Source: an uncultured Dehalococcoidia bacterium (GTDB taxonomy: Bacteria; Chloroflexota; Dehalococcoidia; Lucifugimonadales; CAUZEB01). From it: a DNA stretch of 53,439 bases. Location of the stretch: contig CAYSLK010000012.1 of the NCBI GenBank assembly GCA_964431885.1, positions 1 through 53,439 on the forward strand, in the 5' to 3' direction. Of the stretch, positions 1 to 53,439 are shown piece after piece. Every line of letters starts with the position of its first letter. Position 1 is the stretch's first letter. The notes below the pieces were generated by a model. That model saw only the letters and a program-made list of their open reading frames with translations. It was not told where the DNA came from and ran no database searches. Position numbers and translations under genes: made by a program.

Positions 1-2279
1 CTCCGAAGAAACACTAAGTTTCCTTTATGTTCAGAAACAGCCACATTGTAATTGACTATCCTCGGTAATACCTCAGCCAGTTCGGTTAGTTCATGATAAT
101 GTGTGGCAAATAACGTCTTGCAACCTAACCTAGGGTGATTATGAATGTATTCAGCAACTGATCTGGCTATAGCAAGGCCGTCATATGTACTTGTACCTCT
201 GCCTATTTCATCGAGAACAATCAGAGAGTTTTCCGTGGCATGATTTAAAATACCAGCTGTCTCTATCATTTCCACCATGAAAGTTGATTGTCCTGTCGTA
301 AGATCGTCCTGTAGACCAACACGAGTGAAAATCCTGTCTACTATACCTATAGACGCTGATTCAGCTGGTACAAAACTACCGATTTGAGACAGGAGAACTA
401 TCAATGCGACTTGGCGTATATACGTAGACTTCCCCGCCATATTGGGCCCAGTCAAGATAACAATCTGTTCATTCCGATTAGAAAGTCGAGTGTCATTTGG
501 AACAAAAGAACTCCCATCCAGAACTCGCTCCACTACAGGGTGCCGCCCTTGGTTAATTATCAGATTTTCATCATCATTTACTTCAGGACGAACATATTCA
601 TATCTAGAAGCAGCAAATGCCAACGAACATGAACCGTCAATATGAGCTATAGCCTGTGCTGTATCCATAACGGCAGTGGACATATCTCCTAACTGCTGGC
701 AAATCTGCCGAAACAGCCTATGCTCTACATCTGATATTCGACCCTGTGCATCTAAGATTTGCGATTCGTACTCCTTCATTTCTGGAGTTATATATCTCTC
801 ACCACCGACAAGCGTTTGCCGGCGTATATACTCCTCAGGGACATTGTGAAGATTCGATTTACTAATCTCAATATAGTATCCAAAAACTTTGTTATAACCA
901 ACTTTCAAATTCTTTATTTCAGTTCTCTGGCGTTCCTTCTTTTCCAAACTCGCTATATAATCTTGTGCTTTTCGTGAAGAATTTCTTATGGAATCGAGTT
1001 CCGGTGAAAAGTTTGGCTTAATAACTGTACCTTCTCCAACTATAGCAGATGGGTCATCATTAATTGAGTTCCTAACTAGAAGGACAATTTCTTTATTATC
1101 TCGAATATTTTTATAGAGCCAAGACACGTTTTTATAATCTTCACCATCTTTTAGGACAGACTTCAATTGAGGAGCCATCTCAAGACTACTTGCCAACGAT
1201 AACAAATCTCTCGGATTGGCAGTATGTCCACGGACCTTATTAATCAATCTTTCCAAATCAGCTACATTTTCTAGTATGGAAAATGTCCTGTCACGGCGGA
1301 GTGAACTATTATAAAACCATTGAACAGCATCCAATCTTTTATTGATATCTTTAACATTCAATAACGGTTGACCCAGCCAACGTCTAAGCAATCGACCGCC
1401 CATTGAAGTTTTCGTATTATCAAGCATCGAGAGAAGAGATGATTTTGATGTGCCCCACCGTCCGGCTTCGAAAAGTTCCAGATTATTTATAGTCTGCTGA
1501 TCCAGCTGCATATAATACTCCATAGAGTCCGTATGCAGGTTAGTCAACTGAGTAACTGAACGCTTCTGTGTTCTAGATAGATAATCTATAATACCGCCAG
1601 CAGCACTGATCGCTAAAGGTAACCTCTCACATCCATATGATTCTAGTGATGAAACTCCGAAATGACGTAAAAGTGTTTCGGTTGTCCATTCTAAATTAAA
1701 TGTTTCCGGTTCTATCATGGTAATGTTACCAATGTTATATTGGAGTAGGTTTTGGCATTCCTCCGTCACTAATAATTCAGAGGGCGCTAAACGACTTAAT
1801 TCGATACCCACCCGGGGCAAAGGTAACTGACAGGTTGTAAACTGACTAGTGGTGATGTCAACGTAAGCCAAGCCAGCAAAATCGTCTCTAATGACAACTG
1901 CTGCAAGATAATTGTTAGTTTTTTTATCCAACAACGACTCTTCTACAATAGTGCCAGGAGTGACCACTCGCACGACTTCTCTATCCACAATACCCTTTGA
2001 TGTTGCTGGATCACTTGTTTGTTCACATATTGCGACCTTATGACCATTTCTTATCAAGCGAGCTAAATATCCTTCTAACGAGTGATAGGGGATTCCTGCC
2101 AATGGTACTCTATGTCCAGCACCAAACTCTCGAGATGTGAGTGCTATTTCAAGTTCTCTCGAAATTAACTTCGCATCGTCATCGAAGGTCTCGTAAAAGT
2201 CCCCCATACGAAACAGGAGAATATCGCCCTGATATTCTTTTTTTATTCGCAAATATTGTCTTCTAGCTGGAGTTGTCAT
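1..2279 (-). CDS. mutS: DNA mismatch repair protein MutS, N-terminal ~759 codons (C-terminus lies beyond the left edge)
   Basis: My translation of the minus strand from the ATG at 2279 gives MTTPARRQYLRIKKEYQGDILLFRMGDFYETFDDDA. Walker A GPNMAGKST, STFMVEM and DEIGRGTSTYDG are encoded at about 130-450. The frame at the left edge still reads ...HYHELTELAEVLPRIVNYNVAVSEHKGNLVFLR. No stop-bounded minus ORF is listed here, consistent with one open frame running off the window. Confidence 0.9.
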   Translation of the reverse strand, partial: MTTPARRQYLRIKKEYQGDILLFRMGDFYETFDDDAKLISRELEIALTSREFGAGHRVPLAGIPYHSLEGYLARLIRNGHKVAICEQTSDPATSKGIVDREVVRVVTPGTIVEESLLDKKTNNYLAAVVIRDDFAGLAYVDITTSQFTTCQLPLPRVGIELSRLAPSELLVTEECQNLLQYNIGNITMIEPETFNLEWTTETLLRHFGVSSLESYGCERLPLAISAAGGIIDYLSRTQKRSVTQLTNLHTDSMEYYMQLDQQTINNLELFEAGRWGTSKSSLLSMLDNTKTSMGGRLLRRWLGQPLLNVKDINKRLDAVQWFYNSSLRRDRTFSILENVADLERLINKVRGHTANPRDLLSLASSLEMAPQLKSVLKDGEDYKNVSWLYKNIRDNKEIVLLVRNSINDDPSAIVGEGTVIKPNFSPELDSIRNSSRKAQDYIASLEKKERQRTEIKNLKVGYNKVFGYYIEISKSNLHNVPEEYIRRQTLVGGERYITPEMKEYESQILDAQGRISDVEHRLFRQICQQLGDMSTAVMDTAQAIAHIDGSCSLAFAASRYEYVRPEVNDDENLIINQGRHPVVERVLDGSSFVPNDTRLSNRNEQIVILTGPNMAGKSTYIRQVALIVLLSQIGSFVPAESASIGIVDRIFTRVGLQDDLTTGQSTFMVEMIETAGILNHATENSLIVLDEIGRGTSTYDGLAIARSVAEYIHNHPRLGCKTLFATHYHELTELAEVLPRIVNYNVAVSEHKGNLVFLR

Positions 2280-2323
2280 TCTATCATTTTCTTTGTATTC
2301 TGTGATGAATTCTCTCAGGCTTC

Positions 2324-4411
2324 TTATGGATCGGGAGTCTCTGGCACATAAACAAAATGGGCTGACTTTCTCCATAGATCTATCTTCATCAACTTTAAAT
2401 TCACTATATCGCCAGGAGTGAAGATGATAGGTAGCATAGCTCTTATCCTAAAAGGGTAATTCTCCAACTCCAGAATTGCGGAGCGTCCGGTCTGATGTTC
2501 CAGTACAACTGCTTTAATCAACTCGGATTCTACGTTGGATGGACAAAGAAATGACTTATTCAGATATTTAAGAAACCAATATCTTTTCCTCTCTTCTTCA
2601 ATTCGGGATAAGTCTTTAAGCTGTATTTTAGCTCTATCCATAACCTGAATCATATCTTCCGTTGAGTAAAGAGTTTTCCCTTTCTCTAAAAAGTAACTGA
2701 TTTGTCGTTGCATTACCAGATCAGGATAACGCCTGAGCGGTGAAGTTAGTTGGACATAAGTGGATACCCCTAATCCCATATGAGGGTGCGGGGCGCTATT
2801 CAGCTCAGCAGGCGGCAACCGACGCATCATAAGATACCGTAATAACGGATCTGTTGATACCTTCTTAAGGTCACTGCCATTTACCTCAGAACGATTCGTT
2901 TCATTTAAGCTCTGAGTCCTATAGATTGCCGGAAGACCATTATTATTGCAAAACTCAGCGAGCGTAGAATTATACAGAATCATAAATTCTGCAACCATAT
3001 CTCTAGCTTTAGAGGAACCTACTGACACATCTACATTAACATCGCCTTCTTTTGTTACTTTTATAGTCATTTCAGGTCTATTGAAAGTTAGTCCTCCCTC
3101 AGATTCCCTCTTCTGATGTAATCTTTGAGATAGTCTAAACAGTGCATTAATTATAAAATGCTTAGGGTCTGCACTGTCTGAAATGGCATTTTCTGCATCT
3201 TTATACGAGAGAGAAGACTGGCACATGATAACTGAAGGCATCAATTCCCAATCTAGAATTTCACCATTTTCATCACATTCTAGTATGAGACTAAGGGTAG
3301 CTCTTTTGACGCCTGGAAGAAGACTACCCATATCGTTACCGATTTCTAGCGGTAACATTGGGATGTTTCTTTCCGGTAAATATAAAGTGGCCATCCGAAT
3401 TTGAGCTTCATGATCAATAGCACTATTAGGAGGTACGATCGCTCCTGCATCAGCAATATGTATTCCAAGACGGTACGCAACTGGTGTTTTACCATCTTTT
3501 GAGCTTAGTTCTACGGACAGCGACAGCCCGTCATCCTTATCAATCGAACCTTCATCATCGATTGTGGTTACAGGATATGATGTCAAATCTACTCTTCGGG
3601 GATCCTCTAAAATACTGGTTAAATTTAACGATTGTACTTCAGTAGAGACAATCTCAGGAAAGGTCGTCGAAATTTCAGACCTAGCCAATTCTAACGGTTC
3701 ATCATCTGTCAGCAATTTAGCCTTTACCAAAATTTCGAAACTGAACTTCTGTGGGTCTCGTGTCTCACTATTTACAAGGCCGACTAGTTTACGAACAAAG
3801 TTATTCCTTGCAAAATTCTCACCATCGATAACATAACGTTTAATGTACAGCACTAACTTCTCTTGGTACGGCGTAACATTAGGAGGTAAATTACCGGTCA
3901 CTAAGTAGTTCATAAGCTCAATCTCCATACGTGCGTTTTCGCTCGCGATACTACGTCGTTTCCAAATATTCTCTACATCCTCTTTTGAACGTGCTTTGTA
4001 TTTCTCTCCCTCACTGAAAAAGTACACGATATCAGGATTTTCCAATTGGAAAAGAAGAGCGACTTGTCTAACAGGAACGGGAAGCTCCATGTTCCAATAA
4101 AGTTCGTTGAGCTCCTTCAAGGTAAGTCCACGTTCTTGATCCCTTGTGATCTCCCAAATCTCAGATAAATCTATATTTTTAGATAAAGCTTCACATTCTG
4201 CGGTGAACTTTTCAACTGTGTCAGAATCTCGAGCAACTACTCCAGTCGATAACAATATTCTGCTATGCGGAAGTCTAGCTTCTTTATTACGAGCAGTTAA
4301 TATACGAACTTTCTTTGATTTAGTCGATTTACACAAGCTCTGACGGTCTATGGCTCTCACAACACTAAGCCCACTGCCCAGTCGAGCCACAACGATCTCA
4401 TAAGGTTGCAC
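2324..4411 (-). CDS. rnr: RNase II/R-family 3'-5' exoribonuclease (VacB/RNase R-like), 695 aa
   Basis: The ORF-track product carries RNB-domain signatures IDDEGSIDKDDGLSL and HMGLGVSTYVQLTSPLRRYPDLVMQRQI. It has a GTG start and a TAA stop and lies 44 nt upstream of mutS on the same strand. Confidence 0.85.
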   Translation of the reverse strand: MQPYEIVVARLGSGLSVVRAIDRQSLCKSTKSKKVRILTARNKEARLPHSRILLSTGVVARDSDTVEKFTAECEALSKNIDLSEIWEITRDQERGLTLKELNELYWNMELPVPVRQVALLFQLENPDIVYFFSEGEKYKARSKEDVENIWKRRSIASENARMEIELMNYLVTGNLPPNVTPYQEKLVLYIKRYVIDGENFARNNFVRKLVGLVNSETRDPQKFSFEILVKAKLLTDDEPLELARSEISTTFPEIVSTEVQSLNLTSILEDPRRVDLTSYPVTTIDDEGSIDKDDGLSLSVELSSKDGKTPVAYRLGIHIADAGAIVPPNSAIDHEAQIRMATLYLPERNIPMLPLEIGNDMGSLLPGVKRATLSLILECDENGEILDWELMPSVIMCQSSLSYKDAENAISDSADPKHFIINALFRLSQRLHQKRESEGGLTFNRPEMTIKVTKEGDVNVDVSVGSSKARDMVAEFMILYNSTLAEFCNNNGLPAIYRTQSLNETNRSEVNGSDLKKVSTDPLLRYLMMRRLPPAELNSAPHPHMGLGVSTYVQLTSPLRRYPDLVMQRQISYFLEKGKTLYSTEDMIQVMDRAKIQLKDLSRIEEERKRYWFLKYLNKSFLCPSNVESELIKAVVLEHQTGRSAILELENYPFRIRAMLPIIFTPGDIVNLKLMKIDLWRKSAHFVYVPETPDP

Positions 4412-4451
4412 TTACAAGCCACCCTTTCTGCTTCTTATACAGTGACCATAT

Positions 4452-5165
4452 TTAAAAACTCTTTATGACCTGTGATTGAATTTTAAGAAGTTGTTCTATG
4501 CCTTCATTGGCTAAAGTTAACACATCAGCAAGTATTATCGGAGAAAACGGTTTCGTTTCAGCTGTGCCTTGTATTTCCACAAACTCCCCCTGATCTGTCA
4601 TAACCACATTAAAATCTGTCTCTGCCAGCACATCTTCTTCATAGGCCATATCTAATACAGGAATATCATTAATTATCCCGACACTGACAGCAGCCACGCC
4701 ATTTATAATAGGTAGACACTGAATGTCATTCCTTTCTTTCATGGTAAGCAATGCTTGATAAAGAGCCACATATGCTCCAGTGATGGATGCAGTGCGTGTC
4801 CCGCCGTCGGCCTGAATAACGTCACAGTCTATATTTAAAGTACGTTCACCCAAGATCTGCATATCGACTGTTGCTCTAAGGGATCTCCCTATAAGGCGTT
4901 GTATTTCGCTAGCTCGTCCTCCTGTGCGTGAATCACGCGAAATGCGAGTCAACGTTGAGCTAGGTAACATCGCATATTCCGCAGTTATCCAACCTCTTCC
5001 AGTCCCTTTAAGAAACTTTGGCACACCATCTTCTACGGTCACTGAACATAATATACGAGTTAATCCCGCCTCTATAATAACCGAGCCTTCGGCGTACGAC
5101 TGAAGGTCAGGAGTTATAGTAACCGGTCTAAGTTCATTATGTAAACGTCCATCAAATCTTTTCAA
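4452..5165 (-). CDS. rph: Ribonuclease PH, 237 aa
   Basis: The product is RNase PH-like over its full length: RFDGRLHNELRPV..., GRASEIQRLIGRSLR, DCDVIQADGGTRTASITGA. It has a TTG start and a TAA stop. Confidence 0.92.
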   Translation of the reverse strand: MKRFDGRLHNELRPVTITPDLQSYAEGSVIIEAGLTRILCSVTVEDGVPKFLKGTGRGWITAEYAMLPSSTLTRISRDSRTGGRASEIQRLIGRSLRATVDMQILGERTLNIDCDVIQADGGTRTASITGAYVALYQALLTMKERNDIQCLPIINGVAAVSVGIINDIPVLDMAYEEDVLAETDFNVVMTDQGEFVEIQGTAETKPFSPIILADVLTLANEGIEQLLKIQSQVIKSF

Positions 5166-5437
5166 AAGATATATCCTCTTAACAATTCCGTGAGGAAGTA
5201 TAGATTAACACACCCAAAGAGAGCTACGTGATACTTTAGATTAGTACTATTATCCGTAATCAAGTGTGAAGATATCCGAATCTTAGGAACAGAGATAAGG
5301 CCTATACCTCAACATACATCCCAATTGCAGATGTGATAATAAGTTAACTTATCAATCAGATCTTAATACTATAGCGAAGAAAGGCATACTGCCAAATTAC
5401 GGATAATCCATATTCAATTAAGAAAGTTTTCTATTTA

Positions 5438-7222
5438 CTAATGTTTGGGAGCAGGGGTTATCTCAGTGTCCAAACTAAGTTGTCCCCGTTCTTTTCTCAT
5501 TAACTCTCTAGTCTTAGCTGTCCTGGCTAAATCTATTACCATAGTCTCAGATTCGACAATCACTCCATAATCCTCTTTTGCCTTACCAAAAGATATCTTT
5601 TCTTGTAAAAGGTCATTTAACACCGCTTCAGGGTCGCGATCAAGCGGGTCTCCATAGCCTCCGGCTCCTGCCTGTATCAGTCTGTAAACATCGTTTTTCT
5701 TCATGTCAAGTAAGAATTTAGAAGGCAGTAATCGATTCTCAGTATCAGGGTTGAGAAAACTATAAGTGCGTGTTCCTGGTTTTCCTCCTTGAGCGCCCCA
5801 TGGCAGAAATTTAGTTCTGTCAGATCGAATCTGTAGGGTCGCTTCTTCTTGTAACAGCTTATATTCACGTATCATACCTAATCCACCACGATGCTTTCCT
5901 GCTCCAGCGGAATCCTGAACATATCCATATTTAGTTATTAGTAAAGGCTGATCGGATTCTATAGTTTCAATATGGGTATTGTCAATATTGGTTATAGGAG
6001 CCGCAGCAACATATTCTCAGTCATCGAATGGAGTGCCTACGCGAGGTCCATCATTATTGAATTCAACAAATACGAAGGGTTTTCCGCCTGGAAAGTATCC
6101 ACCTATGCTAACACCTACTTCGCCACCTCCCCAGGCACCGGGTACTTGATCGGGAAGTGCTCTACTCATAGCTCCAAACACAGCCGAACCTATTCTGAAA
6201 CCCCCAACCCCTCGAGCTGCCACAGGCGCGGGATGTTGAGGATCGACATAACTCCCCGGCTCGGTTATAACTTTTATAGGACGGAAAAACCCAGTATTGC
6301 CCGGTATATTAGGATTAGTAAGACATTTAATTGCTGCATAAGTCGCAGATTTGGTAAAAGCCAAATTTGGATTTATGGAACCTTTCGCCTGAGGAGATGT
6401 GCCAGTGAAATCCACCTCCATTTCATCACCAGTAATTGTTACTTTAACTTTGATAGCTATGGATTCAGGGTTAATACCATCATCATCAATGTAGTCCGTA
6501 AATTCCCAAGAACCATTCGGTAACGATTCAATTTCTGCCCTTGTTAATCTTTCTGTATGGTCGATGATGTCCGTCATATAACCTTTTAGCGGTTCAGGTC
6601 CATACCCCTCAACCAGTCTAAGATAATCCTGTTCACCTTGTCGTAAGGCTGAAACTTGGGCAAGAATATCGCCCAGAACCTTATCAGGCACACGGACATT
6701 CTTAGTAATAATACGCCAGACCGCGCTATTGATTTCGCCTCTATCAAATAATTTAATCGGGGGAATCCTCAATCCTTCTTGATATATTTCAGTATTATCA
6801 CAGGCATTTCCGCCAGCGACCCGACCTCCAATATCTGTATGATGAGCTATCACACAAACCCAACCCATCAGCAATTCGTTATAGAAGACGGGCTTAAAAA
6901 GGAAGATGTCTGGCAAATGACTCGCACCCTCATACGGATCATTATTTGCAAATATATCCTCAGGATTAATATCGTCGCCGAATTGCGCGATTACTGCGTC
7001 TAAGGCCGGTTGCATAGCACCCATATGGAAAGGTAATGTCAGCCCTTGAGCAACCTGTTCTCCATCGGCATTAAAGATGGCAGTTGAAAAATCCATCCCA
7101 TCCTTAACGACTAGAGACCGTGCAGTTCTAACAACCGTAACAGCCATAGTATCAGCGGCACTGGCAAGAGAATTCTTTATTATCTCTCTGGTAACTGGAT
7201 CTAATGTCTGAGACTTACTCAC
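5438..7222 (-). CDS. Hydantoinase B/oxoprolinase-family protein, 594 codons, interrupted only by an in-frame TGA at 6017-6019 (possible Sec, readthrough or nonsense lesion)
   Basis: Track ORFs 6017..7222 and 5438..5875 are in the same frame (1785 nt, divisible by 3). I translated 5876-6016 as EYVAAAPITNIDNTHIETIESDQPLLITKYGYVQDSAGAGKHRGGLG. It is open, joins onto MIREYKLL... and contains the family DSxGAGxxRGGLG motif. The GTG start at 7222 is preceded by GAGG, and the stop is TAG. Confidence 0.8.
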
Positions 7223-7278
7223 TATAATACCTCTCTAATTTCCTGAAGTGGATACTAAAAGTAAAAACACCTATATCA

Positions 7279-8652
7279 CTAATTATGTTTTTTTAAAGTT
7301 ATGTTTTTCATTTCATCCAAAGATGTTTGCCATCCAGGAGGTACAACAGTTGTAGAATCATACTCCTCAATAATTAGTGGCCCCGGATTGACGCCATTTG
7401 CTAAATCTAATCTATCAATTACAGGAGTGTCGATCCAGCTATTCGCAGAGACGAAAAATACTTTCCTGGTTTGATTCTTGTGTTCGCGAGGCACGGAGGT
7501 GAATTCTATCCTATCAGGTACTCGCGGAGAGTCCGATATTCCTCTAGCCACTACTCTAATGTTGACTAATTGGTATGGATCCTGAGCACTATATCCATAG
7601 GTTTTCTCATGCTCACGATCGAATTCCACACCCAATGCTTCGACGGAATTAAGATTAAAATAATCATGCTCCATATTTACGGTGAGCTCGGAGGTTTGAC
7701 CAATGTATTTCATGTCAATTTGAGTGATTATCTGATGGTTATCTACGGAGAAGCCTTCTGCAGATAAGAGTCCCTTTCCTTGATTTCTAAGATCATTTAA
7801 TATTGAATTTGCCTCATCCAAATCCAATTCCGAAAATGCCTTAAAATAAGTCCGAACGAAATGATGCTCCACGTCTGCAAACAGGAGTCCAAAAGCACTA
7901 AACACCCCTGGTGAAGGAGGGATTATTATTTGAGTTATGTCAAGCATATCGGCGAGACCGGTTGCATGGATAGGACCTCCTCCTCCAAAGGCCGTTAGAT
8001 CGAATAGACGAGGGTCTCGTCCACGTTCGCTGGACACAGCCCGCAAAGCTCGAGCCATATTTGAATTAACAAGGAGATGGATACCACGAGCAGCTTCAGT
8101 ATCATTCAAACCAAGTGGGCCGCCTATCTTATCAGCAACAGACTGACGGGCTTTCTCTCCATTCAACGGGAATCCTCCGCCTAATAAATGTTGTGGATTA
8201 AGGTATCCCAGCATTACATTTGCATCAGTTACCGTAGGGTCTTCACCGCCATTGTCATAGCAGACCGGACCGGGAACCGCGCCTGCACTATGGGGACCCA
8301 CTTGTAAGGATCCTCCTCTATCCACCCAGGCTATACTTCCTCCACCAGAACTTACTTCAGCTATGTCTATAGCTGGCACTCGAAGTATATATCCGGAACC
8401 TTTGAGAAGCCTATGGCCGGAACTCATCCCTCCGCCAACTTCATAATCAGGAGCTCTAAGCATATCTCCATCCTCTATAATAGAGGCCTTAGCAGTTGTA
8501 CCTCCCATGTCGAACGTCATTAAATTAGGTTTCTCTAACCTTTTCCCTAACTGAAAAGCGCCTACCACACCTGCTGCAGGTCCAGATTCAATGCAATACA
8601 TAGGCTTATCGACTACAACTTCCACTGGAGCTAGTCCACCATTGGATTGCAT
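7279..8652 (-). pseudogene. Hydantoinase A/oxoprolinase-family gene, C-terminal (hydantoinase_A domain) part of a frameshifted reading frame
   Basis: The 457-aa product starts MQSNGGLAPVEVVVDKP, the family's conserved IMQSNGG entry into the ATPase domain. It overlaps the N-terminal fragment in a different frame (9394 and 8652 differ modulo 3). Confidence 0.8.
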
Positions 8653-9367
8653 TATCGTAAGTGGAACCTTGACTCCCTTTTTGCATTTTTATGCTCAGTT
8701 CCGTCAAATATTCCGCTACAACCGGTCTAACATAGGCGTTAATCACGGTAGTACTGGTTCGTTCATATTCCTTCATTTCAGGAAGAAGTTCACTCGAAAT
8801 GGATAAAACCAATTCAGGCATTATCGAATTTAGTCTAGCCACTATTTTTTGCTCGTGATCTGGATTCGCATAAGAATGCATAAGAGATATCGCCACCGAT
8901 CGTATATTTTGCTCCTTTAGAATAGCTGCTATCTTATCAACATCTTCCATTACGATAGGTTGCAGTACTTCACCTTTAAATGTGACCCTTTCTCTAACCT
9001 CGAAGCGAAGTCTTCGTTCCACCAGAGGTGGAGGCTTTTGATAGTACAAATCGTATAGAGTCGGGGTACGTAGCCTAGAAATCTCTAGTACATCTCTAAA
9101 ACCCTCAGTAGTAATTAATGCGGTTCTCTCACCCTTGCCTTCTAAGATAGCGTTAGTCGCCACAGTGAAACCGTGACTCAATTCAGAAATGTTCTCGGGG
9201 CCAATACCGAGCTCTTTAATGCCTTGGGCAAGACCCTCTAAGACCGCACGTCCATAATCGTCTGGAGTACTGGCAACCTTTTTCACTAATACGGTGCCAT
9301 CGTGCCCCAGGAAAACGACATCTGTAAACGTTCCTCCGATATCTGCTCCAGCTCTATATAAATCCAT
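8606..9367 (-). pseudogene. Hydantoinase A/oxoprolinase-family gene, N-terminal (Hydant_A_N) part of the same frameshifted reading frame
   Basis: It encodes MDLYRAGADIGGTFTDVV... (ATG at 9367 preceded by AAGGA; the track ORF extends to 9394). The frame is lost after ...ELSIKMQK at the A5 run (T5 on the plus strand, 8678-8682). Deleting one A restores MQKGVKVPLTIMQSNGGL. Confidence 0.8.
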
Positions 9368-9547
9368 CTTTATATCCTTTTGATAGAAGACCACGCTATG
9401 TTAATTTTAGTACGGGGCAAGCCCGCCAGTGAAGCTCCTAACCGAATTTTTATTAATTAGTTATGAATCTTATCACATGGTTGCTATTTCAATATATTAT
9501 CTCTTACCAAACGTTACATTGACTGCTCTAATCTATTAAATACTTCT

Positions 9548-10687
9548 CTATCGAAAATTATCATCATCATTCTTAGGTATTGCAACCGACTCCGTAAAAT
9601 CGGATTCCGGAGACATAACCAATTTGCGAATCGGATAGTTAATTTCTATCCCTTCTTGATTAAACCGGGCATATAAATTTTTAATGATCGCACTCTTTAT
9701 CGCGAAACTGGCAATACGGTCCATAGCTTGAAAGATAATAACGAAATTCACATTCGAGTCTCCAAATTCTGAGAATCGAACGACTGGTTCAAAATCTTTG
9801 ACCGCCAGTTCTGATTCATTGATGACTGTTTTAGTAACATCGATTGATATGTTCTCTACCTGCTCGAGGTCTGATTCATAACTAACTCCACATTCCACTA
9901 TACCGGTAAGGACTGGCGATGGAGTAGAATAGTTCGTCAAAATGCTATCTGTAAGCTTGTTATTAGGAATAATAACAAGATTGTTAAGCCTACTACGTAT
10001 TCTAGTACTTCTCCAACCTACGTCAACTACAAATCCCGCTAGACCGTTGTCTAGCTCTATGTAATCATTTTCCTTTATCTGTCCCTCAGTTACAACATAA
10101 GTCCCCGCAATGAAACTACTAAGACTAGGAGAGAGCGCCAATGCAACACCTAATCCACCTATTCCTAATCCTGCTAATAATGGGCTTATCGGAACAGTCA
10201 AGATATCTAAAATGATTAGTAGTCCTAACGTGTAGACTAATACGGGGAGAATTCTATTCACTATCGGGATAAATTTATCATCAAGAGTAGTGGTGGTTCG
10301 GGAAGCAAGTTCTTTCACATACCATGTCAACACACCTTGTAATGTTCGAGAGACACCATAAGTTATTACCGTCACAATTGAAATTGACCATATTCTCTGT
10401 ACCCATATCTTCATATCTCTAACCACATCGAAATATGGATCATCAATTTGCATTAAAGATACGATCCCCAGAGCCACACCAGAGAAAACGATCGAAAGCA
10501 TTATTGGACCTTTTACAGCACCAATAAGTTGAATATCTATACTTTCTGGATTTCGAATAGTGCGATACTTCAGGGTCAGACTTAGAATGATATTGGTTAT
10601 AACTGCGAATAAACTCATCACCGATAAAACGCCTAACGCAAATACCGGCCCCCAAATCAGTGATTCGGATATAGCCTCAGGTACCAT
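9548..10687 (-). CDS. MscS-family mechanosensitive ion channel, 379 aa
   Basis: It has an N-terminal multi-TM region followed by the MscS beta-domain pattern ...YIELDNGLAGFVVDVGWRSTRIRSRLNNLVIIPNNKLTDSILTNYS. Confidence 0.8.
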   Translation of the reverse strand: MVPEAISESLIWGPVFALGVLSVMSLFAVITNIILSLTLKYRTIRNPESIDIQLIGAVKGPIMLSIVFSGVALGIVSLMQIDDPYFDVVRDMKIWVQRIWSISIVTVITYGVSRTLQGVLTWYVKELASRTTTTLDDKFIPIVNRILPVLVYTLGLLIILDILTVPISPLLAGLGIGGLGVALALSPSLSSFIAGTYVVTEGQIKENDYIELDNGLAGFVVDVGWRSTRIRSRLNNLVIIPNNKLTDSILTNYSTPSPVLTGIVECGVSYESDLEQVENISIDVTKTVINESELAVKDFEPVVRFSEFGDSNVNFVIIFQAMDRIASFAIKSAIIKNLYARFNQEGIEINYPIRKLVMSPESDFTESVAIPKNDDDNFR

Positions 10688-10829
10688 CCTAGACCTCCAT
10701 AAATTGTTTTCTAAAAAGCTCGCATCTTTAAGCCAAGTATCCTAGATTAGTTTACCCTAGACCTAAATGATGAAGTACATAGACAAGCAGAATGTAATCA
10801 TGCACATAGGAAACTGTCAATATCCCTTT

Positions 10830-10849
10830 TAGAAAGACATGTCTTTCTA
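10830..10849. promoter_or_regulatory. Perfect 20-bp palindrome TAGAAAGACATGTCTTTCTA, candidate operator
   Basis: Read directly: the two 10-nt halves are exact reverse complements. It ends 14 nt upstream of the putative pheS -35 box, in the divergent mscS/pheS spacer, and neither strand has a flanking T-tract. Confidence 0.4.
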
Positions 10850-10863
10850 GAGCACATCTTTCC

Positions 10864-10893
10864 TTGACCACATTAAATAGGCAAACCTATAAT
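10864..10893 (+). promoter_or_regulatory. Sigma-70-like promoter for pheST
   Basis: TTGACC (10864-10869), an 18-nt spacer, then TATAAT (10888-10893). It lies about 40 nt upstream of the pheS ATG. Confidence 0.5.
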
Positions 10894-10934
10894 AAACTAC
10901 GCGTACATGCTATGGCTTGTGATTGAGGAATTTA

Positions 10935-11993
10935 ATGGAACATAACTCGGACATAACAGATATTACCAATCTAAGGGACCAGGCTCTGGAAGAACTTGGG
11001 TCAGCTAACATCTTAGAAGCTCTCGAACAATGGAGAATTACGTACCTAGGTCGCAAAGGCCGTCTCACAAATATTCTACGTGGACTTGGCTCTATGTCTC
11101 AAGATGATCGCCGGGCTATGGGCAAGGTGTCTAATGTTGTAAAAGCCATATTGGAAGAACAATATGAGATACGAAAGCGACATATCCATGCATCAGAACA
11201 TAGTGTACGCTCGTCTGACAGGGAAGAGATTGACATTACTCTACCAGGATGGCACAAACCAAGAGGAGGTCTGCATCCAACTTCTCGTATAGTGAGAGAA
11301 ATTTGTGACGCTTTCCGGTCAATGGGTTTTCAAATTGTCGAAGGACCAGAAGTTGAATGGGACCATTACAACTTCGAGATGCTCAATATACCAAAAAACC
11401 ATCCAGCCAGAGATATGTGGAACACTCTATGGATTGACCACACCAATTCCCTTGAAGAATATCCTATGTTATTGCGAACTCACACATCCCCAATGCAAGC
11501 ACGGACTATGGAAAAAAGTGATCCCCCTATTAGAGTAGTTGTCCCTGGAAAATGTTATAGATACGAGGCAACCGATGCGACCCACGAATGGCACTTTTAC
11601 CAGATAGAAGGTCTAGCGGTTGATAAAAATATAACGTTTGCAGACTTAAAGGGCACTCTATTTGAATTCGCAAGACAGCTTTTCGGGGAGGAAAGGAAGA
11701 TACGTTTCAGATGCGATTACTTCCCATTCGTTGAACCAGGCGTAGACATGTCGATAGACTGTTTTTCATGTGAAGGCAAAGGATGCAGGATTTGTAGTGA
11801 GACAGGATGGATAGAAATAATGGGTGCCGGAATGGTACACCCCAAAGTTCTGGAAGCCGTTGGGTATGATCCATTGATATATACTGGATTTGCATTTGGG
11901 ATGGGACCAGAACGAATCGCTATGCTTAAATATGGTATAGAAGACATACGTTTATTCTACTCTAACGATCTAAGATTCCTTAACCAATTTTAA
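10935..11993 (+). CDS. pheS: Phenylalanine--tRNA ligase alpha subunit
   Basis: PheS-like over the full length, with class II motifs (HPARDMWNT, FRCDYFPFVEPG, GAGMVHPKVL, GFAFGMGPERIAMLKYGI). The ATG at 10935 is preceded by GAGGAA; the track ORF starts at an in-frame TTG at 10923. Confidence 0.93.
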   Translation: MEHNSDITDITNLRDQALEELGSANILEALEQWRITYLGRKGRLTNILRGLGSMSQDDRRAMGKVSNVVKAILEEQYEIRKRHIHASEHSVRSSDREEIDITLPGWHKPRGGLHPTSRIVREICDAFRSMGFQIVEGPEVEWDHYNFEMLNIPKNHPARDMWNTLWIDHTNSLEEYPMLLRTHTSPMQARTMEKSDPPIRVVVPGKCYRYEATDATHEWHFYQIEGLAVDKNITFADLKGTLFEFARQLFGEERKIRFRCDYFPFVEPGVDMSIDCFSCEGKGCRICSETGWIEIMGAGMVHPKVLEAVGYDPLIYTGFAFGMGPERIAMLKYGIEDIRLFYSNDLRFLNQF

Positions 11994-12135
11994 AGGATTA
12001 GCGTTCCATTGATATGAATCGATATCTTTATTGTTATACCAAATTAAGGGATTTACTTAGGATCTATGTTCCTTTCTCTCATAGTGATAATTCAAAAATA
12101 CATATTCCCTATCAGTACCATTCAAGAGGCATAAC

Positions 12136-14613
12136 ATGAAAATACCCATATCTTGGCTAAAGAAATACGTTCCTATAACCATATCATCAAAAGAATTAGC
12201 GGAACGTCTAACAATGGCAGGTGTGGAGGTAGGTGAAATCCAAGAGATTGGCGAAAATTGGGATAGTGATAAAATCGTTGTCGGATACGTTCGCAGTATC
12301 AAAGCCCACCCTAACGCAGATCGTTTAAAACTTCCAACAGTCGAGCTAAGTGATGGAGAATGCCTAACAGTTGTCTGTGGTGCACCAAACGTAAATTCAG
12401 GCCAGAAGATAGCATTCGCTAGAGAGGGAGCAGTCCTATATAGTCCTCGATCGGGTAAAACAGGGCCTATGAAAGCGTCTACTATCAGAGGTGTTAAATC
12501 GTCAGGCATGGTGTGCTCCGCTCTAGAATTGGGTATCGGCGATGATCACGAAGGAATTCTCGTGTTGGAAGATGATGCGCCGATAGGTATGCCTCTTAAA
12601 GAATATATGGGAGACTCTATATTGGACATCGAAGTTACTCCAAACAGACCTGACTGCTTATCTATCCTTGGATTAGCTCATGAAGTAGCGGCTTTAACTG
12701 ATGAGCAAGTGACGGAGCCTAATTCGTCATACGAGGAGCTGGGTGACGATATCGAATCTCAAGTCACGATCAACCTCGACTCTTCCAATCTCTGCAACAG
12801 ATACACAGCTGCTTTAATAACTGGTATTACGGTAGCTGAATCCCCGGCTTGGATGCAAGAAGCGCTTATAAAGGCCGGTCAACGGCCTATTAATAACGTA
12901 GTAGATATAACAAACTATGTGATGCTCGAATACGGTCAGCCCCTGCATGCGTTTGATTTTGAGAAGGTTGAGAATTCTAAAGTGATAGTCAGGGTTGCTC
13001 AGCCAAATGAAACGCTCATTACATTAGACGGATCAACTCGCAGTCTGAAACCTACCATGTTGACAATATCTGATGATAAAAAAGCCATAGGTTTGGCAGG
13101 CATTATCGGTGGAATCAGTACTGAAATTTGTCAGTCATCAACTTCCCTATTATTAGAATCAGCGAACTTTAACTCTGTCAGCATAAGACAAACCAGAGGC
13201 GATCTTGGTTTAAATACCGAAGCTTCTTATCGTTTTGAACGTGGAATTAGATCAGCACTTACATCCAAGGCATTAAAGAGGGCAATTCATTTAGTACTTG
13301 AATTAGCAGGTGGAAACGTATCCAAAGGTATTATAGATATCAAAGTACAAAGCGAAGAAGATGCTTCAATAAAGATTAGTCGATCTAGAATAAAACAGGT
13401 ATTGGGTGTTGACTACAGCATGTCTGAAATACGCAAGGTTTTGGAATCTCTAGGCTTTAAAGAAGGTAACGCACCTGAAAAGCTGATAGATATATTCGAC
13501 TCCATAGAGTCTTCGCCTGTCGTAGAACATGATAGTGCAATCTGGGTCAAGCCCCCTTACTGGCGTTCCGACATATCTATAGAAGAAGATATAATAGAAG
13601 AAATAGCTCGCATAATTGGATATGACACTATCCCAACTACAATGCTTTCGTCCAGTCTTCCACATCACGTACCGCAACCTCTAACAGAACTCAAAGAATC
13701 TATAAAAGACTGTCTTGTTTCGGCAGGAATGAGAGAGACTATATCATATCCTTTAACCACTCTAGAACTCCTTGAACGAGCCAACATACCCGGGGATCTG
13801 ACTCCTCTACGAATTGCGAACCCAATGAGCAGAGAATTTGAGTTTTTACGTACATCGCTCAGAGGAAGTATCCTTAAGACATTATCGGACAACACAAGAA
13901 CTACATTAAAAGACGGCGCTAGATTATTTGAAATTGGTCGCATTTACGTAAGATCTGATGAAAATGGAAAGGATCTTCCAAAAGAACTAGAGATGCTAGT
14001 CGGTGTTATAGCCGGTCCTCGCTACCCATTATCGTGGCTAAGTCAGGAAACTGACATGAATTTCTTCGACGGAAAGGGTATCCTAACATCGATGTTTGAA
14101 CAGTTGAATGTCGATGCGAAATACAGCCGTGCAATTGATAGTACAATGCACCCTGATAAGGTCGCTCATATAGACATCAATAATCGTAACGTCGGGGTTA
14201 TCGGTGAATTGAATCCCGCTGTCGCGCAACGTTTCAATCTGGAGACGATTACAACGACCCTATTTGAGATAAATCTCGAAGCTTTACTAAATTCGATATC
14301 AACCAATCAGCCCAATTATGAGAGCTTTAATCGATACCCGGAGTCATATAGAGATATAGCCCTTATATTAGATAAAGATGTATCATCTGGAGAAGTGCAA
14401 AGAATCATTAATCGTCACAAAATGGTCACACGCAGTATCCCGTTTGACGTTTATTCTGGAGAAGGAATCAGTCACGGTAAGAAGTCGACCGCATATCGCA
14501 TTATATTCCAGTCCGATCGAGGTACCCTCAACTCCAAACAGATAGACCGAGTTCAAGGAGATATTGTACGGCAATTAACCCGTGAGTTAGGTGCAGATTT
14601 AAGAGTTTCGTAG
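12136..14613 (+). CDS. pheT: Phenylalanine--tRNA ligase beta subunit, 825 aa
   Basis: MKIPISWLKKYV... is the typical PheT N-terminus. tRNA-binding, B3/4, B5 and FDX-ACB-like regions are recognisable, and the gene lies directly downstream of pheS. Confidence 0.93.
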   Translation: MKIPISWLKKYVPITISSKELAERLTMAGVEVGEIQEIGENWDSDKIVVGYVRSIKAHPNADRLKLPTVELSDGECLTVVCGAPNVNSGQKIAFAREGAVLYSPRSGKTGPMKASTIRGVKSSGMVCSALELGIGDDHEGILVLEDDAPIGMPLKEYMGDSILDIEVTPNRPDCLSILGLAHEVAALTDEQVTEPNSSYEELGDDIESQVTINLDSSNLCNRYTAALITGITVAESPAWMQEALIKAGQRPINNVVDITNYVMLEYGQPLHAFDFEKVENSKVIVRVAQPNETLITLDGSTRSLKPTMLTISDDKKAIGLAGIIGGISTEICQSSTSLLLESANFNSVSIRQTRGDLGLNTEASYRFERGIRSALTSKALKRAIHLVLELAGGNVSKGIIDIKVQSEEDASIKISRSRIKQVLGVDYSMSEIRKVLESLGFKEGNAPEKLIDIFDSIESSPVVEHDSAIWVKPPYWRSDISIEEDIIEEIARIIGYDTIPTTMLSSSLPHHVPQPLTELKESIKDCLVSAGMRETISYPLTTLELLERANIPGDLTPLRIANPMSREFEFLRTSLRGSILKTLSDNTRTTLKDGARLFEIGRIYVRSDENGKDLPKELEMLVGVIAGPRYPLSWLSQETDMNFFDGKGILTSMFEQLNVDAKYSRAIDSTMHPDKVAHIDINNRNVGVIGELNPAVAQRFNLETITTTLFEINLEALLNSISTNQPNYESFNRYPESYRDIALILDKDVSSGEVQRIINRHKMVTRSIPFDVYSGEGISHGKKSTAYRIIFQSDRGTLNSKQIDRVQGDIVRQLTRELGADLRVS

Positions 14614-14702
14614 AGACCTATCTTAAATATTTTGTTGCTTACTAAATTCATGATACCAGTCTATGTAGATCTAACGAATCACGGGAATATGTCACCTTCT
14701 TG

Positions 14703-15752
14703 TTATCCCTCACTGTCAAGAAACTTGGCTGGGTTATCTACCAGCATAACTTTTATCTGTTCTTCATTTAACCCAACCGCCTTAAATATGGGTACGACAC
14801 TATCCAACAAATGATCGTATCCAAACCCGCCGTATCTTCTAAGCTGATTTTTCGTACATAGATCCATAGCTAAAACAACCTGATCTAAATAGCCTGCTTC
14901 AATCACCTTAGCAAGGTTTTCAGCTCTTTCATAATCGGTCGGATATACACGACCAGGCCGCTGACGATCTGAGTATTGATAAATATCTGTCTGGCCAAAG
15001 GTGTCAAATCCCAAATATGCACCAGTACTAGCAACTTCCTCAAAATAAGAAAGGTCACACCGAGCATCAAGATCAACGTGACAAAGCACGGTATGCTTTA
15101 AATCAGCCCCTTCTTCTCTTGCAATATCCAAAACTCTAGGTCCGTGCCGACCCCATATGCTATGGTGAATAGAGAGTGGTATTCCCGTACTCGCTTGGGC
15201 TCTGGCCGAACCTCGAAGCACTTTTTCTTCACCCAGAGTGAACGGATCTCCTGTTCCTATCTCTCCAATGATTCCCATACGTATTTCGCTATCATCTACG
15301 CCTACAGTGATCTCCTTAATCAGTCTGTCTGCTATATCGTCGATAGTGCGCTCTTTAAGATACTCTGGGTGGCGTTCTTGCACATAATAACCACCGCCCA
15401 TAATTATGTTTAATCCTGTAGCGGCGGCAATTTCTCGTAAGGCTTTAGGATCCCGTCCTAAACCTGGAGGCGTCTGATCTACAACCGTATCGCCACCCGA
15501 CAACTTAAAACGTTTAATCTCATCAAGAGCTTCTTTTAGATCCAAGCGGTGAGAATTATCCAAGTGGCCATAACCTACCTTTCGCGCCCATCCTATAGTA
15601 TCCATGCGAAGGGGGCTTTCTGCCATCTGACGTATATCTGGGTCATCTGATGGTTTGTAGTGCCATGACCCATCAAAATATATGTGTTCATGAATAGTGG
15701 TGACTCCCAATTCCTTTGCGCTCATTGGCCCCATAACTGTCATAACACTCAT
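14703..15752 (-). CDS. Phosphotriesterase-family (PTER/PHP-like amidohydrolase-fold) protein, 349 aa
   Basis: N-terminal MGPMSAKELGVTTIHEHIYFD contains the HxH metal motif, and the rest of the 349-aa product resembles phosphotriesterase-homology proteins by eye. It is a paralog of 21858..22838. Confidence 0.8.
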   Translation of the reverse strand: MSVMTVMGPMSAKELGVTTIHEHIYFDGSWHYKPSDDPDIRQMAESPLRMDTIGWARKVGYGHLDNSHRLDLKEALDEIKRFKLSGGDTVVDQTPPGLGRDPKALREIAAATGLNIIMGGGYYVQERHPEYLKERTIDDIADRLIKEITVGVDDSEIRMGIIGEIGTGDPFTLGEEKVLRGSARAQASTGIPLSIHHSIWGRHGPRVLDIAREEGADLKHTVLCHVDLDARCDLSYFEEVASTGAYLGFDTFGQTDIYQYSDRQRPGRVYPTDYERAENLAKVIEAGYLDQVVLAMDLCTKNQLRRYGGFGYDHLLDSVVPIFKAVGLNEEQIKVMLVDNPAKFLDSEG

Positions 15753-15943
15753 AAACTTCTATTATCTCCTCCATAATCTTTGAGATTAATGATACTTAAC
15801 TTCGACATCAGTAACCATTTAAATGGACTTCCTCGGATTATCTCGAAGCTAGAATTCATATTTTCTGTGTTTTCCTCATAATCCACACTAGGTATATTAT
15901 CATTGACGTCGTTAATAGTTAATGCTATGGTTCCGCCCAGCAT
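15749..15943 (-). CDS. Hypothetical 64-aa protein (weak call)
   Basis: Its TGA stop overlaps the ATG of the downstream PTER gene (ATGA), which suggests translational coupling. I see no recognisable motif, and the composition is unremarkable. Confidence 0.25.
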   Translation of the reverse strand: MLGGTIALTINDVNDNIPSVDYEENTENMNSSFEIIRGSPFKWLLMSKLSIINLKDYGGDNRSL

Positions 15944-16084
15944 AATAATAATCGTTTTTCATATATTTGAGAGGGTTTCTCTTTTATTACGCATATGACT
16001 ATTCACAGACTCTCGAGTACTAAGGCTTTGGCAGATGAAATGTTGTGATTCATTCGTGTAGTTTCGTATAGTTAAGGTGATTTT

Positions 16085-17122
16085 TTGAATCGAAATGGTT
16101 TCTATTCTCCAATTGAACTACAACAATCACTTGACAGATTTCCACGAGTGCAACTGGCGAATTTGCCTACTCCTCTAGAGAAATGTCACCGACTAAGTAA
16201 GTATTTAAGTAAAAATACAAATGAACCAACCATATATATAAAAAGAGATGATCTAACTGAATCTAGCATGGGTGGTGGCAACAAGCTAAGGCATATGGAA
16301 TTCAGACTTGGAGACGCTCTAGCTAAGAATTGTGACATCTATTTATATACAGATTATTCAAACTCTGGTCGTGTAGCCGCAATAGGCTGTGCCAAAGCAG
16401 GGATGCCTTATGTCCAAGTAGTCTCTTCTGAACGTCTCCCCAACGTCCGATCAAATTTATTACTCTCAAGCATATTAGGTGCAAAGTTGCACTATGTTAA
16501 CTCTGGGACTAATCCTAAAGAGGAAGCTTTTAAGGAAACCAACATAATAGAACAAGAACTTATCGAAACCGGCCATAAGCCTTATAGGATTCAAACGATG
16601 CCTTGGTATCATCAGTCTGCAGTTATATCATACCTGCAAGCAGCTATAGAACTGGATTCGCAGTTCAAGGACCTGGGGATAATGAACCCACACATCTTTT
16701 TGGTAACAGGACACAGTCATGTAGGCTTGCAATTGGCATCGAAATTACTAGGACTTCGCTGGGAAATAACAGGTATAGCAGTTGGTCAATCATTTGAATC
16801 ACCAGCTCTGCCATTCGAAAATTGGTCGGATCAAGTTTCTAATCTCATAGGCTTACCAGTAGCACTCAAATTAACCGAGATGACGGTAAATTTCGGTTAC
16901 GTAGAACCCGGTTATCACCATCCCTCTAATAAATCGCTTAATGCTGTTAGGGTCATGGGTAATGCCGAAGGTATTTTTTTGGATCCTATGTACACTGGCA
17001 AAGCTATGGCTGCTTTAATTGATTATGCCATATCAGACTCAGTGAAACCCGATCAAACATTAGTGTTTCTTCATACGGGGGGCCACCCGATGTTGTTCGA
17101 CATTGAATCTATAGGTCCATAA
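16085..17122 (+). CDS. PLP-dependent ACC deaminase/D-cysteine desulfhydrase-family protein, 345 aa
   Basis: LANLPTPLEK..., IYIKRDDLTESSMGGGNKLRHMEF (PLP-lysine region) and a HTGG motif near the C-terminus. The TTG start is preceded by AAGGTGA. Confidence 0.75.
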   Translation: MNRNGFYSPIELQQSLDRFPRVQLANLPTPLEKCHRLSKYLSKNTNEPTIYIKRDDLTESSMGGGNKLRHMEFRLGDALAKNCDIYLYTDYSNSGRVAAIGCAKAGMPYVQVVSSERLPNVRSNLLLSSILGAKLHYVNSGTNPKEEAFKETNIIEQELIETGHKPYRIQTMPWYHQSAVISYLQAAIELDSQFKDLGIMNPHIFLVTGHSHVGLQLASKLLGLRWEITGIAVGQSFESPALPFENWSDQVSNLIGLPVALKLTEMTVNFGYVEPGYHHPSNKSLNAVRVMGNAEGIFLDPMYTGKAMAALIDYAISDSVKPDQTLVFLHTGGHPMLFDIESIGP

Positions 17123-17151
17123 TTGGATACATCCCGTATAAGGAGGTACAT

Positions 17152-18882
17152 ATGATAAGTAGGATGCTGGTGAACAAGACGACTATAAAATCGAGAAATG
17201 GGATGGTTACAGCAATGCATCCATTGGCCGCAAAAGTGGGTGCGAGCATCCTAAAAGCAGGCGGAAACGCGGCTGATGCCGCTGTGGCCACTGCATTCGC
17301 AATCGGTGTTGTAGAGCCATTCATGAGTGGACTAGGAGGAGGAGCGTCCATTGTAATTCATGATTCAAAGGAAAACCTCACTAAAGTTATTGATGGCAGT
17401 GTTAAGGTTCCTGGCAAAGCTACAGAAGACATGTTTGCTCTCCTAGAGCCCGACAGTCAGGGATCAGGTGTATATGGATGGAGAGGAACAAAGAATGACG
17501 AAGCCGAAACAGGCTACAGATCGATTGCTATTCCAGGAGCTGTCGATTCCTATCTATTATTACACGATAAATTCGGCTCTATGCCATTAACTCAAGTAAT
17601 GAAACCATCTATTGAACTCGCATCTAGAGGCTTTCCTGTAGACTGGTACGTTTTCTTTACATGTGCATCTTCTCTGCCTAGACTGAGTCGATTTCCAGAA
17701 ACGATGGCTGTTTTCTATAAATCCGATGGATATCCATTCCAAGCAGGTAATTTCGACGATACCCGTTCTCCTGATCGTCTAATACAAAAAGACCTAGCGA
17801 AAACTTTAAGAGCAATTTCCGATGGAGGGTCAGAGGCCTTCTATCAAGGATATGTCGCCAAATCGATAACAAAGCATATTCAATCAAACGGAGGTCTTAT
17901 AAGCGAAGATGATTTAGCTCACTATAAAGCTCGTTGTTTTGATCCACTCCAGATTGAATACCGTAGCAATTTGATTAATTTTGCACCTTACAACAGCGGC
18001 GGAACCACAGTAGCTGAGATTCTAAACATTCTAGAAGCATTCGATCTTTCATCACTTGGGCACAACACGATCGACTCACTACACTTAATCGCAGAAGCTA
18101 TACGAATGGGCTTCTCAGATCGTTTCGCACATATGGGAGATCCTTTTTACTCTAACATTCCTATTAATGGTCTCGAGTCAAAAGCATACGCGCTAGAACG
18201 ATCAAAGATCATTAACAAAACTAACGGCCCAGTATCCGACCCTGTCGGAGATCCGTGGCCATTTCAAACTAATGCGCCTTCTTCAGTGCCGATCCTACCC
18301 GGAGGTTACGACGCTTATAGCCAGAATACAACACACTTGAACGTGATTGACTCAAAGCGCAACATGGTTTCCCTGACTACTTCGTTAGGACAAGCATTCG
18401 GATCTGGAGTGGTAGTTCCAAACACTGGAGTAACACTTAATAATGGGATGATGTGGTTTGACCCTGAACCCGGCCACATTAACTCAATCAGACCTGGCAG
18501 GCAGGCAATGCATGCAGGGACACCAACTTTAATTTTTGATGAGCAAGGTCCTCTTATGGCTCTAGGAGCTCCAGGAGGACGCAAAGTGCTAACATCAGTG
18601 CTACAATGCATCCTCAATACAATAGACTACAAACTGGGGATGCAGGAGGCCATAAGTGCCCCCCGTATCCATTCTGAATCAGGTCCATTATCTATCGATA
18701 ACCGTATGCCTCCTGACGTCATTGCCGGCCTAGAGAAAATAGGCCATAACATTGTGTTAAGAGAGGAAACACCGATTACTTCCTATTATGGTAGACCAAC
18801 AGGAATCTTGATTGATCGGAAGAGTGAACTAATGAGAAGCGGTTTACAACCTTACAACCTAAGTACAGCAGTGGGGATTTAA
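17152..18882 (+). CDS. ggt: Gamma-glutamyltransferase-family Ntn hydrolase, 576 aa, no obvious signal peptide
   Basis: GGNAADAAVATAFAIGVVEP, the autoprocessing/catalytic Thr region SQNTTHLNVIDS, and GAPGGRKVLTSVLQ. The N-terminus MISRMLVNKTTIKSRNG lacks a hydrophobic signal segment. Confidence 0.85.
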   Translation: MISRMLVNKTTIKSRNGMVTAMHPLAAKVGASILKAGGNAADAAVATAFAIGVVEPFMSGLGGGASIVIHDSKENLTKVIDGSVKVPGKATEDMFALLEPDSQGSGVYGWRGTKNDEAETGYRSIAIPGAVDSYLLLHDKFGSMPLTQVMKPSIELASRGFPVDWYVFFTCASSLPRLSRFPETMAVFYKSDGYPFQAGNFDDTRSPDRLIQKDLAKTLRAISDGGSEAFYQGYVAKSITKHIQSNGGLISEDDLAHYKARCFDPLQIEYRSNLINFAPYNSGGTTVAEILNILEAFDLSSLGHNTIDSLHLIAEAIRMGFSDRFAHMGDPFYSNIPINGLESKAYALERSKIINKTNGPVSDPVGDPWPFQTNAPSSVPILPGGYDAYSQNTTHLNVIDSKRNMVSLTTSLGQAFGSGVVVPNTGVTLNNGMMWFDPEPGHINSIRPGRQAMHAGTPTLIFDEQGPLMALGAPGGRKVLTSVLQCILNTIDYKLGMQEAISAPRIHSESGPLSIDNRMPPDVIAGLEKIGHNIVLREETPITSYYGRPTGILIDRKSELMRSGLQPYNLSTAVGI

Positions 18883-18887
18883 AATAA

Positions 18888-20111
18888 ATGGCATCTAGCT
18901 CTAGCGATATTTCAGCAACTCAGTCTCTACCTCTACAGGGCGTTCGAATAATAGCAATTGAACAGTACGGTGCGGGTCCATGGGCGACCATGCTCCTTGC
19001 AGACATGGGAGCAGAAGTTATTAAAATCGAAAACCCATTAACAAAAGGCGATATCGGGAGATACGTTCCTCCGTATACTTCCAACGAGGACAGCATCTAC
19101 TTTCAAAGCTTTAATCGTAACAAGCGTAGTATTACCTTAAATCTAGCGCACCCTGACGCACGGGACGTGCTACATCCTCTTGTTAGAATATCGGACGCAG
19201 TGTTCAACAATCTAAGGGGCGACTTACCTAAGAAACTGGGTATAGATTTCCCTACACTAAGCGAAATTAATAACTCCATTGTTTGTTGCTCGCTATCTGC
19301 ATTCGGTAGAACTGGCATTCGGTCCACGGAACCTGGTTATGACTATCTTATGCAAGGTTACGCAGGTTGGATGAGTATAACGGGCGAACCTAACGGCCCT
19401 CCTCAAAAATCAGGTTTATCGCTTGTAGATCTAAGTGCTGGTACGATGGCTTCTCTCGGTCTAATGAGTGCTTTAATTCGTGTAAAACAAACTGGTGTTG
19501 GTTGTGACGTAGATGTTAGTTTGTTTGATAACGCCATCTCACATCTTGCCTACATTGGAGCCTGGCATCTTTCGAAAGGCTACCAGGCTCAGCGATTGCC
19601 CGATTCCTCTCACCCATCACAAATACCATCCCAAGTTCTACCAACGAAAAACGGATGGATGGTCGTGATGTGTGCAAAAGAAAAGTTTTACAAGAATCTC
19701 GTTGAAATCCTTGGCTCACCTGAACTAGCTTACGATAACAGATTTGATACTTTCGAAGGCCGTCTTAAAAACAAAGCCGTTCTAGTTCCGATCCTTAAGG
19801 AACTTTCTAGCAAGAGAAGTACATGTGAATGGTTAGATCTTCTCAAAGGTAAGGTGCCTTGCGCCCCGGTTAATACAGTCCAGCAAGCTTTTGAAGATTT
19901 TCAAGTGACTGAAGATGAAATGGTACTCGAATTAGACCACCACGATTTTGGATCCGTACGCCAAGTAGCAAGTCCAATCAAGGTAAGCGACTCCCGAATA
20001 ACACACAAACGTGCTCCTAAACTTGGTGAAGATACGGATAATATCTTAACCGATTACCTCGGATTCTCTAGCCGCCACATAGCTAATTTACGCAGTAACG
20101 GCGTTCTATAA
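18888..20111 (+). CDS. Family III (CaiB/BaiF) CoA-transferase, 407 aa
   Basis: GVRIIAIEQYGAGPWATMLLADMGAEVIKIE is the N-terminal signature, and the catalytic Asp context is GLSLVDLSAG. It starts 5 nt after the ggt stop. Confidence 0.85.
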   Translation: MASSSSDISATQSLPLQGVRIIAIEQYGAGPWATMLLADMGAEVIKIENPLTKGDIGRYVPPYTSNEDSIYFQSFNRNKRSITLNLAHPDARDVLHPLVRISDAVFNNLRGDLPKKLGIDFPTLSEINNSIVCCSLSAFGRTGIRSTEPGYDYLMQGYAGWMSITGEPNGPPQKSGLSLVDLSAGTMASLGLMSALIRVKQTGVGCDVDVSLFDNAISHLAYIGAWHLSKGYQAQRLPDSSHPSQIPSQVLPTKNGWMVVMCAKEKFYKNLVEILGSPELAYDNRFDTFEGRLKNKAVLVPILKELSSKRSTCEWLDLLKGKVPCAPVNTVQQAFEDFQVTEDEMVLELDHHDFGSVRQVASPIKVSDSRITHKRAPKLGEDTDNILTDYLGFSSRHIANLRSNGVL

Positions 20112-20256
20112 TTATAGACGCATCCGTCACAAACCATGTTATAGGCGCAGCTCTTACGGGTTTAAATTAAACGGTTTTAAGAATGATGGGTAGAATTAAT
20201 TTGGAAGGACGTTCTCTTCTACAACCAATTTCGTCATAGAATATCCTTTTTGAATT

Positions 20257-20958
20257 TCACTTATTCTCTTTGAGGTTCGCCAAAGCTTCATTGGCAGCAT
20301 TTTGCTCAGCCATTGACTTACGCTGTCCTATACCTCTTCCTAAAATATTGTCCGAAACCAGAACTTCTACTTCGAAAATGGGAGAATGACTCTTGCCTTT
20401 AAAATTTACTAATTTGTAAATAGGAACTCCGGTTCCCATTCGTAGAGAGAGTTCCTGAAGAGCAGACTTAGGATTGTTGATAGTTTGATCAACAGACGAA
20501 AGCCTTTCTGACATCACTTTTAGGACGAATTCGCTCACAGCATTGAATCCCATATCCAAAAACAAAGAACCGATAAGAGCTTCGAAGACGGCCGCCAAAT
20601 TCGATTGCCTTGATCTTCCTCCAATGTTCTCCTCGCCTTTCCCCAACAACAGATAATGACCTAATGATAAGGATTGGGCGACGTCAGCTAATGTTTCTTG
20701 CTTTACTAATTCGGAACGCCAACGGGTAAGATACCCTTCTTGTAATCCAGGATGACGTCGGTAAAGTTCTATCGCAATTACCGAACCAATCAACGCGTCA
20801 CCCAAAAATTCTAGTCTCTCATTAGATTCTAGAACTGCTTCTGGATTTTCATTCAAATAGGAACTGTGCACTAGAGAGAGTTTTAACAATTCCTTGTTTT
20901 GAAACGAAAGGCCTAGAGCTTGTTCTAGTTCGTTCAATCTATACATGAAATCCATCAT
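20257..20958 (-). CDS. rnc: Ribonuclease III, 233 aa
   Basis: The RNase III signature NERLEFLGDALIG is present, with a C-terminal dsRBD (...GRGIGQRKSMAEQNAANEAL). Confidence 0.92.
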   Translation of the reverse strand: MMDFMYRLNELEQALGLSFQNKELLKLSLVHSSYLNENPEAVLESNERLEFLGDALIGSVIAIELYRRHPGLQEGYLTRWRSELVKQETLADVAQSLSLGHYLLLGKGEENIGGRSRQSNLAAVFEALIGSLFLDMGFNAVSEFVLKVMSERLSSVDQTINNPKSALQELSLRMGTGVPIYKLVNFKGKSHSPIFEVEVLVSDNILGRGIGQRKSMAEQNAANEALANLKENK

Positions 20959-20964
20959 ACAAAT

Positions 20965-21600
20965 CTAGAGCAATGCACCTTTGGGCCAAGGAGGTTGTGG
21001 GCGCTTCAGTTCACCTATATAGGACCTGTCAGCAGATATAGCCATAAAATGTTTGAATGCCTCTATAGAATCTTTCTCAGGAGGTATGAAAGTCTTCAAA
21101 TAAGCTGCATGGCCATTTTTAAACAAGAAAGTTGGGGTACCAAACACACCATGGTTTTCAACTGCATCTTTGTGATCATCACCAATGATTTCAAGTGATT
21201 GAGGATTCATTATATCTCGTTTAAACTTAGTGATATCTAGCCCCACTTCTTCTGCTAAATCTAGCATGGGCTTTATTTCGTTCAAGGCTATTCTACCATC
21301 GCCTCCATGACGGGCCGTCAAAAGAGCTAGGTGAAATTTTTCAAAATTATCGGAACCTTGTTTTTTTGCTGCCTCACCTGACATAGCGGCTATAAGTGAA
21401 CGCCTTTGTGTTGGATCTGGTTGTTCCCAGACTTTCCAATCAGAACTATCCGCACTGTTAATTTGCTCTAGGCAGAAATTCTTCCAGGTCACATCCAGAC
21501 TGGTTCCATAAACACTTTTTACTCTATTCAGCCACACGGCTGCATTGTATACCCATGGTCAGGCATAATCGCCATAAACTGCTAAAGTTATTTTATCCAT
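20965..21600 (-). CDS. DsbA-family thioredoxin-fold protein, probable selenoprotein (Sec at codon 14, TGA 21559-21561), 211 aa
   Basis: The track ORF 20965..21537 begins at an internal GTG. The same frame continues upstream as MDKITLAVYGDYA-[TGA]-PWVYNAAV from the ATG at 21600, which is preceded by AGGAGAGAG. YGDYAUPWVY aligns with the DsbA/FrnE-type DxxCPxCY active site, and the cis-Pro loop GVFGTPTF is present. A SECIS-like hairpin lies downstream. Confidence 0.7.
21526..21545 (-). promoter_or_regulatory. SECIS-like hairpin in the DsbA-family mRNA
   Basis: The mRNA reads AU-G-CAGCC-GUGU-GGCUG-A-AU: a 5-bp GC-rich stem plus two outer A-U pairs across one mismatch. The 4-nt loop starts with G, and its first nucleotide is 22 nt after the UGA (21 nt intervene). 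Confidence 0.5.
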
Positions 21601-21627
21601 TAGTATTCTCTCTCCTATATTTTATTT

Positions 21628-21652
21628 CATCTAGATTCTACGAATCTAGATG
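21628..21652. promoter_or_regulatory. 25-bp palindrome CATCTAGATTC-TAC-GAATCTAGATG in the leader/promoter of the DsbA-family gene
   Basis: Read directly: exact 11-bp arms with a 3-nt spacer, 28 nt upstream of the ATG at 21600. Confidence 0.4.
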
Positions 21653-21857
21653 CAGAAAGTCAAAACTTACTTGCCTAGACTTCATTATACGTTACTCCAC
21701 ATAATGCTCACTGTTGATCCTAACAGACTTCTAGTAGATGGTAAGTTCTTGACTAATTGTTCAAGCTATCTCAACAATTTGACCATGTGTCGAAGTCGTG
21801 GTACGGTCTGATCAGGAAATTTGTATTATGAATAAGAATATCTAAGGAGAGTTCGAT

Positions 21858-22838
21858 TTGCCAAATGAGATTATGACCGTTACAGGACCAATATCAGCCG
21901 ATGATCTTGGTTTTACACTGGCTCACGAGCATATATTCTTGGATTTAATGCCTGACGCGTGGGTTGGCGGCAATTACATGAATGATCTAGATGTCGCTCA
22001 ACTGGAACTACAACGGTATAAAGACGCAGGTGGTGTTACTTTAGTTGATCAAACTTCTGGGGGTCTGAGGGAAAACGATCATGACCTTCTAATAGACGAA
22101 GACCTCAATCACCTGAAACACGCGGAAGCTATTAAACTGATGGCAGAGAAGACAGGTCTGAATATCATACTGGGTTGCGGATGGTATCGCGAAACGTACT
22201 ACCCGCAAAGACTTTGGAGAATGAAAACTGATGAAATAGCAGAAGAAATGCTGCAGGACCTAACGGAGGGTATCGACGGTACTAATATACGAGCAGGTTT
22301 CATAGGCGAGATAGGTGCTCACTTTAATTGGGTATCAGCAATCGAAGAACGAGTTTTGCGAGCCGCGGCGCGTGCCCAGGTAAAAACTAATGTCGCATTG
22401 GGGACACATGCAACTAGAGGTACTCAAGGACTTGATCAGTTAGATGTACTCGAACAAGAGGGTGTTGACTTACGGAGAGTCGTAGTTGCACACTCAGGGG
22501 GCTTCCCGAGACATAAATACCATGCTGAAATCGCTCGTAGAGGCGCATACATTTCATACGATAGAATGGGCAACCTGAAAAATGCTAACCCCTACGATAA
22601 GAAAAGAACTCTTCAACACATAAAGAAGATTATCGACGCAGGCTTAATCAACAATCTGATTTTCTCTCACGACGTTTGCTACACTCACGACTGGCATACT
22701 TACGGGGGTTCCGGTTATGACTTCCTGTCTACAGAGGCTCTTCCTATGTTAAAGGAGGAAATTGGAATGACTGAAGAACAATTTAATACGATTATGTTGG
22801 GGAATTCACGACGCCTTTTAACTGGAGAAGGATTATAA
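21858..22838 (+). CDS. Phosphotriesterase-family (PTER/PHP-like) protein, 326 aa
   Basis: VTGPISADDLGFTLAHEHIFLD contains the HxH motif, and the rest of the product resembles PTER-family proteins by eye. The TTG start is preceded by AAGGAG. It is a paralog of 14703..15752. Confidence 0.8.
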   Translation: MPNEIMTVTGPISADDLGFTLAHEHIFLDLMPDAWVGGNYMNDLDVAQLELQRYKDAGGVTLVDQTSGGLRENDHDLLIDEDLNHLKHAEAIKLMAEKTGLNIILGCGWYRETYYPQRLWRMKTDEIAEEMLQDLTEGIDGTNIRAGFIGEIGAHFNWVSAIEERVLRAAARAQVKTNVALGTHATRGTQGLDQLDVLEQEGVDLRRVVVAHSGGFPRHKYHAEIARRGAYISYDRMGNLKNANPYDKKRTLQHIKKIIDAGLINNLIFSHDVCYTHDWHTYGGSGYDFLSTEALPMLKEEIGMTEEQFNTIMLGNSRRLLTGEGL

Positions 22839-22911
22839 AAAAGGAACATCCTATGATTCTCATGTATCCAGCATGCCGAATCACTAGTACATTTGAGGTG
22901 GACAGTACACC

Positions 22912-23853
22912 ATGTCGATAATGGTTACCGGTGGAACCGGTTTCATAGGTGCAAGGATAATACGTAAATTAATCAGTCGTGGTGAAGATGTAGTTTGCTT
23001 TGATCTTGTTCCCCCTGGTTCAAATTTGTCTGACGAACTCGACAAAATGCAAGTATACAGAGGAGATGTCACACAAATCCCGCATCTATTAGAAGCGATA
23101 ATCACACACAAAGTTCATAGAATCATCCATATGGGAGCTCTGCTACCACCAGCCAGTGAAGATCGTCCCCATTTTGGTATGCTAGTAAATATACAAGGTA
23201 CAAACAATGTTTTTGAAGTTGCGCGTTGGACTGGTATCGAAAGAGTAGTTTATGCGAGCTCTATTTCAGTCTACGGTCCGCAAGAATACTACGGTGCGGA
23301 CCCAATCAACGAAGATGATGTCCCAAATCCGACCAACCTATATGGTATGACTAAATATGTAAACGATTTCTCAGCGGCCAATTATATTTCTAAATATGGC
23401 CTAGATCTCCGCGGTATTCGTATATGTACCGTATTTGGACACGGTCGAAAGACTGGTGCAACTGGCTTGATCGGAGGTTTATTAATGTCACTACCAGCCA
23501 TTGGTAAACCAATAGATTTACCGTTTGACCGTAGCTTCCCTTCTTCGATGATACACGCAGAAGATGCGGCAGAAATATTTGTGCGTACTACCTTAAGTAA
23601 GACTTTGAATCATCCCGTATATATAAGTGGTGGCCACATAGCGACTGTAGGCGACATAGTTGATACCGTTAGAAATATATTGCCAGATGCACAAATTACA
23701 ACCGGTGACAAATTACTTCCTCACCTTTACAAACTAGACAACAGCCGTATGATTGCTGACATAGGTTACGAATTACCACCCCTGAGATCAAGTATCCTTT
23801 ACCATATTAATGAAGCGCGTGCGGAAGCTGGAATGACCACACTTGAGTCTTGA
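22912..23853 (+). CDS. NAD-dependent epimerase/dehydratase (extended SDR), 313 aa
   Basis: N-terminal VTGGTGFIGARII Rossmann motif and the catalytic YGMTK (YxxxK). TGA stop. Confidence 0.8.
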   Translation: MSIMVTGGTGFIGARIIRKLISRGEDVVCFDLVPPGSNLSDELDKMQVYRGDVTQIPHLLEAIITHKVHRIIHMGALLPPASEDRPHFGMLVNIQGTNNVFEVARWTGIERVVYASSISVYGPQEYYGADPINEDDVPNPTNLYGMTKYVNDFSAANYISKYGLDLRGIRICTVFGHGRKTGATGLIGGLLMSLPAIGKPIDLPFDRSFPSSMIHAEDAAEIFVRTTLSKTLNHPVYISGGHIATVGDIVDTVRNILPDAQITTGDKLLPHLYKLDNSRMIADIGYELPPLRSSILYHINEARAEAGMTTLES

Positions 23854-23934
23854 TTCGCAAGCCTATTTAAGTAAGCTACACATGCAAGAATTGATCATCG
23901 CTATGAATGTATAAGCCAATTCTTTTTCTCGCCC

Positions 23935-25674
23935 TTATCCCAACCGAACGTCTAGAACGGCAGCTTTACCAGCTCTCACTTCACTCAAACATCTCTCAAG
24001 TGCAGTCTTTAGTTGTGCGGGCTTATCGACCATTTCTCCATACGCTCTGCAAGCTTGTGCAAGTAAGGCAAAATCTACAGACGGTCCTAATTCCATACCT
24101 ACCCAATTATTCGTTCTCTTAGCATAACTATCAGGATAACCAGCATTCAGGGACACTCGCGTGGCATTATGAATTTGATTGTTGTAAATAACGGTAAGAA
24201 AGGGCGCATTATGAACGTCAGAAGCCCACAGTGTTGAAGTCGGACACCCAAATATGAATGCTCCATCACCCACTGTTGCTAGAACCGTACTCCCTTGATC
24301 TGCTAATTTAACTCCCATAGCTGCCCCCAGGCCCCATCCTAAACTTGATCCTCCACTCCTAAAATAAGTGCCTGGTTTACTACGTCTAACATAATTAGAA
24401 ACGTGTTTAGAATTTGTGACACATTCATCTACGACAACAGTGTTCTCATCCATTATTTCATTTATACAATAACTGAGCCATTCGGGAGTAATTTTGTTAC
24501 TTTGCTCATGGCTTTGAGCAAGAGCGACAGATTCCATATATTCCTTTTCGTGATTTTCTCGTATAAGTTGATATCGTTCATCAACTCTAGCACTATCTGA
24601 TGGTTCCATTTTGCTGTTAATAGCATCTATCAGTAAAGGTATCGCTTTAGACGAATCAGCATGCACAATGTGATCATAGGGAAAAACCCATAGTGGAATC
24701 GTAGGCTTTATTGGATCGATATCAATATGGAATATTTTTGCCTCTGTCATAGGTGAACCGATTGCTGGAATATATGGAACATCCTGATCAACACTAAGAA
24801 TGACATCAGCTGTCTCGATAAGAGATTGAGCACTTACACCGGCGTACATAGGATGAGACGTGGGAAAATTCATGTGCACTGGTTCAGAGACAACCGGACA
24901 CCCCACGATTTCAGCTAATGCTACCATTGACGCCACAGAAGATAGATTCCTTCCTGACTGACCAGTAATAACTAAGGGGCTTCGGGCATTAACTAACGCA
25001 TCAGCAATTTCTTCTACTGCGGACGGATCGGCTTGCGGCGTTACCGGAGAGCTAAACCGATTAGATAGTGGAATGGTAACCTCTTTTATTTGCTCCATCA
25101 AAACTTCTCTCGGCAAAGTAATATAGACTGGACCGCACGGCTCGGATGACGCAACTTGAAAGGCCCTCTGCACGATATGCTGGATATTATCCGGTCGCCG
25201 AGCCTCATAATCCCACTTTGTGAAATTACGAAGGATACCAGCTTGATCTAACTGCTCTTGCGTCCAGTGAATATTCATAGATCGTGTACCTGGCATTTCC
25301 CCGTCGAACGTAAGAGGTGCTCTACCAGCACAAATTACGATACCGGCTCGACCTCTCTGAGCATCATGCATATTGCCACCTAGATTTAATGTTCCGGCAT
25401 CGACATGTACAAGGACCACTTGAACTTCTTTTGTAGCAACGAAATATCCATGAGCTGCTGCTACAGCCGTAGCTTCATCAGGGCACAAAATCACCCGTGG
25501 TGTGATCCTTCCTTGTGATTCAAATTTTGCAATTGCCTCTTGAATTGGAAAGGTATCAGTCCCTGAGTTGATGAATAGAATCTTAACTCCATTGGCATTA
25601 AGTACTTCTATAAAAACATCAGCTCCACATTCCCCAGACAATTTTCGCCCGCCCTTATATTTATCGATAGCCAT
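23935..25674 (-). CDS. Thiamine-diphosphate-dependent enzyme (acetolactate synthase large subunit/benzoylformate decarboxylase-like)
   Basis: The ThDP-binding motif GDGAFIFGCPTSTLWASDVHNAPFLTVIYNN (GDG...NN) is present, and the three-domain length is typical of the family. The ATG at 25674 is preceded by GAGGAAAG; the track ORF extends to a GTG at 25692. Confidence 0.8.
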   Translation of the reverse strand: MAIDKYKGGRKLSGECGADVFIEVLNANGVKILFINSGTDTFPIQEAIAKFESQGRITPRVILCPDEATAVAAAHGYFVATKEVQVVLVHVDAGTLNLGGNMHDAQRGRAGIVICAGRAPLTFDGEMPGTRSMNIHWTQEQLDQAGILRNFTKWDYEARRPDNIQHIVQRAFQVASSEPCGPVYITLPREVLMEQIKEVTIPLSNRFSSPVTPQADPSAVEEIADALVNARSPLVITGQSGRNLSSVASMVALAEIVGCPVVSEPVHMNFPTSHPMYAGVSAQSLIETADVILSVDQDVPYIPAIGSPMTEAKIFHIDIDPIKPTIPLWVFPYDHIVHADSSKAIPLLIDAINSKMEPSDSARVDERYQLIRENHEKEYMESVALAQSHEQSNKITPEWLSYCINEIMDENTVVVDECVTNSKHVSNYVRRSKPGTYFRSGGSSLGWGLGAAMGVKLADQGSTVLATVGDGAFIFGCPTSTLWASDVHNAPFLTVIYNNQIHNATRVSLNAGYPDSYAKRTNNWVGMELGPSVDFALLAQACRAYGEMVDKPAQLKTALERCLSEVRAGKAAVLDVRLG

Positions 25675-25719
25675 CGTGTTTTCTTTCCTCACTTCCTTTG
25701 TCCAACATAAGTAATCGTA

Positions 25720-27417
25720 TCATTTTGTAGGTACCACGGGCAGCAGAATATGCGAAGGATGTAAAGAATCATGGAACACATTTTGATGTGCGATCTGAAT
25801 TTGATCATTTTCCCCGAATTTGTGGCCCGTGTTTGGATTACGATCGAATCGAGGGAAATTACTGCTGGATATATCCACCCTAATACGATGCCCTTTCAAG
25901 AAAACATTACTTGTCGGCCAAAGATCAATGGTAAATTCATATGTTTTCCCAGACTCAAGTAATTGTTGCTTAGATGTGGATTCCCGATATCGGGCGCGAA
26001 TAATTCCGTCGCAAAGATTAACGGCATAGCCGTTTGGATGAACATCAACTAACTTGGCTGTGAAATCTGTATCTGTCACATTTGTACTGGCGAACAATTT
26101 CACAACTACGGGCCCAGTTACTTCAATTTCATCATCTAAGGCGTTTGAAGTGTAAACTAACACGTCATTCCTGTACTCAACAGAACGTTGATCGAAAGCA
26201 CCCCAATCTACAATCTCAGGATTGCAGCAATTGCAACCACCTTTGGTCGGGACGGGGGATTGTGGATTATAAACGAAATGGTCTTGTGGTTCTTCTCCAG
26301 GTTCAGTTGTAGATAGGCCACCACTACCCAAGAGGGAATTTGCCTCCCCGTCACTATGGAAATAGTAAGGAGTATACACTGTCCTATTCAAGGGCCATTC
26401 ATTTTCATCACGCCATTTGTTTGTTCCCATCACGAAGAGTTTAAGAGGAGCATCTTTCTCAGCTCCGTTGTTTTTCCCTTTTAGCCAGCGGTCGAACCAT
26501 CGCAATTCAATTTGCAAAAGATCTAACACCGACTCCTTTCCGAAATCAACTTCTCCAGCGTGGGTCATTTTACTCGCTGTGTGTACCCAGGGTCCCACAA
26601 CAGCTCTCTGATTGTTTTTCGCCAGATCCGAACCACCGTTTGCTCGCATTCCTACAAAGTTATTAAATGTGCCAGCCGTGAAGAAATCATACCATCCTCC
26701 AATTTGAAGAATCGGGATTTTAATATCTTGGTACCGTTCTTTATTGGCTAAGGATTTCCAGTAGTCATCATAATCCGGGTGATCTATCCAATCTTGAAAA
26801 AATTGGACATCCTTACCAGCTGCCTTAGCTATATCTCTCAATGATAGTACAGAGAAAAGTTGATCCCAATTATAGATGCTTATATCTTGCCATGTACGTC
26901 CGGCCATACGAAAGGTCCACGTAGCATTCCAATTTAATTGAAATGCGCCTCCTTGGTATTGTGGAGCCTCGTAGAGATTGTCTCCTATAACTCGTGGAAC
27001 AATTGCCTTTAAGTGCGTACTGCCACCGGCAGCTGCCTGCCACTGTACATTTCCAACATACGAACTACCCACCATGCCAATGTTCCCATCGCACCATACT
27101 TGAGATGCTATCCATTCGACCGAATCATGACCATCTCTGAATTCATTAATCCATGGGTAAAAGTCCCCGTCTGAATCATTTCTACCTCTAGTGTCTTGAG
27201 CTACGAAAGCATAACCGTGCTGGGCAAAGAAAATCGCGCTATCTACCATAGCTTCGGCCGTGTTATCGTATGGAGTACGAGAAAACACTACAGGCAAGGG
27301 TCCTTCTTTCTCCTCAGGGAAGAAAATATCCGCGGAAAGTCTTATCCCATCTCTCATGGGCATTCCAACGTTGTATCTGGCGGTCACTCCAGCGGGTAAA
27401 AACACATTCTGAGACAT
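25720..27417 (-). CDS. CocE/NonD-family (S15 X-Pro dipeptidyl-peptidase-like) alpha/beta hydrolase
   Basis: Nucleophile-elbow region GNIGMVGSSYVG, TPYDN near the N-terminus, and a C-terminal jelly-roll region. The ATG at 27417 is preceded by GGAGG; the track ORF extends to 27471. Confidence 0.8.
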   Translation of the reverse strand: MSQNVFLPAGVTARYNVGMPMRDGIRLSADIFFPEEKEGPLPVVFSRTPYDNTAEAMVDSAIFFAQHGYAFVAQDTRGRNDSDGDFYPWINEFRDGHDSVEWIASQVWCDGNIGMVGSSYVGNVQWQAAAGGSTHLKAIVPRVIGDNLYEAPQYQGGAFQLNWNATWTFRMAGRTWQDISIYNWDQLFSVLSLRDIAKAAGKDVQFFQDWIDHPDYDDYWKSLANKERYQDIKIPILQIGGWYDFFTAGTFNNFVGMRANGGSDLAKNNQRAVVGPWVHTASKMTHAGEVDFGKESVLDLLQIELRWFDRWLKGKNNGAEKDAPLKLFVMGTNKWRDENEWPLNRTVYTPYYFHSDGEANSLLGSGGLSTTEPGEEPQDHFVYNPQSPVPTKGGCNCCNPEIVDWGAFDQRSVEYRNDVLVYTSNALDDEIEVTGPVVVKLFASTNVTDTDFTAKLVDVHPNGYAVNLCDGIIRARYRESTSKQQLLESGKTYEFTIDLWPTSNVFLKGHRIRVDISSSNFPRFDRNPNTGHKFGENDQIQIAHQNVFHDSLHPSHILLPVVPTK

Positions 27418-27480
27418 TAGATTTCCTCCTGAATATAAATCCTTATCAATCAGTGGCCGGACACTCACCATAAGCGAATG

Positions 27481-28599
27481 TTACGCCCATCCATCGATAC
27501 TATATTTAGATACGGCCTTTTCGTCTAATTCAATCCCGAATCCAGGTCGTTCCGGTATTATAACATTTCCGTTTTTGTGCTCTAATTTTGTCGAAAGAAC
27601 TAACGCAATGTTTGTGATGCTTACATCATTAAAATATTCGAGCCATGTTGCATTAGGTGTGCTAGCGACCATATGAACATGTAGGTCCTGTCTAGAATGA
27701 GGAGCTATCGTAACGCCGTAAGCTGCAGCAAGGTTGGCGATTTTCTTAAACTCACTTACTCCTCCGCATACTGCTACATCAGGTTGGATAATATCCACAC
27801 CTCTTTTATCCAATAAAACTTTGAATCCCCAATGCCCATTCTCTATTTCACCGGTCGCAATCGGCGTATCAACAGAAGCCGACAGTGAAGCAAAAAGATC
27901 AAACTCATCTGGTGGGAAAGGTTCTTCAATCCAACCAGGATTAAATCTTTCAAATCTCTTCACATATGCAATCGCGGTAGCTGTATCGTTCCAGGCGTTA
28001 TTTACGTCAAGGAAGAGTTGAATGTTAGGCCCAATGGCATCTCTCGCGGCAGCCACTCTTTTAACATCTTCATCAATACTAAGTCTTCCCACTTTTATTT
28101 TTACAGCATTAAAACCCATCTTTACATAACTTTCCACTTCTCTAGCAAGGTCCATATGTGTCTTCCCTTTATAGTAATATCCTCCACTCGCATACGCGGG
28201 AACACTACCGGTTCGAGAACCTCCCAAATATTTATACAAGGGCAATCCTGCGGCTTTGGCGTTAGCATCCCACAGAGCATTGTCTATAGCACTCATTGCT
28301 CGTAAAATTAATCCGCGCCGGCCTTGTAACAAAGCATCTTTAAACATCATTTCCCATAACTGCTCCACTTGATTGGAATCCTGACCTATGACACTATCTC
28401 TCAGTAGATCACGCACCGCTATCGTTCCCAGATGGCCTGCCTTGTTGCCTATATAGCAATAACCTATTCCCTCTACGCCATCCTCTCTTACAATCTTAAC
28501 TATCGTAAAATGCCTTTCAGATACGATGCGAGTTGAAAAAGTGGTAGGTGTTTCTAATGGAATAGCCACAGTACAGGCTTTAATATCCACGATTTTCAT
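27481..28599 (-). CDS. Enolase-superfamily enzyme, mandelate-racemase subgroup (acid-sugar dehydratase/racemase-like), 372 aa
   Basis: KxK in AVKIKVG, metal ligands in LFLDVNNAW, WIEEP and IATGE, and a His-Asp dyad context (IQPDVAVCGG, IAPHS). Confidence 0.8.
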   Translation of the reverse strand: MKIVDIKACTVAIPLETPTTFSTRIVSERHFTIVKIVREDGVEGIGYCYIGNKAGHLGTIAVRDLLRDSVIGQDSNQVEQLWEMMFKDALLQGRRGLILRAMSAIDNALWDANAKAAGLPLYKYLGGSRTGSVPAYASGGYYYKGKTHMDLAREVESYVKMGFNAVKIKVGRLSIDEDVKRVAAARDAIGPNIQLFLDVNNAWNDTATAIAYVKRFERFNPGWIEEPFPPDEFDLFASLSASVDTPIATGEIENGHWGFKVLLDKRGVDIIQPDVAVCGGVSEFKKIANLAAAYGVTIAPHSRQDLHVHMVASTPNATWLEYFNDVSITNIALVLSTKLEHKNGNVIIPERPGFGIELDEKAVSKYSIDGWA

Positions 28600-28758
28600 T
28601 CGTATGGATTCTCCTTTATTCTGAATATAACTGATTAGCGATGTGTCTATTCATAGATAATAAGAGGTATGAATGACTCTTATTAAAAAGAATCCTAAGC
28701 CGAGATATGAAACCTTTCCTGGTAATCAATAAATACACCAACAATATCAATTATTGGT

Positions 28759-30081
28759 TCAGTCTTGTTGTAATAAAATGGATTCAAGGTCTTCTAGATA
28801 TGAATCAATATGTTCGTCCTTCATTGGTTGGGATATTATCATGCCCATAGTGGCACGCGCGAAATATCCCTGTACCATCATCGCAATGCCTACACGGTCA
28901 GTTAACTCTCTATTCACTGTGCATGCAGATCGATAATCTGTGACGGGTTGATCTGTCAGGTGATATCCGACTATGGACCCTTCTCGAAGAACTTGATGAG
29001 GTATCCCAGCTTTCATAAAAACTGCTTTCAAGCCCACATAAAGTTGCTCACCTAAAGATTCCATGTACGAATAAACCTCAGGTGTGAGTGCTCGGAGTGT
29101 TGCTAGACCTGCAGCCAGGGTAAACATATTTCCTGAATAGGTTCCGCTTTGATAAAGCCCAGTATTAACGGTATTATCCAAAACATCCATCAAGTCCCCA
29201 CGACCACCTAAAGCCCCCACGGGCAGACCACCACCAACGACTTTCCCAAGAATAGTCAGATCAGGCATGATATCACAAACCCCTTGAAATCCCCCCCTTC
29301 CGACCCTGAAACTTACGACTTCATCCATAACTAAAAGAATGCCAAGTTCTTCGGTGATTTGTCTCAGCCAGCGTACAAAATCGTGGGAAGTGTCATAAAA
29401 CCCCGGTTTACCATCATAAAAGACTGCGGCTATTTCATCTTTTTGCTCTCTGAGTATTAATTCAACGGACTCCCGGTTATTATGGGGCAATACGACTACA
29501 TCTTCTGACGAGCTATTGGCCATTCCTTTCCATCCGTCTATGGAATTAGGTGTATCTTCAGGTCCTGCCTCGTCAAGAGACGGAGACACACTCACTTCTA
29601 AAGCATCGTGGCTCCCATGGTAATTACCTTCAAACTTAGCTAACTTCGATTTTCCACTGATCATCCTAACCATACGTGTAGCATGCAGTGACGCCTCGGT
29701 ACCTGAATTGGTAAAGCGTACTTTTTCAACCGAAGGAATTCTATCAACAAGCTCTGCAGAAACTTCTGCTTCTAATTTAGTAGGTCCGCCATGAGCGATA
29801 CCTAAGTTCAATGTGTTTTGGATAGATTCAACAACGTCGGGATGGCTATGACCAAGAATAGTGGCCGTGTGATGATTTTCGAAATCAAGATAACGGCGTC
29901 CATCCAGATCCCACAAATAACATCCTTCGGCTCTCTCTATATAGATAGGATAAGGATCGCTCCAATACGCTCCTTTTATTAAACCGCCTGGCATTACTGG
30001 TTTACCAAGTTCCCACTGAGCCTTAGATTTAGGAGTTATTTTTTTGTATTCCGCTTTCAAAGAAGTCATTGACCTAACCAT
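28759..30081 (-). CDS. Class III PLP aminotransferase (glutamate-1-semialdehyde aminomutase-like), 440 aa
   Basis: FTNSGTEASLHATR, LLVMDEVVSFRVGRGG and the PLP-lysine context LTILGKVVGGGLPVGALGG. The ATG is preceded by GAGGAG. Confidence 0.8.
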   Translation of the reverse strand: MVRSMTSLKAEYKKITPKSKAQWELGKPVMPGGLIKGAYWSDPYPIYIERAEGCYLWDLDGRRYLDFENHHTATILGHSHPDVVESIQNTLNLGIAHGGPTKLEAEVSAELVDRIPSVEKVRFTNSGTEASLHATRMVRMISGKSKLAKFEGNYHGSHDALEVSVSPSLDEAGPEDTPNSIDGWKGMANSSSEDVVVLPHNNRESVELILREQKDEIAAVFYDGKPGFYDTSHDFVRWLRQITEELGILLVMDEVVSFRVGRGGFQGVCDIMPDLTILGKVVGGGLPVGALGGRGDLMDVLDNTVNTGLYQSGTYSGNMFTLAAGLATLRALTPEVYSYMESLGEQLYVGLKAVFMKAGIPHQVLREGSIVGYHLTDQPVTDYRSACTVNRELTDRVGIAMMVQGYFARATMGMIISQPMKDEHIDSYLEDLESILLQQD

Positions 30082-30294
30082 GAAACACTCCTCAATTGCT
30101 GTTCCTTAAAAGATTATTCATACGCCATCACTCAAATGAGATCTTACACCGATCAAGTTATAAGTCAAGTTATTGTAGTCTTTTTTTTAGACCTCTAAAC
30201 ATACATTGACTGTAGTAGACTAAATGATTACACTTCGGGCTTAATTGAACTCGAATATTATATTAATCTAAGGCCTGCTATTAGGAGTTATGTG

Positions 30295-31860
30295 ATGCTG
30301 GATCTATTGATAAAGGGAGGAATGATTGTTGATGGAAGCGGTAACCCAGGGTATTACGGTACCATAGGCGTATCCAAAGACAGCATCACAATCTTCCGAG
30401 GGGATGTCGCATCTCTAGAAAGTAGGCGAATCATCGATGCTACTGGGAAAATAATAAGTCCCGGTTTTATTGATGTGCACGCACATTCGGCCTTGATGAT
30501 CCTAGATGACCCGATGCACATGCCTAAGGTTCATCAAGGAATCACAACAGAGTTAATAGGGATCGATGGTAATTCATATGCCCCATTTAAATCACAAAAG
30601 GATTTGGATGATTTCATAGATTTGAATTCCGGGCTTGAAGGACGGCCTGAGTTAACGAAGACTTGGTCAAGTGTATCCGAATATTTAGATATATATGACA
30701 GAAAAGTTTCAGTAAATATAGCCTACATCGTTGGAAATTCGCCGATCAGAATAGGGGGAGTTGGCTGGGACAATAGGAAGCCTACAAACGCGGAATTAGA
30801 ACATATGAAAGCTCTTCTGAGGGAAAGCATACAAGAGGGAGCCTTCGGTATATCCACTGGGCTGGATTACCCCCCTGGTAGCTATGCAGACACTAAAGAG
30901 TTAGTCGATTTATCAAAAGAAGTGGCGCGATTGGGGGGATTCTATCATACTCATGTACGTTATAGTTTAGGAGATAGATATCTAGACCCTTTTCAAGAAG
31001 CCTTAGAAATTGGATGGCGAAGCGGCATCCCGATTCATCTTACACATGTAATGCGCCGGGTTACATATCCGGGTGGTGGAAACCGCATTTTAGAAATGAT
31101 AGAGAATGCGCGAGACAAAGGTATGGATGTAACTTTCGATTGCTTCCCTTACCCAGTGGGAGGCACTCGCCTCTTAATAATTTTTCCCCAGTGGACACAA
31201 GATGGAGGCCCTGACAAGCTCAGGAAAGTCTTGGCTTCTGAAGAATCACGAAAACTCCTTAGAAAGGAAGTGGGGCCGCGAGGCTTGACCTGGGATGAAA
31301 TGTGGCTGACTTATTTCAACAAGCCTCAAAATAAGAGGTTTGAGGGTAAATCCATCGCTGCTGTATCTGATATGTTAGGTAAACATCCCGTCGACGCGAT
31401 ATGCGATCTTTTGTTGGACGAGAATTTACAAATATCTTATACCGGCTCAACTGCAGACGGTGGTACAATACACGACTTCGTAACTCATCCATTACAGATG
31501 ACAGGCAGTGACGCCCTTTTGCTGGGTGATTTTCCTCCTCCAATGGCCTACGGGACCTTTCCTATAATTCTGTCCCAAATAGTTAGAGACGAAAAGAGAA
31601 TGAAGCTTGAAGAAGCCATTAGAAAAATGACGGCATTCCCAGCTCAAAGACTCGGTATTCGGGATAGAGGACTATTACACGATGGCATGAAAGCTGACAT
31701 CACCATATTTGACGCTGAAACGATCAAAGCCCACTCCACCCGCCACAATCCTAAACAATTATCTACTGGAGTTGAATACGTAATTGTTAATGGACAAATA
31801 GTTATAGATCAAGGGCATCACACAGGAATATTGCCGGGTCGTGCATTAAGATACAGGTAA
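30295..31860 (+). CDS. N-acyl-D-amino-acid deacylase (D-aminoacylase) family amidohydrolase
   Basis: LLIKGGMIVDGSG..., PGFIDVHAHS (HxH), and family length and architecture. The ATG at 30295 lies 7 nt after AGGAG; the track ORF starts at a GTG at 30292. Confidence 0.8.
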   Translation: MLDLLIKGGMIVDGSGNPGYYGTIGVSKDSITIFRGDVASLESRRIIDATGKIISPGFIDVHAHSALMILDDPMHMPKVHQGITTELIGIDGNSYAPFKSQKDLDDFIDLNSGLEGRPELTKTWSSVSEYLDIYDRKVSVNIAYIVGNSPIRIGGVGWDNRKPTNAELEHMKALLRESIQEGAFGISTGLDYPPGSYADTKELVDLSKEVARLGGFYHTHVRYSLGDRYLDPFQEALEIGWRSGIPIHLTHVMRRVTYPGGGNRILEMIENARDKGMDVTFDCFPYPVGGTRLLIIFPQWTQDGGPDKLRKVLASEESRKLLRKEVGPRGLTWDEMWLTYFNKPQNKRFEGKSIAAVSDMLGKHPVDAICDLLLDENLQISYTGSTADGGTIHDFVTHPLQMTGSDALLLGDFPPPMAYGTFPIILSQIVRDEKRMKLEEAIRKMTAFPAQRLGIRDRGLLHDGMKADITIFDAETIKAHSTRHNPKQLSTGVEYVIVNGQIVIDQGHHTGILPGRALRYR

Positions 31861-31941
31861 CTACAAAACGACAGGTCCTAGACAATGAACCTGTCCTCAA
31901 CCATGGTTTATTTTAAAAACTACACGGTGATTGAGAAACAA

Positions 31942-33444
31942 ATGAGAAAACAAGGGTACATCCTTTCAGTAGACCAGGGAACTACTGGAACCACCGGAAT
32001 CATCATGGATGAGTATGGCAACATTTTGTGGAAAGCCTATCAAGAAATTCGCCAATTATACCCCATGCCGGGATGGGTAGAACATAACCCTCTCGATCTG
32101 TTCAATTCTTGTATTAACATCATAGAAGAACTTTTAGACGAAACAGAGATAAGCCTTGGCAAGGTTCTCGCATTAGGAATCACCAATCAACGTGAAACTA
32201 CTATCGTATGGGACAGGACCTCCGGCAAACCAGTTCATAATGCCATAGTATGGCAATGCAGAAGAACAGCCGGGATTTGTGAAGATCTAAAGAATAGAGG
32301 GTTAGAAGATGAGGTGCGTTCTAAAACCGGTCTAACAATTGATGGCTATTTCTCTGCTACCAAAATACGATGGATTCTCGATAATATACCCAATGGCCAA
32401 CGAAGGGCCGAAAACGGAGAATTAGCGTTCGGCACTGTTGATTCATGGATAATCTGGAATCTAACTAATGGAACCGTCCACTCCACAGATGTAACAAACG
32501 CTTCGCGCACTATGATTTTCAATATCAACACTCTGGATTGGGATGACGATCTTCTATCAGAACTCAATATCCCAAAGGCGATACTGCCTAAAGTATGTTC
32601 CTCCAACGAAATTCATGCCTACGCCGGTGGCAATTTCTTTGGAGGTCACAGCCCTCCCATATCAGGTGTCATAGGAGATCAGAACGCTTCACTTTTTGGA
32701 CAGGTATGTTTTTCTCCAGGTATGACTAAGAATACTTATGGCACAGGCTCCTTCATTTTAATGAACACAGGGAAGAAACGCCTGATGTCAGTGCCAGGCC
32801 TGCTCACTACTCCTGCGTGGTGTATTGATAACGACGTAACTTTCGCCCTAGAAGGTAGTATATTTTCGACTGGGTCCAGTGTCCAATGGTTAAAAGACGA
32901 GCTTTCATTTTTCTCTGATGTGGAGGAAATCGAAGCTCTGGCGGAGATGGTGGATGATAATGGTGGTGTATACATTGTCCCAGCGTTTACAGGCTTAGGG
33001 TCTCCTCACTGGGACATGGAAGTTAGAGGTGCCATTTTTGGGATTACCCGTGGTACAAATAAAGGCCATATATCGAGAGCGATTCTCGAATCAACCGCGT
33101 ATCAAACGAAAGATGTTCTCGATAGAATGATTAATTCAACGAATATAAATATCCCCCGTCTCCGAGTGGATGGCGGCGGAACAAATAACGATCTTTTGAT
33201 GCGAATTCAAGCGGAAGTACTGGATTTAAGTATTGAAGTTTGTTCCATCACGGAAACCACAGCCCTGGGAGCTGGATATCTTGCAGGACTAGGAATAGGT
33301 TTATGGAACACATATGATCAAATAACGGAATTATGGGAATCCAGTAGTTGTTTTATGCCTTCCCAATCAAGCCGACTTAGAGATGTCTTCTATACTAATT
33401 GGCAAAAAGCAGTTGCTTCCGCAAGAGGGTGGAGACCACTTTGA
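31942..33444 (+). CDS. glpK: Glycerol kinase
   Basis: YILSVDQGTTGT, NQRETTIVWD, GVIGDQNASLFGQ and LRVDGGGTNNDLLMRIQAE. The ATG at 31942 gives the usual N-terminus; the track ORF opens at 31885. TGA stop. Confidence 0.9.
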   Translation: MRKQGYILSVDQGTTGTTGIIMDEYGNILWKAYQEIRQLYPMPGWVEHNPLDLFNSCINIIEELLDETEISLGKVLALGITNQRETTIVWDRTSGKPVHNAIVWQCRRTAGICEDLKNRGLEDEVRSKTGLTIDGYFSATKIRWILDNIPNGQRRAENGELAFGTVDSWIIWNLTNGTVHSTDVTNASRTMIFNINTLDWDDDLLSELNIPKAILPKVCSSNEIHAYAGGNFFGGHSPPISGVIGDQNASLFGQVCFSPGMTKNTYGTGSFILMNTGKKRLMSVPGLLTTPAWCIDNDVTFALEGSIFSTGSSVQWLKDELSFFSDVEEIEALAEMVDDNGGVYIVPAFTGLGSPHWDMEVRGAIFGITRGTNKGHISRAILESTAYQTKDVLDRMINSTNINIPRLRVDGGGTNNDLLMRIQAEVLDLSIEVCSITETTALGAGYLAGLGIGLWNTYDQITELWESSSCFMPSQSSRLRDVFYTNWQKAVASARGWRPL

Positions 33445-33581
33445 TCGTATTCATATTAGTAAGCCAAACTTCCCTTGTGATTTACCAATAACTTAAAGAC
33501 AGCGAATAACCCTAATGCCGTAAATCTGTGCTCAAATAGGGTTCACCTAAATATTGAGATAAATACCCTTAAATATTAACG

Positions 33582-33610
33582 TTGACACACCTATAGCCGA
33601 ACTGTAATAT
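33582..33610 (+). promoter_or_regulatory. Near-consensus sigma-70 promoter of the SRP RNA gene
   Basis: TTGACA (33582-33587), a 17-nt spacer, then TAATAT (33605-33610). The RNA 5' helix starts about 7-9 nt downstream. Confidence 0.6.
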
Positions 33611-33616
33611 GAAGCC

Positions 33617-33886
33617 CTGGTCGTGCTAGGTGGGGAGATAGCGGTGCCCTATACTCGCAATCCGCTCTAGCGAGACTTAACTCCTCCCGGAGGTTTTTTT
33701 TCAGATCCTCTTTCCATGAAGGCCTGTGTTGAAAATCAGATCCTACGCGGCGGTAACCTGTGAATCCCGTCAGGTCCGGAAGGAAGCAGCGGTAAACAGT
33801 TATTCCGGGTGCCGTAGGCCAAACTGGTTTGAGCAGCTTTCACGAGATATGTCTCTGAAAAGAATCGAACGGAGGTGCACGACCTG
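33617..33886 (+). ncRNA. ffs: Signal recognition particle RNA, long (Bacillus-type, Alu-domain-containing) form, ~270 nt
   Basis: The domain IV core GUCAGGUCCGGAAGGAAGCAGCGGUAA lies at about 33770-33795. The 5' Alu-domain sequence GGUCGUGCUAGGUGGGGAGAUAGCGGUGCCCUAUACUCGCAAUCCGCUCUAGCGAG closely parallels my recollection of B. subtilis scRNA. The 5' GGUCGUGC pairs with the 3' GCACGACC (33877-33884). The ends are approximate. Confidence 0.85.
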
Positions 33887-33924
33887 TTCTTACCTTCCTT
33901 GATCTTGAACTATTTTGTTGATAC

Positions 33925-34773
33925 ATGCATCAATATAAAAACGATAGTAATCGAAGCAGAAGTAAGGTGCCTAAACGTGAACTAGGACAAAATTTTCTTG
34001 TCGACAAGCGTTTTTTGTCTAAGATCATTTCGGCCTCTGAAATTTCCTCTCTGGATACAATTCTAGAAATAGGTGCAGGTAAAGGTATTCTAACTCGTGA
34101 ACTAGCTAGATCCGCACGTCAAGTGTTAGCAGTTGAAATTGATCCTTGGTTGGTCTCAGACTTAAATTTCAAATTCGCGTCTACAGACAATATTAATATA
34201 GTAGAAGGCGATGCTAGACATATAGATTACGACGAGTTACTTTCATCAATTAACCGTTACAAACTCGTTGCCAACTTACCATATTATGCGGCCTCTCCTA
34301 TTCTCCGTAAATTCCTTGAAGCTGACAAAAAACCGTCGCTTATAGTAGTGATGGTTCAAAAAGAAGTCGCAGAGAACATGACGGCTAAACCTGGAAATAT
34401 GAGCTTGCTGTCAGTGGCTACACAACTCTATGGAAATCCTAGGATTATTGCTTCGGTACCTCCTAGGGCTTTTAGGCCATCACCCAAGGTCACTTCGGCA
34501 ATATTAAGGCTTGATGTTTATGCAAAACCTTTATTAGAGTTAGAGTCTATTAAGCCGTTCTTTTTTTTAGTGAAAGCAGGTTTCAGTTCGAAGAGAAAGC
34601 AGATTCACAACTGTCTTAAACAAAGTTTGGACATCTCTTCAGAATCAGTGATGGCAATATTAGATAGTGCCGAAATTGATGCCCAACGCAGACCACAAAC
34701 GTTGAGCCTATGTGAATGGGGTAGCCTTTATCGGGCATTTTCAATACACTATCCACATGTCTCGAAAAGCTGA
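33925..34773 (+). CDS. rsmA: 16S rRNA (adenine1518/1519-N6)-dimethyltransferase
   Basis: LGQNFLVD and the SAM motif LEIGAGKGILT, with a KsgA-like product over the full length. TGA stop. Confidence 0.9.
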   Translation: MHQYKNDSNRSRSKVPKRELGQNFLVDKRFLSKIISASEISSLDTILEIGAGKGILTRELARSARQVLAVEIDPWLVSDLNFKFASTDNINIVEGDARHIDYDELLSSINRYKLVANLPYYAASPILRKFLEADKKPSLIVVMVQKEVAENMTAKPGNMSLLSVATQLYGNPRIIASVPPRAFRPSPKVTSAILRLDVYAKPLLELESIKPFFFLVKAGFSSKRKQIHNCLKQSLDISSESVMAILDSAEIDAQRRPQTLSLCEWGSLYRAFSIHYPHVSKS

Positions 34774-35644
34774 CACAACTATAACTCTACAAGCACCCGC
34801 AAAAATTAATCTAACGCTGGAAGCTCTCGCTCGCAGAGAAGATGGTTACCATGAGATTATTTCGATAATACAGACGGTCAATTTATTTGACACATTAACT
34901 CTGGCACCCTCGAAGGATATTTCTTTAAAATGTAATCTCATAGAACTCGAATCCCCCGACAATCTGGCCTTAAAAGCTGCTCATCTGTTAGGCAAAAGAA
35001 TTGGTTGCAAAAAGGGTGTGCGAATATACCTCAATAAGTCCATTCCTCTATCGTCTGGCCTAGGAGGAGGTAGTAGTAACGCGGCTGCGATCCTAATAGG
35101 ACTAAACCTCTTATGGGACTTGAACCTTACGGATCTTGATCTAAGCCGTGTAGCCGAACAACTTGGATCCGATGTACCATTTTTCCTCACTGGAGGAACT
35201 GCGATGATTAGCGGGAGAGGAGAAAAGGTCAGAAAGCTGTCAAATAGTGTTTTAAAATGGGTGGTGATCCTAACTCCGTCAATAAAAATTGATGGCAAGA
35301 CCAAGATATCATATGCAAAGCTAAACTCTTCTCACTTTACCTCAGGCTCTCTTACTCGTAAACTGGAAGCTCGGCTTAGAGGAGGGGGTGATTTACCTCC
35401 ACAACTTTTATTCAACGTCTTCGACTCTACCGCTAGAGAATCATTCCCCGGATTATCCAAATATTGGGACATTTTCAGTAACCTAGGTGCAAGGGAAATT
35501 CATGTCGCTGGAAGCGGACCTTCACTCTATGCATTCGTTCCACGTAAAGAACTTGGCACAGCTATACAACTGCTACTGGAACACACCTATGGCTGGGAAT
35601 CTCACCTGGTTTCAACCTCTGATTCCGGCATATTGGCCACATAA
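34757..35644 (+). CDS. ispE: 4-diphosphocytidyl-2-C-methyl-D-erythritol kinase
   Basis: APAKINLTLE and the GHMP-kinase motif IPLSSGLGGGSSNAAA. The ATG at 34757 overlaps the rsmA end by 17 nt; the track ORF opens at 34712. Confidence 0.88.
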   Translation: MSRKADTTITLQAPAKINLTLEALARREDGYHEIISIIQTVNLFDTLTLAPSKDISLKCNLIELESPDNLALKAAHLLGKRIGCKKGVRIYLNKSIPLSSGLGGGSSNAAAILIGLNLLWDLNLTDLDLSRVAEQLGSDVPFFLTGGTAMISGRGEKVRKLSNSVLKWVVILTPSIKIDGKTKISYAKLNSSHFTSGSLTRKLEARLRGGGDLPPQLLFNVFDSTARESFPGLSKYWDIFSNLGAREIHVAGSGPSLYAFVPRKELGTAIQLLLEHTYGWESHLVSTSDSGILAT

Positions 35645-36060
35645 TGTCCGAAATTATTGCTGGATCGGTAAGTGGATTTCTGATGGCATTAATATTTGTC
35701 ACGTCCACCATCTTCGCCCTATTTTCAATGATGCTTAGTAACTCCCAGCCGGATGCTAATTTAAAGCCAAATAAATTATCGCCAAAAGTTTTGGTTACAT
35801 CTTTAATCGCTATAAGCTATCCACTATGGGCCATCATCGGAATCTTCATAAGTTTAATATACCAAATATGCCTAATGCACTTCCCTGGATCAGGGCTTGG
35901 AAGTCCGAATGTTACTTTCACTGTTAGTATAGCGATCTCTGGATCATTATTAGCCGCACCGCTCATATATCTGTTCCAACGCTTTTCCTTCCACATTTTA
36001 GTGGTCACCTTATCGTTCATTTTAATTTTTGGATGGTTTTTACCCCATTTCGTCGATTAA
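35644..36060 (+). CDS. Hypothetical integral membrane protein, 138 aa (~4 TM segments)
   Basis: There are four long hydrophobic stretches. Its ATG overlaps the ispE stop (TAATG). Confidence 0.55.
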   Translation: MSEIIAGSVSGFLMALIFVTSTIFALFSMMLSNSQPDANLKPNKLSPKVLVTSLIAISYPLWAIIGIFISLIYQICLMHFPGSGLGSPNVTFTVSIAISGSLLAAPLIYLFQRFSFHILVVTLSFILIFGWFLPHFVD

Positions 36061-36364
36061 ACCAATTACTCAGTAATAAAATCTATGGCATGAATTTAGA
36101 AATACCAGAAGGATTTTATCGGCCTAACCATATCAATAATTCACTGCTTACCTGAAATCACTGACCAAGCACAACCATCGATACCAATCCTCACTTTTAA
36201 CTACCAAGTTCGTCAGTAGACTTAAATACACAAAACAATATGATAATGCTAATACAAGTTTTGACTAGTCTACATTCACTATAGAACCGGCGTTCGTAAT
36301 CGTATTCTCGTATATTGAGAATTAGACATTAGTCAACAGAAACTGGACCAATTGGGGAAAACAA

Positions 36365-36393
36365 TTGACCATATAGGATTCCATACTTAAAAT
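36365..36393 (+). promoter_or_regulatory. Sigma-70-like promoter upstream of the acyl-CoA synthetase gene
   Basis: TTGACC, a 17-nt spacer, then TAAAAT, about 120 nt upstream of the ATG at 36511. Confidence 0.4.
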
Positions 36394-36510
36394 ATCTTTA
36401 AACATCCAAGTGAGCCTTGGTCTGGAATTTTCGATCAATATATCTACATAGAGCTTTCAAACAACTAATGTGAGAACTTATTAACCAATCACCAGTTTAG
36501 AGGGGATAAG

Positions 36511-38415
36511 ATGGAAACAATTAATCCAATTGTAACTCAGTGGTGCGAAAAAGCTTTAGAAGACCCACAACAATTTTGGTCAGAAGCCGCTACGAAATTG
36601 CACTGGTTTCGCAAATGGGATCATATTTATCAAGATAACTCCCCAACATTTAAATGGTTCTCTGGTGGACTGACAAACCTATCATACAACTGTCTTGACC
36701 ATCATGTTAATAACGGGTGGGGAGGTCACGCAGCTATAGCGTACGCTAACGAAAGAGGTGGAAGGCAAATCCTTACATACTCAACGTTACTTCACAGAGT
36801 AAAGGAGGCCTCGGCTGCACTAAGAGGCATGGGGGTCACAAAGGGAGATCGCATAACCATATATATGCCTGTTTGTCCAGAGGCTTTGATACTAATGTTG
36901 GCAACAGTCAGAATTGGTGCTATTCATTCGGTTATTTTCGCTGGATTTGGAGCTGGCGCTATAGCTGACCGAGTCAATGCTAGTGGGTCCAAACTCATAT
37001 TTACCACTGACATTACATATAGAAAAGGAAAGGACATAAACTTAAAGGAGATCATCGATTCTGCAATCGAGTTGGGTTTAGACTCAGTCGAACATGTGAT
37101 TATACTTCCCAGAGGAAAAGAGAAAATAAATCATACGAATGGCAGATATGTTTTATGGTCTGATTTCCTTAAGCATGGTATGAATCAAGATAATCATTAT
37201 GAATTAATGGAGTCCAATGATCCAGCGTATATACTTGCAACATCCGGCACGACTGCAAAACCTAAACTAGTCGTCCATGTACACGGTGGCTATCAAGTTA
37301 ATATATTCAGTATGGGACGTTGGTGTTTTAACATAAAGCCAACTGATGTTTGGTGGGCTATGTCTGATATTGGTTGGGTGGTGGGTCACAGTTACATACT
37401 GTACGCCCCATTACTTTTAGGTAGCACGACTATCGCTTACGAGGGAGCCATTGACCATCCGGAGCCAGACTCTGTTTGGAAACTCATAGAAGAATTTGGC
37501 GTAACAGGCCTTTTCACATCGCCTACGGCGGTAAGATCACTAATGAGATACGGAGAAGACTTGACTGAAAAGTACGGGGTCCCGTCCCTCGATCGAGTCT
37601 TTTGCGCGGGAGAAGTCTTAAATGTTCCCGCATGGGAATGGTTACAAAAAAAGGTGCTCAAAGGCCGGGTGCCTGTAATGGACCATTGGTGGCAAACTGA
37701 AACTGGCGGCCCAGTTGTTGGTAATCCATTTGGTCTTTCGATCCTGCCCATAAAACCTGGTTCGGCTGGAATTGCTTTACCAGGGATAGACTTGGCTGTA
37801 ATGACGCCGGATGGACTACCTTGTCCGGTTGGAGAGAAGGGGATTCTAGTAATAAAATCACCCTTCCCTAGCTTAACACCGGGGCTATGGGGAGAAGACG
37901 AGCGCTACAAAAAAGACTATTGGGGACATATACCGGGAGTATACTTTACAGGGGACGCGGCCCATATAGATGAAGACGGTTATGTGTGGTTTGCGGGCCG
38001 CGCTGATGAAGTTATTAAGATCGCAGCTCACCGGCTTGGTACCATCGAAGTAGAAACGGCGTTTATGAAGCATCAGGCTGTGGCAGAAGCGGGTGTCACG
38101 GGTAGGCCAGATGAAGTAAGGGGAGAGGTCATATCCGCATTCGTAGTTTTGAAAGATAATTATAGACAATCTAATAACTTAAAGAAGGAATTGATCCAAA
38201 CCGTGCGAAGAGAACTCGGCCCTATAGCAGTTATCGGTGATCTGAATTTTGTAGATATGATTCCTAAAACTAGAAGTGGTAAAATCATGCGCCGTGTATT
38301 TAAATCTGTTGTTTTAGATCAGGATCCGGGCGATATAACAACTATAGAAGATGAAGGGTCTGTGGATGAAGCTCGTCAAGCGTGGCAGAAAATGAAGGAA
38401 GCTCTTAATAATTAA
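36511..38415 (+). CDS. Acetyl-/propionyl-CoA synthetase-family AMP-forming ligase, 634 aa
   Basis: WFSGGLTNLSYNCLDHH, the AMP-binding motif ILATSGTTAKPK, WWQTETGG, and the C-terminal PKTRSGKIMRR. Confidence 0.85.
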   Translation: METINPIVTQWCEKALEDPQQFWSEAATKLHWFRKWDHIYQDNSPTFKWFSGGLTNLSYNCLDHHVNNGWGGHAAIAYANERGGRQILTYSTLLHRVKEASAALRGMGVTKGDRITIYMPVCPEALILMLATVRIGAIHSVIFAGFGAGAIADRVNASGSKLIFTTDITYRKGKDINLKEIIDSAIELGLDSVEHVIILPRGKEKINHTNGRYVLWSDFLKHGMNQDNHYELMESNDPAYILATSGTTAKPKLVVHVHGGYQVNIFSMGRWCFNIKPTDVWWAMSDIGWVVGHSYILYAPLLLGSTTIAYEGAIDHPEPDSVWKLIEEFGVTGLFTSPTAVRSLMRYGEDLTEKYGVPSLDRVFCAGEVLNVPAWEWLQKKVLKGRVPVMDHWWQTETGGPVVGNPFGLSILPIKPGSAGIALPGIDLAVMTPDGLPCPVGEKGILVIKSPFPSLTPGLWGEDERYKKDYWGHIPGVYFTGDAAHIDEDGYVWFAGRADEVIKIAAHRLGTIEVETAFMKHQAVAEAGVTGRPDEVRGEVISAFVVLKDNYRQSNNLKKELIQTVRRELGPIAVIGDLNFVDMIPKTRSGKIMRRVFKSVVLDQDPGDITTIEDEGSVDEARQAWQKMKEALNN

Positions 38416-38522
38416 GATGGCCCCTAATATAGGGATGTAAATGAATACAGCAAACTGTATACCTGGATTTTTGAAGTCAGGAAAGTGAAAACCAACTCGA
38501 GCATAGGTCAGGTCACCTGTAA

Positions 38523-41345
38523 ATGTCTAACAATGATAAAAAACTATCTATATTACCCGGAGAATGGATTTCTCTCGATCTTGAAACAACAGGCCTCTCT
38601 CCAAACAACGATAAAATTATAGAAGTAGGAGCTGTGAAATTCAAAGGATCTGAAATAATCGATACCTTCAGCTCTTTTGTTAACCCACACAGTAATTTAA
38701 GTCCTTTCATCAAGAAATTTACGGGTATTACTCAACATAATGTCGATAACGCACCTGAACTGAATACAGTAATCAGAGCCTTAATATCATTCATAGGCTC
38801 GTTACCAGTTATTGGACACAACATTAACTTCGATCTACGCTTCCTAGATGCGAACGGGTGCCATTTAACTAATTCTACATGCGACACCTGGGATATGGCG
38901 TATGTTTTCTTTCCGTCTCTTTCTAAGTATTCTCTACAGGCACTGACCAAAACCATGGCCATAGACCATTTGAATCCACATAGGGCCTTAGAAGACGCGA
39001 AAGCAACGAAAGATCTATTTATAAGACTTGTGGACCGTGTGTTAGCAATGGACCTTTACCTGCTCTCAGGAATCCGAGAACTTACCTATCGTTCATCTTG
39101 GAGCCTACATTACCTAATGAATCGCCTGGAAACCCTAAAAACCTCCCAAAATAAAGGTGCCTCACTGCTAGAGACACCTTATACGGCTTTCGTTGGAGGA
39201 AGATTTAAGTCGGCGAAACCCCTTAAGCCTAATAATCATAACACTCCACTAGATATAGACCTGGTAACCTCTCTGTTTGATAAAGAAAGTCCACTAGCCG
39301 AATATCTGGACGTATATGAAGAAAGGTCAGAACAACTGGAAATGGCACGTGCCGTCGCTGAATCTATTAACAGTGGCGGAAGACTAATTATTGAGGCAGG
39401 AACAGGAGTGGGGAAATCTTTAGCCTATCTCGTTCCAGCAACTCTCTACGCTCTTTTAAATAACAAACGCGTAGTTATTTCTACCAACACAATAAATTTA
39501 CAGGAACAATTGTTGAATAAAGATGCCCTAATAGTTAAGAAACTCTTGGAAACAATAAATGATATACCTGATGATTCAATAAGATTTGCCCAATTAAAGG
39601 GTCGCGCTAACTACATTTGCTTAAAACGATGGTCACACCTACTTAACGAGCCATTAATTAGTGAGGATGATGCCCGTTTCCTGGCAAAAACAATGGTTTG
39701 GTTAACAACAACGAAGACTGGTGATAAGGGAGAAATCAATTTCGGTAATCGTTCTAATTCATTAAATTGGGATCGAATATCTGCTCTAGGTACATACAAC
39801 TGTCTGAGTAAAGGAGGTGATTGTTTTTTAAGAACATCAAGAGAAACAGCTACTAGTTCACATGTGACATTTGTAAATCATTCTTTACTGTTATCTGACT
39901 TGACGTCAGAAGGATCAGTAATACCGGAACACGATATTCTGATTATTGATGAGGCTCACCATCTCGAAGAAATAGCTACCAAACAATTTGGGTTTACATT
40001 GAGCGAAAAATCTCTAACTGATCACATACAAGAATTAAAAGATTACGTGAATATTGCCCAAGACTTCAGAACGAAATCGGCTAATTCAAAAATTAGCGAC
40101 ACTCAAATCAAATTAATGAAGAAATACACGGATATTATCGTAGAAGCCTTATCTAACCTAGACAATCATAGTGTTGATTTTTTCAAAATGCTGACAAAGA
40201 TGCTGATAACTTCTCGTGCAAAACCAGGAGCCAAAATTCAAGACTGCCGAGTTACAGAGAGTGTTAGAGCTAGGTCTGATTGGCTTGACCTGAAGATACA
40301 CTGGGAGAATCTCGATGTAATTCTCTCGGAACAAGGAAGTGCACTTCTTAAATTAAAATCGCTTTTTGAAATTCTTGATGAATCTGTTTTTAAAGAAGAT
40401 GATAATGTTATTGCTGAGTTAGATTCATGCCATCATGCTAATTTGCAATTAAGGGATCGTCTGAATGAATTTGTTTATAGTCCATCTACCAGTAACATAT
40501 ACTGGATTAACTACAGAAGTACCAACGATGATATAAATATTAATTCTGCTCCATTGCACGTTGGATCAGAACTTGAGAAGCTACTATTCTCTAGAAAAGA
40601 TACTGTCATATTAACTGGAGCTACACTAAGCACTAACGAAAACTTCAATCACATAGTAGAAACAACTGGTTTTAGGAACGCAAAAGAGATTCTTTTAGGT
40701 TCTCCATTTAACTATCCCGAAGCTGCTTTAATATGTATTCCATCGAATATGCCAGTACCGAATTCAGCAGCCTATCAATCGACTCTGGAGAGCATTATAA
40801 AAGAGGCTGTGTTATCTGCAAATGGGCATACAATGGCGCTTTTTACGTCACATGCAGCACTTAGGTCAACCGCCAATTCTATTCGACGTGATCTAGAGCT
40901 TCAAGGCATTAATCTTTTGACCCAAGGTATAGACGGAACGCCACGCCAGTTGACTACAAATTTTATGAAATCCCCTCGCGCTCTACTAATGGGCACGGCT
41001 AGTTTCTGGGAGGGAGTTGATCTTCCAGACAATTCTCTTAAAGTTCTCATTGTGGCACGTTTGCCTTTCAACGTGCCCACAGACCCTGTATTCTCCGCCA
41101 GATCGGAATTATATGATAACCCATTTAGTTGCTATGCCATACCTCAAGCAATATTACGACTTAGACAAGGATTTGGACGTCTTATTCGTACAGGTAATGA
41201 TAAAGGTGTGGCAATTCTGCTAGATGGCCGTCTTACCTCTATGAAATATGGTAAATCCTTTGTCGATTCTCTCCCACAAGGGACATTTAATTTTTGCGAT
41301 TTTAAACAGTTGCCGGAACAGGTATTTCAGTGGATTAATAAATAG
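38523..41345 (+). CDS. dinG: DinG-family ATP-dependent helicase with an N-terminal DnaQ-like 3'-5' exonuclease domain, 940 aa
   Basis: Exonuclease motifs SLDLETTGL and H...ALEDA; helicase motif I EAGTGVGKS; DEAH box IIDEAHHLEE; C-terminal helicase motifs (TSHAAL, ASFWEGVD, QGFGRLIR). Confidence 0.85.
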   Translation: MSNNDKKLSILPGEWISLDLETTGLSPNNDKIIEVGAVKFKGSEIIDTFSSFVNPHSNLSPFIKKFTGITQHNVDNAPELNTVIRALISFIGSLPVIGHNINFDLRFLDANGCHLTNSTCDTWDMAYVFFPSLSKYSLQALTKTMAIDHLNPHRALEDAKATKDLFIRLVDRVLAMDLYLLSGIRELTYRSSWSLHYLMNRLETLKTSQNKGASLLETPYTAFVGGRFKSAKPLKPNNHNTPLDIDLVTSLFDKESPLAEYLDVYEERSEQLEMARAVAESINSGGRLIIEAGTGVGKSLAYLVPATLYALLNNKRVVISTNTINLQEQLLNKDALIVKKLLETINDIPDDSIRFAQLKGRANYICLKRWSHLLNEPLISEDDARFLAKTMVWLTTTKTGDKGEINFGNRSNSLNWDRISALGTYNCLSKGGDCFLRTSRETATSSHVTFVNHSLLLSDLTSEGSVIPEHDILIIDEAHHLEEIATKQFGFTLSEKSLTDHIQELKDYVNIAQDFRTKSANSKISDTQIKLMKKYTDIIVEALSNLDNHSVDFFKMLTKMLITSRAKPGAKIQDCRVTESVRARSDWLDLKIHWENLDVILSEQGSALLKLKSLFEILDESVFKEDDNVIAELDSCHHANLQLRDRLNEFVYSPSTSNIYWINYRSTNDDININSAPLHVGSELEKLLFSRKDTVILTGATLSTNENFNHIVETTGFRNAKEILLGSPFNYPEAALICIPSNMPVPNSAAYQSTLESIIKEAVLSANGHTMALFTSHAALRSTANSIRRDLELQGINLLTQGIDGTPRQLTTNFMKSPRALLMGTASFWEGVDLPDNSLKVLIVARLPFNVPTDPVFSARSELYDNPFSCYAIPQAILRLRQGFGRLIRTGNDKGVAILLDGRLTSMKYGKSFVDSLPQGTFNFCDFKQLPEQVFQWINK

Positions 41346-41434
41346 TATTTGATCGACAAAGACTACCTGTTGTATACTGCAAAGAATTTTAAATGCACGA
41401 CGATAAAAGAGCATATTTTATCGAGTTCTCCTAA

Positions 41435-42286
41435 ATGAATGTTTGTTACGATGATCCTCTAGACTTAGATAACACCCTTGGAAGCGGCCAGGCCTTCCGA
41501 TGGCGTCGAGAGAAAGACTGGTATCACGGAGTAATATTCGATAACATAATTAAATTGCGGTCTGTACCTAATGGAATAGAATTCTATTCCGCCCCAAGTG
41601 ACGAATCCACAATAGCGCCTATCATAGATCACTATTTCCGTATTGATGATAATCTTAACGAAATCCAACACTCTATCACTACGGACGAGCATATAGCCAA
41701 AGCAATACGGCTTTATCCACGAATGCGACTGCTTAGGCAAGATCCTTGGGAGACTCTCATATCCTTCATTTCATCAGCAAATTCCAACATCCCTCGTATT
41801 ACAACGAATATTGAAGATATTTCTAAAACTCTAGGAAATAAATTAGTCCTGGGCGATCATATTAGAAGCACTTTCCCGAGCGCCGAAGTTTTGGCTAAAG
41901 CTGGGGAAAGTATTCTCCGAGAGCTTGGTCTGGGATTTAGGGCCAAGTATATACACGCTGTTGCAAAAATTATAGCAACAGGGGACTTGGATCTGTTTGC
42001 ACTAAGGGAGATGGATTACAATCAGGCCCTGGAAGCACTGTTGGATCTACCAGGAGTAGGTGATAAAGTGGCTAATTGTGTGTTGCTCTTCTCGCTAGAC
42101 AAAATGGAGGCTTTTCCAATAGATGTGTGGATCGAACGTGCCATTAGGGAATGGTACTTCAAGGAAGTCGCCTCCCTTCCAACAAAAACAGCATTGCGCC
42201 CATGGGCGCAGAAACGTTTCGGTAAATATGCAGGCTACGCTAACCATTATTTATTTCACAATAGACGTCTTCAGGACAAAAGCTAG
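41435..42286 (+). CDS. ogg: 8-oxoguanine DNA glycosylase/AP lyase (HhH-GPD family), 283 aa
   Basis: The HhH-GPD element LLDLPGVGDKVANCVLLF carries the catalytic Lys and is followed by AFPIDVW with the conserved Asp. Confidence 0.8.
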   Translation: MNVCYDDPLDLDNTLGSGQAFRWRREKDWYHGVIFDNIIKLRSVPNGIEFYSAPSDESTIAPIIDHYFRIDDNLNEIQHSITTDEHIAKAIRLYPRMRLLRQDPWETLISFISSANSNIPRITTNIEDISKTLGNKLVLGDHIRSTFPSAEVLAKAGESILRELGLGFRAKYIHAVAKIIATGDLDLFALREMDYNQALEALLDLPGVGDKVANCVLLFSLDKMEAFPIDVWIERAIREWYFKEVASLPTKTALRPWAQKRFGKYAGYANHYLFHNRRLQDKS

Positions 42287-42360
42287 TTATACTTTACTGA
42301 TTAAACACCATCTGACCAATGTTGAAGGCGCACTTTTCCTGTGATATTCTACCCTAGAGT

Positions 42361-42437
42361 CGGGGAGTGGCGCAGTTTGGAAGCGCACCTGCATGGGGTG
42401 CAGGGGGTCGCTGGTTCAAATCCAGTCTCCCCGACCA
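42361..42437 (+). tRNA. tRNA-Pro, anticodon GGG, with encoded CCA
   Basis: I folded it by hand. Acceptor stem CGGGGAG/CTCCCCG, D stem GCGC/GCGC, anticodon stem CCTGC/GCAGG with loop AT-GGG-GT (G37), T arm GCTGG-TTCAAAT-CCAGT, discriminator A, then CCA. Total 77 nt. Confidence 0.93.
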
Positions 42438-42654
42438 TATATATTCTTGCTTTACCTTTTGTTTCCTATTTATTTTAATTACCAATATTTGATGCTGAGC
42501 ATAAATTAATACAAATTCCAGAGGACATTGGTCTTAGAAGATTTGATGACCTTGCTAATAGAGAATAGCAGTGATTCCGCAATGGAAAACTCAGAATATA
42601 TAAGATTAAGAGGATCACCATTAGTTAACATATTAGACCTTTAGAGGATATTTA

Positions 42655-43956
42655 TTGAATCAATATTCCCACAGCCATAGACACTACGGCGAGGCAATGC
42701 TAACCGTCGAAGATGCGTTAGCACGCATCCTGAGTTTCTTTCATGTCCTAGAGACGGAATACAAACCTATTCTTGATTCGCTGGGTCAAGTTCTTGCCGA
42801 CGATGTGATGTCCTTACAAGACATCCCTTCAATGGCCAACTCTGCGATGGACGGGTATGCTATACAGGCTGAAAATGTCAAAGGAGCATCACACGATTCC
42901 CCCATATCATTGGACATAATCGGTCATGTCGCTGCCGGGGAATTACCTAAAGTTACGGTCAGCCCCGGTACTGCTGTACGTATAATGACTGGCGCCCCGT
43001 TGCCTGTAGGTGCCGACTCTGTCGTTCCATTTGAAGACACAGATGAGCTAACTAGAAGAGAGACTCAGCAGGATATGTCAAAAATATCCGTTAATTTGGA
43101 GGTCGAAAAAGGCTCTGATGTGCGTCCTGCGGGGCAAGATATAGAAAACGGTCAATTAGTGCTCACGAGAGGCACAATCCTACGACCGTACGAAATAGGA
43201 GTTCTCGCATCTCTCGGACACGCGCAAGTCAAAGTTATCCGACGCCCTATCGTCGGCATACTTTCAACGGGAAATGAACTTATGGAGCCAGGCGACACAT
43301 ACGATCCTTCGAAGATATACAACAGCAACGGATTTAGTGTGGCCGCCGCGGTAATACGTTATGGAGGGCTGCCTAAGCAGATTGGCATTGCAAGAGACAA
43401 TTTAGATTCTATTGAAACTATGCTGCGCAAGGGTTTAGAGTCTGATATACTCATCACTTCTGCTGGAGTATCTAAAGGTGACTATGACATGGTAAAGGAT
43501 GTACTATCTTCACACGGCGATATCGACTTCTGGTCTGTAAAGATGCGGCCCGCCAAGCCGCTGGCTTTTGGTGTTCTCAGAAGTGATACGAAGAAACGCG
43601 TACCTCTCCTTGGCCTACCAGGCAATCCTGTTAGTGCTATCGTGGCGTTTGAACAATTTGCCAGGCCATCACTGTTTAAGATGATGGGTAAGACTAGATA
43701 TGCTAAGCCTAGCGTGAAAGCAATATTAGAAGAACCAATCTACAACACGGATAATCGTAGAGTATACGCAAGGGTCATTGTGGAAAAGAAAAATGAAGTC
43801 TATCACGCCCGATTAACAGGCCATCAAGGCTCAAACCTGCTCACGTCTATGGCCAATGCTAATGGTTTAGCCATATGTCCTGAAGATCAAGCCATAAAAA
43901 AAGCAGGAGAGTTTGTAGAAGTTCAGATGTTAGACTGGCCGGAGGAAGTATTTTAA
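42655..43956 (+). CDS. moeA: Molybdopterin molybdenumtransferase MoeA
   Basis: SAMDGYA, TGAPLPVGADSVVPFE, SAGVSKGDYD and GLPGNPVSA motifs. The start is uncertain: TTG at 42655 or the in-frame ATG at 42697. Confidence 0.88.
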   Translation: MNQYSHSHRHYGEAMLTVEDALARILSFFHVLETEYKPILDSLGQVLADDVMSLQDIPSMANSAMDGYAIQAENVKGASHDSPISLDIIGHVAAGELPKVTVSPGTAVRIMTGAPLPVGADSVVPFEDTDELTRRETQQDMSKISVNLEVEKGSDVRPAGQDIENGQLVLTRGTILRPYEIGVLASLGHAQVKVIRRPIVGILSTGNELMEPGDTYDPSKIYNSNGFSVAAAVIRYGGLPKQIGIARDNLDSIETMLRKGLESDILITSAGVSKGDYDMVKDVLSSHGDIDFWSVKMRPAKPLAFGVLRSDTKKRVPLLGLPGNPVSAIVAFEQFARPSLFKMMGKTRYAKPSVKAILEEPIYNTDNRRVYARVIVEKKNEVYHARLTGHQGSNLLTSMANANGLAICPEDQAIKKAGEFVEVQMLDWPEEVF

Positions 43957-44378
43957 TGGAAAATCAAGAACGTCCCAACGAGGAAAATTGTGTACAGCAA
44001 CGATTCGTTATTGATATCGATAATGCTGAAGATCTAAACAGATCTGCTGCCTTAATGATATTAAATCGCATGAGTTACGTTAGCCAACAAATATTTGATG
44101 AAGCTACTCCATCATCTGAAAAGGCGAAAGAGTACGTAGATCGTATTGTAGACTACGACAGTCAGCAATCAGATTATCTTCTACCAGACACTCCTTTGAA
44201 AGAAGCCACTTTTAGGGTTCTACTTGCTTCAGGCAACAAACCAATGAGTGCCGAAGAGATTAGTGAAGTTCTATCGGAAAAGTGGTCTATGACAGCATAT
44301 CCAAGAGATTTATCGCCCAAAGTGATTCAAAGACTCTTAGAACACAGTGACTCGTACTGTATCATCAAAACATCATGA
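43956..44378 (+). CDS. Hypothetical acidic protein, 140 aa
   Basis: Its ATG overlaps the moeA stop (TAATG), which suggests coupling. I recognise no family motif. Confidence 0.5.
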   Translation: MENQERPNEENCVQQRFVIDIDNAEDLNRSAALMILNRMSYVSQQIFDEATPSSEKAKEYVDRIVDYDSQQSDYLLPDTPLKEATFRVLLASGNKPMSAEEISEVLSEKWSMTAYPRDLSPKVIQRLLEHSDSYCIIKTS

Positions 44379-44463
44379 ACAATATAGATTATATATTGTT
44401 TGTCTGATCTATTTGATTTATGCACATAGATGAACAGAATTAGACTGAAAGCGGCGGGCGCAT

Positions 44464-44607
44464 CTATGCATCCTCTTTAGGTTTTCTTCTCTTTCCCACG
44501 ACCTCTACAGCCTCCGAAACAACCATAGGAGAGTGTATTTCCACCTTCTTACTCGTCTTTTTCTTAAGCTTTTTGGCCTCGCGCTTGGGAACATGTCCTC
44601 TAGCCAT
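44464..44607 (-). CDS. Hypothetical small lysine-rich basic protein, 47 aa (below the ORF-track length cutoff)
   Basis: My translation is MARGHVPKREAKKLKKKTSKKVEIHSPMVVSEAVEVVGKRRKPKEDA. The ATG at 44607 is preceded by GGAGG plus 8 nt. A TTTACA-17-TAGACT promoter-like pair lies upstream. TAG stop. Confidence 0.45.
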   Translation of the reverse strand: MARGHVPKREAKKLKKKTSKKVEIHSPMVVSEAVEVVGKRRKPKEDA

Positions 44608-45027
44608 CTAAAAATCCTCCCTCAAAAACTACGAAGTTTACCATGTGTTGCAAAGTCTAGGATAAAGCCCTCAATGTGTAAAGAGAAATCACTTTTATAT
44701 TTTACTTAGAAATAAGTGCCCGTCTACGTTAAAACGGTATGTTACACTGACCTACCTGTATTGTATAAGGGGAAACCATCTCGCATATCTGGAAACCGTA
44801 TCGGAAACCTTATAGCGCTTTCTACAGGATCATATGTTCTCAATTTCGCTTCACATCACCATTTAGAACACACTCATGCTAAAATGAGCTAACACTCTGG
44901 ATAAACGTCTGACGAAATGCTCATACCTCTGATTGTGATCTAAGTTAATTAACAACATCGATCTGATTATCTAGGTCACTCATTGTTCGCTAAAGGTCTG
45001 TCAAACAGACTCTTTAAAACAGGCGTA

Positions 45028-45057
45028 TTGTCAATATGAGAAGTGATTGATTATAAT
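45028..45057 (+). promoter_or_regulatory. Sigma-70-like promoter for ilvE
   Basis: TTGTCA (45028-45033), an 18-nt spacer, then consensus TATAAT (45052-45057). The RBS AAAGGAG lies upstream of the ATG at 45090. Confidence 0.5.
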
Positions 45058-45089
45058 TAGCTACACTTTCAAAAAAAGGAGCCTACTTC

Positions 45090-46022
45090 ATGGGTGAATC
45101 GCTCGCATTTTTTCGTGGACGAATTGTTCCGCTATCGGAAGCCAAAGTAAGTGTTACAACTCATGCCTTGCATTATGGTACAGCTGTGTTCGAAGGCATT
45201 AGGGGAAACTGGAATGAGAAACACAAATCCATGTATGTTTTCCGAATGCGAGAACACTATGAACGATTCCTGCAAGGCTGTAATATAATGATGCTCGATA
45301 TTCCCTACAATGTCGAAGATCTGTGTAAAATTACCAAGGACTTAATTCAAAGCTGTGGCTACAAGGAAGATGTTTACATCCGACCTCTAGCATACAAGAG
45401 TGAGGAACGGGTAGCTAATCTAAAATTACAGGAATTAGAAAGTGATTTCACATTAGTTATTGTGCCCTTCGGCGCATATATAGAAACGGATGGCGCCATT
45501 AATTGTTGCACTTCATCTTGGAGAAGAATGGATGATACCATAATTCCTCCACGAGTCAAGATTTCTGGTCATTATGTTAATAGCATCTTGGCTAAAACTG
45601 AAGCCGTACTATCTGGATTTGACGAGGCTATAATGTTGAATCAAGACGGCTCCGTATCTGAAGGTTCTGGAGAAAATCTTTTCTTTATCTCTAACGGAAT
45701 CATGAACACACCTCTAGTCGCCGATAACAACTTAACTGGTATTACCAGAGACTGTGCTATCAAGCTAGCGCAAAATGAGCTTAACATTCCAGTTGTAGAA
45801 CGTACTATCAGACGTAGCGAACTCTATTTAGCTGATGAAGTCTTCCTAACCGGAACCGCTGCGCATATCACCCCTGTTGGCCAATTAGATAGTAGGCCAA
45901 TTGGAAATGGCGGAGTTGGACCCATCACCAAGCAGATAAAAGATTTGTACGTTAAAATTATTCGTGGCAATGACGTTAAGTATCTTGATTGGTGTACTCA
46001 AGTAGCTTTAGAAGAAATATAG
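45090..46022 (+). CDS. ilvE: Branched-chain amino acid aminotransferase (class IV), 310 aa
   Basis: LHYGTAVFEGIRG, EGSGENLFF and LTGITR motifs, with typical IlvE length. Confidence 0.9.
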   Translation: MGESLAFFRGRIVPLSEAKVSVTTHALHYGTAVFEGIRGNWNEKHKSMYVFRMREHYERFLQGCNIMMLDIPYNVEDLCKITKDLIQSCGYKEDVYIRPLAYKSEERVANLKLQELESDFTLVIVPFGAYIETDGAINCCTSSWRRMDDTIIPPRVKISGHYVNSILAKTEAVLSGFDEAIMLNQDGSVSEGSGENLFFISNGIMNTPLVADNNLTGITRDCAIKLAQNELNIPVVERTIRRSELYLADEVFLTGTAAHITPVGQLDSRPIGNGGVGPITKQIKDLYVKIIRGNDVKYLDWCTQVALEEI

Positions 46023-46050
46023 AATTAAAGTTAGTCCTACATCTAAAACA

Positions 46051-46491
46051 ATGTTTACATTCACTATAGACTATCTCATCCTAATTATTCTTGCATCAAT
46101 AGGCGTCATCCAATTAGGAGCTCTATATGGTGGCCTTAAAGGTCTTCTTTTCTCCAAATCCATAGTCTTTACTCATTTTGTCGGTTTCAGCTTACCAGTC
46201 ACCGCCTTCACGTGGTTCTTTATGACAGACTCTAGAAACATTAATGATTATGCTGGAGGACTAGACTCCAATATCCAGGCTCTGTTGTTCTTTTTGGGAG
46301 CTTTAACAGGTTGGATCCTTACGACAATCCTTTCATTCATTATCAATATTCACATGAAAAGGAAAGATCTCTCTCCATTTGAGGGGCTAGATTCGCTTAA
46401 AAAGACTAATTATTTCAATGACCTAATCTTCAACCTAAAATATTGGCGGTCCAATTGGCGTCTACAGATGAAGCGTTATTTGTTGCGATAA
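46051..46491 (+). CDS. Hypothetical integral membrane protein, 146 aa
   Basis: There are three to four hydrophobic segments and no recognisable family motif. Confidence 0.5.
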   Translation: MFTFTIDYLILIILASIGVIQLGALYGGLKGLLFSKSIVFTHFVGFSLPVTAFTWFFMTDSRNINDYAGGLDSNIQALLFFLGALTGWILTTILSFIINIHMKRKDLSPFEGLDSLKKTNYFNDLIFNLKYWRSNWRLQMKRYLLR

Positions 46492-47036
46492 ACGGATTAG
46501 TAGGTCAATCTCACCTGGTAGATGAGATAGTCACTTTGATAGTCAGTGATTATCTCGTACCTGCAGGACTGGGTCTATTACTGCTTGCCATGTGGTTTAT
46601 CGGAAAAAGCCAGAACATAAGAGAAGAATATCAAATAGGAGTCTTCGTGTGTTTAACATCCATGGCATTGTCGAATCTTGCCGTTCTGGTGATCAACATC
46701 TTCTATTCCAGAGCAAGGCCATTTATCGACCACGATGTTAATTTATTGTTTTATGAACCAACAGATCCATCGTTTCCTTCGAACTCAATAGCAGCGACAT
46801 GTGGCATTGCCATGGGTATTTGGGGAGTAAACAGACGACTTAGTATTATGCCTCTGATACTAGTAGGGTTCTATGGACTGGCACGGATATATGCAGGTAT
46901 ACACTATCCCCTTGACATAATAGGAGGAGCTGCAATCGCAGCACTGGTAACGTTCTTTGTTTTCAAATTAAGCAAATTAGTTAGACCCCTATTGACCGGC
47001 GTTCTCAGGATTGGTCGGATACTGTGTCTTGCCTAA
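46443..47036 (+). CDS. PAP2-family phosphatase (undecaprenyl-diphosphatase/lipid phosphatase-like)
   Basis: PAP2 motifs are present: YSRARPF (KX6RP-like), PSFPSNS, and ARIYAGIHYPLDI (SRX5HX3D). The start is TTG at 46443 or 46455 and overlaps the upstream gene. Confidence 0.7.
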   Translation: MAVQLASTDEALFVAINGLVGQSHLVDEIVTLIVSDYLVPAGLGLLLLAMWFIGKSQNIREEYQIGVFVCLTSMALSNLAVLVINIFYSRARPFIDHDVNLLFYEPTDPSFPSNSIAATCGIAMGIWGVNRRLSIMPLILVGFYGLARIYAGIHYPLDIIGGAAIAALVTFFVFKLSKLVRPLLTGVLRIGRILCLA

Positions 47037-47145
47037 TTACAAAAGCTTGATACATATTTGCCAACTATTCAAACATGAGGAATAATCTTATATCATCTCT
47101 AGAAACTGTTTTTATTACAAAAAGCAAATTAAGGAGGACATCAGA

Positions 47146-47913
47146 GTGAATTCTGTAAGTAATAATAGGGTAGCGATCATAACGGGGGCAGGAAGTGGTA
47201 TTGGTAAACATACTGCCCTAAGATTTCTAGAAGATGGGTACAACGTTGTGCTGGCAGGGCGTCGTTTAGAAACTCTCGAATGTACGAAAAGGGACTCTAA
47301 GCATAATGGATCAAGGGTGTTATTAATACCTACAGACGTAAGCGACCCTAATTCCATAAGACAACTATTCAGCAAAACAGCTGAGCAATATGGCCGATTA
47401 GATGTTTTATTCAACAACGCCGGTATCGGTTCGCCACGTGATATTTTATTCGAAGATCTCGATTTTGCGCAATGGAAGGCCGTGGTTGACACTAACCTTA
47501 CAGGTTCATTCATTTGCTCACAGGAAGCATTTAAATTAATGAAATCTCAAACGCCAATGGGAGGTCGAATAATTAACAACGGTTCGATATCTGCGCACGT
47601 GCCTCGTCCCAATTCAGCACCTTACACTTCCACCAAACACGCCATCACCGGCCTAACGAAAGCCACTTCATTAGACGGGCGTAAATACAACATTGCCTGC
47701 GGGCAAATAGACATAGGAAACGCCCATACCGCTATGACTGCACGGTCTGAATCTGGTACTGCCCAAGCCAACGGCACAATCATGATTGAACCCACTATGG
47801 ACGTCGATAACGTTGCCAAGGCCGTATTGTATATGGCAAGTCTTCCATTAGACACCAATGTTCAATTTATGACAGTTATGGCTACAACAATGCCATACAT
47901 AGGCCGGGGTTAA
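47146..47913 (+). CDS. Short-chain dehydrogenase/reductase, 255 aa
   Basis: [10 protein letters not shown] cofactor motif, NNAG, and the catalytic YTSTK (YxxxK). The GTG start is preceded by AAGGAGG. Confidence 0.85.
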
Positions 47914-47978
47914 CAGATATACTATAAGAGACGCCATCACTAAATTCAGCTAACCAGCCAGTCACACAAAGTAACGCT

Positions 47979-47998
47979 TATTCTACTGACGTAGAATA
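47979..47998. terminator. Hairpin TATTCTAC-TGAC-GTAGAATA between the convergent SDR and Spx/ArsC-like genes (weak terminator candidate)
   Basis: Read directly: an 8-bp AT-rich stem with a 4-nt loop. It is followed by only a short T-rich stretch on the plus strand. Confidence 0.25.
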
Positions 47999-47999
47999 T

Positions 48000-48347
48000 C
48001 TATTCGAGGATTTGCCGTATGCCTTTCAAGTCCGCTCCAATAATTATTTTCTCTCTATAGTAAACTATAGGCCGCCTGATCAACCTTGGTTCCTTAAGCA
48101 TAAGGGGCAACAAATCTTCGTCTGTCAAATGAGCTTTGGAAACGTTCAGTTTCTTAAAAGAAGGACTCCGCCAAGAGAATATTTCGCTTGGACTAATTAT
48201 TTCTAATAATTCTGTCAGTTCATCTTCTGTAAAACGTTCTTTGAAAAAGTCCCTCTCTATTACACAGATCTCGTGTTGTGACAGCAACGCTCTCACTTTC
48301 TTGCATGAGCTTCATTTATTCCAGGTGTAAAAATGCGCTACAGGCAT
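48000..48347 (-). CDS. Spx/ArsC/YffB-family thioredoxin-fold protein, probable selenoprotein with a UxxC motif (Sec at codon 12, TGA 48312-48314), 115 aa
   Basis: The track ORF 48000..48296 starts at an internal GTG. The same frame continues upstream as MPVAHFYTWNK-[TGA]-SSCKKVRALL from the ATG at 48347, which is preceded by AAGGAG plus 6 nt. FYTWNKUSSCKKVRALLSQHEI aligns with Spx [22 protein letters not shown], placing the UGA on Cys10 of CxxC. WRSPSFKKL and RRPIV motifs are also conserved. A SECIS-like hairpin lies downstream. Confidence 0.75.
48278..48296 (-). promoter_or_regulatory. SECIS-like hairpin in the Spx/ArsC-like mRNA
   Basis: The mRNA reads GUGAGAGC-GUU-GCUGUCAC: eight stem positions with seven Watson-Crick pairs and one G-G mismatch. 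The loop starts with G, and its first nucleotide is 24 nt after the UGA (23 nt intervene). Confidence 0.5.
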
Positions 48348-48387
48348 ATAAAACTCCTTCCTGTCCTATGAAACATATTCACTCATA

Positions 48388-48403
48388 AATCACATTCGTG
48401 ATT
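48388..48403. promoter_or_regulatory. Inverted repeat AATCAC-ATTC-GTGATT upstream of the Spx/ArsC-like gene
   Basis: Read directly: 6-bp arms with a 4-nt spacer, about 40-55 nt upstream of the ATG at 48347. Confidence 0.3.
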
Positions 48404-48548
48404 GCCTATATCGAAATTTGAAAGAAGTATTCATTATAGGTAGGATTTGTATAGCCACGAAGCATAAATCGCTAAGAAAACCAAACTGTCCATTACACAC
48501 GTTCTCTATGTTTAGGTCTAATCATGATTCTTTGCAAACAATAACTTT

Positions 48549-49856
48549 CTAATCTTCAACTCTTACGATACTACCTATAGAATTAACCACATCTAGTCCC
48601 TTCAATACCGTTATTGCCCGTCTTAATGATACTTCTTTCGCCTTATGAGTCATAAGAACTATCTCGGCACCACGAATCTTCTGCTGTGTTTCCTTCTGTA
48701 TTGCTGAAGAAATACTTATCTCAAGATCGCCTAATATTTTACATACCTTGGCAAATACCCCTGGGCTATCAGAGACATTAAGTCTTATATAATACTTAGT
48801 CTGGAGCTCAGTTATGGGCCTAATCTCCAGATTGTTTGATACACGTTTTGGTATATTTGTTCCGTTCTTCTCATTAATACTTATGGCTAAATCGACGATA
48901 TCACCAATTATCGCACTAGCTGTAGGACGGGGCCCTGCCCCGGGTCCACTAAACAATACTTTACCCGCCAGATCGGTTTCTATCTCGATAGCATTCAGTA
49001 CTCCATCAACCTTACCTATCATCTCTTCCAAACGCACAAAGGCAGGATGAACCCTAACTTGTATCAAGTCCTCACGGCGGCTAGCAATCGCTAATAATTT
49101 AATTACGTATCCCAACTCCTTGGCATATATAAAATCCTGAGTTGTCAGTTCGGTTATGCCCTCACAATACACATCTGTATCTTTTACAGTCCGCCCAAAA
49201 GCCAAGGTGGAAAGTATTGCCAATTTATATGCCGCATCAATCCCTTCTACATCATTACTGGGATCGGCTTCTGCATATCCCAATGATTGCGCCTGACTAA
49301 GAGCTTTGTTGAAACCCAATGTTTCCTTATCCATTTTTGTCAGGATATAATTGGTAGTGCCATTGATTATTCCATATATATTAATGATTGCATTAGCAGA
49401 CAGGTCTCTGCACAATGGCCCTATTATAGGGATAGCTCCTGCGACACTAGCCTCGAATAGGACCCGGACACCTTTCTCTCGAGCCGCAGTCATTATAGCT
49501 GTGCCATGTTTTGCCATCACTTCCTTATTTGCAGTAACAACATGCTTCCCACATTCGATCGCCTTTAAGATAAATTCAAAGGCCGGTTGTTCTCCGCCAA
49601 TTACCTCTATAATTACATCCACGTCTTCGTTATGCAAAATGTCATTATATCTGCAGGTAAAAAGATCTTGTGATAATTTCACAGACCGTGCCTTAGTGAG
49701 ATCTTTAACAAGTACTTGTTCTACTGACAGAGGCCTACCTACCAAGCTTTCTAGGTAATCCTTTTTTTGAGCCAGTACTTCTGCCACTCCAGTTCCGACA
49801 ACGCCCATACCGAGCAAGCCAATTCCTAATGACTTCTTCATTTTAACGCCATCCAA
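48549..49856 (-). CDS. hom: Homoserine dehydrogenase, 435 aa
   Basis: N-terminal LLGMGVVGTGVA Rossmann motif, a homoserine dehydrogenase catalytic region (GIINGTTNYILT, AEADPSNDVEGIDAAYK) and a C-terminal ACT domain. The start is TTG at 49856 or ATG at 49841. Confidence 0.9.
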   Translation of the reverse strand: MDGVKMKKSLGIGLLGMGVVGTGVAEVLAQKKDYLESLVGRPLSVEQVLVKDLTKARSVKLSQDLFTCRYNDILHNEDVDVIIEVIGGEQPAFEFILKAIECGKHVVTANKEVMAKHGTAIMTAAREKGVRVLFEASVAGAIPIIGPLCRDLSANAIINIYGIINGTTNYILTKMDKETLGFNKALSQAQSLGYAEADPSNDVEGIDAAYKLAILSTLAFGRTVKDTDVYCEGITELTTQDFIYAKELGYVIKLLAIASRREDLIQVRVHPAFVRLEEMIGKVDGVLNAIEIETDLAGKVLFSGPGAGPRPTASAIIGDIVDLAISINEKNGTNIPKRVSNNLEIRPITELQTKYYIRLNVSDSPGVFAKVCKILGDLEISISSAIQKETQQKIRGAEIVLMTHKAKEVSLRRAITVLKGLDVVNSIGSIVRVED

Positions 49857-49868
49857 TCACGTAAGATT

Positions 49869-50984
49869 TTAAAACCCTAGCTGCTGAAGTGGACTCTTTG
49901 GAACAGGTGTAGGAGTAATGGAAGATGATATCCCAAGCTGAGCTATCATCCAATTATAAATATCTGAATTAAACAGAGCAAAAACTTCGTGATTCTCTCG
50001 TTCTTCATTAAGCCAATTCTGAAGTGCGTTAGTCTTAAGCTTCTCTCTACTCGCTGAGTCTATTTCACGTGCCTGCTGATGTTCTGTAATCATAAAGAAG
50101 ATAAGATCAGTATTCGTAGGATTTTCATAGTCCGACGTTGGATCACTTAACTTACCTGGTTCCAACGAGAATATAATATCGTCGAAATTTTCAAAAATAC
50201 CAGGAGTCACCCAACCTACCTCTCCACCCTTGCGTACTGTTTCAGGGTCATCTCTAGAGAATTCCCTAACAATACTTTTATATAGAGCTCTGAGTTGCTC
50301 TGCATCCTTGGTGTCACCAATGGTATCTTTGAATTTATCCTGCATGATTGCAATCGCATCGTTTTGCCGCATTGTCAGGCGATATAAATGCACATGCTCC
50401 CCTATACTAGGAACAGATTCGCCAATATACTGACGGAATCGTCCCCTTAGCATGGATTTTCTTATCAAATCCCGGTGTTCCGATTCAGAAAGCTGAATGG
50501 CATTTAAATACTGAAGGTAACTTTCGCGGAATTCCCTATCTAGCTGCTTAGAAGTTTTGGATCCATCTGAACGAGGTCCTATAAGATCCTTTATATAGTT
50601 TTTCACTTCGTCTTCAGATACGGTGACTCCTAAGCTGGGTGCAGACTGGGCTATGATCTCATTTTCGACTATGACTTGGAGCGATTGGAAAATTTCCGTG
50701 CTTGTACTGAACTGACCGCCAAAAAATTCAGCACCTTTTTGCTTGACACGCAGCAATTTAACCATATCGCCACGAGTATATTCTACATCATTCACTTTAA
50801 CGACCAACTGCTGAGGTGGCACAACAAAAATAATCACATATCCAGCGACTATTATGCCCATGACCACCAGAAGCGAAAATCCAATTAGTCCAAGAGCAAT
50901 ACGCTGCCTTCGCTGTCCTTCTCTTGTCAAATCAGGATCGCGTCTACGGTCACCTATAAACGGTGTTTTTCTCTTGCTTACCAC
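49869..50984 (-). CDS. Membrane-anchored parvulin-type peptidyl-prolyl isomerase (SurA/PrsA-like), 371 aa
   Basis: An N-terminal basic region and one TM segment (IALGLIGFSLLVVMGIIVAGYVIIFVV), a SurA-N-like chaperone region, and a rotamase-like segment (GGEVGWVTPGIF...). Confidence 0.7.
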   Translation of the reverse strand: MVSKRKTPFIGDRRRDPDLTREGQRRQRIALGLIGFSLLVVMGIIVAGYVIIFVVPPQQLVVKVNDVEYTRGDMVKLLRVKQKGAEFFGGQFSTSTEIFQSLQVIVENEIIAQSAPSLGVTVSEDEVKNYIKDLIGPRSDGSKTSKQLDREFRESYLQYLNAIQLSESEHRDLIRKSMLRGRFRQYIGESVPSIGEHVHLYRLTMRQNDAIAIMQDKFKDTIGDTKDAEQLRALYKSIVREFSRDDPETVRKGGEVGWVTPGIFENFDDIIFSLEPGKLSDPTSDYENPTNTDLIFFMITEHQQAREIDSASREKLKTNALQNWLNEERENHEVFALFNSDIYNWMIAQLGISSSITPTPVPKSPLQQLGF

Positions 50985-51037
50985 CCTTCACTACCCAATC
51001 TTTACGAATTAATCCTCGGAATTTTCACGAGTCTAAC

Positions 51038-51679
51038 TTATACCTTTTCATTTTCATCAGATACAGCTTCTGAAAGTTTCTGATCTTCTTTCTCGATCCC
51101 TGCAGAGTCTTCTGAATCGTGTTCTAATGCAACAGCATCCACTGACTCTGGCGTTTCATCAACTTCCTCAGTGGTTGCTGTCTCAGTTGCAACTGCATCC
51201 ACTGATTCTGGCGTTTCATCAACTTCCTCAGTGGTTGCTGTCTCAGCTGCAACTGGCCTACGACGAGGTGACCAGCTTTGAGCAGGCATACGATGATCCT
51301 GACTCAATGGCAACATCGCCAACATCCTAGCGCGCTTAATTGCAGATGCCAAACGCCTCTGGTGTTTAGCACAAACACCAGTCCTTCTTCTACCCTCCAT
51401 TTTAAATCTTTCTGAAAGAAATCTTCTAAGGCGATCCACATCTTTGTAATCTATATGCTTAACTTTATCAACGCAAAAATTACAAATTTTCCTACGAGCA
51501 TAGTATCTGGGACGGCCTCCTGGGCGTCGCCCACCGGAGGATCCTGGTCTTCCACCTTGAAACCCTGGTCTTCCACCTTGAAACCCTGGCCTTCCGCCTT
51601 GAAACCCTGGCCTTCCGCCTGGACCCGATCTTTCACCGCCTCCCTGTCTTCCACTACTAGATGTTGTTGTCATTGTCAT
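51038..51679 (-). CDS. rpsR: 30S ribosomal protein S18 with long N- and C-terminal extensions, 213 aa
   Basis: The S18 core [63 protein letters not shown] is flanked by a Gly/Arg/Pro-rich N-terminal region (GGRPGFQ repeats) and an acidic C-terminal region with a 20-aa duplication. It is the last gene of rpsF-ssb-rpsR. Confidence 0.9.
51129..51256. repeat. Tandem 60-nt direct repeat (two copies plus 8 nt) inside the rpsR 3' region
   Basis: Read directly: 51129-51188 and 51189-51248 differ at 3 of 60 positions, followed by a partial third copy GCAACTGG. It encodes [19 protein letters not shown](T/L) twice. Confidence 0.9.
51543..51623. repeat. Tandem 21-nt direct repeat (about 3.8 copies) inside the rpsR 5' region
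   Basis: Read directly: CCTGGTCTTCCACCTTGAAAC twice, CCTGGCCTTCCGCCTTGAAAC once, then a truncated copy. It encodes the GGRPGFQ repeats. Confidence 0.9.
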
Positions 51680-51715
51680 TTCCTAACTATCTATATAATA
51701 ATATAACTATCTGAG

Positions 51716-52123
51716 CTACCAAGGTAGGTCTTCAGCATTTTCAACTGATACGCTGGCGCCAACTTCACCATCTCCCGATGATTCCGCGTTAGAACTTCTG
51801 TCCAAGAATAACACGCTGCTAGCGACTATTTCATTTCTAAAACGCATTTGTCCGTCTTGTCCCGTCCATGAATGACTCTTAAGCCTGCCCTCGCAAAATA
51901 CCCTGCGACCTTTGGCTAAATATTGATTACACCGTTCCCCCAATTGATTCCAAGCCACTATAGTAAACCATTCCGTTTCTTGTCGTCGTTCACCATCGGA
52001 AGTAGTATAACTACGTCCTGTAGCCAGACGAAAGGAGGTTACCGGATTACCATTAGGTGTATATCTCATTTCAGGATCGGTTCCCACATTGCCGATAACT
52101 AACATTTTATTCAGTCCGGCCAT
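51716..52123 (-). CDS. ssb: Single-stranded DNA-binding protein, 135 aa
   Basis: OB-fold N-terminus MAGLNKMLVIGNVGTDPEMRYTPNGNPVTSFRLA and an acidic C-terminal tip ...ENAEDLPW. It lies between rpsF and rpsR. Confidence 0.92.
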   Translation of the reverse strand: MAGLNKMLVIGNVGTDPEMRYTPNGNPVTSFRLATGRSYTTSDGERRQETEWFTIVAWNQLGERCNQYLAKGRRVFCEGRLKSHSWTGQDGQMRFRNEIVASSVLFLDRSSNAESSGDGEVGASVSVENAEDLPW

Positions 52124-52183
52124 CAGTTCTCTCCTTTCTGAGAGTTAATAATAAATTCGGCACGTAACAATTAGCATAGAATA

Positions 52184-52480
52184 CTAGATTTTCGTCAACA
52201 GATATCTAAGTATATCTTCTGAGGCATTTAGACTTCTGTCCAACTCTTTAACACTCTGAGTGTCAAGTTCAAATTTAGTAAGCGTGTATGTTCCTTCTTG
52301 GAACTTACGTATCGGATAGGCTAGTTGACGTAGACCCCAATTATCCTGCTCCAAAACGGATCCGCCATGTGAATTAACGTACTCTTCAATTTTTTCCCCT
52401 GTAGAAGATACCTGATCTTCATTAACCTCTGGGCTGATGACCAACACAAGCTCATAATTCCGTTTTAGCTGACTAACCAA
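52184..52480 (-). CDS. rpsF: 30S ribosomal protein S6, 98 aa
   Basis: RNYELVLVISPEV... and GLRQLAYPIRK are S6 signatures. The TTG start is preceded by GGGGA plus 8 nt. A TTGTAG-18-TATAAT promoter-like pair lies upstream on the minus strand. Confidence 0.9.
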   Translation of the reverse strand: MVSQLKRNYELVLVISPEVNEDQVSSTGEKIEEYVNSHGGSVLEQDNWGLRQLAYPIRKFQEGTYTLTKFELDTQSVKELDRSLNASEDILRYLLTKI

Positions 52481-52778
52481 TATAGATTCCCCTTTAAAGT
52501 TTCTGCTTGGGATAACAAACCCTATAAATTATAGCATGCCTAAACACTAGGCTACAACGCGATACATCAACCCTAGGTTCAGCTTCGCAGAAATAAGGAT
52601 TCTCAAAATAGCTAACATAGAGTTATGCTCCTGTATTTATACAGCTAACCAAATCCAAATATCTAGTAGATTTACGCCTAACCACTATCAATTCATGTCT
52701 TCGGGAAGCCCTTGTTATTCCATACTCTTTTTACTAGGATAGGTTTATAACAATATACGAGATTTCTGGAGCGATAAC

Positions 52779-53439
52779 ATGACCGATAAATGGATACCAT
52801 CGAAAAAGGATATAAAATCCTATTTGGAAGACAGAAGGAACTGGGGGAGATGGGGAGAACATGGATCTTTAGGGGCAATTAACCTGATCGATAATAATAA
52901 ACGAATCCAAGCAGCGGAGCTTGTTAAGACTGGGCGCAACATCTCTTTGAGTCGCCCATTACCTGTCGAATATTCTCTGGAAAACCCCCAACCTGCTCAG
53001 CATTATCTCCAAATCTGGGATAGACCCCCTAATGGGGGAGCTGCTGTAGATTACTATGGAGTCCTGTACCACGGGACAGCTACTACTCACATCGATGCGC
53101 TATGTCACGTATGGGATGAAAATGGTATGTGGGATGGACGCGATCCATCAGAAACCATCACCTTTTCGGGAGCTAAATACGGCAGCATAGACGCCTGGCA
53201 CGAAGGAATAATGACTCGAGGTATTCTGCTAGACGTGCCAAAATATCGTAAAAAACCCTACGTGACTCTGGATGAACCCGTCCACGGATGGGAACTCGAT
53301 CAAATCGTCAACCAACAAGGAGTCAATTTAGAACCTGGGGACGCGGTTTTTGTCTATAGTGGACGTGAAGCATACGCAAGAAGTAATGGTGAGATTTGGT
53401 CTGACCGCATTCATAATGGGGCACGCCCCGGATTGCACG
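52779..53439 (+). CDS. Putative cyclase-family protein (kynurenine formamidase-like), N-terminal 220 codons (continues beyond the right edge)
   Basis: My translation from the ATG at 52779 (GGAG 7 nt upstream) gives MTDKWIPSKKDIKSYLEDRRNWGRWGEHGSLGAINLI... and the cyclase-family metal motif YHGTATTHIDALCH. The frame is open to the window end. Confidence 0.7.
   Translation, partial: MTDKWIPSKKDIKSYLEDRRNWGRWGEHGSLGAINLIDNNKRIQAAELVKTGRNISLSRPLPVEYSLENPQPAQHYLQIWDRPPNGGAAVDYYGVLYHGTATTHIDALCHVWDENGMWDGRDPSETITFSGAKYGSIDAWHEGIMTRGILLDVPKYRKKPYVTLDEPVHGWELDQIVNQQGVNLEPGDAVFVYSGREAYARSNGEIWSDRIHNGARPGLH

Follow-up and report, generated by a model that had tools for sequence, protein, structure and literature searches.

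Selenoproteins related to those described here have been catalogued before. The GOS marine selenoproteome (Zhang & Gladyshev 2008; PMC2398784) includes the families "DsbA 3, pfam01323, UxxV" and "Arsenate reductase 2, cd03032, UxxC", and a 2026 review lists a "DsbA-like protein form 2, DxxUP" (PMC13188914). The database BSepDB gives counts of 49 and 46 selenoprotein genes for two genomes of Dehalococcoidia, which are among species chosen for the presence of SelA, SelB and SelD (PMC13326102).

We analyzed a stretch of 53,439 nucleotides, referred to as the window. Very probably, the window is a contig of marine Dehalococcoidia (SAR202-type, phylum Chloroflexota) that carries two ordinary selenoprotein genes, together with a UGA in the hydantoinase gene hyuB that is not a recoding event but most likely an error of consensus or sequencing and, failing that, a single private mutational event. 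Both selenoprotein families are already known from marine bacteria, and the initial annotation, which had explained three in-frame UGA codons by selenocysteine (Sec) insertion, is right in part. The three codons are where it had placed them, at 6017-6019 in hyuB, at 21559-21561 in a DsbA-like gene and at 48312-48314 in an ArsC/Spx-like gene, each of them on the minus strand. Sec insertion best accounts for the last two, but not for the one in hyuB, where the codon is a GGA to TGA change at an invariant glycine.

The DsbA-like and ArsC/Spx-like genes

The features of these two genes are as follows.

20965..21600, minus strand: DsbA-like candidate selenoprotein gene of 211 codons, with a PF01323 match and tblastn matches across the UGA
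21559..21561, minus strand: predicted Sec-UGA, codon 14 of the DsbA-like gene, in the context GDYA-U-PWVY; motif D-Y-A-U-P-W-V (DxxUP/UxxV)
21529..21542, minus strand: SECIS-type hairpin CAGCC-GUGU-GGCUG of the DsbA-like gene, 17-30 nt past the UGA; 21 nt from UGA to loop
48000..48347, minus strand: ArsC-family, Spx-like candidate selenoprotein gene of 115 codons, with a PF03960 match and relatives among Spx proteins
48312..48314, minus strand: predicted Sec-UGA, codon 12 of the ArsC/Spx-like gene, in the context WNK-U-SSCK; motif U-S-S-C (UxxC)
48278..48296, minus strand: SECIS-type hairpin of the ArsC/Spx-like gene, with an 8-bp stem and a 3-nt loop starting with G; 23 nt from UGA to loop

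The DsbA-like gene starts with an ATG at 21600-21598 that is preceded by a AGGAGAGAG-like ribosome-binding site, and its product matches the Pfam family PF01323 (DSBA) with 40.4 bits (cut-off 25.6). Residues 1-210 are matched through the UGA in 80 genomes by tblastn, and the 13 N-terminal codons before the UGA are kept at the protein level, with synonymous variation. The site itself is TGA in all 80 species-representative genomes of Dehalococcoidia/SAR202, and the same column is Cys (in a C-P-W/Y context) in five full-length database homologues (P0003, P0007, P0031, P0047 and P0059). The stem of the downstream hairpin is paired in 99% of cases among 74 distinct sequences, compared with 2-61% in slid controls. 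Moreover, the hairpin is essentially frozen: synonymous codon entropy is 0.1-0.64 bits at codons +5 to +11, versus 1.4-2.3 bits at flanking four-fold codons. Because the stem is almost invariant, this is evidence of conservation, with hardly any covariation. We regard the DsbA-like gene as a convincing selenoprotein gene, in which these comparisons predict selenium insertion at the UGA.

The ArsC/Spx-like gene begins with an ATG at 48347-48345, with AGGAAGGAG ahead of it. Its product scores 62.3 bits against Pfam PF03960 (ArsC; cut-off 24), and its best relatives among solved structures are Spx proteins (E = 5e-18). It narrowly misses the cut-off of the Spx/MgsR model TIGR01617 (72.3 versus 75.05 bits). 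Against NF041106, the NCBIfam model for "ArsC family (seleno)protein", it falls far short of the cut-off (35.7 versus 85 bits). The site is TGA in 73 of 75 metagenome loci and TGC in the other two (L091 and L129), and the identical TGA occurs in six independent contigs or assemblies of the same strain. In full-length homologues the column is Cys, and it aligns with Cys10 of the CxxC switch of Spx. As in the DsbA-like gene, the N-terminal codons ahead of the UGA are conserved at the protein level, with synonymous variation. The hairpin in the window has a single G.G mismatch in the middle of its stem. Across 62 distinct sequences, 95.2% of the cells are paired, compared with 32-68% in slid controls, and four of the eight pairs exhibit changes on both sides (73 cells), which was matched by none of 500 shuffles. 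This gene is likewise a convincing selenoprotein gene, with selenium presumably inserted at codon 12.

In both genes, then, the UGA falls on the redox-active Cys position of the family and is followed by a SECIS-like hairpin at a similar distance (21 nt to the loop in the DsbA-like gene and 23 nt in the ArsC/Spx-like gene), as the initial annotation had described. The energies of single-sequence folds are no better than those of shuffled sequences (z = +0.5 for DsbA and -1.5 for ArsC), and neither hairpin has a match in Rfam. Support for the hairpins comes from the comparison across 80 (DsbA) and 62 (ArsC) sequences, and not from folding of individual sequences.

The interrupted hydantoinase operon

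The lesions in the hydantoinase genes are the following.

5438..7222, minus strand: hyuB (hydantoinase B/oxoprolinase family), broken by an in-frame TGA; PF02538 match over residues 8-526
5973..6039, minus strand: patch of 10 substitutions present in this contig only (6 G>T and 4 C>A, read in gene orientation)
8679..8681, minus strand: 2-nt deletion in hyuA, relative to contigs L001 (92% identical) and L168 (99.4% identical)

The TGA in hyuB is codon 402 of 594 (6017-6019). This gene had been regarded as intact apart from the UGA, and as a Sec candidate, but the codon occupies an invariant Gly position and lies inside the contig-specific patch. The patch spans 67 nt and leads to nine amino acid changes, including that of Gly402 (GGA) to TGA. 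L169, a contig from another assembly, corresponds to positions 5422-7386 of the window and differs from it only at these 10 positions; the 1,898 aligned bases outside the 67 nt are identical. Similarly, the protein P0369 matches the HyuB of the window at all 585 residues outside the changes in the patch. Both same-strain contigs, L168 and L169, have GGA at the site. Moreover, no hairpin was found at the expected position downstream of the UGA, where the fold has an energy of -7.7 kcal/mol (z = -0.6). In the adjacent hyuA, the deletion lies in an A-rich run and splits the gene into the ORFs 8606-9394 and 7279-8652; in L168 the gene is intact and encodes a 696-aa HyuA.

These data bear on two alternative readings of hyuB. 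If all three UGA codons encoded Sec, including that in hyuB, the window would have an exceptional density of selenoproteins. The reading frame of hyuB is indeed open on either side of the TGA, and the PF02538 match spans it. However, the column is Gly, rather than Cys, in 120/120 homologues, two other assemblies of the same strain have GGA, and the TGA belongs to a cluster of 10 G:C>T:A changes, by which eight further conserved residues are lost as well. The UGA is not followed by a SECIS-like fold, and no hydantoinase/oxoprolinase family is among the selenoproteins in the reviews that we searched. We thus rejected hyuB as a selenoprotein gene on the grounds of the Gly column, the GGA in same-strain contigs and the missing fold; L169 and P0369 already refute the idea of three Sec codons, which has practically no chance of being correct. 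A reading with considerably more merit, although we consider it the weaker one, is that the patch and the hyuA deletion are real mutations, such that hyuA and hyuB recently became pseudogenes in the cell or population that was sampled. Two disabling lesions in neighboring genes of one operon would fit operon decay, L168 differs only at scattered single bases over the rest of the 6.4 kb compared, and very low coverage throughout is not the case in a contig of 53 kb. On the other hand, ten substitutions of a single class within 67 nt, and none in the 1,898 other bases, do not resemble neutral decay. Damage or base-calling artefacts typically produce G>T and C>A changes, and the deletion's location in an A-rich run also speaks against genuine decay. 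The ten G:C>T:A changes private to this contig, among them the one that created the UGA, are most likely a consensus or sequencing error, and the frameshift in hyuA points to the same explanation.

With hyuB removed, the density is two Sec genes in about 42 ORFs, and we found no further Sec candidates within the window. The initial annotation had argued from density for a large and probably under-annotated selenoproteome. Two such genes are no evidence for one of unusual size, and fit the published numbers of 46-49 in some Dehalococcoidia genomes (PMC13326102). Both hyuB and hyuA deserve a flag for probable errors in the sequence or disruptions, and should not be marked as recoded. It was a near-identical contig that revealed the UGA in hyuB to be a local lesion. 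The Sec candidacy of an in-frame UGA in a conserved gene needs a Cys column in homologues as well as recurrence of the UGA in relatives.

Decoding of UGA

UGA is also used as an ordinary stop codon in the window. The 42 main ORFs end in TAA (21), TAG (12) or TGA (9); the last number includes the hyuB lesion and one doubtful ORF of 82 aa. TGA terminates rnc, an epimerase gene, an S15 peptidase gene, an aminotransferase gene, an FGGY kinase gene and rsmA, in each of which the Pfam profile is complete upstream. Of the ordinary UGA stops named in the initial annotation, those of rsmA, the epimerase and "glpK" (the FGGY kinase) are thereby borne out by complete profiles, while the 140-aa ORF at 43956-44378 does end in TGA but is without a Pfam match. 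Global reassignment of UGA (codes 4 or 25), which had been judged unlikely, was ruled out by these at least six genes.

ORF callers give only a 190-aa part of the DsbA-like gene (20965-21537) and a 98-aa part of the ArsC/Spx-like gene (48000-48296). The expectation that they would mis-annotate such genes was correct for both, and it extends to most database homologues: 115 of the 120 best for the DsbA-like protein and 109 of the 120 best for the ArsC-like protein are N-terminally truncated, starting just past the UGA. These annotations could be taken at face value, in which case the UGA codons would be true stops and the genes would be shorter ORFs that begin at an internal GTG. However, the truncated products would have neither the active-site motif nor the first beta-strand of the thioredoxin fold, and the upstream 11-13 codons, the ATG and the ribosome-binding site are kept in frame in 80 and 73 loci. 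Given also that the Cys forms are full-length and that a conserved hairpin follows the UGA, this explanation is highly improbable. Decoding of UGA as Cys, Trp or Gly, by a suppressor tRNA or partial reassignment, is very unlikely as well. A few ArsC-like database homologues (P0126, P0133 and P0134) have W at the site, and neither the window nor any fetched locus contains a gene for Sec machinery or tRNA-Sec. The W entries would most simply stem from genes called under translation table 4. Termination of at least six complete genes at TGA within the window argues against such decoding, as does the fact that the sites correspond exactly to redox Cys positions, with hairpins at bacterial SECIS spacing. 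In addition, the class is counted among Sec-utilizing bacteria (PMC13326102).

The initial annotation had already reported no Sec machinery gene in the window, and our search for such genes and for tRNA-Sec there agrees. As none was found in the window or the fetched loci, Sec decoding in this genome is inferred from relatives and the literature. On the model of the bacterial Sec system, the UGA at the nucleophilic redox Cys position would be read as selenocysteine in the two genes, with SelB, carrying Sec-tRNA(Sec), binding the short hairpin that lies within the coding sequence 21-23 nt downstream. The predicted products are small cytoplasmic thioredoxin-fold proteins in which a selenol would replace the attacking thiol. 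The DsbA-like product (U-x-x-V) would lack a resolving Cys, while the Spx-like product (U-x-x-C) could form a selenenylsulfide couple.

The two genes that were cut short by ORF callers should be annotated as selenoproteins. Their truncation is systematic, affecting roughly 90-95% of database homologues in both families. Truncation of selenoproteins is already a known problem, which BSepDB and the NCBI selenoprotein models deal with.

Comparison with known systems

The hairpins resemble the SECIS of the E. coli fdhF type in that each is a stem-loop inside the ORF, just 3′ of the UGA, with an apical loop that starts with G. Search tools for bacterial SECIS elements use a range of 16-37 nt, within which the loops in the window (21-23 nt) fall. 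By contrast, the stems are short (5 bp in DsbA and 8 bp in ArsC) and do not match Rfam. Binding by SelB is putative.

The DsbA-like protein has both the PF01323 domain and the DxxUP (UxxV) motif of DsbA-like selenoprotein form 2/DsbA 3. Like that family, it is marine and has a single Sec, in D-Y-A-U-P-W-V, a sequence that fits both DxxUP and UxxV; the Sec takes the place of the first Cys of CxxC, close to the N-terminus. Its assignment to form 2, of which MDP6049977.1 is the reference entry, is by domain and motif. The review labels form 2 as "crotonase/enoyl-CoA hydratase family", whereas the protein in the window matches only DSBA and thioredoxin families in Pfam.

The ArsC/Spx-like protein belongs to the same fold family as Spx of Bacillus subtilis (PDB 1Z3E, 6GHB), an RNA polymerase-binding regulator with a CxxC redox switch. 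The redox pairs are in corresponding positions (C10-x-x-C13 in Spx and U12-x-x-C15 in the window), and both proteins share the RRP motif near the C-terminus. However, the protein is shorter (115 aa versus 131 aa), ending without the C-terminal tail of Spx, and it has a two-residue gap at the "DG" of Spx, which includes Gly52. This glycine is needed for binding RNA polymerase. Given the missing tail and the gap, a role as a regulator is only putative. It is unlikely that the protein is a selenium-based transcriptional regulator rather than an enzyme, sensing redox state through a selenenylsulfide switch in place of the disulfide switch of Spx. If it were, a Sec-containing regulator would be widespread, in Chloroflexota and in other lineages among the metagenome loci.

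The closest catalogued family is Arsenate reductase 2, whose domain, cd03032, represents the Spx subgroup within the ArsC family. The ArsC/Spx-like protein resembles it in its PF03960 domain, in its N-terminal U-x-x-C and in being widespread in marine and other metagenomes.

UGA as a sense codon and as a stop

The initial annotation had placed in-frame UGA codons in three genes and taken two to three of these as candidates for selenocysteine (Sec) insertion. Translation recovers each TGA at its claimed site, all on the minus strand:

5438-7222, minus strand: hyuB (hydantoinase B/oxoprolinase gene), 594 codons; TGA is codon 402, at 6017-6019; PF02538 matches residues 8-526
20965-21600, minus strand: DsbA-like gene, 211 codons; TGA is codon 14, at 21559-21561; PF01323, 40.4 bits
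48000-48347, minus strand: ArsC-family (Spx-like) gene, 115 codons; TGA is codon 12, at 48312-48314; PF03960, 62.3 bits

The observation is therefore real. The Sec reading is right for two of the three sites, those in the DsbA-like and ArsC/Spx-like genes, and wrong for hyuB.

As had also been proposed, UGA serves as an ordinary stop. The 42 main ORFs end in TAA (21), TAG (12) or TGA (9). Because TGA closes at least six genes (rnc, the epimerase, the S15 peptidase, a class-III aminotransferase, an FGGY kinase and rsmA) whose Pfam profiles are already complete shortly ahead of it, we reject a global reassignment. No Sec machinery gene or tRNA-Sec was found within the 53-kb window, in line with the initial annotation, and ARAGORN found no tRNA-Sec in 161 loci (715 kb). 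The host genome presumably encodes this machinery. The only RNA genes in the window are a large SRP RNA and a tRNA-Pro; a permissive Rfam scan of the whole window matched these two and no family of SECIS, the hairpin 3′ of UGA that directs Sec insertion. The SRP RNA (33621-33882, plus strand) is full-length, of the large bacterial type with an Alu domain (RF01854, 178.6 bits), and lies directly upstream of rsmA.

Hairpins in the DsbA-like and ArsC/Spx-like genes

Given that single-sequence folds 3′ of the three UGAs were no different from those of shuffled sequences, we used comparative analysis for the hairpins. One genome per GTDB species was scanned for the DsbA-like gene, and the 80 loci returned all belong to Dehalococcoidia, SAR202 or Chloroflexota. 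In every one of them, the tblastn match crosses the UGA, the Sec codon is TGA and a 13-codon N-terminus with its own ATG is conserved ahead of it. The UGA (context GDYA-U-PWVY) occupies the position of the redox-active Cys, which fills this column in the five full-length proteins among the 120 best database homologues. The other 115 are about 190 aa long and start after the UGA, typically opening with MWLDRV at an internal GTG, so the suspicion that ORF callers mis-annotate this gene was well founded.

The predicted DsbA-like hairpin, CAGCC-GUGU-GGCUG, is present 17-30 nt past the UGA, with 21 nt between UGA and loop. Its stem is paired in 99% of cells, versus 2-61% when the partner is slid. 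There is little covariation because the hairpin hardly varies. Its seven codons (N-A-A-V-W-L-D) have a synonymous entropy of 0.1-0.64 bits, compared with 1.4-2.3 bits in four-fold codons on both sides, and we therefore conclude that there is RNA-level constraint inside the ORF. A longer lower stem, pairing a Pro codon with an Arg codon, was rejected, as no covariation was apparent by eye. At the other end of the gene, a nearly invariant C-terminal motif, GELKRPQPPWPKG (window 20968-21006; loci L002-L081), lies outside the Pfam DSBA match.

The ArsC/Spx-like gene (UGA context WNK-U-SSCK) is mis-annotated in the same manner: 109 of its 120 best homologues are about 98 aa long and begin after the UGA. 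Full-length homologues have Cys in the UGA column, except three (P0126, P0133 and P0134) with Trp exactly there. The Trp residues most likely reflect gene calls under translation table 4, in which TGA is read as W, and not real variants. Of 75 metagenome loci, 73 have TGA at this position and 2 have TGC, and six independent same-strain contigs from different samples have an identical TGA, ATG and ribosome-binding site, AGGAAGGAG.

The hairpin in this gene, also anticipated, has an 8-bp stem and a 3-nt loop opening with G; it lies 16-34 nt past the UGA, 23 nt separating UGA from loop. Across 62 distinct sequences, 95.2% of cells are paired, versus 32-68% in slid controls. Both sides change in four of the eight pairs (CG/UA, GC/AU, GC/AU and AU/CG; 73 cells), and none of 500 shuffles reached this. 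One mid-stem pair (23-33 in the hairpin alignment, window 48282 and 48292) is a G.G mismatch in the window and in L083, a locus 74% identical to it; the remaining 60 sequences have GC, AU or GU. SelB presumably binds both this hairpin and the DsbA-like one, and the roles of the two proteins are likewise putative.

The closest solved structures to the ArsC/Spx-like protein are those of Spx (1Z3E and 6GHB, E = 5e-18), and the UGA aligns with Cys10 of the Spx CxxC switch, as expected if it replaces a redox Cys. The protein scores below the cut-offs of the Spx/MgsR model (72.3 vs 75.05 bits) and of NF041106, the NCBIfam model for ArsC selenoproteins (35.7 vs 85 bits). The least ordinary reading would make this Spx-like U-x-x-C protein a regulator that senses redox state by means of selenium. 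We consider this improbable, since the C-terminal tail and “DG” segment of Spx are missing.

A local lesion in the hydantoinase genes

The hyuB UGA is a lesion specific to this contig, not Sec. Its column is Gly in 120 of 120 homologues, and no SECIS-like fold follows it. An exact look-up of the truncated product (401 aa) found no record elsewhere. A homologue from the 90% cluster, P0369, differs from the window protein only within a short patch and agrees with it at the other 585 residues. Its DNA (L169, ENA assembly ERZ767019) matches window positions 5422-7386 except at 10 positions, all within 5973-6039. In gene orientation these are six G>T and four C>A, one of them GGA>TGA. The chance of ten differences clustering in 67 of 1,965 nt is, by a rough estimate, of the order of 1e-12, so the patch is a single local event. 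Compared with L001, a locus encoding a 95%-identical protein, nine non-synonymous changes fall in codons 395-417, all G>T or C>A and all at codon position 1 or 2; outside the patch, third positions account for 103 of the 124 differences.

Substitutions confined to the G:C>T:A class are a typical sign of damage or of base-calling errors, and the patch therefore most probably arose as an error in sequencing or in the consensus. Otherwise, it would be a cluster of private mutations in an operon undergoing decay. The neighbouring hyuA is broken too: 2 nt are deleted at 8679-8681, within an A-rich run, and the gene is thereby split into two minus-strand ORFs, 8606-9394 and 7279-8652. Neither L001 nor L168 (99.4% identical) shares this deletion; because L168 has both extra bases and an intact HyuA of 696 aa, a programmed frameshift was rejected. 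One more indel, of 1 nt, separates the window from L168 at 7241, in the hyuA-hyuB spacer. DGR-type mutagenesis of the hyuB patch was also rejected, because the changes hit G and C, not A.

Selenoprotein content and known families

We searched for other candidates by a six-frame scan for ORF pairs split by one stop and by reading through intergenic gaps. Neither revealed a further credible Sec gene in the window, and the gaps, with TGA as sense, held nothing protein-like. Seven in-frame TGA junctions from the scan (47547, 28651, 17104, 33919, 34703, 35620 and 12546) were rejected, because the sequence ahead of each TGA is either junk or overlaps a genuine gene or the SRP RNA. A naive scan also gives a 1,180-codon read-through ORF at 23935-27471 (minus strand), because the genes for an S15 X-Pro dipeptidyl-peptidase and a thiamine-pyrophosphate enzyme share a frame, with TGA and nine codons between them; their Pfam domains indicate two separate genes.

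Of the roughly 42 ORFs in the window, two are thus Sec genes. The initial annotation had proposed a high selenoprotein density; two of its genes stand, the third (hyuB) does not, and the density is ordinary for the class. BSepDB, which takes in species that have SelA, SelB and SelD, places two Dehalococcoidia genomes (49 and 46 selenoprotein genes) among its ten largest bacterial selenoproteomes (PMC13326102). At about 3 Mb, as in complete Dehalococcoidia chromosomes, 46-49 genes correspond to about one per 60-65 kb, so that two in 53 kb are unremarkable.

Since both families and the Sec-rich lineage have already been described, the finding is a known one. BSepDB also reports that annotation pipelines systematically truncate selenoprotein genes (PMC13326102). 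The GOS selenoproteome lists “DsbA 3” (pfam01323, UxxV) and “Arsenate reductase 2” (cd03032, UxxC) (PMC2398784), and a review from 2026 has an entry for “DsbA-like protein form 2” (PF01323, DxxUP) (PMC13188914). The DsbA-like motif in the window, D-Y-A-U-P-W-V, matches the descriptions in both DsbA entries, and the ArsC/Spx-like motif, U-S-S-C, matches the UxxC of Arsenate reductase 2.

Follow-up and report, generated by a model that had tools for sequence, protein, structure and literature searches.

DsbA-like selenoproteins of marine bacteria have been catalogued before. A UxxC form ('form 1' or 'DsbA 1') belongs to the Sargasso Sea and GOS selenoproteomes (PMC1088965, PMC2398784), and a table of the latter (Zhang & Gladyshev 2008) also lists 'DsbA 3, pfam01323, UxxV', known from just five sequences in three samples. 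The original prediction for the locus studied here had mentioned DsbA-like selenoproteins from marine metagenomes as already reported, which is correct (UxxC in PMC1088965, UxxV in PMC2398784). A 2026 catalogue (PMC13188914, citing Peng et al. 2016) names a 'DsbA-like protein form 2' with PF01323 and the motif DxxUP. DR_2335 of Deinococcus radiodurans is a cytoplasmic DsbA-like protein with 'no experimental data' on its function (PMC8945050). Among the most selenoprotein-rich genomes are MAGs of Dehalococcoidia, for which 49 and 46 selenoprotein genes are listed (PMC13326102). Peng et al. 2016 scored one single-cell genome of SAR202, an incomplete one, as negative for all Se traits, and our literature search returned no paper pairing SAR202 with selenoproteins.

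We analysed a contiguous stretch of 53,439 nt of Dehalococcoidia DNA (the window). Judging from comparative sequence data, positions 20965-21600 of its minus strand very probably form a single gene that encodes a cytoplasmic DsbA-like selenoprotein of 211 residues, in which selenocysteine (Sec) would be inserted at an in-frame UGA by means of a hairpin (Table 1). The minus-strand translation reads MDKITLAVYGDYA*PWVYNAAVWLNRVK..., where the asterisk stands for the in-frame TGA, the sole interruption of the 211-codon frame. The positions originally given for the ATG (21600), the TGA (21559-21561), the internal GTG (21537) and the 6-nt gap to rnc all hold in the sequence, as does the Shine-Dalgarno sequence 5' of the ATG. 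No comparable purine-rich Shine-Dalgarno stretch can be read 5' of the internal GTG. Promoter-like consensus matches in the region are no more numerous than in shuffles.

Table 1 Features of the predicted selenoprotein gene and its surroundings (window coordinates).
Feature	Position	Strand	Remarks
Predicted full-length selenoprotein CDS	20965..21600	(-)	211 codons including Sec14; DsbA-like, DR_2335-type thioredoxin fold
Start codon ATG (true start)	21598..21600	(-)	From sequence; relatives start 12-13 codons 5' of the TGA, nearly always with ATG
Shine-Dalgarno AGGAG	21612..21616	(-)	From sequence; 11 nt 5' of the ATG
Predicted Sec codon UGA, residue 14	21559..21561	(-)	Probable active-site nucleophile; motif D-Y-A-U-P-W-V
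Putative SECIS element within the coding sequence	21526..21546	(-)	Codons N19-N25
Internal GTG (Val22), false start for ORF and gene callers	21535..21537	(-)	G-U-G forms bases 1-3 of the putative SECIS loop
G-V-F-G-T-P-T-F	21127..21150	(-)	Columns invariant in alignments
C-terminal family signature G-E-L-K-R-P-Q-P-P-W-P-K-G	20977..21015	(-)	Columns invariant in alignments
Stop codon TAG	20965-20967	(-)	From sequence
Promoter-like site TTGACT, 17-nt spacer, TAGAAT	21635..21663	(-)	10/12 consensus matches; ~35 nt 5' of the ATG
rnc (RNase III)	20257..20958	(-)	ATG at 20958; 6-nt spacer after the stop of the selenoprotein gene

To read the UGA we turned to related loci, inspecting 80 out of 456 tblastn-confirmed relatives in GTDB species genomes. 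The same column is TGA in 80/80 of these Dehalococcoidia/SAR202 genomes, so that every inspected locus carries the Sec form; counted by sequence, it is TGA in 85/85, which come from 81 different species or contigs. Around the UGA the amino acids are kept (D-[YF]-x-U-P-[WYF]-V), with synonymous variation in their codons (D, GAC 64/GAT 17; Y, TAC 40/TAT 29; A, GCT 41/GCC 27), and purifying selection is seen on both flanks. The UGA had been predicted to occupy the position of the nucleophilic Cys. Five orthologues (P0003, P0004, P0020, P0033 and P0039) indeed have TGC or TGT in this column, reading D-Y-A-C-P-[WY]-V-Y-N, and Cys24 of DR_2335 aligns there as well. Cys is the only replacement of the UGA among orthologues, a signature that points to Sec as its meaning; further, more distant Cys forms exist. 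Three Cys forms are nested among Sec forms and retain the hairpin: L087, with 95.7% nucleotide identity to the Sec-form L022, L085, 90% identical to L031, and L086, 78% identical to L038. As had been expected, TGA is a genuine stop elsewhere in the window, ending 6/34 Pfam-supported ORFs including rnc, and the code is thus not globally reassigned. Conservation of the UGA column, together with the synonymous freeze downstream of it, is far beyond chance.

The anticipated hairpin CAGCC-GUGU-GGCUG was confirmed. Loop base 1 lies 22 nt past the A of the UGA, with 21 nt in between. CAGCC (21542-21538) pairs with GGCUG (21533-21529) in a 5-bp stem around the loop GUGU (21537-21534), and two outer A-U/U-A pairs (21545/21526 and 21544/21527) lie across a G/A mismatch. 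The hairpin core has an MFE of -8.1 kcal/mol in the window and a median of -9.8; a 66-nt fold of the window sequence alone did not differ significantly from shuffles (z = -0.09). The block has the consensus AAU GCA GCC GUG UGG CUG GAU (in the window its last codon is AAU). When the 91 conserved degenerate codons are ranked by synonymous entropy, the five lowest values all fall in this block, a clustering with a chance of ~1e-7 by our own arithmetic. Effective codon numbers are 1.07-1.56 for the hairpin codons compared with 1.5-4.9 for degenerate flanking codons. Distant Cys orthologues encode T-A-V-W-L as ACC GCG GUC UGG CUC, and the hairpin is absent.

Pair counts along the stem (RNAalifold) were CG 69; AU 58/GU 11; GC 67/GU 2; CG 69; and CG 65. 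Pairing is kept through the changes that do occur (A-U to G-U 11 times, G-C to G-U twice), an outer pair is compensatory (AU 62/GC 3), and one clade (L054/L060/L070) has a longer stem by way of paired N-to-S and D-to-H changes. Since the element hardly varies, strict covariation on both sides is rare (4 cells). The synonymous freeze and the pairing-preserving substitutions indicate selection on the RNA beyond the protein sequence. Published bacterial SECIS criteria are a loop of 3-9 nt with G in its first two positions, followed by U, a stem of 4-16 bp, a spacing of 16-37 nt and an MFE <= -7.5 kcal/mol (PMC13188914); with its GUGU loop, 5-bp stem, 21-nt spacing and MFE of -8.1, the hairpin falls within them. 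In 14 loci without rnc both the TGA and the hairpin are retained, which ties the hairpin to the TGA rather than to rnc. These comparative data support the view that the hairpin behaves as a SECIS. A lower stem pairing the UGA itself (UGACCCU...AGGGUCA) is present in some species and was rejected as part of the element, as it is not conserved.

The read-through protein matches Pfam DSBA (PF01323) with an E-value of 3.4e-10 and 40.4 bits (gathering cut-off 25.6), residues 5-164 covering profile positions 1-175; the match thus starts at profile position 1. An AF2 model of a Cys orthologue (pLDDT 92.5, low across the final ~10-12 residues) has strand 1 at residues 4-10 and a helix at 15-31, with the UGA-column residue between strand 1 and the N-terminus of helix 1. 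Foldseek matched the model to DsbA-fold structures, a thioredoxin fold with a helical insertion. The invariant G-V-F-G-T-P-T-F (T155-P156) is presumably the conserved cis-Pro loop of this fold. Position +3 from Sec/Cys is Val throughout the family, which implies a single-Sec active site in which Val takes the place of the resolving Cys, as predicted. The motif holds no second Cys, and no other Cys is conserved, at the C-terminus or elsewhere. The protein is not a classical DsbA, having U-P-W-V in place of CxxC and no signal peptide; strand 1 begins at residue 4, leaving no leader. The predicted DsbA/FrnE-type start holds for the DSBA fold and fails for the FrnE type, as CP[WF]C and a conserved C-terminal Cys are both missing. 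A single nucleophile in D-x-x-C-P-[YWF]-[VA] and full-length similarity to DR_2335 place the family in the single-nucleophile group of the DR_2335 type (D-x-x-C/U-P-[YWF]-[VA]) and outside the CPWC type of FrnE.

The adjacency to rnc noted in the window is conserved: rnc lies directly 3' of the selenoprotein gene in 60/80 loci and adjoins Cys forms too. No terminator-like site was found on the minus strand between the two genes, and judging by this arrangement they are probably co-transcribed. The other neighbours vary (PTE, CoA-transferase, luciferase-like monooxygenases, glutamine synthetase, ClpB) and are uninformative on function. In marine SAR202/Dehalococcoidia the gene belongs to the core and is linked to rnc, and gene callers systematically truncate it, as had been stated of standard gene calling. 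GenBank relatives are truncated 'DsbA family protein' entries of 189-194 aa without the catalytic residue, and most database homologues have 188-195 aa and begin MWL... or MHNAAVWL. The best NCBIfam match reaches 19.9 bits against a cut-off of 190, leaving no model to rescue such entries, and a cluster look-up for the catalogue entry MDP6049977.1 and for GOS DsbA 3 gave only 'DsbA family protein' names. Tara and other marine metagenomes contain identical copies of the window protein.

Searches of the 53-kb window and of ~0.6 Mb of related loci, set against a whole genome of roughly 3 Mb, found no selA, selB, selD or tRNA-Sec. ARAGORN and Rfam on the window and ARAGORN on 60 loci gave no tRNA-Sec, Pfam on 38 window ORFs gave no Sec machinery, and tblastn searches of 0.62 Mb of DNA with E. 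coli SelA, SelB and SelD as queries gave no match. BSepDB, which lists the Dehalococcoidia MAGs named above, counts a species as Sec-utilising only with >=2 Sec-pathway genes (PMC13326102).

The real product would be the 190-aa protein of the annotation, with GTG 21537 as its start, if the 20 codons upstream belonged to a short unrelated ORF or to a leader that is not translated. Both mechanical ORF calling and public annotation give this product, and the length of most database entries agrees with it, but we consider it very improbable. Across 81 species the 13 codons 5' of the TGA vary synonymously and keep their protein sequence, which speaks against the possibility, raised with the original prediction, that homologues consistently start at this GTG without the active-site strand. 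Without these codons the DSBA profile and fold would lack strand 1 and the active-site motif, and continuous Cys orthologues exist. The GTG itself has no Shine-Dalgarno sequence and encodes Val within the frozen loop of the hairpin, while the database starts are inconsistent with one another (MWL.. and MHNAAVWL..), as expected of an artefact. A nonsense mutation in a pseudogene, or a sequencing error, deserves mention because the window holds a true example: an in-frame TGA (6017-6019) splits hyuB, read-through of which restores a continuous Hydantoinase_B match (552 bits). That column is a conserved Gly (GGN) in nine metagenome homologues, none with TGA, a nearby NTP motif has decayed, and hyuA is frameshifted at an A-run, for which reasons we rejected hyuB as a second selenoprotein in favour of a pseudogene lesion; a six-frame scan of the window revealed no other credible TGA-split gene. 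The contrast is sharp, as the TGA of the DsbA-like gene is identical across 85/85 independent assemblies with purifying selection on either side, and conservation over 81 species effectively refutes a lesion or error, which we regard as next to impossible.

The UGA might instead be read as Trp, Gly or Cys without selenium, by near-cognate suppression or a reassigned code, with the hairpin acting as a pausing site or as an RNase III site that regulates rnc. E. coli RNase III autoregulates through a leader hairpin, the hairpin here lies in an mRNA that probably carries rnc as well, and no Sec machinery was found in the window or in ~0.6 Mb of related loci. RNase III substrates, however, are far longer than a stem of 5-8 bp, and the 14 loci that keep the hairpin have no rnc downstream. 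Reassignment is at odds with the TGA stops of 6/34 window genes, rnc included, and decoding as another amino acid with the exclusive replacement of UGA by Cys in orthologues. The spacing and the G-U loop start are those of a bacterial SECIS, and Dehalococcoidia MAGs are documented Sec users (PMC13326102). Overall, decoding without selenium appears improbable, and we favour the reading as a selenoprotein.

In the corresponding mechanism, translation would initiate at ATG 21600, and the hairpin 21 nt 3' of the UGA (21561-21559; codons A-A-V-W-L) would recruit SelB with Sec-tRNA(Sec), so that, as the comparative evidence suggests, Sec would be inserted in place of termination. The product is predicted to adopt a thioredoxin fold with the DsbA helical insertion, with Sec between strand 1 and the N-terminus of helix 1. 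Its selenolate may attack an oxidised sulfur substrate, such as a disulfide (also one mixed with a low-molecular-weight thiol), a sulfenate or a peroxide. An external thiol would then be required to resolve the selenenyl-sulfide, as it is in monothiol glutaredoxins, Cys-type GSTs and Rv2466c-like enzymes. In other lineages, fusions of Cys-form relatives to dephospho-CoA kinase (CoaE) recur, which raises the idea that the family might use coenzyme A as thiol partner; coaE was not found near the SAR202 genes in the loci examined. The reading as a whole, which we consider rather unlikely, is that the selenium form of a DR_2335-type enzyme, as a near-universal core gene of SAR202, an abundant deep-ocean clade, has CoA as its partner and, for instance, reduces CoA-mixed disulfides or strips CoA from proteins. 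If true, this CoA-linked function would be a new selenium-dependent activity.

The selenoprotein gene does not overturn current understanding. It corrects annotations in which gene callers systematically cut off the Sec-bearing front end, adds to the picture of selenium reliance in marine SAR202/Dehalococcoidia, and links to redox catalysis a family whose only solved member is DR_2335. The putative SECIS is very clean and minimal (5-bp stem, GUGU loop) and comes with natural Sec/Cys allele pairs. These alleles alternate between genomes up to 95.7% identical over the gene, which would offer a natural experiment on the benefit of Sec.

Among known structures, DR_2335 (PDB 7DK9; C24S mutant 7DKA) is the best PDB sequence match (E 1.7e-16, residues 5-203) and the best fold match (TM 0.78, 29-30% identity). 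It shares the single conserved Cys24 in F-D-F-L-C-P-Y-A, aligned with the Sec column, the absence of a signal peptide and a related C-terminus (R-R-P-x-P; DR_2335 ends I-R-R-P-V-P), and differs in having Cys instead of Sec and in belonging to another phylum. FrnE (DR_0659), Rv2466c, kappa-class GST/HCCA isomerase and DsbM are likewise cytoplasmic and of the same fold class (Foldseek probability 1.0, TM 0.58-0.69), but only 14-22% identical to the window protein. FrnE matches over a partial stretch (E about 7e-6, TM 0.59) and has CxxC plus a C-terminal CxxxxC; Rv2466c has CxxC, and in kappa GST and HCCA isomerase the active-site position is Ser. Several members of this group depend on a low-molecular-weight thiol (mycothiol, glutathione), the type of external reductant that a single-Sec site needs.

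As to the RNA, the hairpin resembles bacterial SECIS elements (bSECISearch model; E. coli fdhF prototype) in its place in the coding region 3' of the UGA, its 4-nt apical loop opening with G-U, its 5-bp upper stem, the 21-nt spacing and an MFE <= -7.5. It differs in its very small size, in having no conserved lower stem back to the UGA and in the 1x1 G/G or G/A mismatch between the stem and the two outer pairs. The fdhF SECIS has a bulged U, which the window hairpin does not.

Among catalogued selenoproteins, form 1/'DsbA 1' is also a marine bacterial DSBA-domain selenoprotein with an N-terminal active-site Sec and a bacterial SECIS in the coding region, but it retains the resolving Cys; Val at this position in the window protein makes dithiol/diselenide-type exchange within one motif impossible. 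The DxxUP of 'DsbA-like protein form 2' fits D-Y-A-U-P in the window and the D-x-x-C-P found across the whole family, Cys forms too, whereas the window protein is without the domain quoted for form 2. GOS 'DsbA 3' agrees in pfam01323, in the single-Sec motif U-x-x-V (U-P-W-V in the window) and in its marine metagenome origin, and this agreement suggests that the window protein may be its orthologue; lineage, SECIS conservation, rnc linkage and a structural relative, not given in PMC2398784, are described here. This kind of marine DsbA-like selenoprotein is already catalogued, and the window gene is an ordinary further case of it.

Reading of the minus strand bore out all coordinates that the original prediction had given for the gene (see the table below). 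Translation through the TGA yields a product with the N-terminus MDKITLAVYGDYA-U-PWVYNAAVWLNRVK. With Cys in place of U, the 211-aa product matched the Pfam DSBA profile (PF01323; E 3.4e-10), and since its residue 5 aligned to profile position 1, the restored N-terminus is part of the DSBA domain. A search for homologues yielded 639 proteins. Among the 120 best, almost every one is 188-195 aa long and has a common start (MWLDRVK.. or MHNAAVWL..), and a few are 210-217 aa long and read ..Y-[AG]-D-[YFP]-A-C-P-[WY]-V-Y-N-[AT]-A... The GenBank relatives are truncated entries, full-length (Cys) and truncated (Sec) proteins fall together in one cluster at 90% identity, and the family lacks an NCBIfam model. 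When 1.84 billion representatives were searched exhaustively, 872 relatives scored E <= 0.001, and the Cys forms among them have the motif D-x-x-C-P-[YFW]-[VA] throughout. The confident AlphaFold2 model of a 63% identical Cys orthologue (P0004; pLDDT 92.5) places the Cys between strand 1 (residues 4-10) and the N-terminus of a helix (15-31), the canonical active-site position of a thioredoxin fold. The protein lacks a leader peptide and is thus cytoplasmic.

Coordinates of the selenoprotein gene and of other features in the window
Feature	Position	Strand	Remark
Shine-Dalgarno AGGAG	21616-21612	-	11 nt upstream of ATG
Start ATG	21600-21598	-	read from sequence
In-frame TGA, single	21561-21559	-	read from sequence
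Hairpin stem CAGCC/GGCUG	21542-21538/21533-21529	-	read from sequence
Hairpin loop GUGU	21537-21534	-	first loop base 22 nt past A of UGA
Internal GTG	21537-21535	-	start chosen by mechanical ORF calling
Stop TAG	20967-20965	-	read from sequence
rnc ATG	20958	-	6-nt spacer after selenoprotein gene
Open frame, MutS-like by eye	1-2375	-	>790 codons, off left end
RNB-domain exoribonuclease	2324-4411		
hyuB (Hydantoinase_B)	5438-7222	-	in-frame TGA 6017-6019
hyuA	7279-9394	-	frame change near 8606-8652
PF02126 paralogue	14703-15752	-	
PF02126 paralogue	21858-22838	+	
Large SRP RNA, bacterial	33621-33882	+	178.6 bits
tRNA-Pro(GGG)	42361-42437	+	
S18-domain ORF	51038-51679	-	213 aa, domain at residues 72-123 only

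A GTDB scan with one genome per species confirmed 456 relatives, of which the best 80 loci, all from Dehalococcoidia/SAR202/Chloroflexota MAGs, were compared. TGA occupies the Cys column in 85/85 sequences, namely these 80 loci, the window, and four metagenome contigs whose encoded ORF product is identical to the window's 190-aa one. The 12-13 codons from the start codon (nearly always ATG) to the TGA are conserved as protein across loci, while synonymous sites vary freely (D = GAC 64/GAT 17, Y = TAC 40/TAT 29, A = GCT 41/GCC 27), a pattern of purifying selection acting on a frame that is translated across the TGA. Reassignment of the codon is not the explanation, because TGA terminates 6 of the window's 34 Pfam-supported genes, rnc among them. 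Among orthologues, the UGA is replaced by Cys only, which is the classical selenocysteine signature.

Folding of the 66-nt hairpin region by itself gave no stability beyond that of shuffled sequence (z = -0.09); the lone sequence thus proves nothing, and the SECIS case depends on comparison. Codons +5 to +11 past the TGA (AAT GCA GCC GTG TGG CTG GAT) hardly vary at synonymous sites: their effective codon number is 1.07-1.56, compared to 1.5-4.9 in degenerate flanking codons. Across the 91 conserved degenerate codons of the whole gene, V22, L24, A21, D25, and N19 have the five lowest synonymous entropies, and A20 ranks seventh. RNAalifold recovered the 5-bp stem from 69 distinct sequences, in which stem substitutions keep pairing (A-U to G-U 11 times, G-C to G-U twice). 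Beyond the stem lie two outer A-U pairs separated by a G/A mismatch; when outer pairs are counted, one shows an A-U to G-C compensation in the clade of loci L054/L060/L070. These three loci carry a variant SECIS (about 3040-3093): GCC to GCG opens the closing pair, leaving a 6-nt loop (GGUGUG), and N-to-S and D-to-H changes add G-C pairs for a continuous 7-bp stem (GUGCGGC/GCUGCAC). Their active-site motif is altered to U-P-F-A-H-S.

Bacterial SECIS elements are described by a loop of 3-9 nt, a stem of 4-16 bp, a spacing of 16-37 nt, and an MFE <= -7.5, with G at the first two positions of the loop and usually G or U next (PMC13188914). The window's hairpin falls within these ranges (GUGU loop, 5-bp stem, 21-nt spacing, MFE -8.1; median -9.8). 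Two codings occur in the distant Cys orthologues (Krumholzibacteria and one other contig): ACC GCG GTC TGG CTC for the same T-A-V-W-L, and ACG GCC ACG TGG CTG for a related T-A-T-W-L. Neither forms the hairpin, which makes them a decisive control. Furthermore, the 14 loci without rnc downstream retain the hairpin, so it tracks the TGA and not rnc. In these comparisons the hairpin behaves as a SECIS, and they show UGA decoding directed by this downstream element, with Sec as the predicted nucleophile of a DsbA fold. The originally predicted DsbA-family selenoprotein with an active-site UGA and SECIS is a real feature, and this reading is supported.

Three rnc-linked Cys forms (L085, L086, and L087) have TGC at the column, keep the hairpin intact, and are nested among Sec forms. 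Their nearest Sec forms share 90% (L031), 78% (L038), and 95.7% (L022) nucleotide identity, respectively. Either Sec has recently and repeatedly given way to Cys, or these alleles are a standing polymorphism. No selA, selB, selD, or tRNA-Sec was found within the 53-kb window or in 0.6 Mb of related loci. In a 2016 survey, one SAR202 single-cell genome, which is incomplete, came out negative and many other Chloroflexi positive. BSepDB, where a species needed two or more Sec-pathway genes to count as a Sec user, has two Dehalococcoidia MAGs in its list of the ten most selenoprotein-rich bacteria (49 and 46 genes; PMC13326102), indirectly supporting Sec use in the lineage.

The resolving Cys is absent: all members have Val at +3, and Cys43 of the window protein is not conserved among them. 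The selenolate would attack an oxidised sulfur substrate, and the selenenyl-sulfide would then be resolved by an external thiol. In SAR202, rnc is the sole conserved neighbour (60/80 loci) and also adjoins Cys forms. Immediately downstream of the Krumholzibacteria-type Cys orthologue is a glutaredoxin gene (L088/L089, 1500-2943; L090, 240-1214), and in L088/L089 an AhpC/Prx (peroxiredoxin) gene as well. These surroundings are of a thiol-redox kind, differ from the rnc linkage seen in SAR202, and give a weak hint to the mechanism. Four representative Cys forms from other lineages (P0172, P0177, P0225, and P0237) carry a fused N-terminal dephospho-CoA kinase (CoaE) domain, a second weak hint, in that coenzyme A may be a partner of the family; near the SAR202 selenoprotein genes there is no coaE.

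Elsewhere in the window, the in-frame TGA of hyuB was rejected as selenocysteine. Translated through this codon, the gene matches Pfam continuously over 519 positions. The column holds Gly (GGA/GGT/GGG) in nine metagenome homologues, within D-G-A-D-G-A-A-A-P, and a nearby N-T-P motif reads N-T-H in the window. This TGA is a nonsense lesion in a decaying gene and serves as a useful internal negative control. The adjacent hyuA consists of two overlapping ORFs, Hydant_A_N (262 aa) and Hydantoinase_A plus C (457 aa), between which the reading frame changes at an A-rich stretch (GCATAAAAATGCAAAAAGGG). A frameshift pseudogene would agree with the hyuB lesion; the alternative is a sequencing error in the homopolymer. 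The start of the MutS-like frame overlaps the end of the exoribonuclease gene, and one of the two phosphotriesterase-family paralogues is divergently transcribed from the selenoprotein gene. Many amidohydrolase, CoA-transferase, and racemase-type catabolic genes, typical of SAR202, are present. The SRP RNA and tRNA-Pro were the only RNA genes detected, and the S18-domain ORF has either an over-extended start or unusual extensions.

Among solved structures, the closest is DR_2335 from Deinococcus radiodurans (7DK9; E 1.7e-16, TM 0.78), a DsbA-like protein of the cytoplasm whose one conserved Cys lies in F-D-F-L-C-P-Y-A and which is without a reported function (PMC8945050, PMC6300522); FrnE, Rv2466c, kappa GST, HCCA isomerase, and DsbM are more distant fold relatives. 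DsbA-like selenoproteins from the Sargasso Sea have a UxxC motif (9 sequences; PMC1088965), as do DsbA 1 and DsbA 2 in the GOS table (PMC2398784). GOS 'DsbA 3' (pfam01323; 5 selenoprotein sequences, 3 samples, 72 Cys homologues; PMC2398784) has UxxV, exactly the window protein's motif, and D-Y-A-U-P fits the DxxUP of 'DsbA-like protein form 2' (PF01323) in a 2026 catalogue (PMC13188914). Compared by motif and domain descriptions, the window protein is probably identical with DsbA 3 or form 2. The gene adds another representative to an already known kind of selenoprotein, and what is new is the SAR202 lineage, the near-universality there, a minimal conserved SECIS, natural Sec/Cys allele pairs, and the structural tie to DR_2335.

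Follow-up and report, generated by a model that had tools for sequence, protein, structure and literature searches.

A gene on the minus strand of the window analysed here (the whole stretch of 53,439 nucleotides, from an uncultured Dehalococcoidia bacterium) probably encodes an ArsC/Spx-family selenoprotein of the UxxC type, in which an in-frame UGA accompanied by a selenocysteine insertion sequence (SECIS) hairpin would be decoded as selenocysteine (Sec). We place the probability of this combined recoding and family assignment at roughly 0.85. The reading is strongly supported by the conservation of TGA in all related loci compared, by coding constraint upstream of this codon, by a covarying hairpin downstream of it, and by homologues that carry Cys in its place.

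The mechanically called open reading frame (ORF) at this locus (48000..48296, minus strand) begins at GTG and comprises 98 aa, and records in GenBank (MCH8109976.1, for example) are likewise 98-aa "hypothetical proteins". No Shine-Dalgarno sequence precedes this GTG, which sits within the hairpin. The initial annotation had instead opened the frame at an upstream ATG preceded by AAGGAG and a 6-nt spacer, with a single TGA as its sole interruption, and had placed the first loop base of a hairpin at the 24th nucleotide after the UGA; all of these positions were confirmed (Table 1). Read in this way, the frame comprises 116 codons counting the stop (TAG, 48002-48000), with the translation continuing as SSCKKVRALLSQHEI just after MPVAHFYTWNK*, and the active-site motif read from it is U12-S-S-C15. 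The full-length protein matches the Pfam ArsC domain (PF03960) with E = 5.5e-17.

Table 1. Features of the predicted selenoprotein gene, in window coordinates.
Feature	Position	Strand	Basis
Shine-Dalgarno sequence AAGGAG	48354..48359	-	Direct sequence reading; 6-nt spacer TTTTAT to ATG
Start codon ATG	48345..48347	-	ATG 8-16 codons 5' of TGA in 70/78 orthologues
Complete coding sequence (115 residues, then TAG); ArsC/Spx fold, U12-x-x-C15	48000..48347	-	Translation
N-terminal segment PVAHFYTWNK (codons 2-11), first beta strand; dropped by gene callers	48315..48344	-	
In-frame UGA, putative Sec, residue 12, first position of UxxC	48312..48314	-	Comparative TGA conservation
TGC, Cys15, putative resolving cysteine of UxxC	48303..48305	-	Cys in 78/78 members
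Putative bacterial SECIS hairpin GUGAGAGC-GUU-GCUGUCAC, within the coding sequence	48278..48296	-	Begins 15 nt after UGA

Matches obtained with tblastn run across the TGA in 321 genomes, the best 80 of which were fetched as loci for comparison. Among these, the codon in the Cys column is TGA in 79 of 79 related loci, never TAA or TAG, and is flanked by conserved sequence both before and after it; the loci concerned belong to two phyla, being found in Dehalococcoidia/SAR202 and in Smithella/Syntrophales. A TGC or TGT variant at 48312-48314, regarded at the outset as a possible refutation, does not occur in any of six independent assemblies, all of which carry TGA. The orthologues also retain the N-terminal segment and its start, with the upstream frame conserved and an ATG 5' of the TGA in most of them. 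Within this segment the family follows the pattern [FLY]-[YF]-x-W-x-[RK]-U, in which the Trp at -3 never varies and position -1 is R or K, and the entropy by codon position (0.79, 0.93 and 1.46) reveals the third-position wobble characteristic of coding constraint; farther along, T10-G11 in alignment A3, which belong to the Cys15 codon, are invariant. The initial annotation also called for a search for Cys in orthologues at the UGA column, and TGC or TGT was indeed found there in all six Cys homologues whose DNA was read. Of the 120 highest-ranking database proteins, 100 are calls that lack the N-terminus and start just past the UGA column, 17 contain CxxC, and three (P0009, P0015 and P0016) have the TGA translated as Trp. 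In the window itself, TGA serves as the ordinary stop of 7 of the 37 long ORFs, implying a standard genetic code with site-specific recoding.

The window hairpin (GTGAGAGC-GTT-GCTGTCAC) consists of an eight-position stem, with seven pairs (4 + 3) and one G.G mismatch, and a 3-nt loop beginning with GU, separated from the UGA by 23 nt; folded as a 25-nt piece, it has an energy of -9.0 kcal/mol. The published bSECIS model describes an apical loop of 3-9 nt, a stem of 4-16 bp, a G among the first two loop nucleotides, a UGA-to-loop distance of 16-37 nt, and a minimum free energy of at most -7.5 kcal/mol (PMC13188914), with which the GUU loop, the spacing and the energy of this hairpin all agree. 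As a 66-nt single-sequence fold is no better than shuffled sequences (z = -0.97), the significance of the element derives from comparative data. In the family alignment, 92.1% of hairpin cells are paired, compared with 35-64% when the partner strand is slid, along with 83 double-sided changes (1-18 in the slid controls) and a covariation score of 0.42 (at most 0.17 in the controls). Covariation is visible at the level of codons (GUG/UCA, GCG/UCG and GUA/UUA; AGR/CUC versus AAR/CUU), where compensatory changes couple non-synonymous with synonymous sites, and the first loop G is invariant even though it occupies a third codon position. Hairpin energies average -9.67 kcal/mol in the Sec forms (n = 75), compared with -0.4 to -4.1 kcal/mol in five of the six Cys (TGC/TGT) homologues, which do not have the hairpin. 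This covariation across the family and near-absence from Cys forms bear out the SECIS-like hairpin originally proposed. Bacterial SECIS elements are poorly modelled, so it is to be expected that Rfam yielded no SECIS family match, either over the whole window at gathering thresholds or over 48150-48420 at E <= 10.

An alternative is that the UGA simply terminates translation or is an error, in which case the locus would be a pseudogene, would yield only the 98-residue product from GTG 48296 without a CxxC motif, or would be read through with Trp, Cys or Gly without Sec machinery. Gene callers do choose the 98-aa ORF, and some of their proteins carry Trp at the TGA. Moreover, no selA, selB, selD or tRNA-Sec was detected in the 53-kb window (ARAGORN found tRNA-Pro only, and the Pfam search covered 39 ORFs), nor were tRNA-Sec, selA, selB or selD found in the sequence flanking 60 related loci. 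The window also contains a genuine nonsense TGA in hyuB (Hydantoinase_B), at 6019-6017, where it joins two ORFs. This TGA was considered as a second Sec codon and rejected in favour of a nonsense codon or a pseudogene: the corresponding column is Gly rather than Cys in 48 of 57 homologues, adjacent conserved residues have drifted, no stable hairpin follows, and the neighbouring hyuA is frameshifted. A motif scan of the window for further TGA-interrupted ORFs with a Cys, Ser or Thr context returned nothing credible beyond the target. Against a plain stop or readthrough stand the exclusive use of TGA across two phyla, the conserved upstream frame and start codon, the identical codon in six assemblies, and the normal use of TGA as a stop elsewhere in the window. 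In addition, the short product would start without a Shine-Dalgarno sequence from inside the hairpin and would leave a confidently modelled fold without its beta-strand 1 and active site, and a dedicated covarying hairpin would be left without a role. We therefore regard this explanation as barely credible.

An Spx-like UxxC selenoprotein is not new, since the family was catalogued in 2008. The Global Ocean Sampling (GOS) marine selenoproteome lists "Arsenate reductase 2, cd03032, UxxC" in Table 2 of Zhang & Gladyshev 2008 (PMC2398784), and cd03032 denotes ArsC_Spx (PMC8755942); the window protein is linked to cd03032 through the Pfam ArsC and Spx models as its best matches. Both the window protein and this GOS family have an ArsC-family domain in which Sec, here predicted, opens the UxxC motif. 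The window copy differs in coming from a Dehalococcoidia-like genome and in being represented in databases only by the 98-aa ORF. Two reads in GOS supplement file 3, JCVI_READ_1318105 (YYTWNKUSTCKK...ERDIF...RSPSVKK...EPRLIRRP) and JCVI_READ_1095390070075, match the window protein along its whole length, the former with 45% identity (E = 1e-35; 105 residues aligned) and the latter with 50% identity (E = 1e-30; 90 residues aligned). Their best NCBIfam profile is TIGR01617 at 70.6 bits, with NF041106 scoring only 28 bits. The GOS list is nevertheless mixed, as JCVI_READ_17177 (WYYMRGGUTTC...GNMRAPT) belongs to NF041106 (116 bits).

NF041106 (ArsC_rel_Se_1, "ArsC family (seleno)protein") likewise comprises small UxxC proteins of the ArsC superfamily from similar marine and anaerobic settings, but it is a different subfamily, to which the window protein scores 35.7 bits and its relatives (n = 5) 28-36 bits against a cut-off of 85; the conserved motifs are ERDFF, SPSFK and EPRLIRRP in the subtype of the window protein and GNxRAPT in NF041106. 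Later reviews use the name "arsenate reductase-like protein, UxxC" and map the family to NF041106 only, which leaves the Spx-like subtype without a model of its own, and no NCBIfam model reaches its own cut-off on any tested member of this subtype. The review's example accession, MAM02162.1, returned no match via cluster look-up, and the identity of the family was instead established from the GOS supplement. The later literature describes the functions of such selenoproteins as "remain[ing] largely uncharacterized", and the literature searched contains no protein-level evidence for any family member. Among the loci compared, the Sec form is dominant in Dehalococcoidia/SAR202 and Syntrophales; one orthologue (L045) is from Dehalococcoidia bacterium UBA1141, for which BSepDB lists 49 selenoproteins.

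The similarity of the window protein to Spx was noted from the beginning, and both the residue-for-residue alignment with Bacillus subtilis Spx and the placement nearest the Spx branch were reproduced. In HMMER searches against the PDB, Spx is the closest solved relative (E = 5e-18, compared with 1e-6 for ArsC proteins), with U12xxC15 aligned to C10xxC13 of Spx and Sec predicted to replace Cys10. The best NCBIfam match is Spx/MgsR (TIGR01617) at 72.3 bits, narrowly missing the curated cut-off of 75.05, and six relatives score 58.4-72.4 bits, all below it. A structure model of a Cys orthologue has a confident ArsC/Spx fold (pLDDT 93.6), and Foldseek aligns it to Spx, YffB and ArsC with TM scores of 0.84-0.87, Spx being the top match at 0.86-0.87; structure comparison thus confirms the fold and does not tell Spx, ArsC and YffB apart. 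The residues invariant in the family (R32-D33-F-F, S61-P62-S63, K65, E86-P-R-L and R91-R92-P93) point to an active site that is conserved. R60, S61, F64, K66 and L-x-R91-R92-P93 are shared with B. subtilis Spx (PDB 1Z3E, 3GFK and 6GHB), which is a Firmicutes protein of 131 aa, whereas the window family occurs in Chloroflexota and Desulfobacterota and its members, 113-123 aa long, end near Spx residue 116 and lack the C-terminal tail of about 15 residues. On these sequence comparisons, the window protein is Spx-like rather than a bona fide Spx.

With regard to function, a selenol/thiol-disulfide oxidoreductase stands at roughly even odds, and is more likely than either a transcription factor of the Spx type or an enzyme dedicated to arsenate reduction. 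A selenium-based Spx-type regulator, as first envisaged for this gene, would use a U12-C15 selenenylsulfide to switch binding to the alpha-CTD of RNA polymerase and thereby the transcription of thiol-stress genes, in the manner of Spx in Firmicutes. Such a role would fit the profile, PDB and Foldseek rankings, the conserved U/C10, C13, R60 (R/K in 69 of 78 members) and R91-R92-P93, the S-x-R-S..F.K helix-alpha4 region, and an isolated gene among housekeeping neighbours, an arrangement conceivable for a regulator. In Spx, however, Gly52 contributes to the alpha-CTD contact, and R60 and K62 are needed for activation (PMC2801614). In the window family, Asp51-Gly52 falls within a two-residue deletion and the Lys62 position is Pro, each in 78 of 78 members; at the R60 position, 57 of the 78 have R, 12 have K and 7 have N. 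Together with the missing tail, the sub-threshold TIGR01617 scores of all tested members, and the nearly equal match of ArsC and YffB structures to the model, these features speak against an RNA polymerase switch of the Spx type; we also know of no Sec-based transcription factor. This role is therefore unlikely.

A true arsenate reductase, in which Sec12 would stand where glutaredoxin-coupled ArsC has its catalytic Cys12 and Cys15 would supply the resolving thiol internally, is improbable. It would be in keeping with the Pfam domain, the GOS authors' name for the family, an invariant Arg matching the ArsC RP motif, a residue 60 that is mostly R/K, and solved ArsC structures at TM ~0.84. ArsC of the R773/E. 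coli type (PDB 1I9D; TIGR00014) and the UxxS "Arsenate reductase 1" do share the fold and carry the nucleophilic Cys or Sec at the same N-terminal position, but their motif is CxxS/UxxS rather than UxxC. A CxxC/UxxC dithiol is typical of Spx-like and ArsC-like subfamilies, and R773-type ArsC has a single Cys, which makes the predicted dithiol of the window protein atypical of an R773-type enzyme. Furthermore, TIGR00014 (arsC) scores only 41.4 bits against a cut-off of 106, residue 60 varies among R, K and N, and arsR, arsB/acr3, arsA and arsM never recur among neighbours in the 80 loci, the window copy itself having no ars operon context. The neighbourhood also proved uninformative as a clue to function, with no operon partner common to the 80 loci. 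In the window, the gene lies beside genes for homoserine dehydrogenase and a short-chain dehydrogenase/reductase (SDR); rpoA is not among the genes of the window. Across the family the context is one of housekeeping genes (rpsF-ssb-rpsR-surA-like, hom, mutS/mutL) with lineage-specific synteny, and no neighbour is conserved in more than 23 of the 80 loci, the recurrent ones being MutS, MutL and ribosomal/SSB genes. The preference for an oxidoreductase over a regulator follows from just two considerations, the missing Spx features and the general rule that Sec is found in catalytic sites.

In the proposed mechanism, which draws on the comparative pattern, translation would start at the upstream ATG, and the ribosome would meet the UGA with the hairpin 15 nt ahead. 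Acting as a bacterial SECIS element, the hairpin would recruit the complex of SelB, GTP and Sec-tRNA(Sec), such that Sec would be inserted and termination avoided, giving a member of the ArsC/Spx superfamily with a thioredoxin fold and 115 residues. If this product is an oxidoreductase, catalysis would begin with Sec12 attacking an oxidised substrate; resolution of the adduct by Cys15 would produce a selenenylsulfide within the molecule, to be re-reduced by the thioredoxin system. A more speculative reading, to which we assign little likelihood, is that of a selenium-dependent Spx relative in which the U12-C15 selenenylsulfide would serve as the oxidant sensor, with RNA polymerase or another protein as the target, contacted via an interface different from that of Firmicute Spx; as part of this reading, the family could be present in all or almost all SAR202/Dehalococcoidia and Syntrophales. 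If true, it would represent the first selenocysteine-based regulatory redox switch.

Biologically, nothing categorically new is involved: ArsC/Spx-fold selenoproteins with a UxxC motif have been on record since 2008, and function is the real question for this family. The locus offers a clean and well-supported case of a putative selenoprotein truncated by automated annotation, and its SECIS alignment makes a good training case because the covariation couples synonymous and non-synonymous codon positions. The sole published listing mixes the Spx-like subtype with the NF041106 subtype. A separate model for the former would correct several hundred annotations in Syntrophales and in Dehalococcoidia/SAR202, SAR202 being an abundant deep-ocean lineage.

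The gene at 48347-48000 on the minus strand is well supported, on comparative sequence grounds, as a genuine selenoprotein gene. An ATG upstream of the mechanically called ORF, preceded by a ribosome-binding-type AAGGAG, opens a frame encoding a restored product of 115 residues, MPVAHFYTWNK-U-SSCKKVRALLSQHEI..., and re-reading of the sequence confirmed every coordinate that the initial annotation had proposed.

Features of the window discussed in the text
Feature	Position	Strand	Description
AAGGAG	48359-48354	-	followed by 6-nt spacer TTTTAT, then ATG
Start codon ATG	48347-48345	-	upstream of, and in the same frame as, the mechanical ORF
In-frame TGA	48314-48312	-	sole interruption of the frame
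Mechanical ORF	48296-48000	-	GTG start, 98 aa
Hairpin GTGAGAGC-GTT-GCTGTCAC	48296-48278	-	loop begins with the 24th nucleotide past UGA
Stop TAG	48002-48000	-	end of restored frame
tRNA-Pro(GGG)	42361-42437	+	~5.8 kb from the selenoprotein gene
Large-type bacterial SRP RNA	33621-33882	+	Rfam RF01854, 178.6 bits
Phosphotriesterase family (PF02126)	21858-22838	+
Phosphotriesterase family (PF02126)	14703-15752	-
hyuA	7279-9394	-	adjoins hyuB; two ORFs in different frames, overlap 8606-8652
hyuB	5438-7222	-	in-frame TGA at 6019-6017 splits the gene into two same-frame ORFs
mutS	3-2399	-	left end of window, 46 kb from the selenoprotein gene

A protein database search returned 663 relatives, the best 120 of which comprise 100 N-terminally truncated ORFs starting just past the CxxC column, 17 full-length proteins with CxxC and three full-length proteins with Trp at the Sec column (P0009, P0015 and P0016). 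The DNA of P0009 (locus L088) and P0015 (locus L087) has TGA followed by a hairpin where the database entry shows Trp, which therefore stems from the UGA=Trp code with which the gene caller translated these contigs. Cys at the UGA column of orthologues, to which the initial annotation had pointed as a check, is present in the 17 CxxC relatives, and the six read in DNA have TGC or TGT. When one genome was scanned for each species, a relative was present in 321 genomes; the best 80 loci belong to Dehalococcoidia/SAR202/Chloroflexota and Smithella/Syntrophales, and all 79 with a placeable motif carry TGA, never TAA or TAG, within the conserved pattern [FLY]-[YF]-x-W-x-[RK]-U-x-x-C-[RK]. In the genomic loci the frame stays open 5' of the TGA as far as a start codon, which is ATG in 70 of 78. 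Over the eight codons 5' of the TGA, mean entropy is 0.79, 0.93 and 1.46 at codon positions 1, 2 and 3, which reads as a coding signature. Sequencing error is excluded because six assemblies from different samples share the identical TGA in the window's gene. Of 37 long ORFs in the window, 7 terminate with TGA, which shows that the code is standard and the recoding local.

The window hairpin alone would be no evidence, because the fold of the 66-nt segment does not outperform shuffles (z = -0.97); its stem contains one G.G mismatch. Its dimensions lie inside the published ranges for bacterial SECIS (bSECIS) elements (PMC13188914), with an apical loop of 3 nt (range 3-9 nt), an upper stem of 8 positions and 7 pairs (4-16 bp), G then U at the first two loop positions (G required within these), a UGA-to-loop spacing of 23 nt (16-37 nt) and an MFE of -9.0 kcal/mol (<= -7.5 kcal/mol). 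When the 51 nt from the UGA were aligned gap-free for 76 distinct sequences, 92.1% of cells in the helix of columns 19-26 and 30-37 formed standard pairs, compared with 35-64% when the 3' partner was slid by 1-3 columns; 83 cells were changed on both sides (1-18 in the slid controls), and the covariation score was 0.42 (<=0.17 slid, with 0 of 500 shuffles reaching the observed value). RNAalifold independently recovered the same helix; Rfam holds no family matching the hairpin. The covariation links amino-acid-changing positions to synonymous ones, Val/Ala codons GUG / GCG / GUA pairing across the helix with Ser/Leu codons UCA / UCG / UUA, Arg AGR with Leu CUC, and Lys AAR with Leu CUU. Despite occupying a third codon position, the loop G in column 27 is invariant (only GAG, GCG, GUG and GGG codons occur). 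Across 75 Sec forms the hairpin has a mean energy of -9.67 kcal/mol; of the six Cys forms read in DNA, five are without it (-0.4 to -4.1 kcal/mol). The proposed SECIS-like hairpin is thereby strongly supported, and with 79 of 79 TGA and the Sec/Cys pairs, so is the proposed UxxC selenoprotein. The Cys form at locus L092 (P0006, gene 301-651) has TGC at the Sec column together with a perfect hairpin (-10.1 kcal/mol); nearly identical to the TGA forms L072 and L087, it apparently reflects either the very recent replacement of Sec by Cys or a variant base call.

A search for tRNA-Sec found none in the 53-kb window and none in the regions flanking 60 related loci; the scan of 39 window ORFs showed neither SelA nor SelB nor SelD. 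As indirect support for Sec use, Dehalococcoidia bacterium UBA1141, the source of orthologue L045, has 49 selenoproteins listed in BSepDB, and Syntrophales are known as selenoprotein-rich. As a second selenoprotein gene, hyuB (hydantoinase B/oxoprolinase) was rejected: a conserved Gly occupies the TGA column in homologues (48 of 57), conserved residues around it are decayed, no stable hairpin lies 3' and the adjacent hyuA is frameshifted. Rather than encoding selenocysteine, this TGA seems to have arisen by nonsense mutation (GGA to TGA) or through an error of assembly. The two ORFs of hyuA match Hydant_A_N and then Hydantoinase_A from profile position 38, indicating a frameshift, and together with the hyuB stop this split points to decay of the hyuAB operon or to sequence errors in this region.

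The window order is cyclase, S6, SSB, S18, SurA-like, homoserine dehydrogenase, selenoprotein gene and, on the other strand, SDR. A Cys-containing SAR202 protein (P0005, 52% identical) follows the same cyclase-S6-SSB-S18-SurA-like run and is therefore a Cys orthologue by position. L001, the closest relative with 74% identity, comes from a Dehalococcoidia MAG and shares the tRNA-Pro(GGG) spacing, which supports synteny with the window. Among the best 80 loci, the most widely shared neighbour occurs in at most 23, the recurrent ones being mutS, mutL and rpsF-ssb-rpsR. Within flanks reaching ~3 kb to the upstream side and 1 kb to the downstream side, about 23 Dehalococcoidia genomes (among loci L003-L080) have the selenoprotein gene between mutS and mutL; the window's own mutS is distant. 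The window also encodes an SRP RNA and, within 7 kb, the two PF02126 genes among amidohydrolase, gamma-glutamyltranspeptidase, CoA-transferase and enolase-superfamily genes, a catabolic set with no relation to the selenoprotein finding.

With Cys substituted for the stop, the window protein matches Pfam ArsC PF03960 (E = 5.5e-17). Its NCBIfam scores are 72.3 bits for the Spx/MgsR family TIGR01617 (cut-off 75.05), 70.8 for Spx PRK01655 (123), 41.4 for arsC TIGR00014 (106) and 35.7 for NF041106, 'ArsC family (seleno)protein' (85). Spx proteins are the best sequence relatives with solved structure (E = 5e-18), ArsC-type proteins following from E = 1e-6, so that the protein is nearest to Spx in sequence, as initially claimed. 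The AlphaFold model of P0005 is confident (pLDDT 93.6) and matches Spx at TM 0.86-0.87 and YffB and ArsC structures at TM 0.84-0.87; since all three match, the predicted fold is generic ArsC/Spx.

In an alignment of the 78 restored family members with B. subtilis Spx, the residues C10 (as U), C13, R30, F33, S61 and R91-R92-P93 are conserved throughout, and R60 is mostly retained (R in 57, K in 12 and N in 7). In contrast, Asp51-Gly52 is lost in a two-residue deletion and Lys62 is an invariant Pro in all 78, and the proteins, 113-123 residues long, are without the Spx C-terminal tail. In Spx, Gly52 is part of the RNA polymerase alpha C-terminal domain contact, and R60 and K62 are required for activation (PMC2801614). 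With Gly52 deleted, K62 replaced and the tail missing, the family fails defining Spx features, which lowers the claim that it is an Spx. Of the Spx-type regulator initially proposed, the redox-motif and Arg-Arg-Pro residues are retained but the Spx-specific contacts are not, making an Spx-like regulator unlikely; a regulatory role may nevertheless run via another interface. An arsenate reductase, as the Pfam match might imply, is less probable still, and no ars genes occur among neighbours in the best 80 loci.

We favour, at roughly even odds (about 0.5), a catalytic selenol/thiol oxidoreductase, because Sec usually has a catalytic role, invariant residues are concentrated in motifs lining the active-site region of ArsC/Spx proteins, and the contacts specific to Spx are absent. 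Sec would be inserted at residue 12 in a SelB-dependent manner, and a U12-C15 selenenylsulfide would form during turnover and be re-reduced by the thioredoxin system. Comparative sequence evidence supports gene structure, conserved UGA, covarying SECIS-type hairpin, Sec/Cys pairs and fold.

The window gene is a further member of an already catalogued family. The GOS marine metagenome survey lists 'Arsenate reductase 2, cd03032, UxxC' with 42 Sec sequences in 21 samples and 238 Cys homologues (PMC2398784), in line with the earlier remark on ArsC-like selenoproteins in marine metagenomes; cd03032 is the ArsC_Spx subfamily (PMC8755942). Supplementary file 3 of the survey, section 'Arsenate reductase 2 UxxC', prints the sequences (PMC2398784), among them JCVI_READ_1318105 and JCVI_READ_1095390070075 (sharing 45% and 50% identity with the window protein), with YTWNKUSTCKK, ERDFF, RSPSFKKLNV and EPRLIRRP. 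Because list and supplement hold members of 45-50% identity, both the family and its assignment as Spx-like date back to 2008 in the literature. From the same list, JCVI_READ_17177 scores 116 bits with NF041106; the Spx-like GOS entries and all tested Dehalococcoidia/Smithella members score 28-36 bits with NF041106 and 58-72 with TIGR01617, below both cut-offs. The published family thus mixes two distinct ArsC-superfamily subtypes, the NF041106 type (WYY.R..UTTC...GN.RAPT), which has an NCBIfam model, and the window's Spx-like type (YTW.KU.TC...ERDFF...EPRLIRRP), which is without one of its own and whose members therefore stand in GenBank as 98-aa 'hypothetical proteins'. A 2026 review assigns the family to NF041106. 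The finding corrects the annotation of the truncated 98-aa ORF, allows the published family to be recognised as a mixture of two subtypes and provides a clean data set of SECIS covariation.
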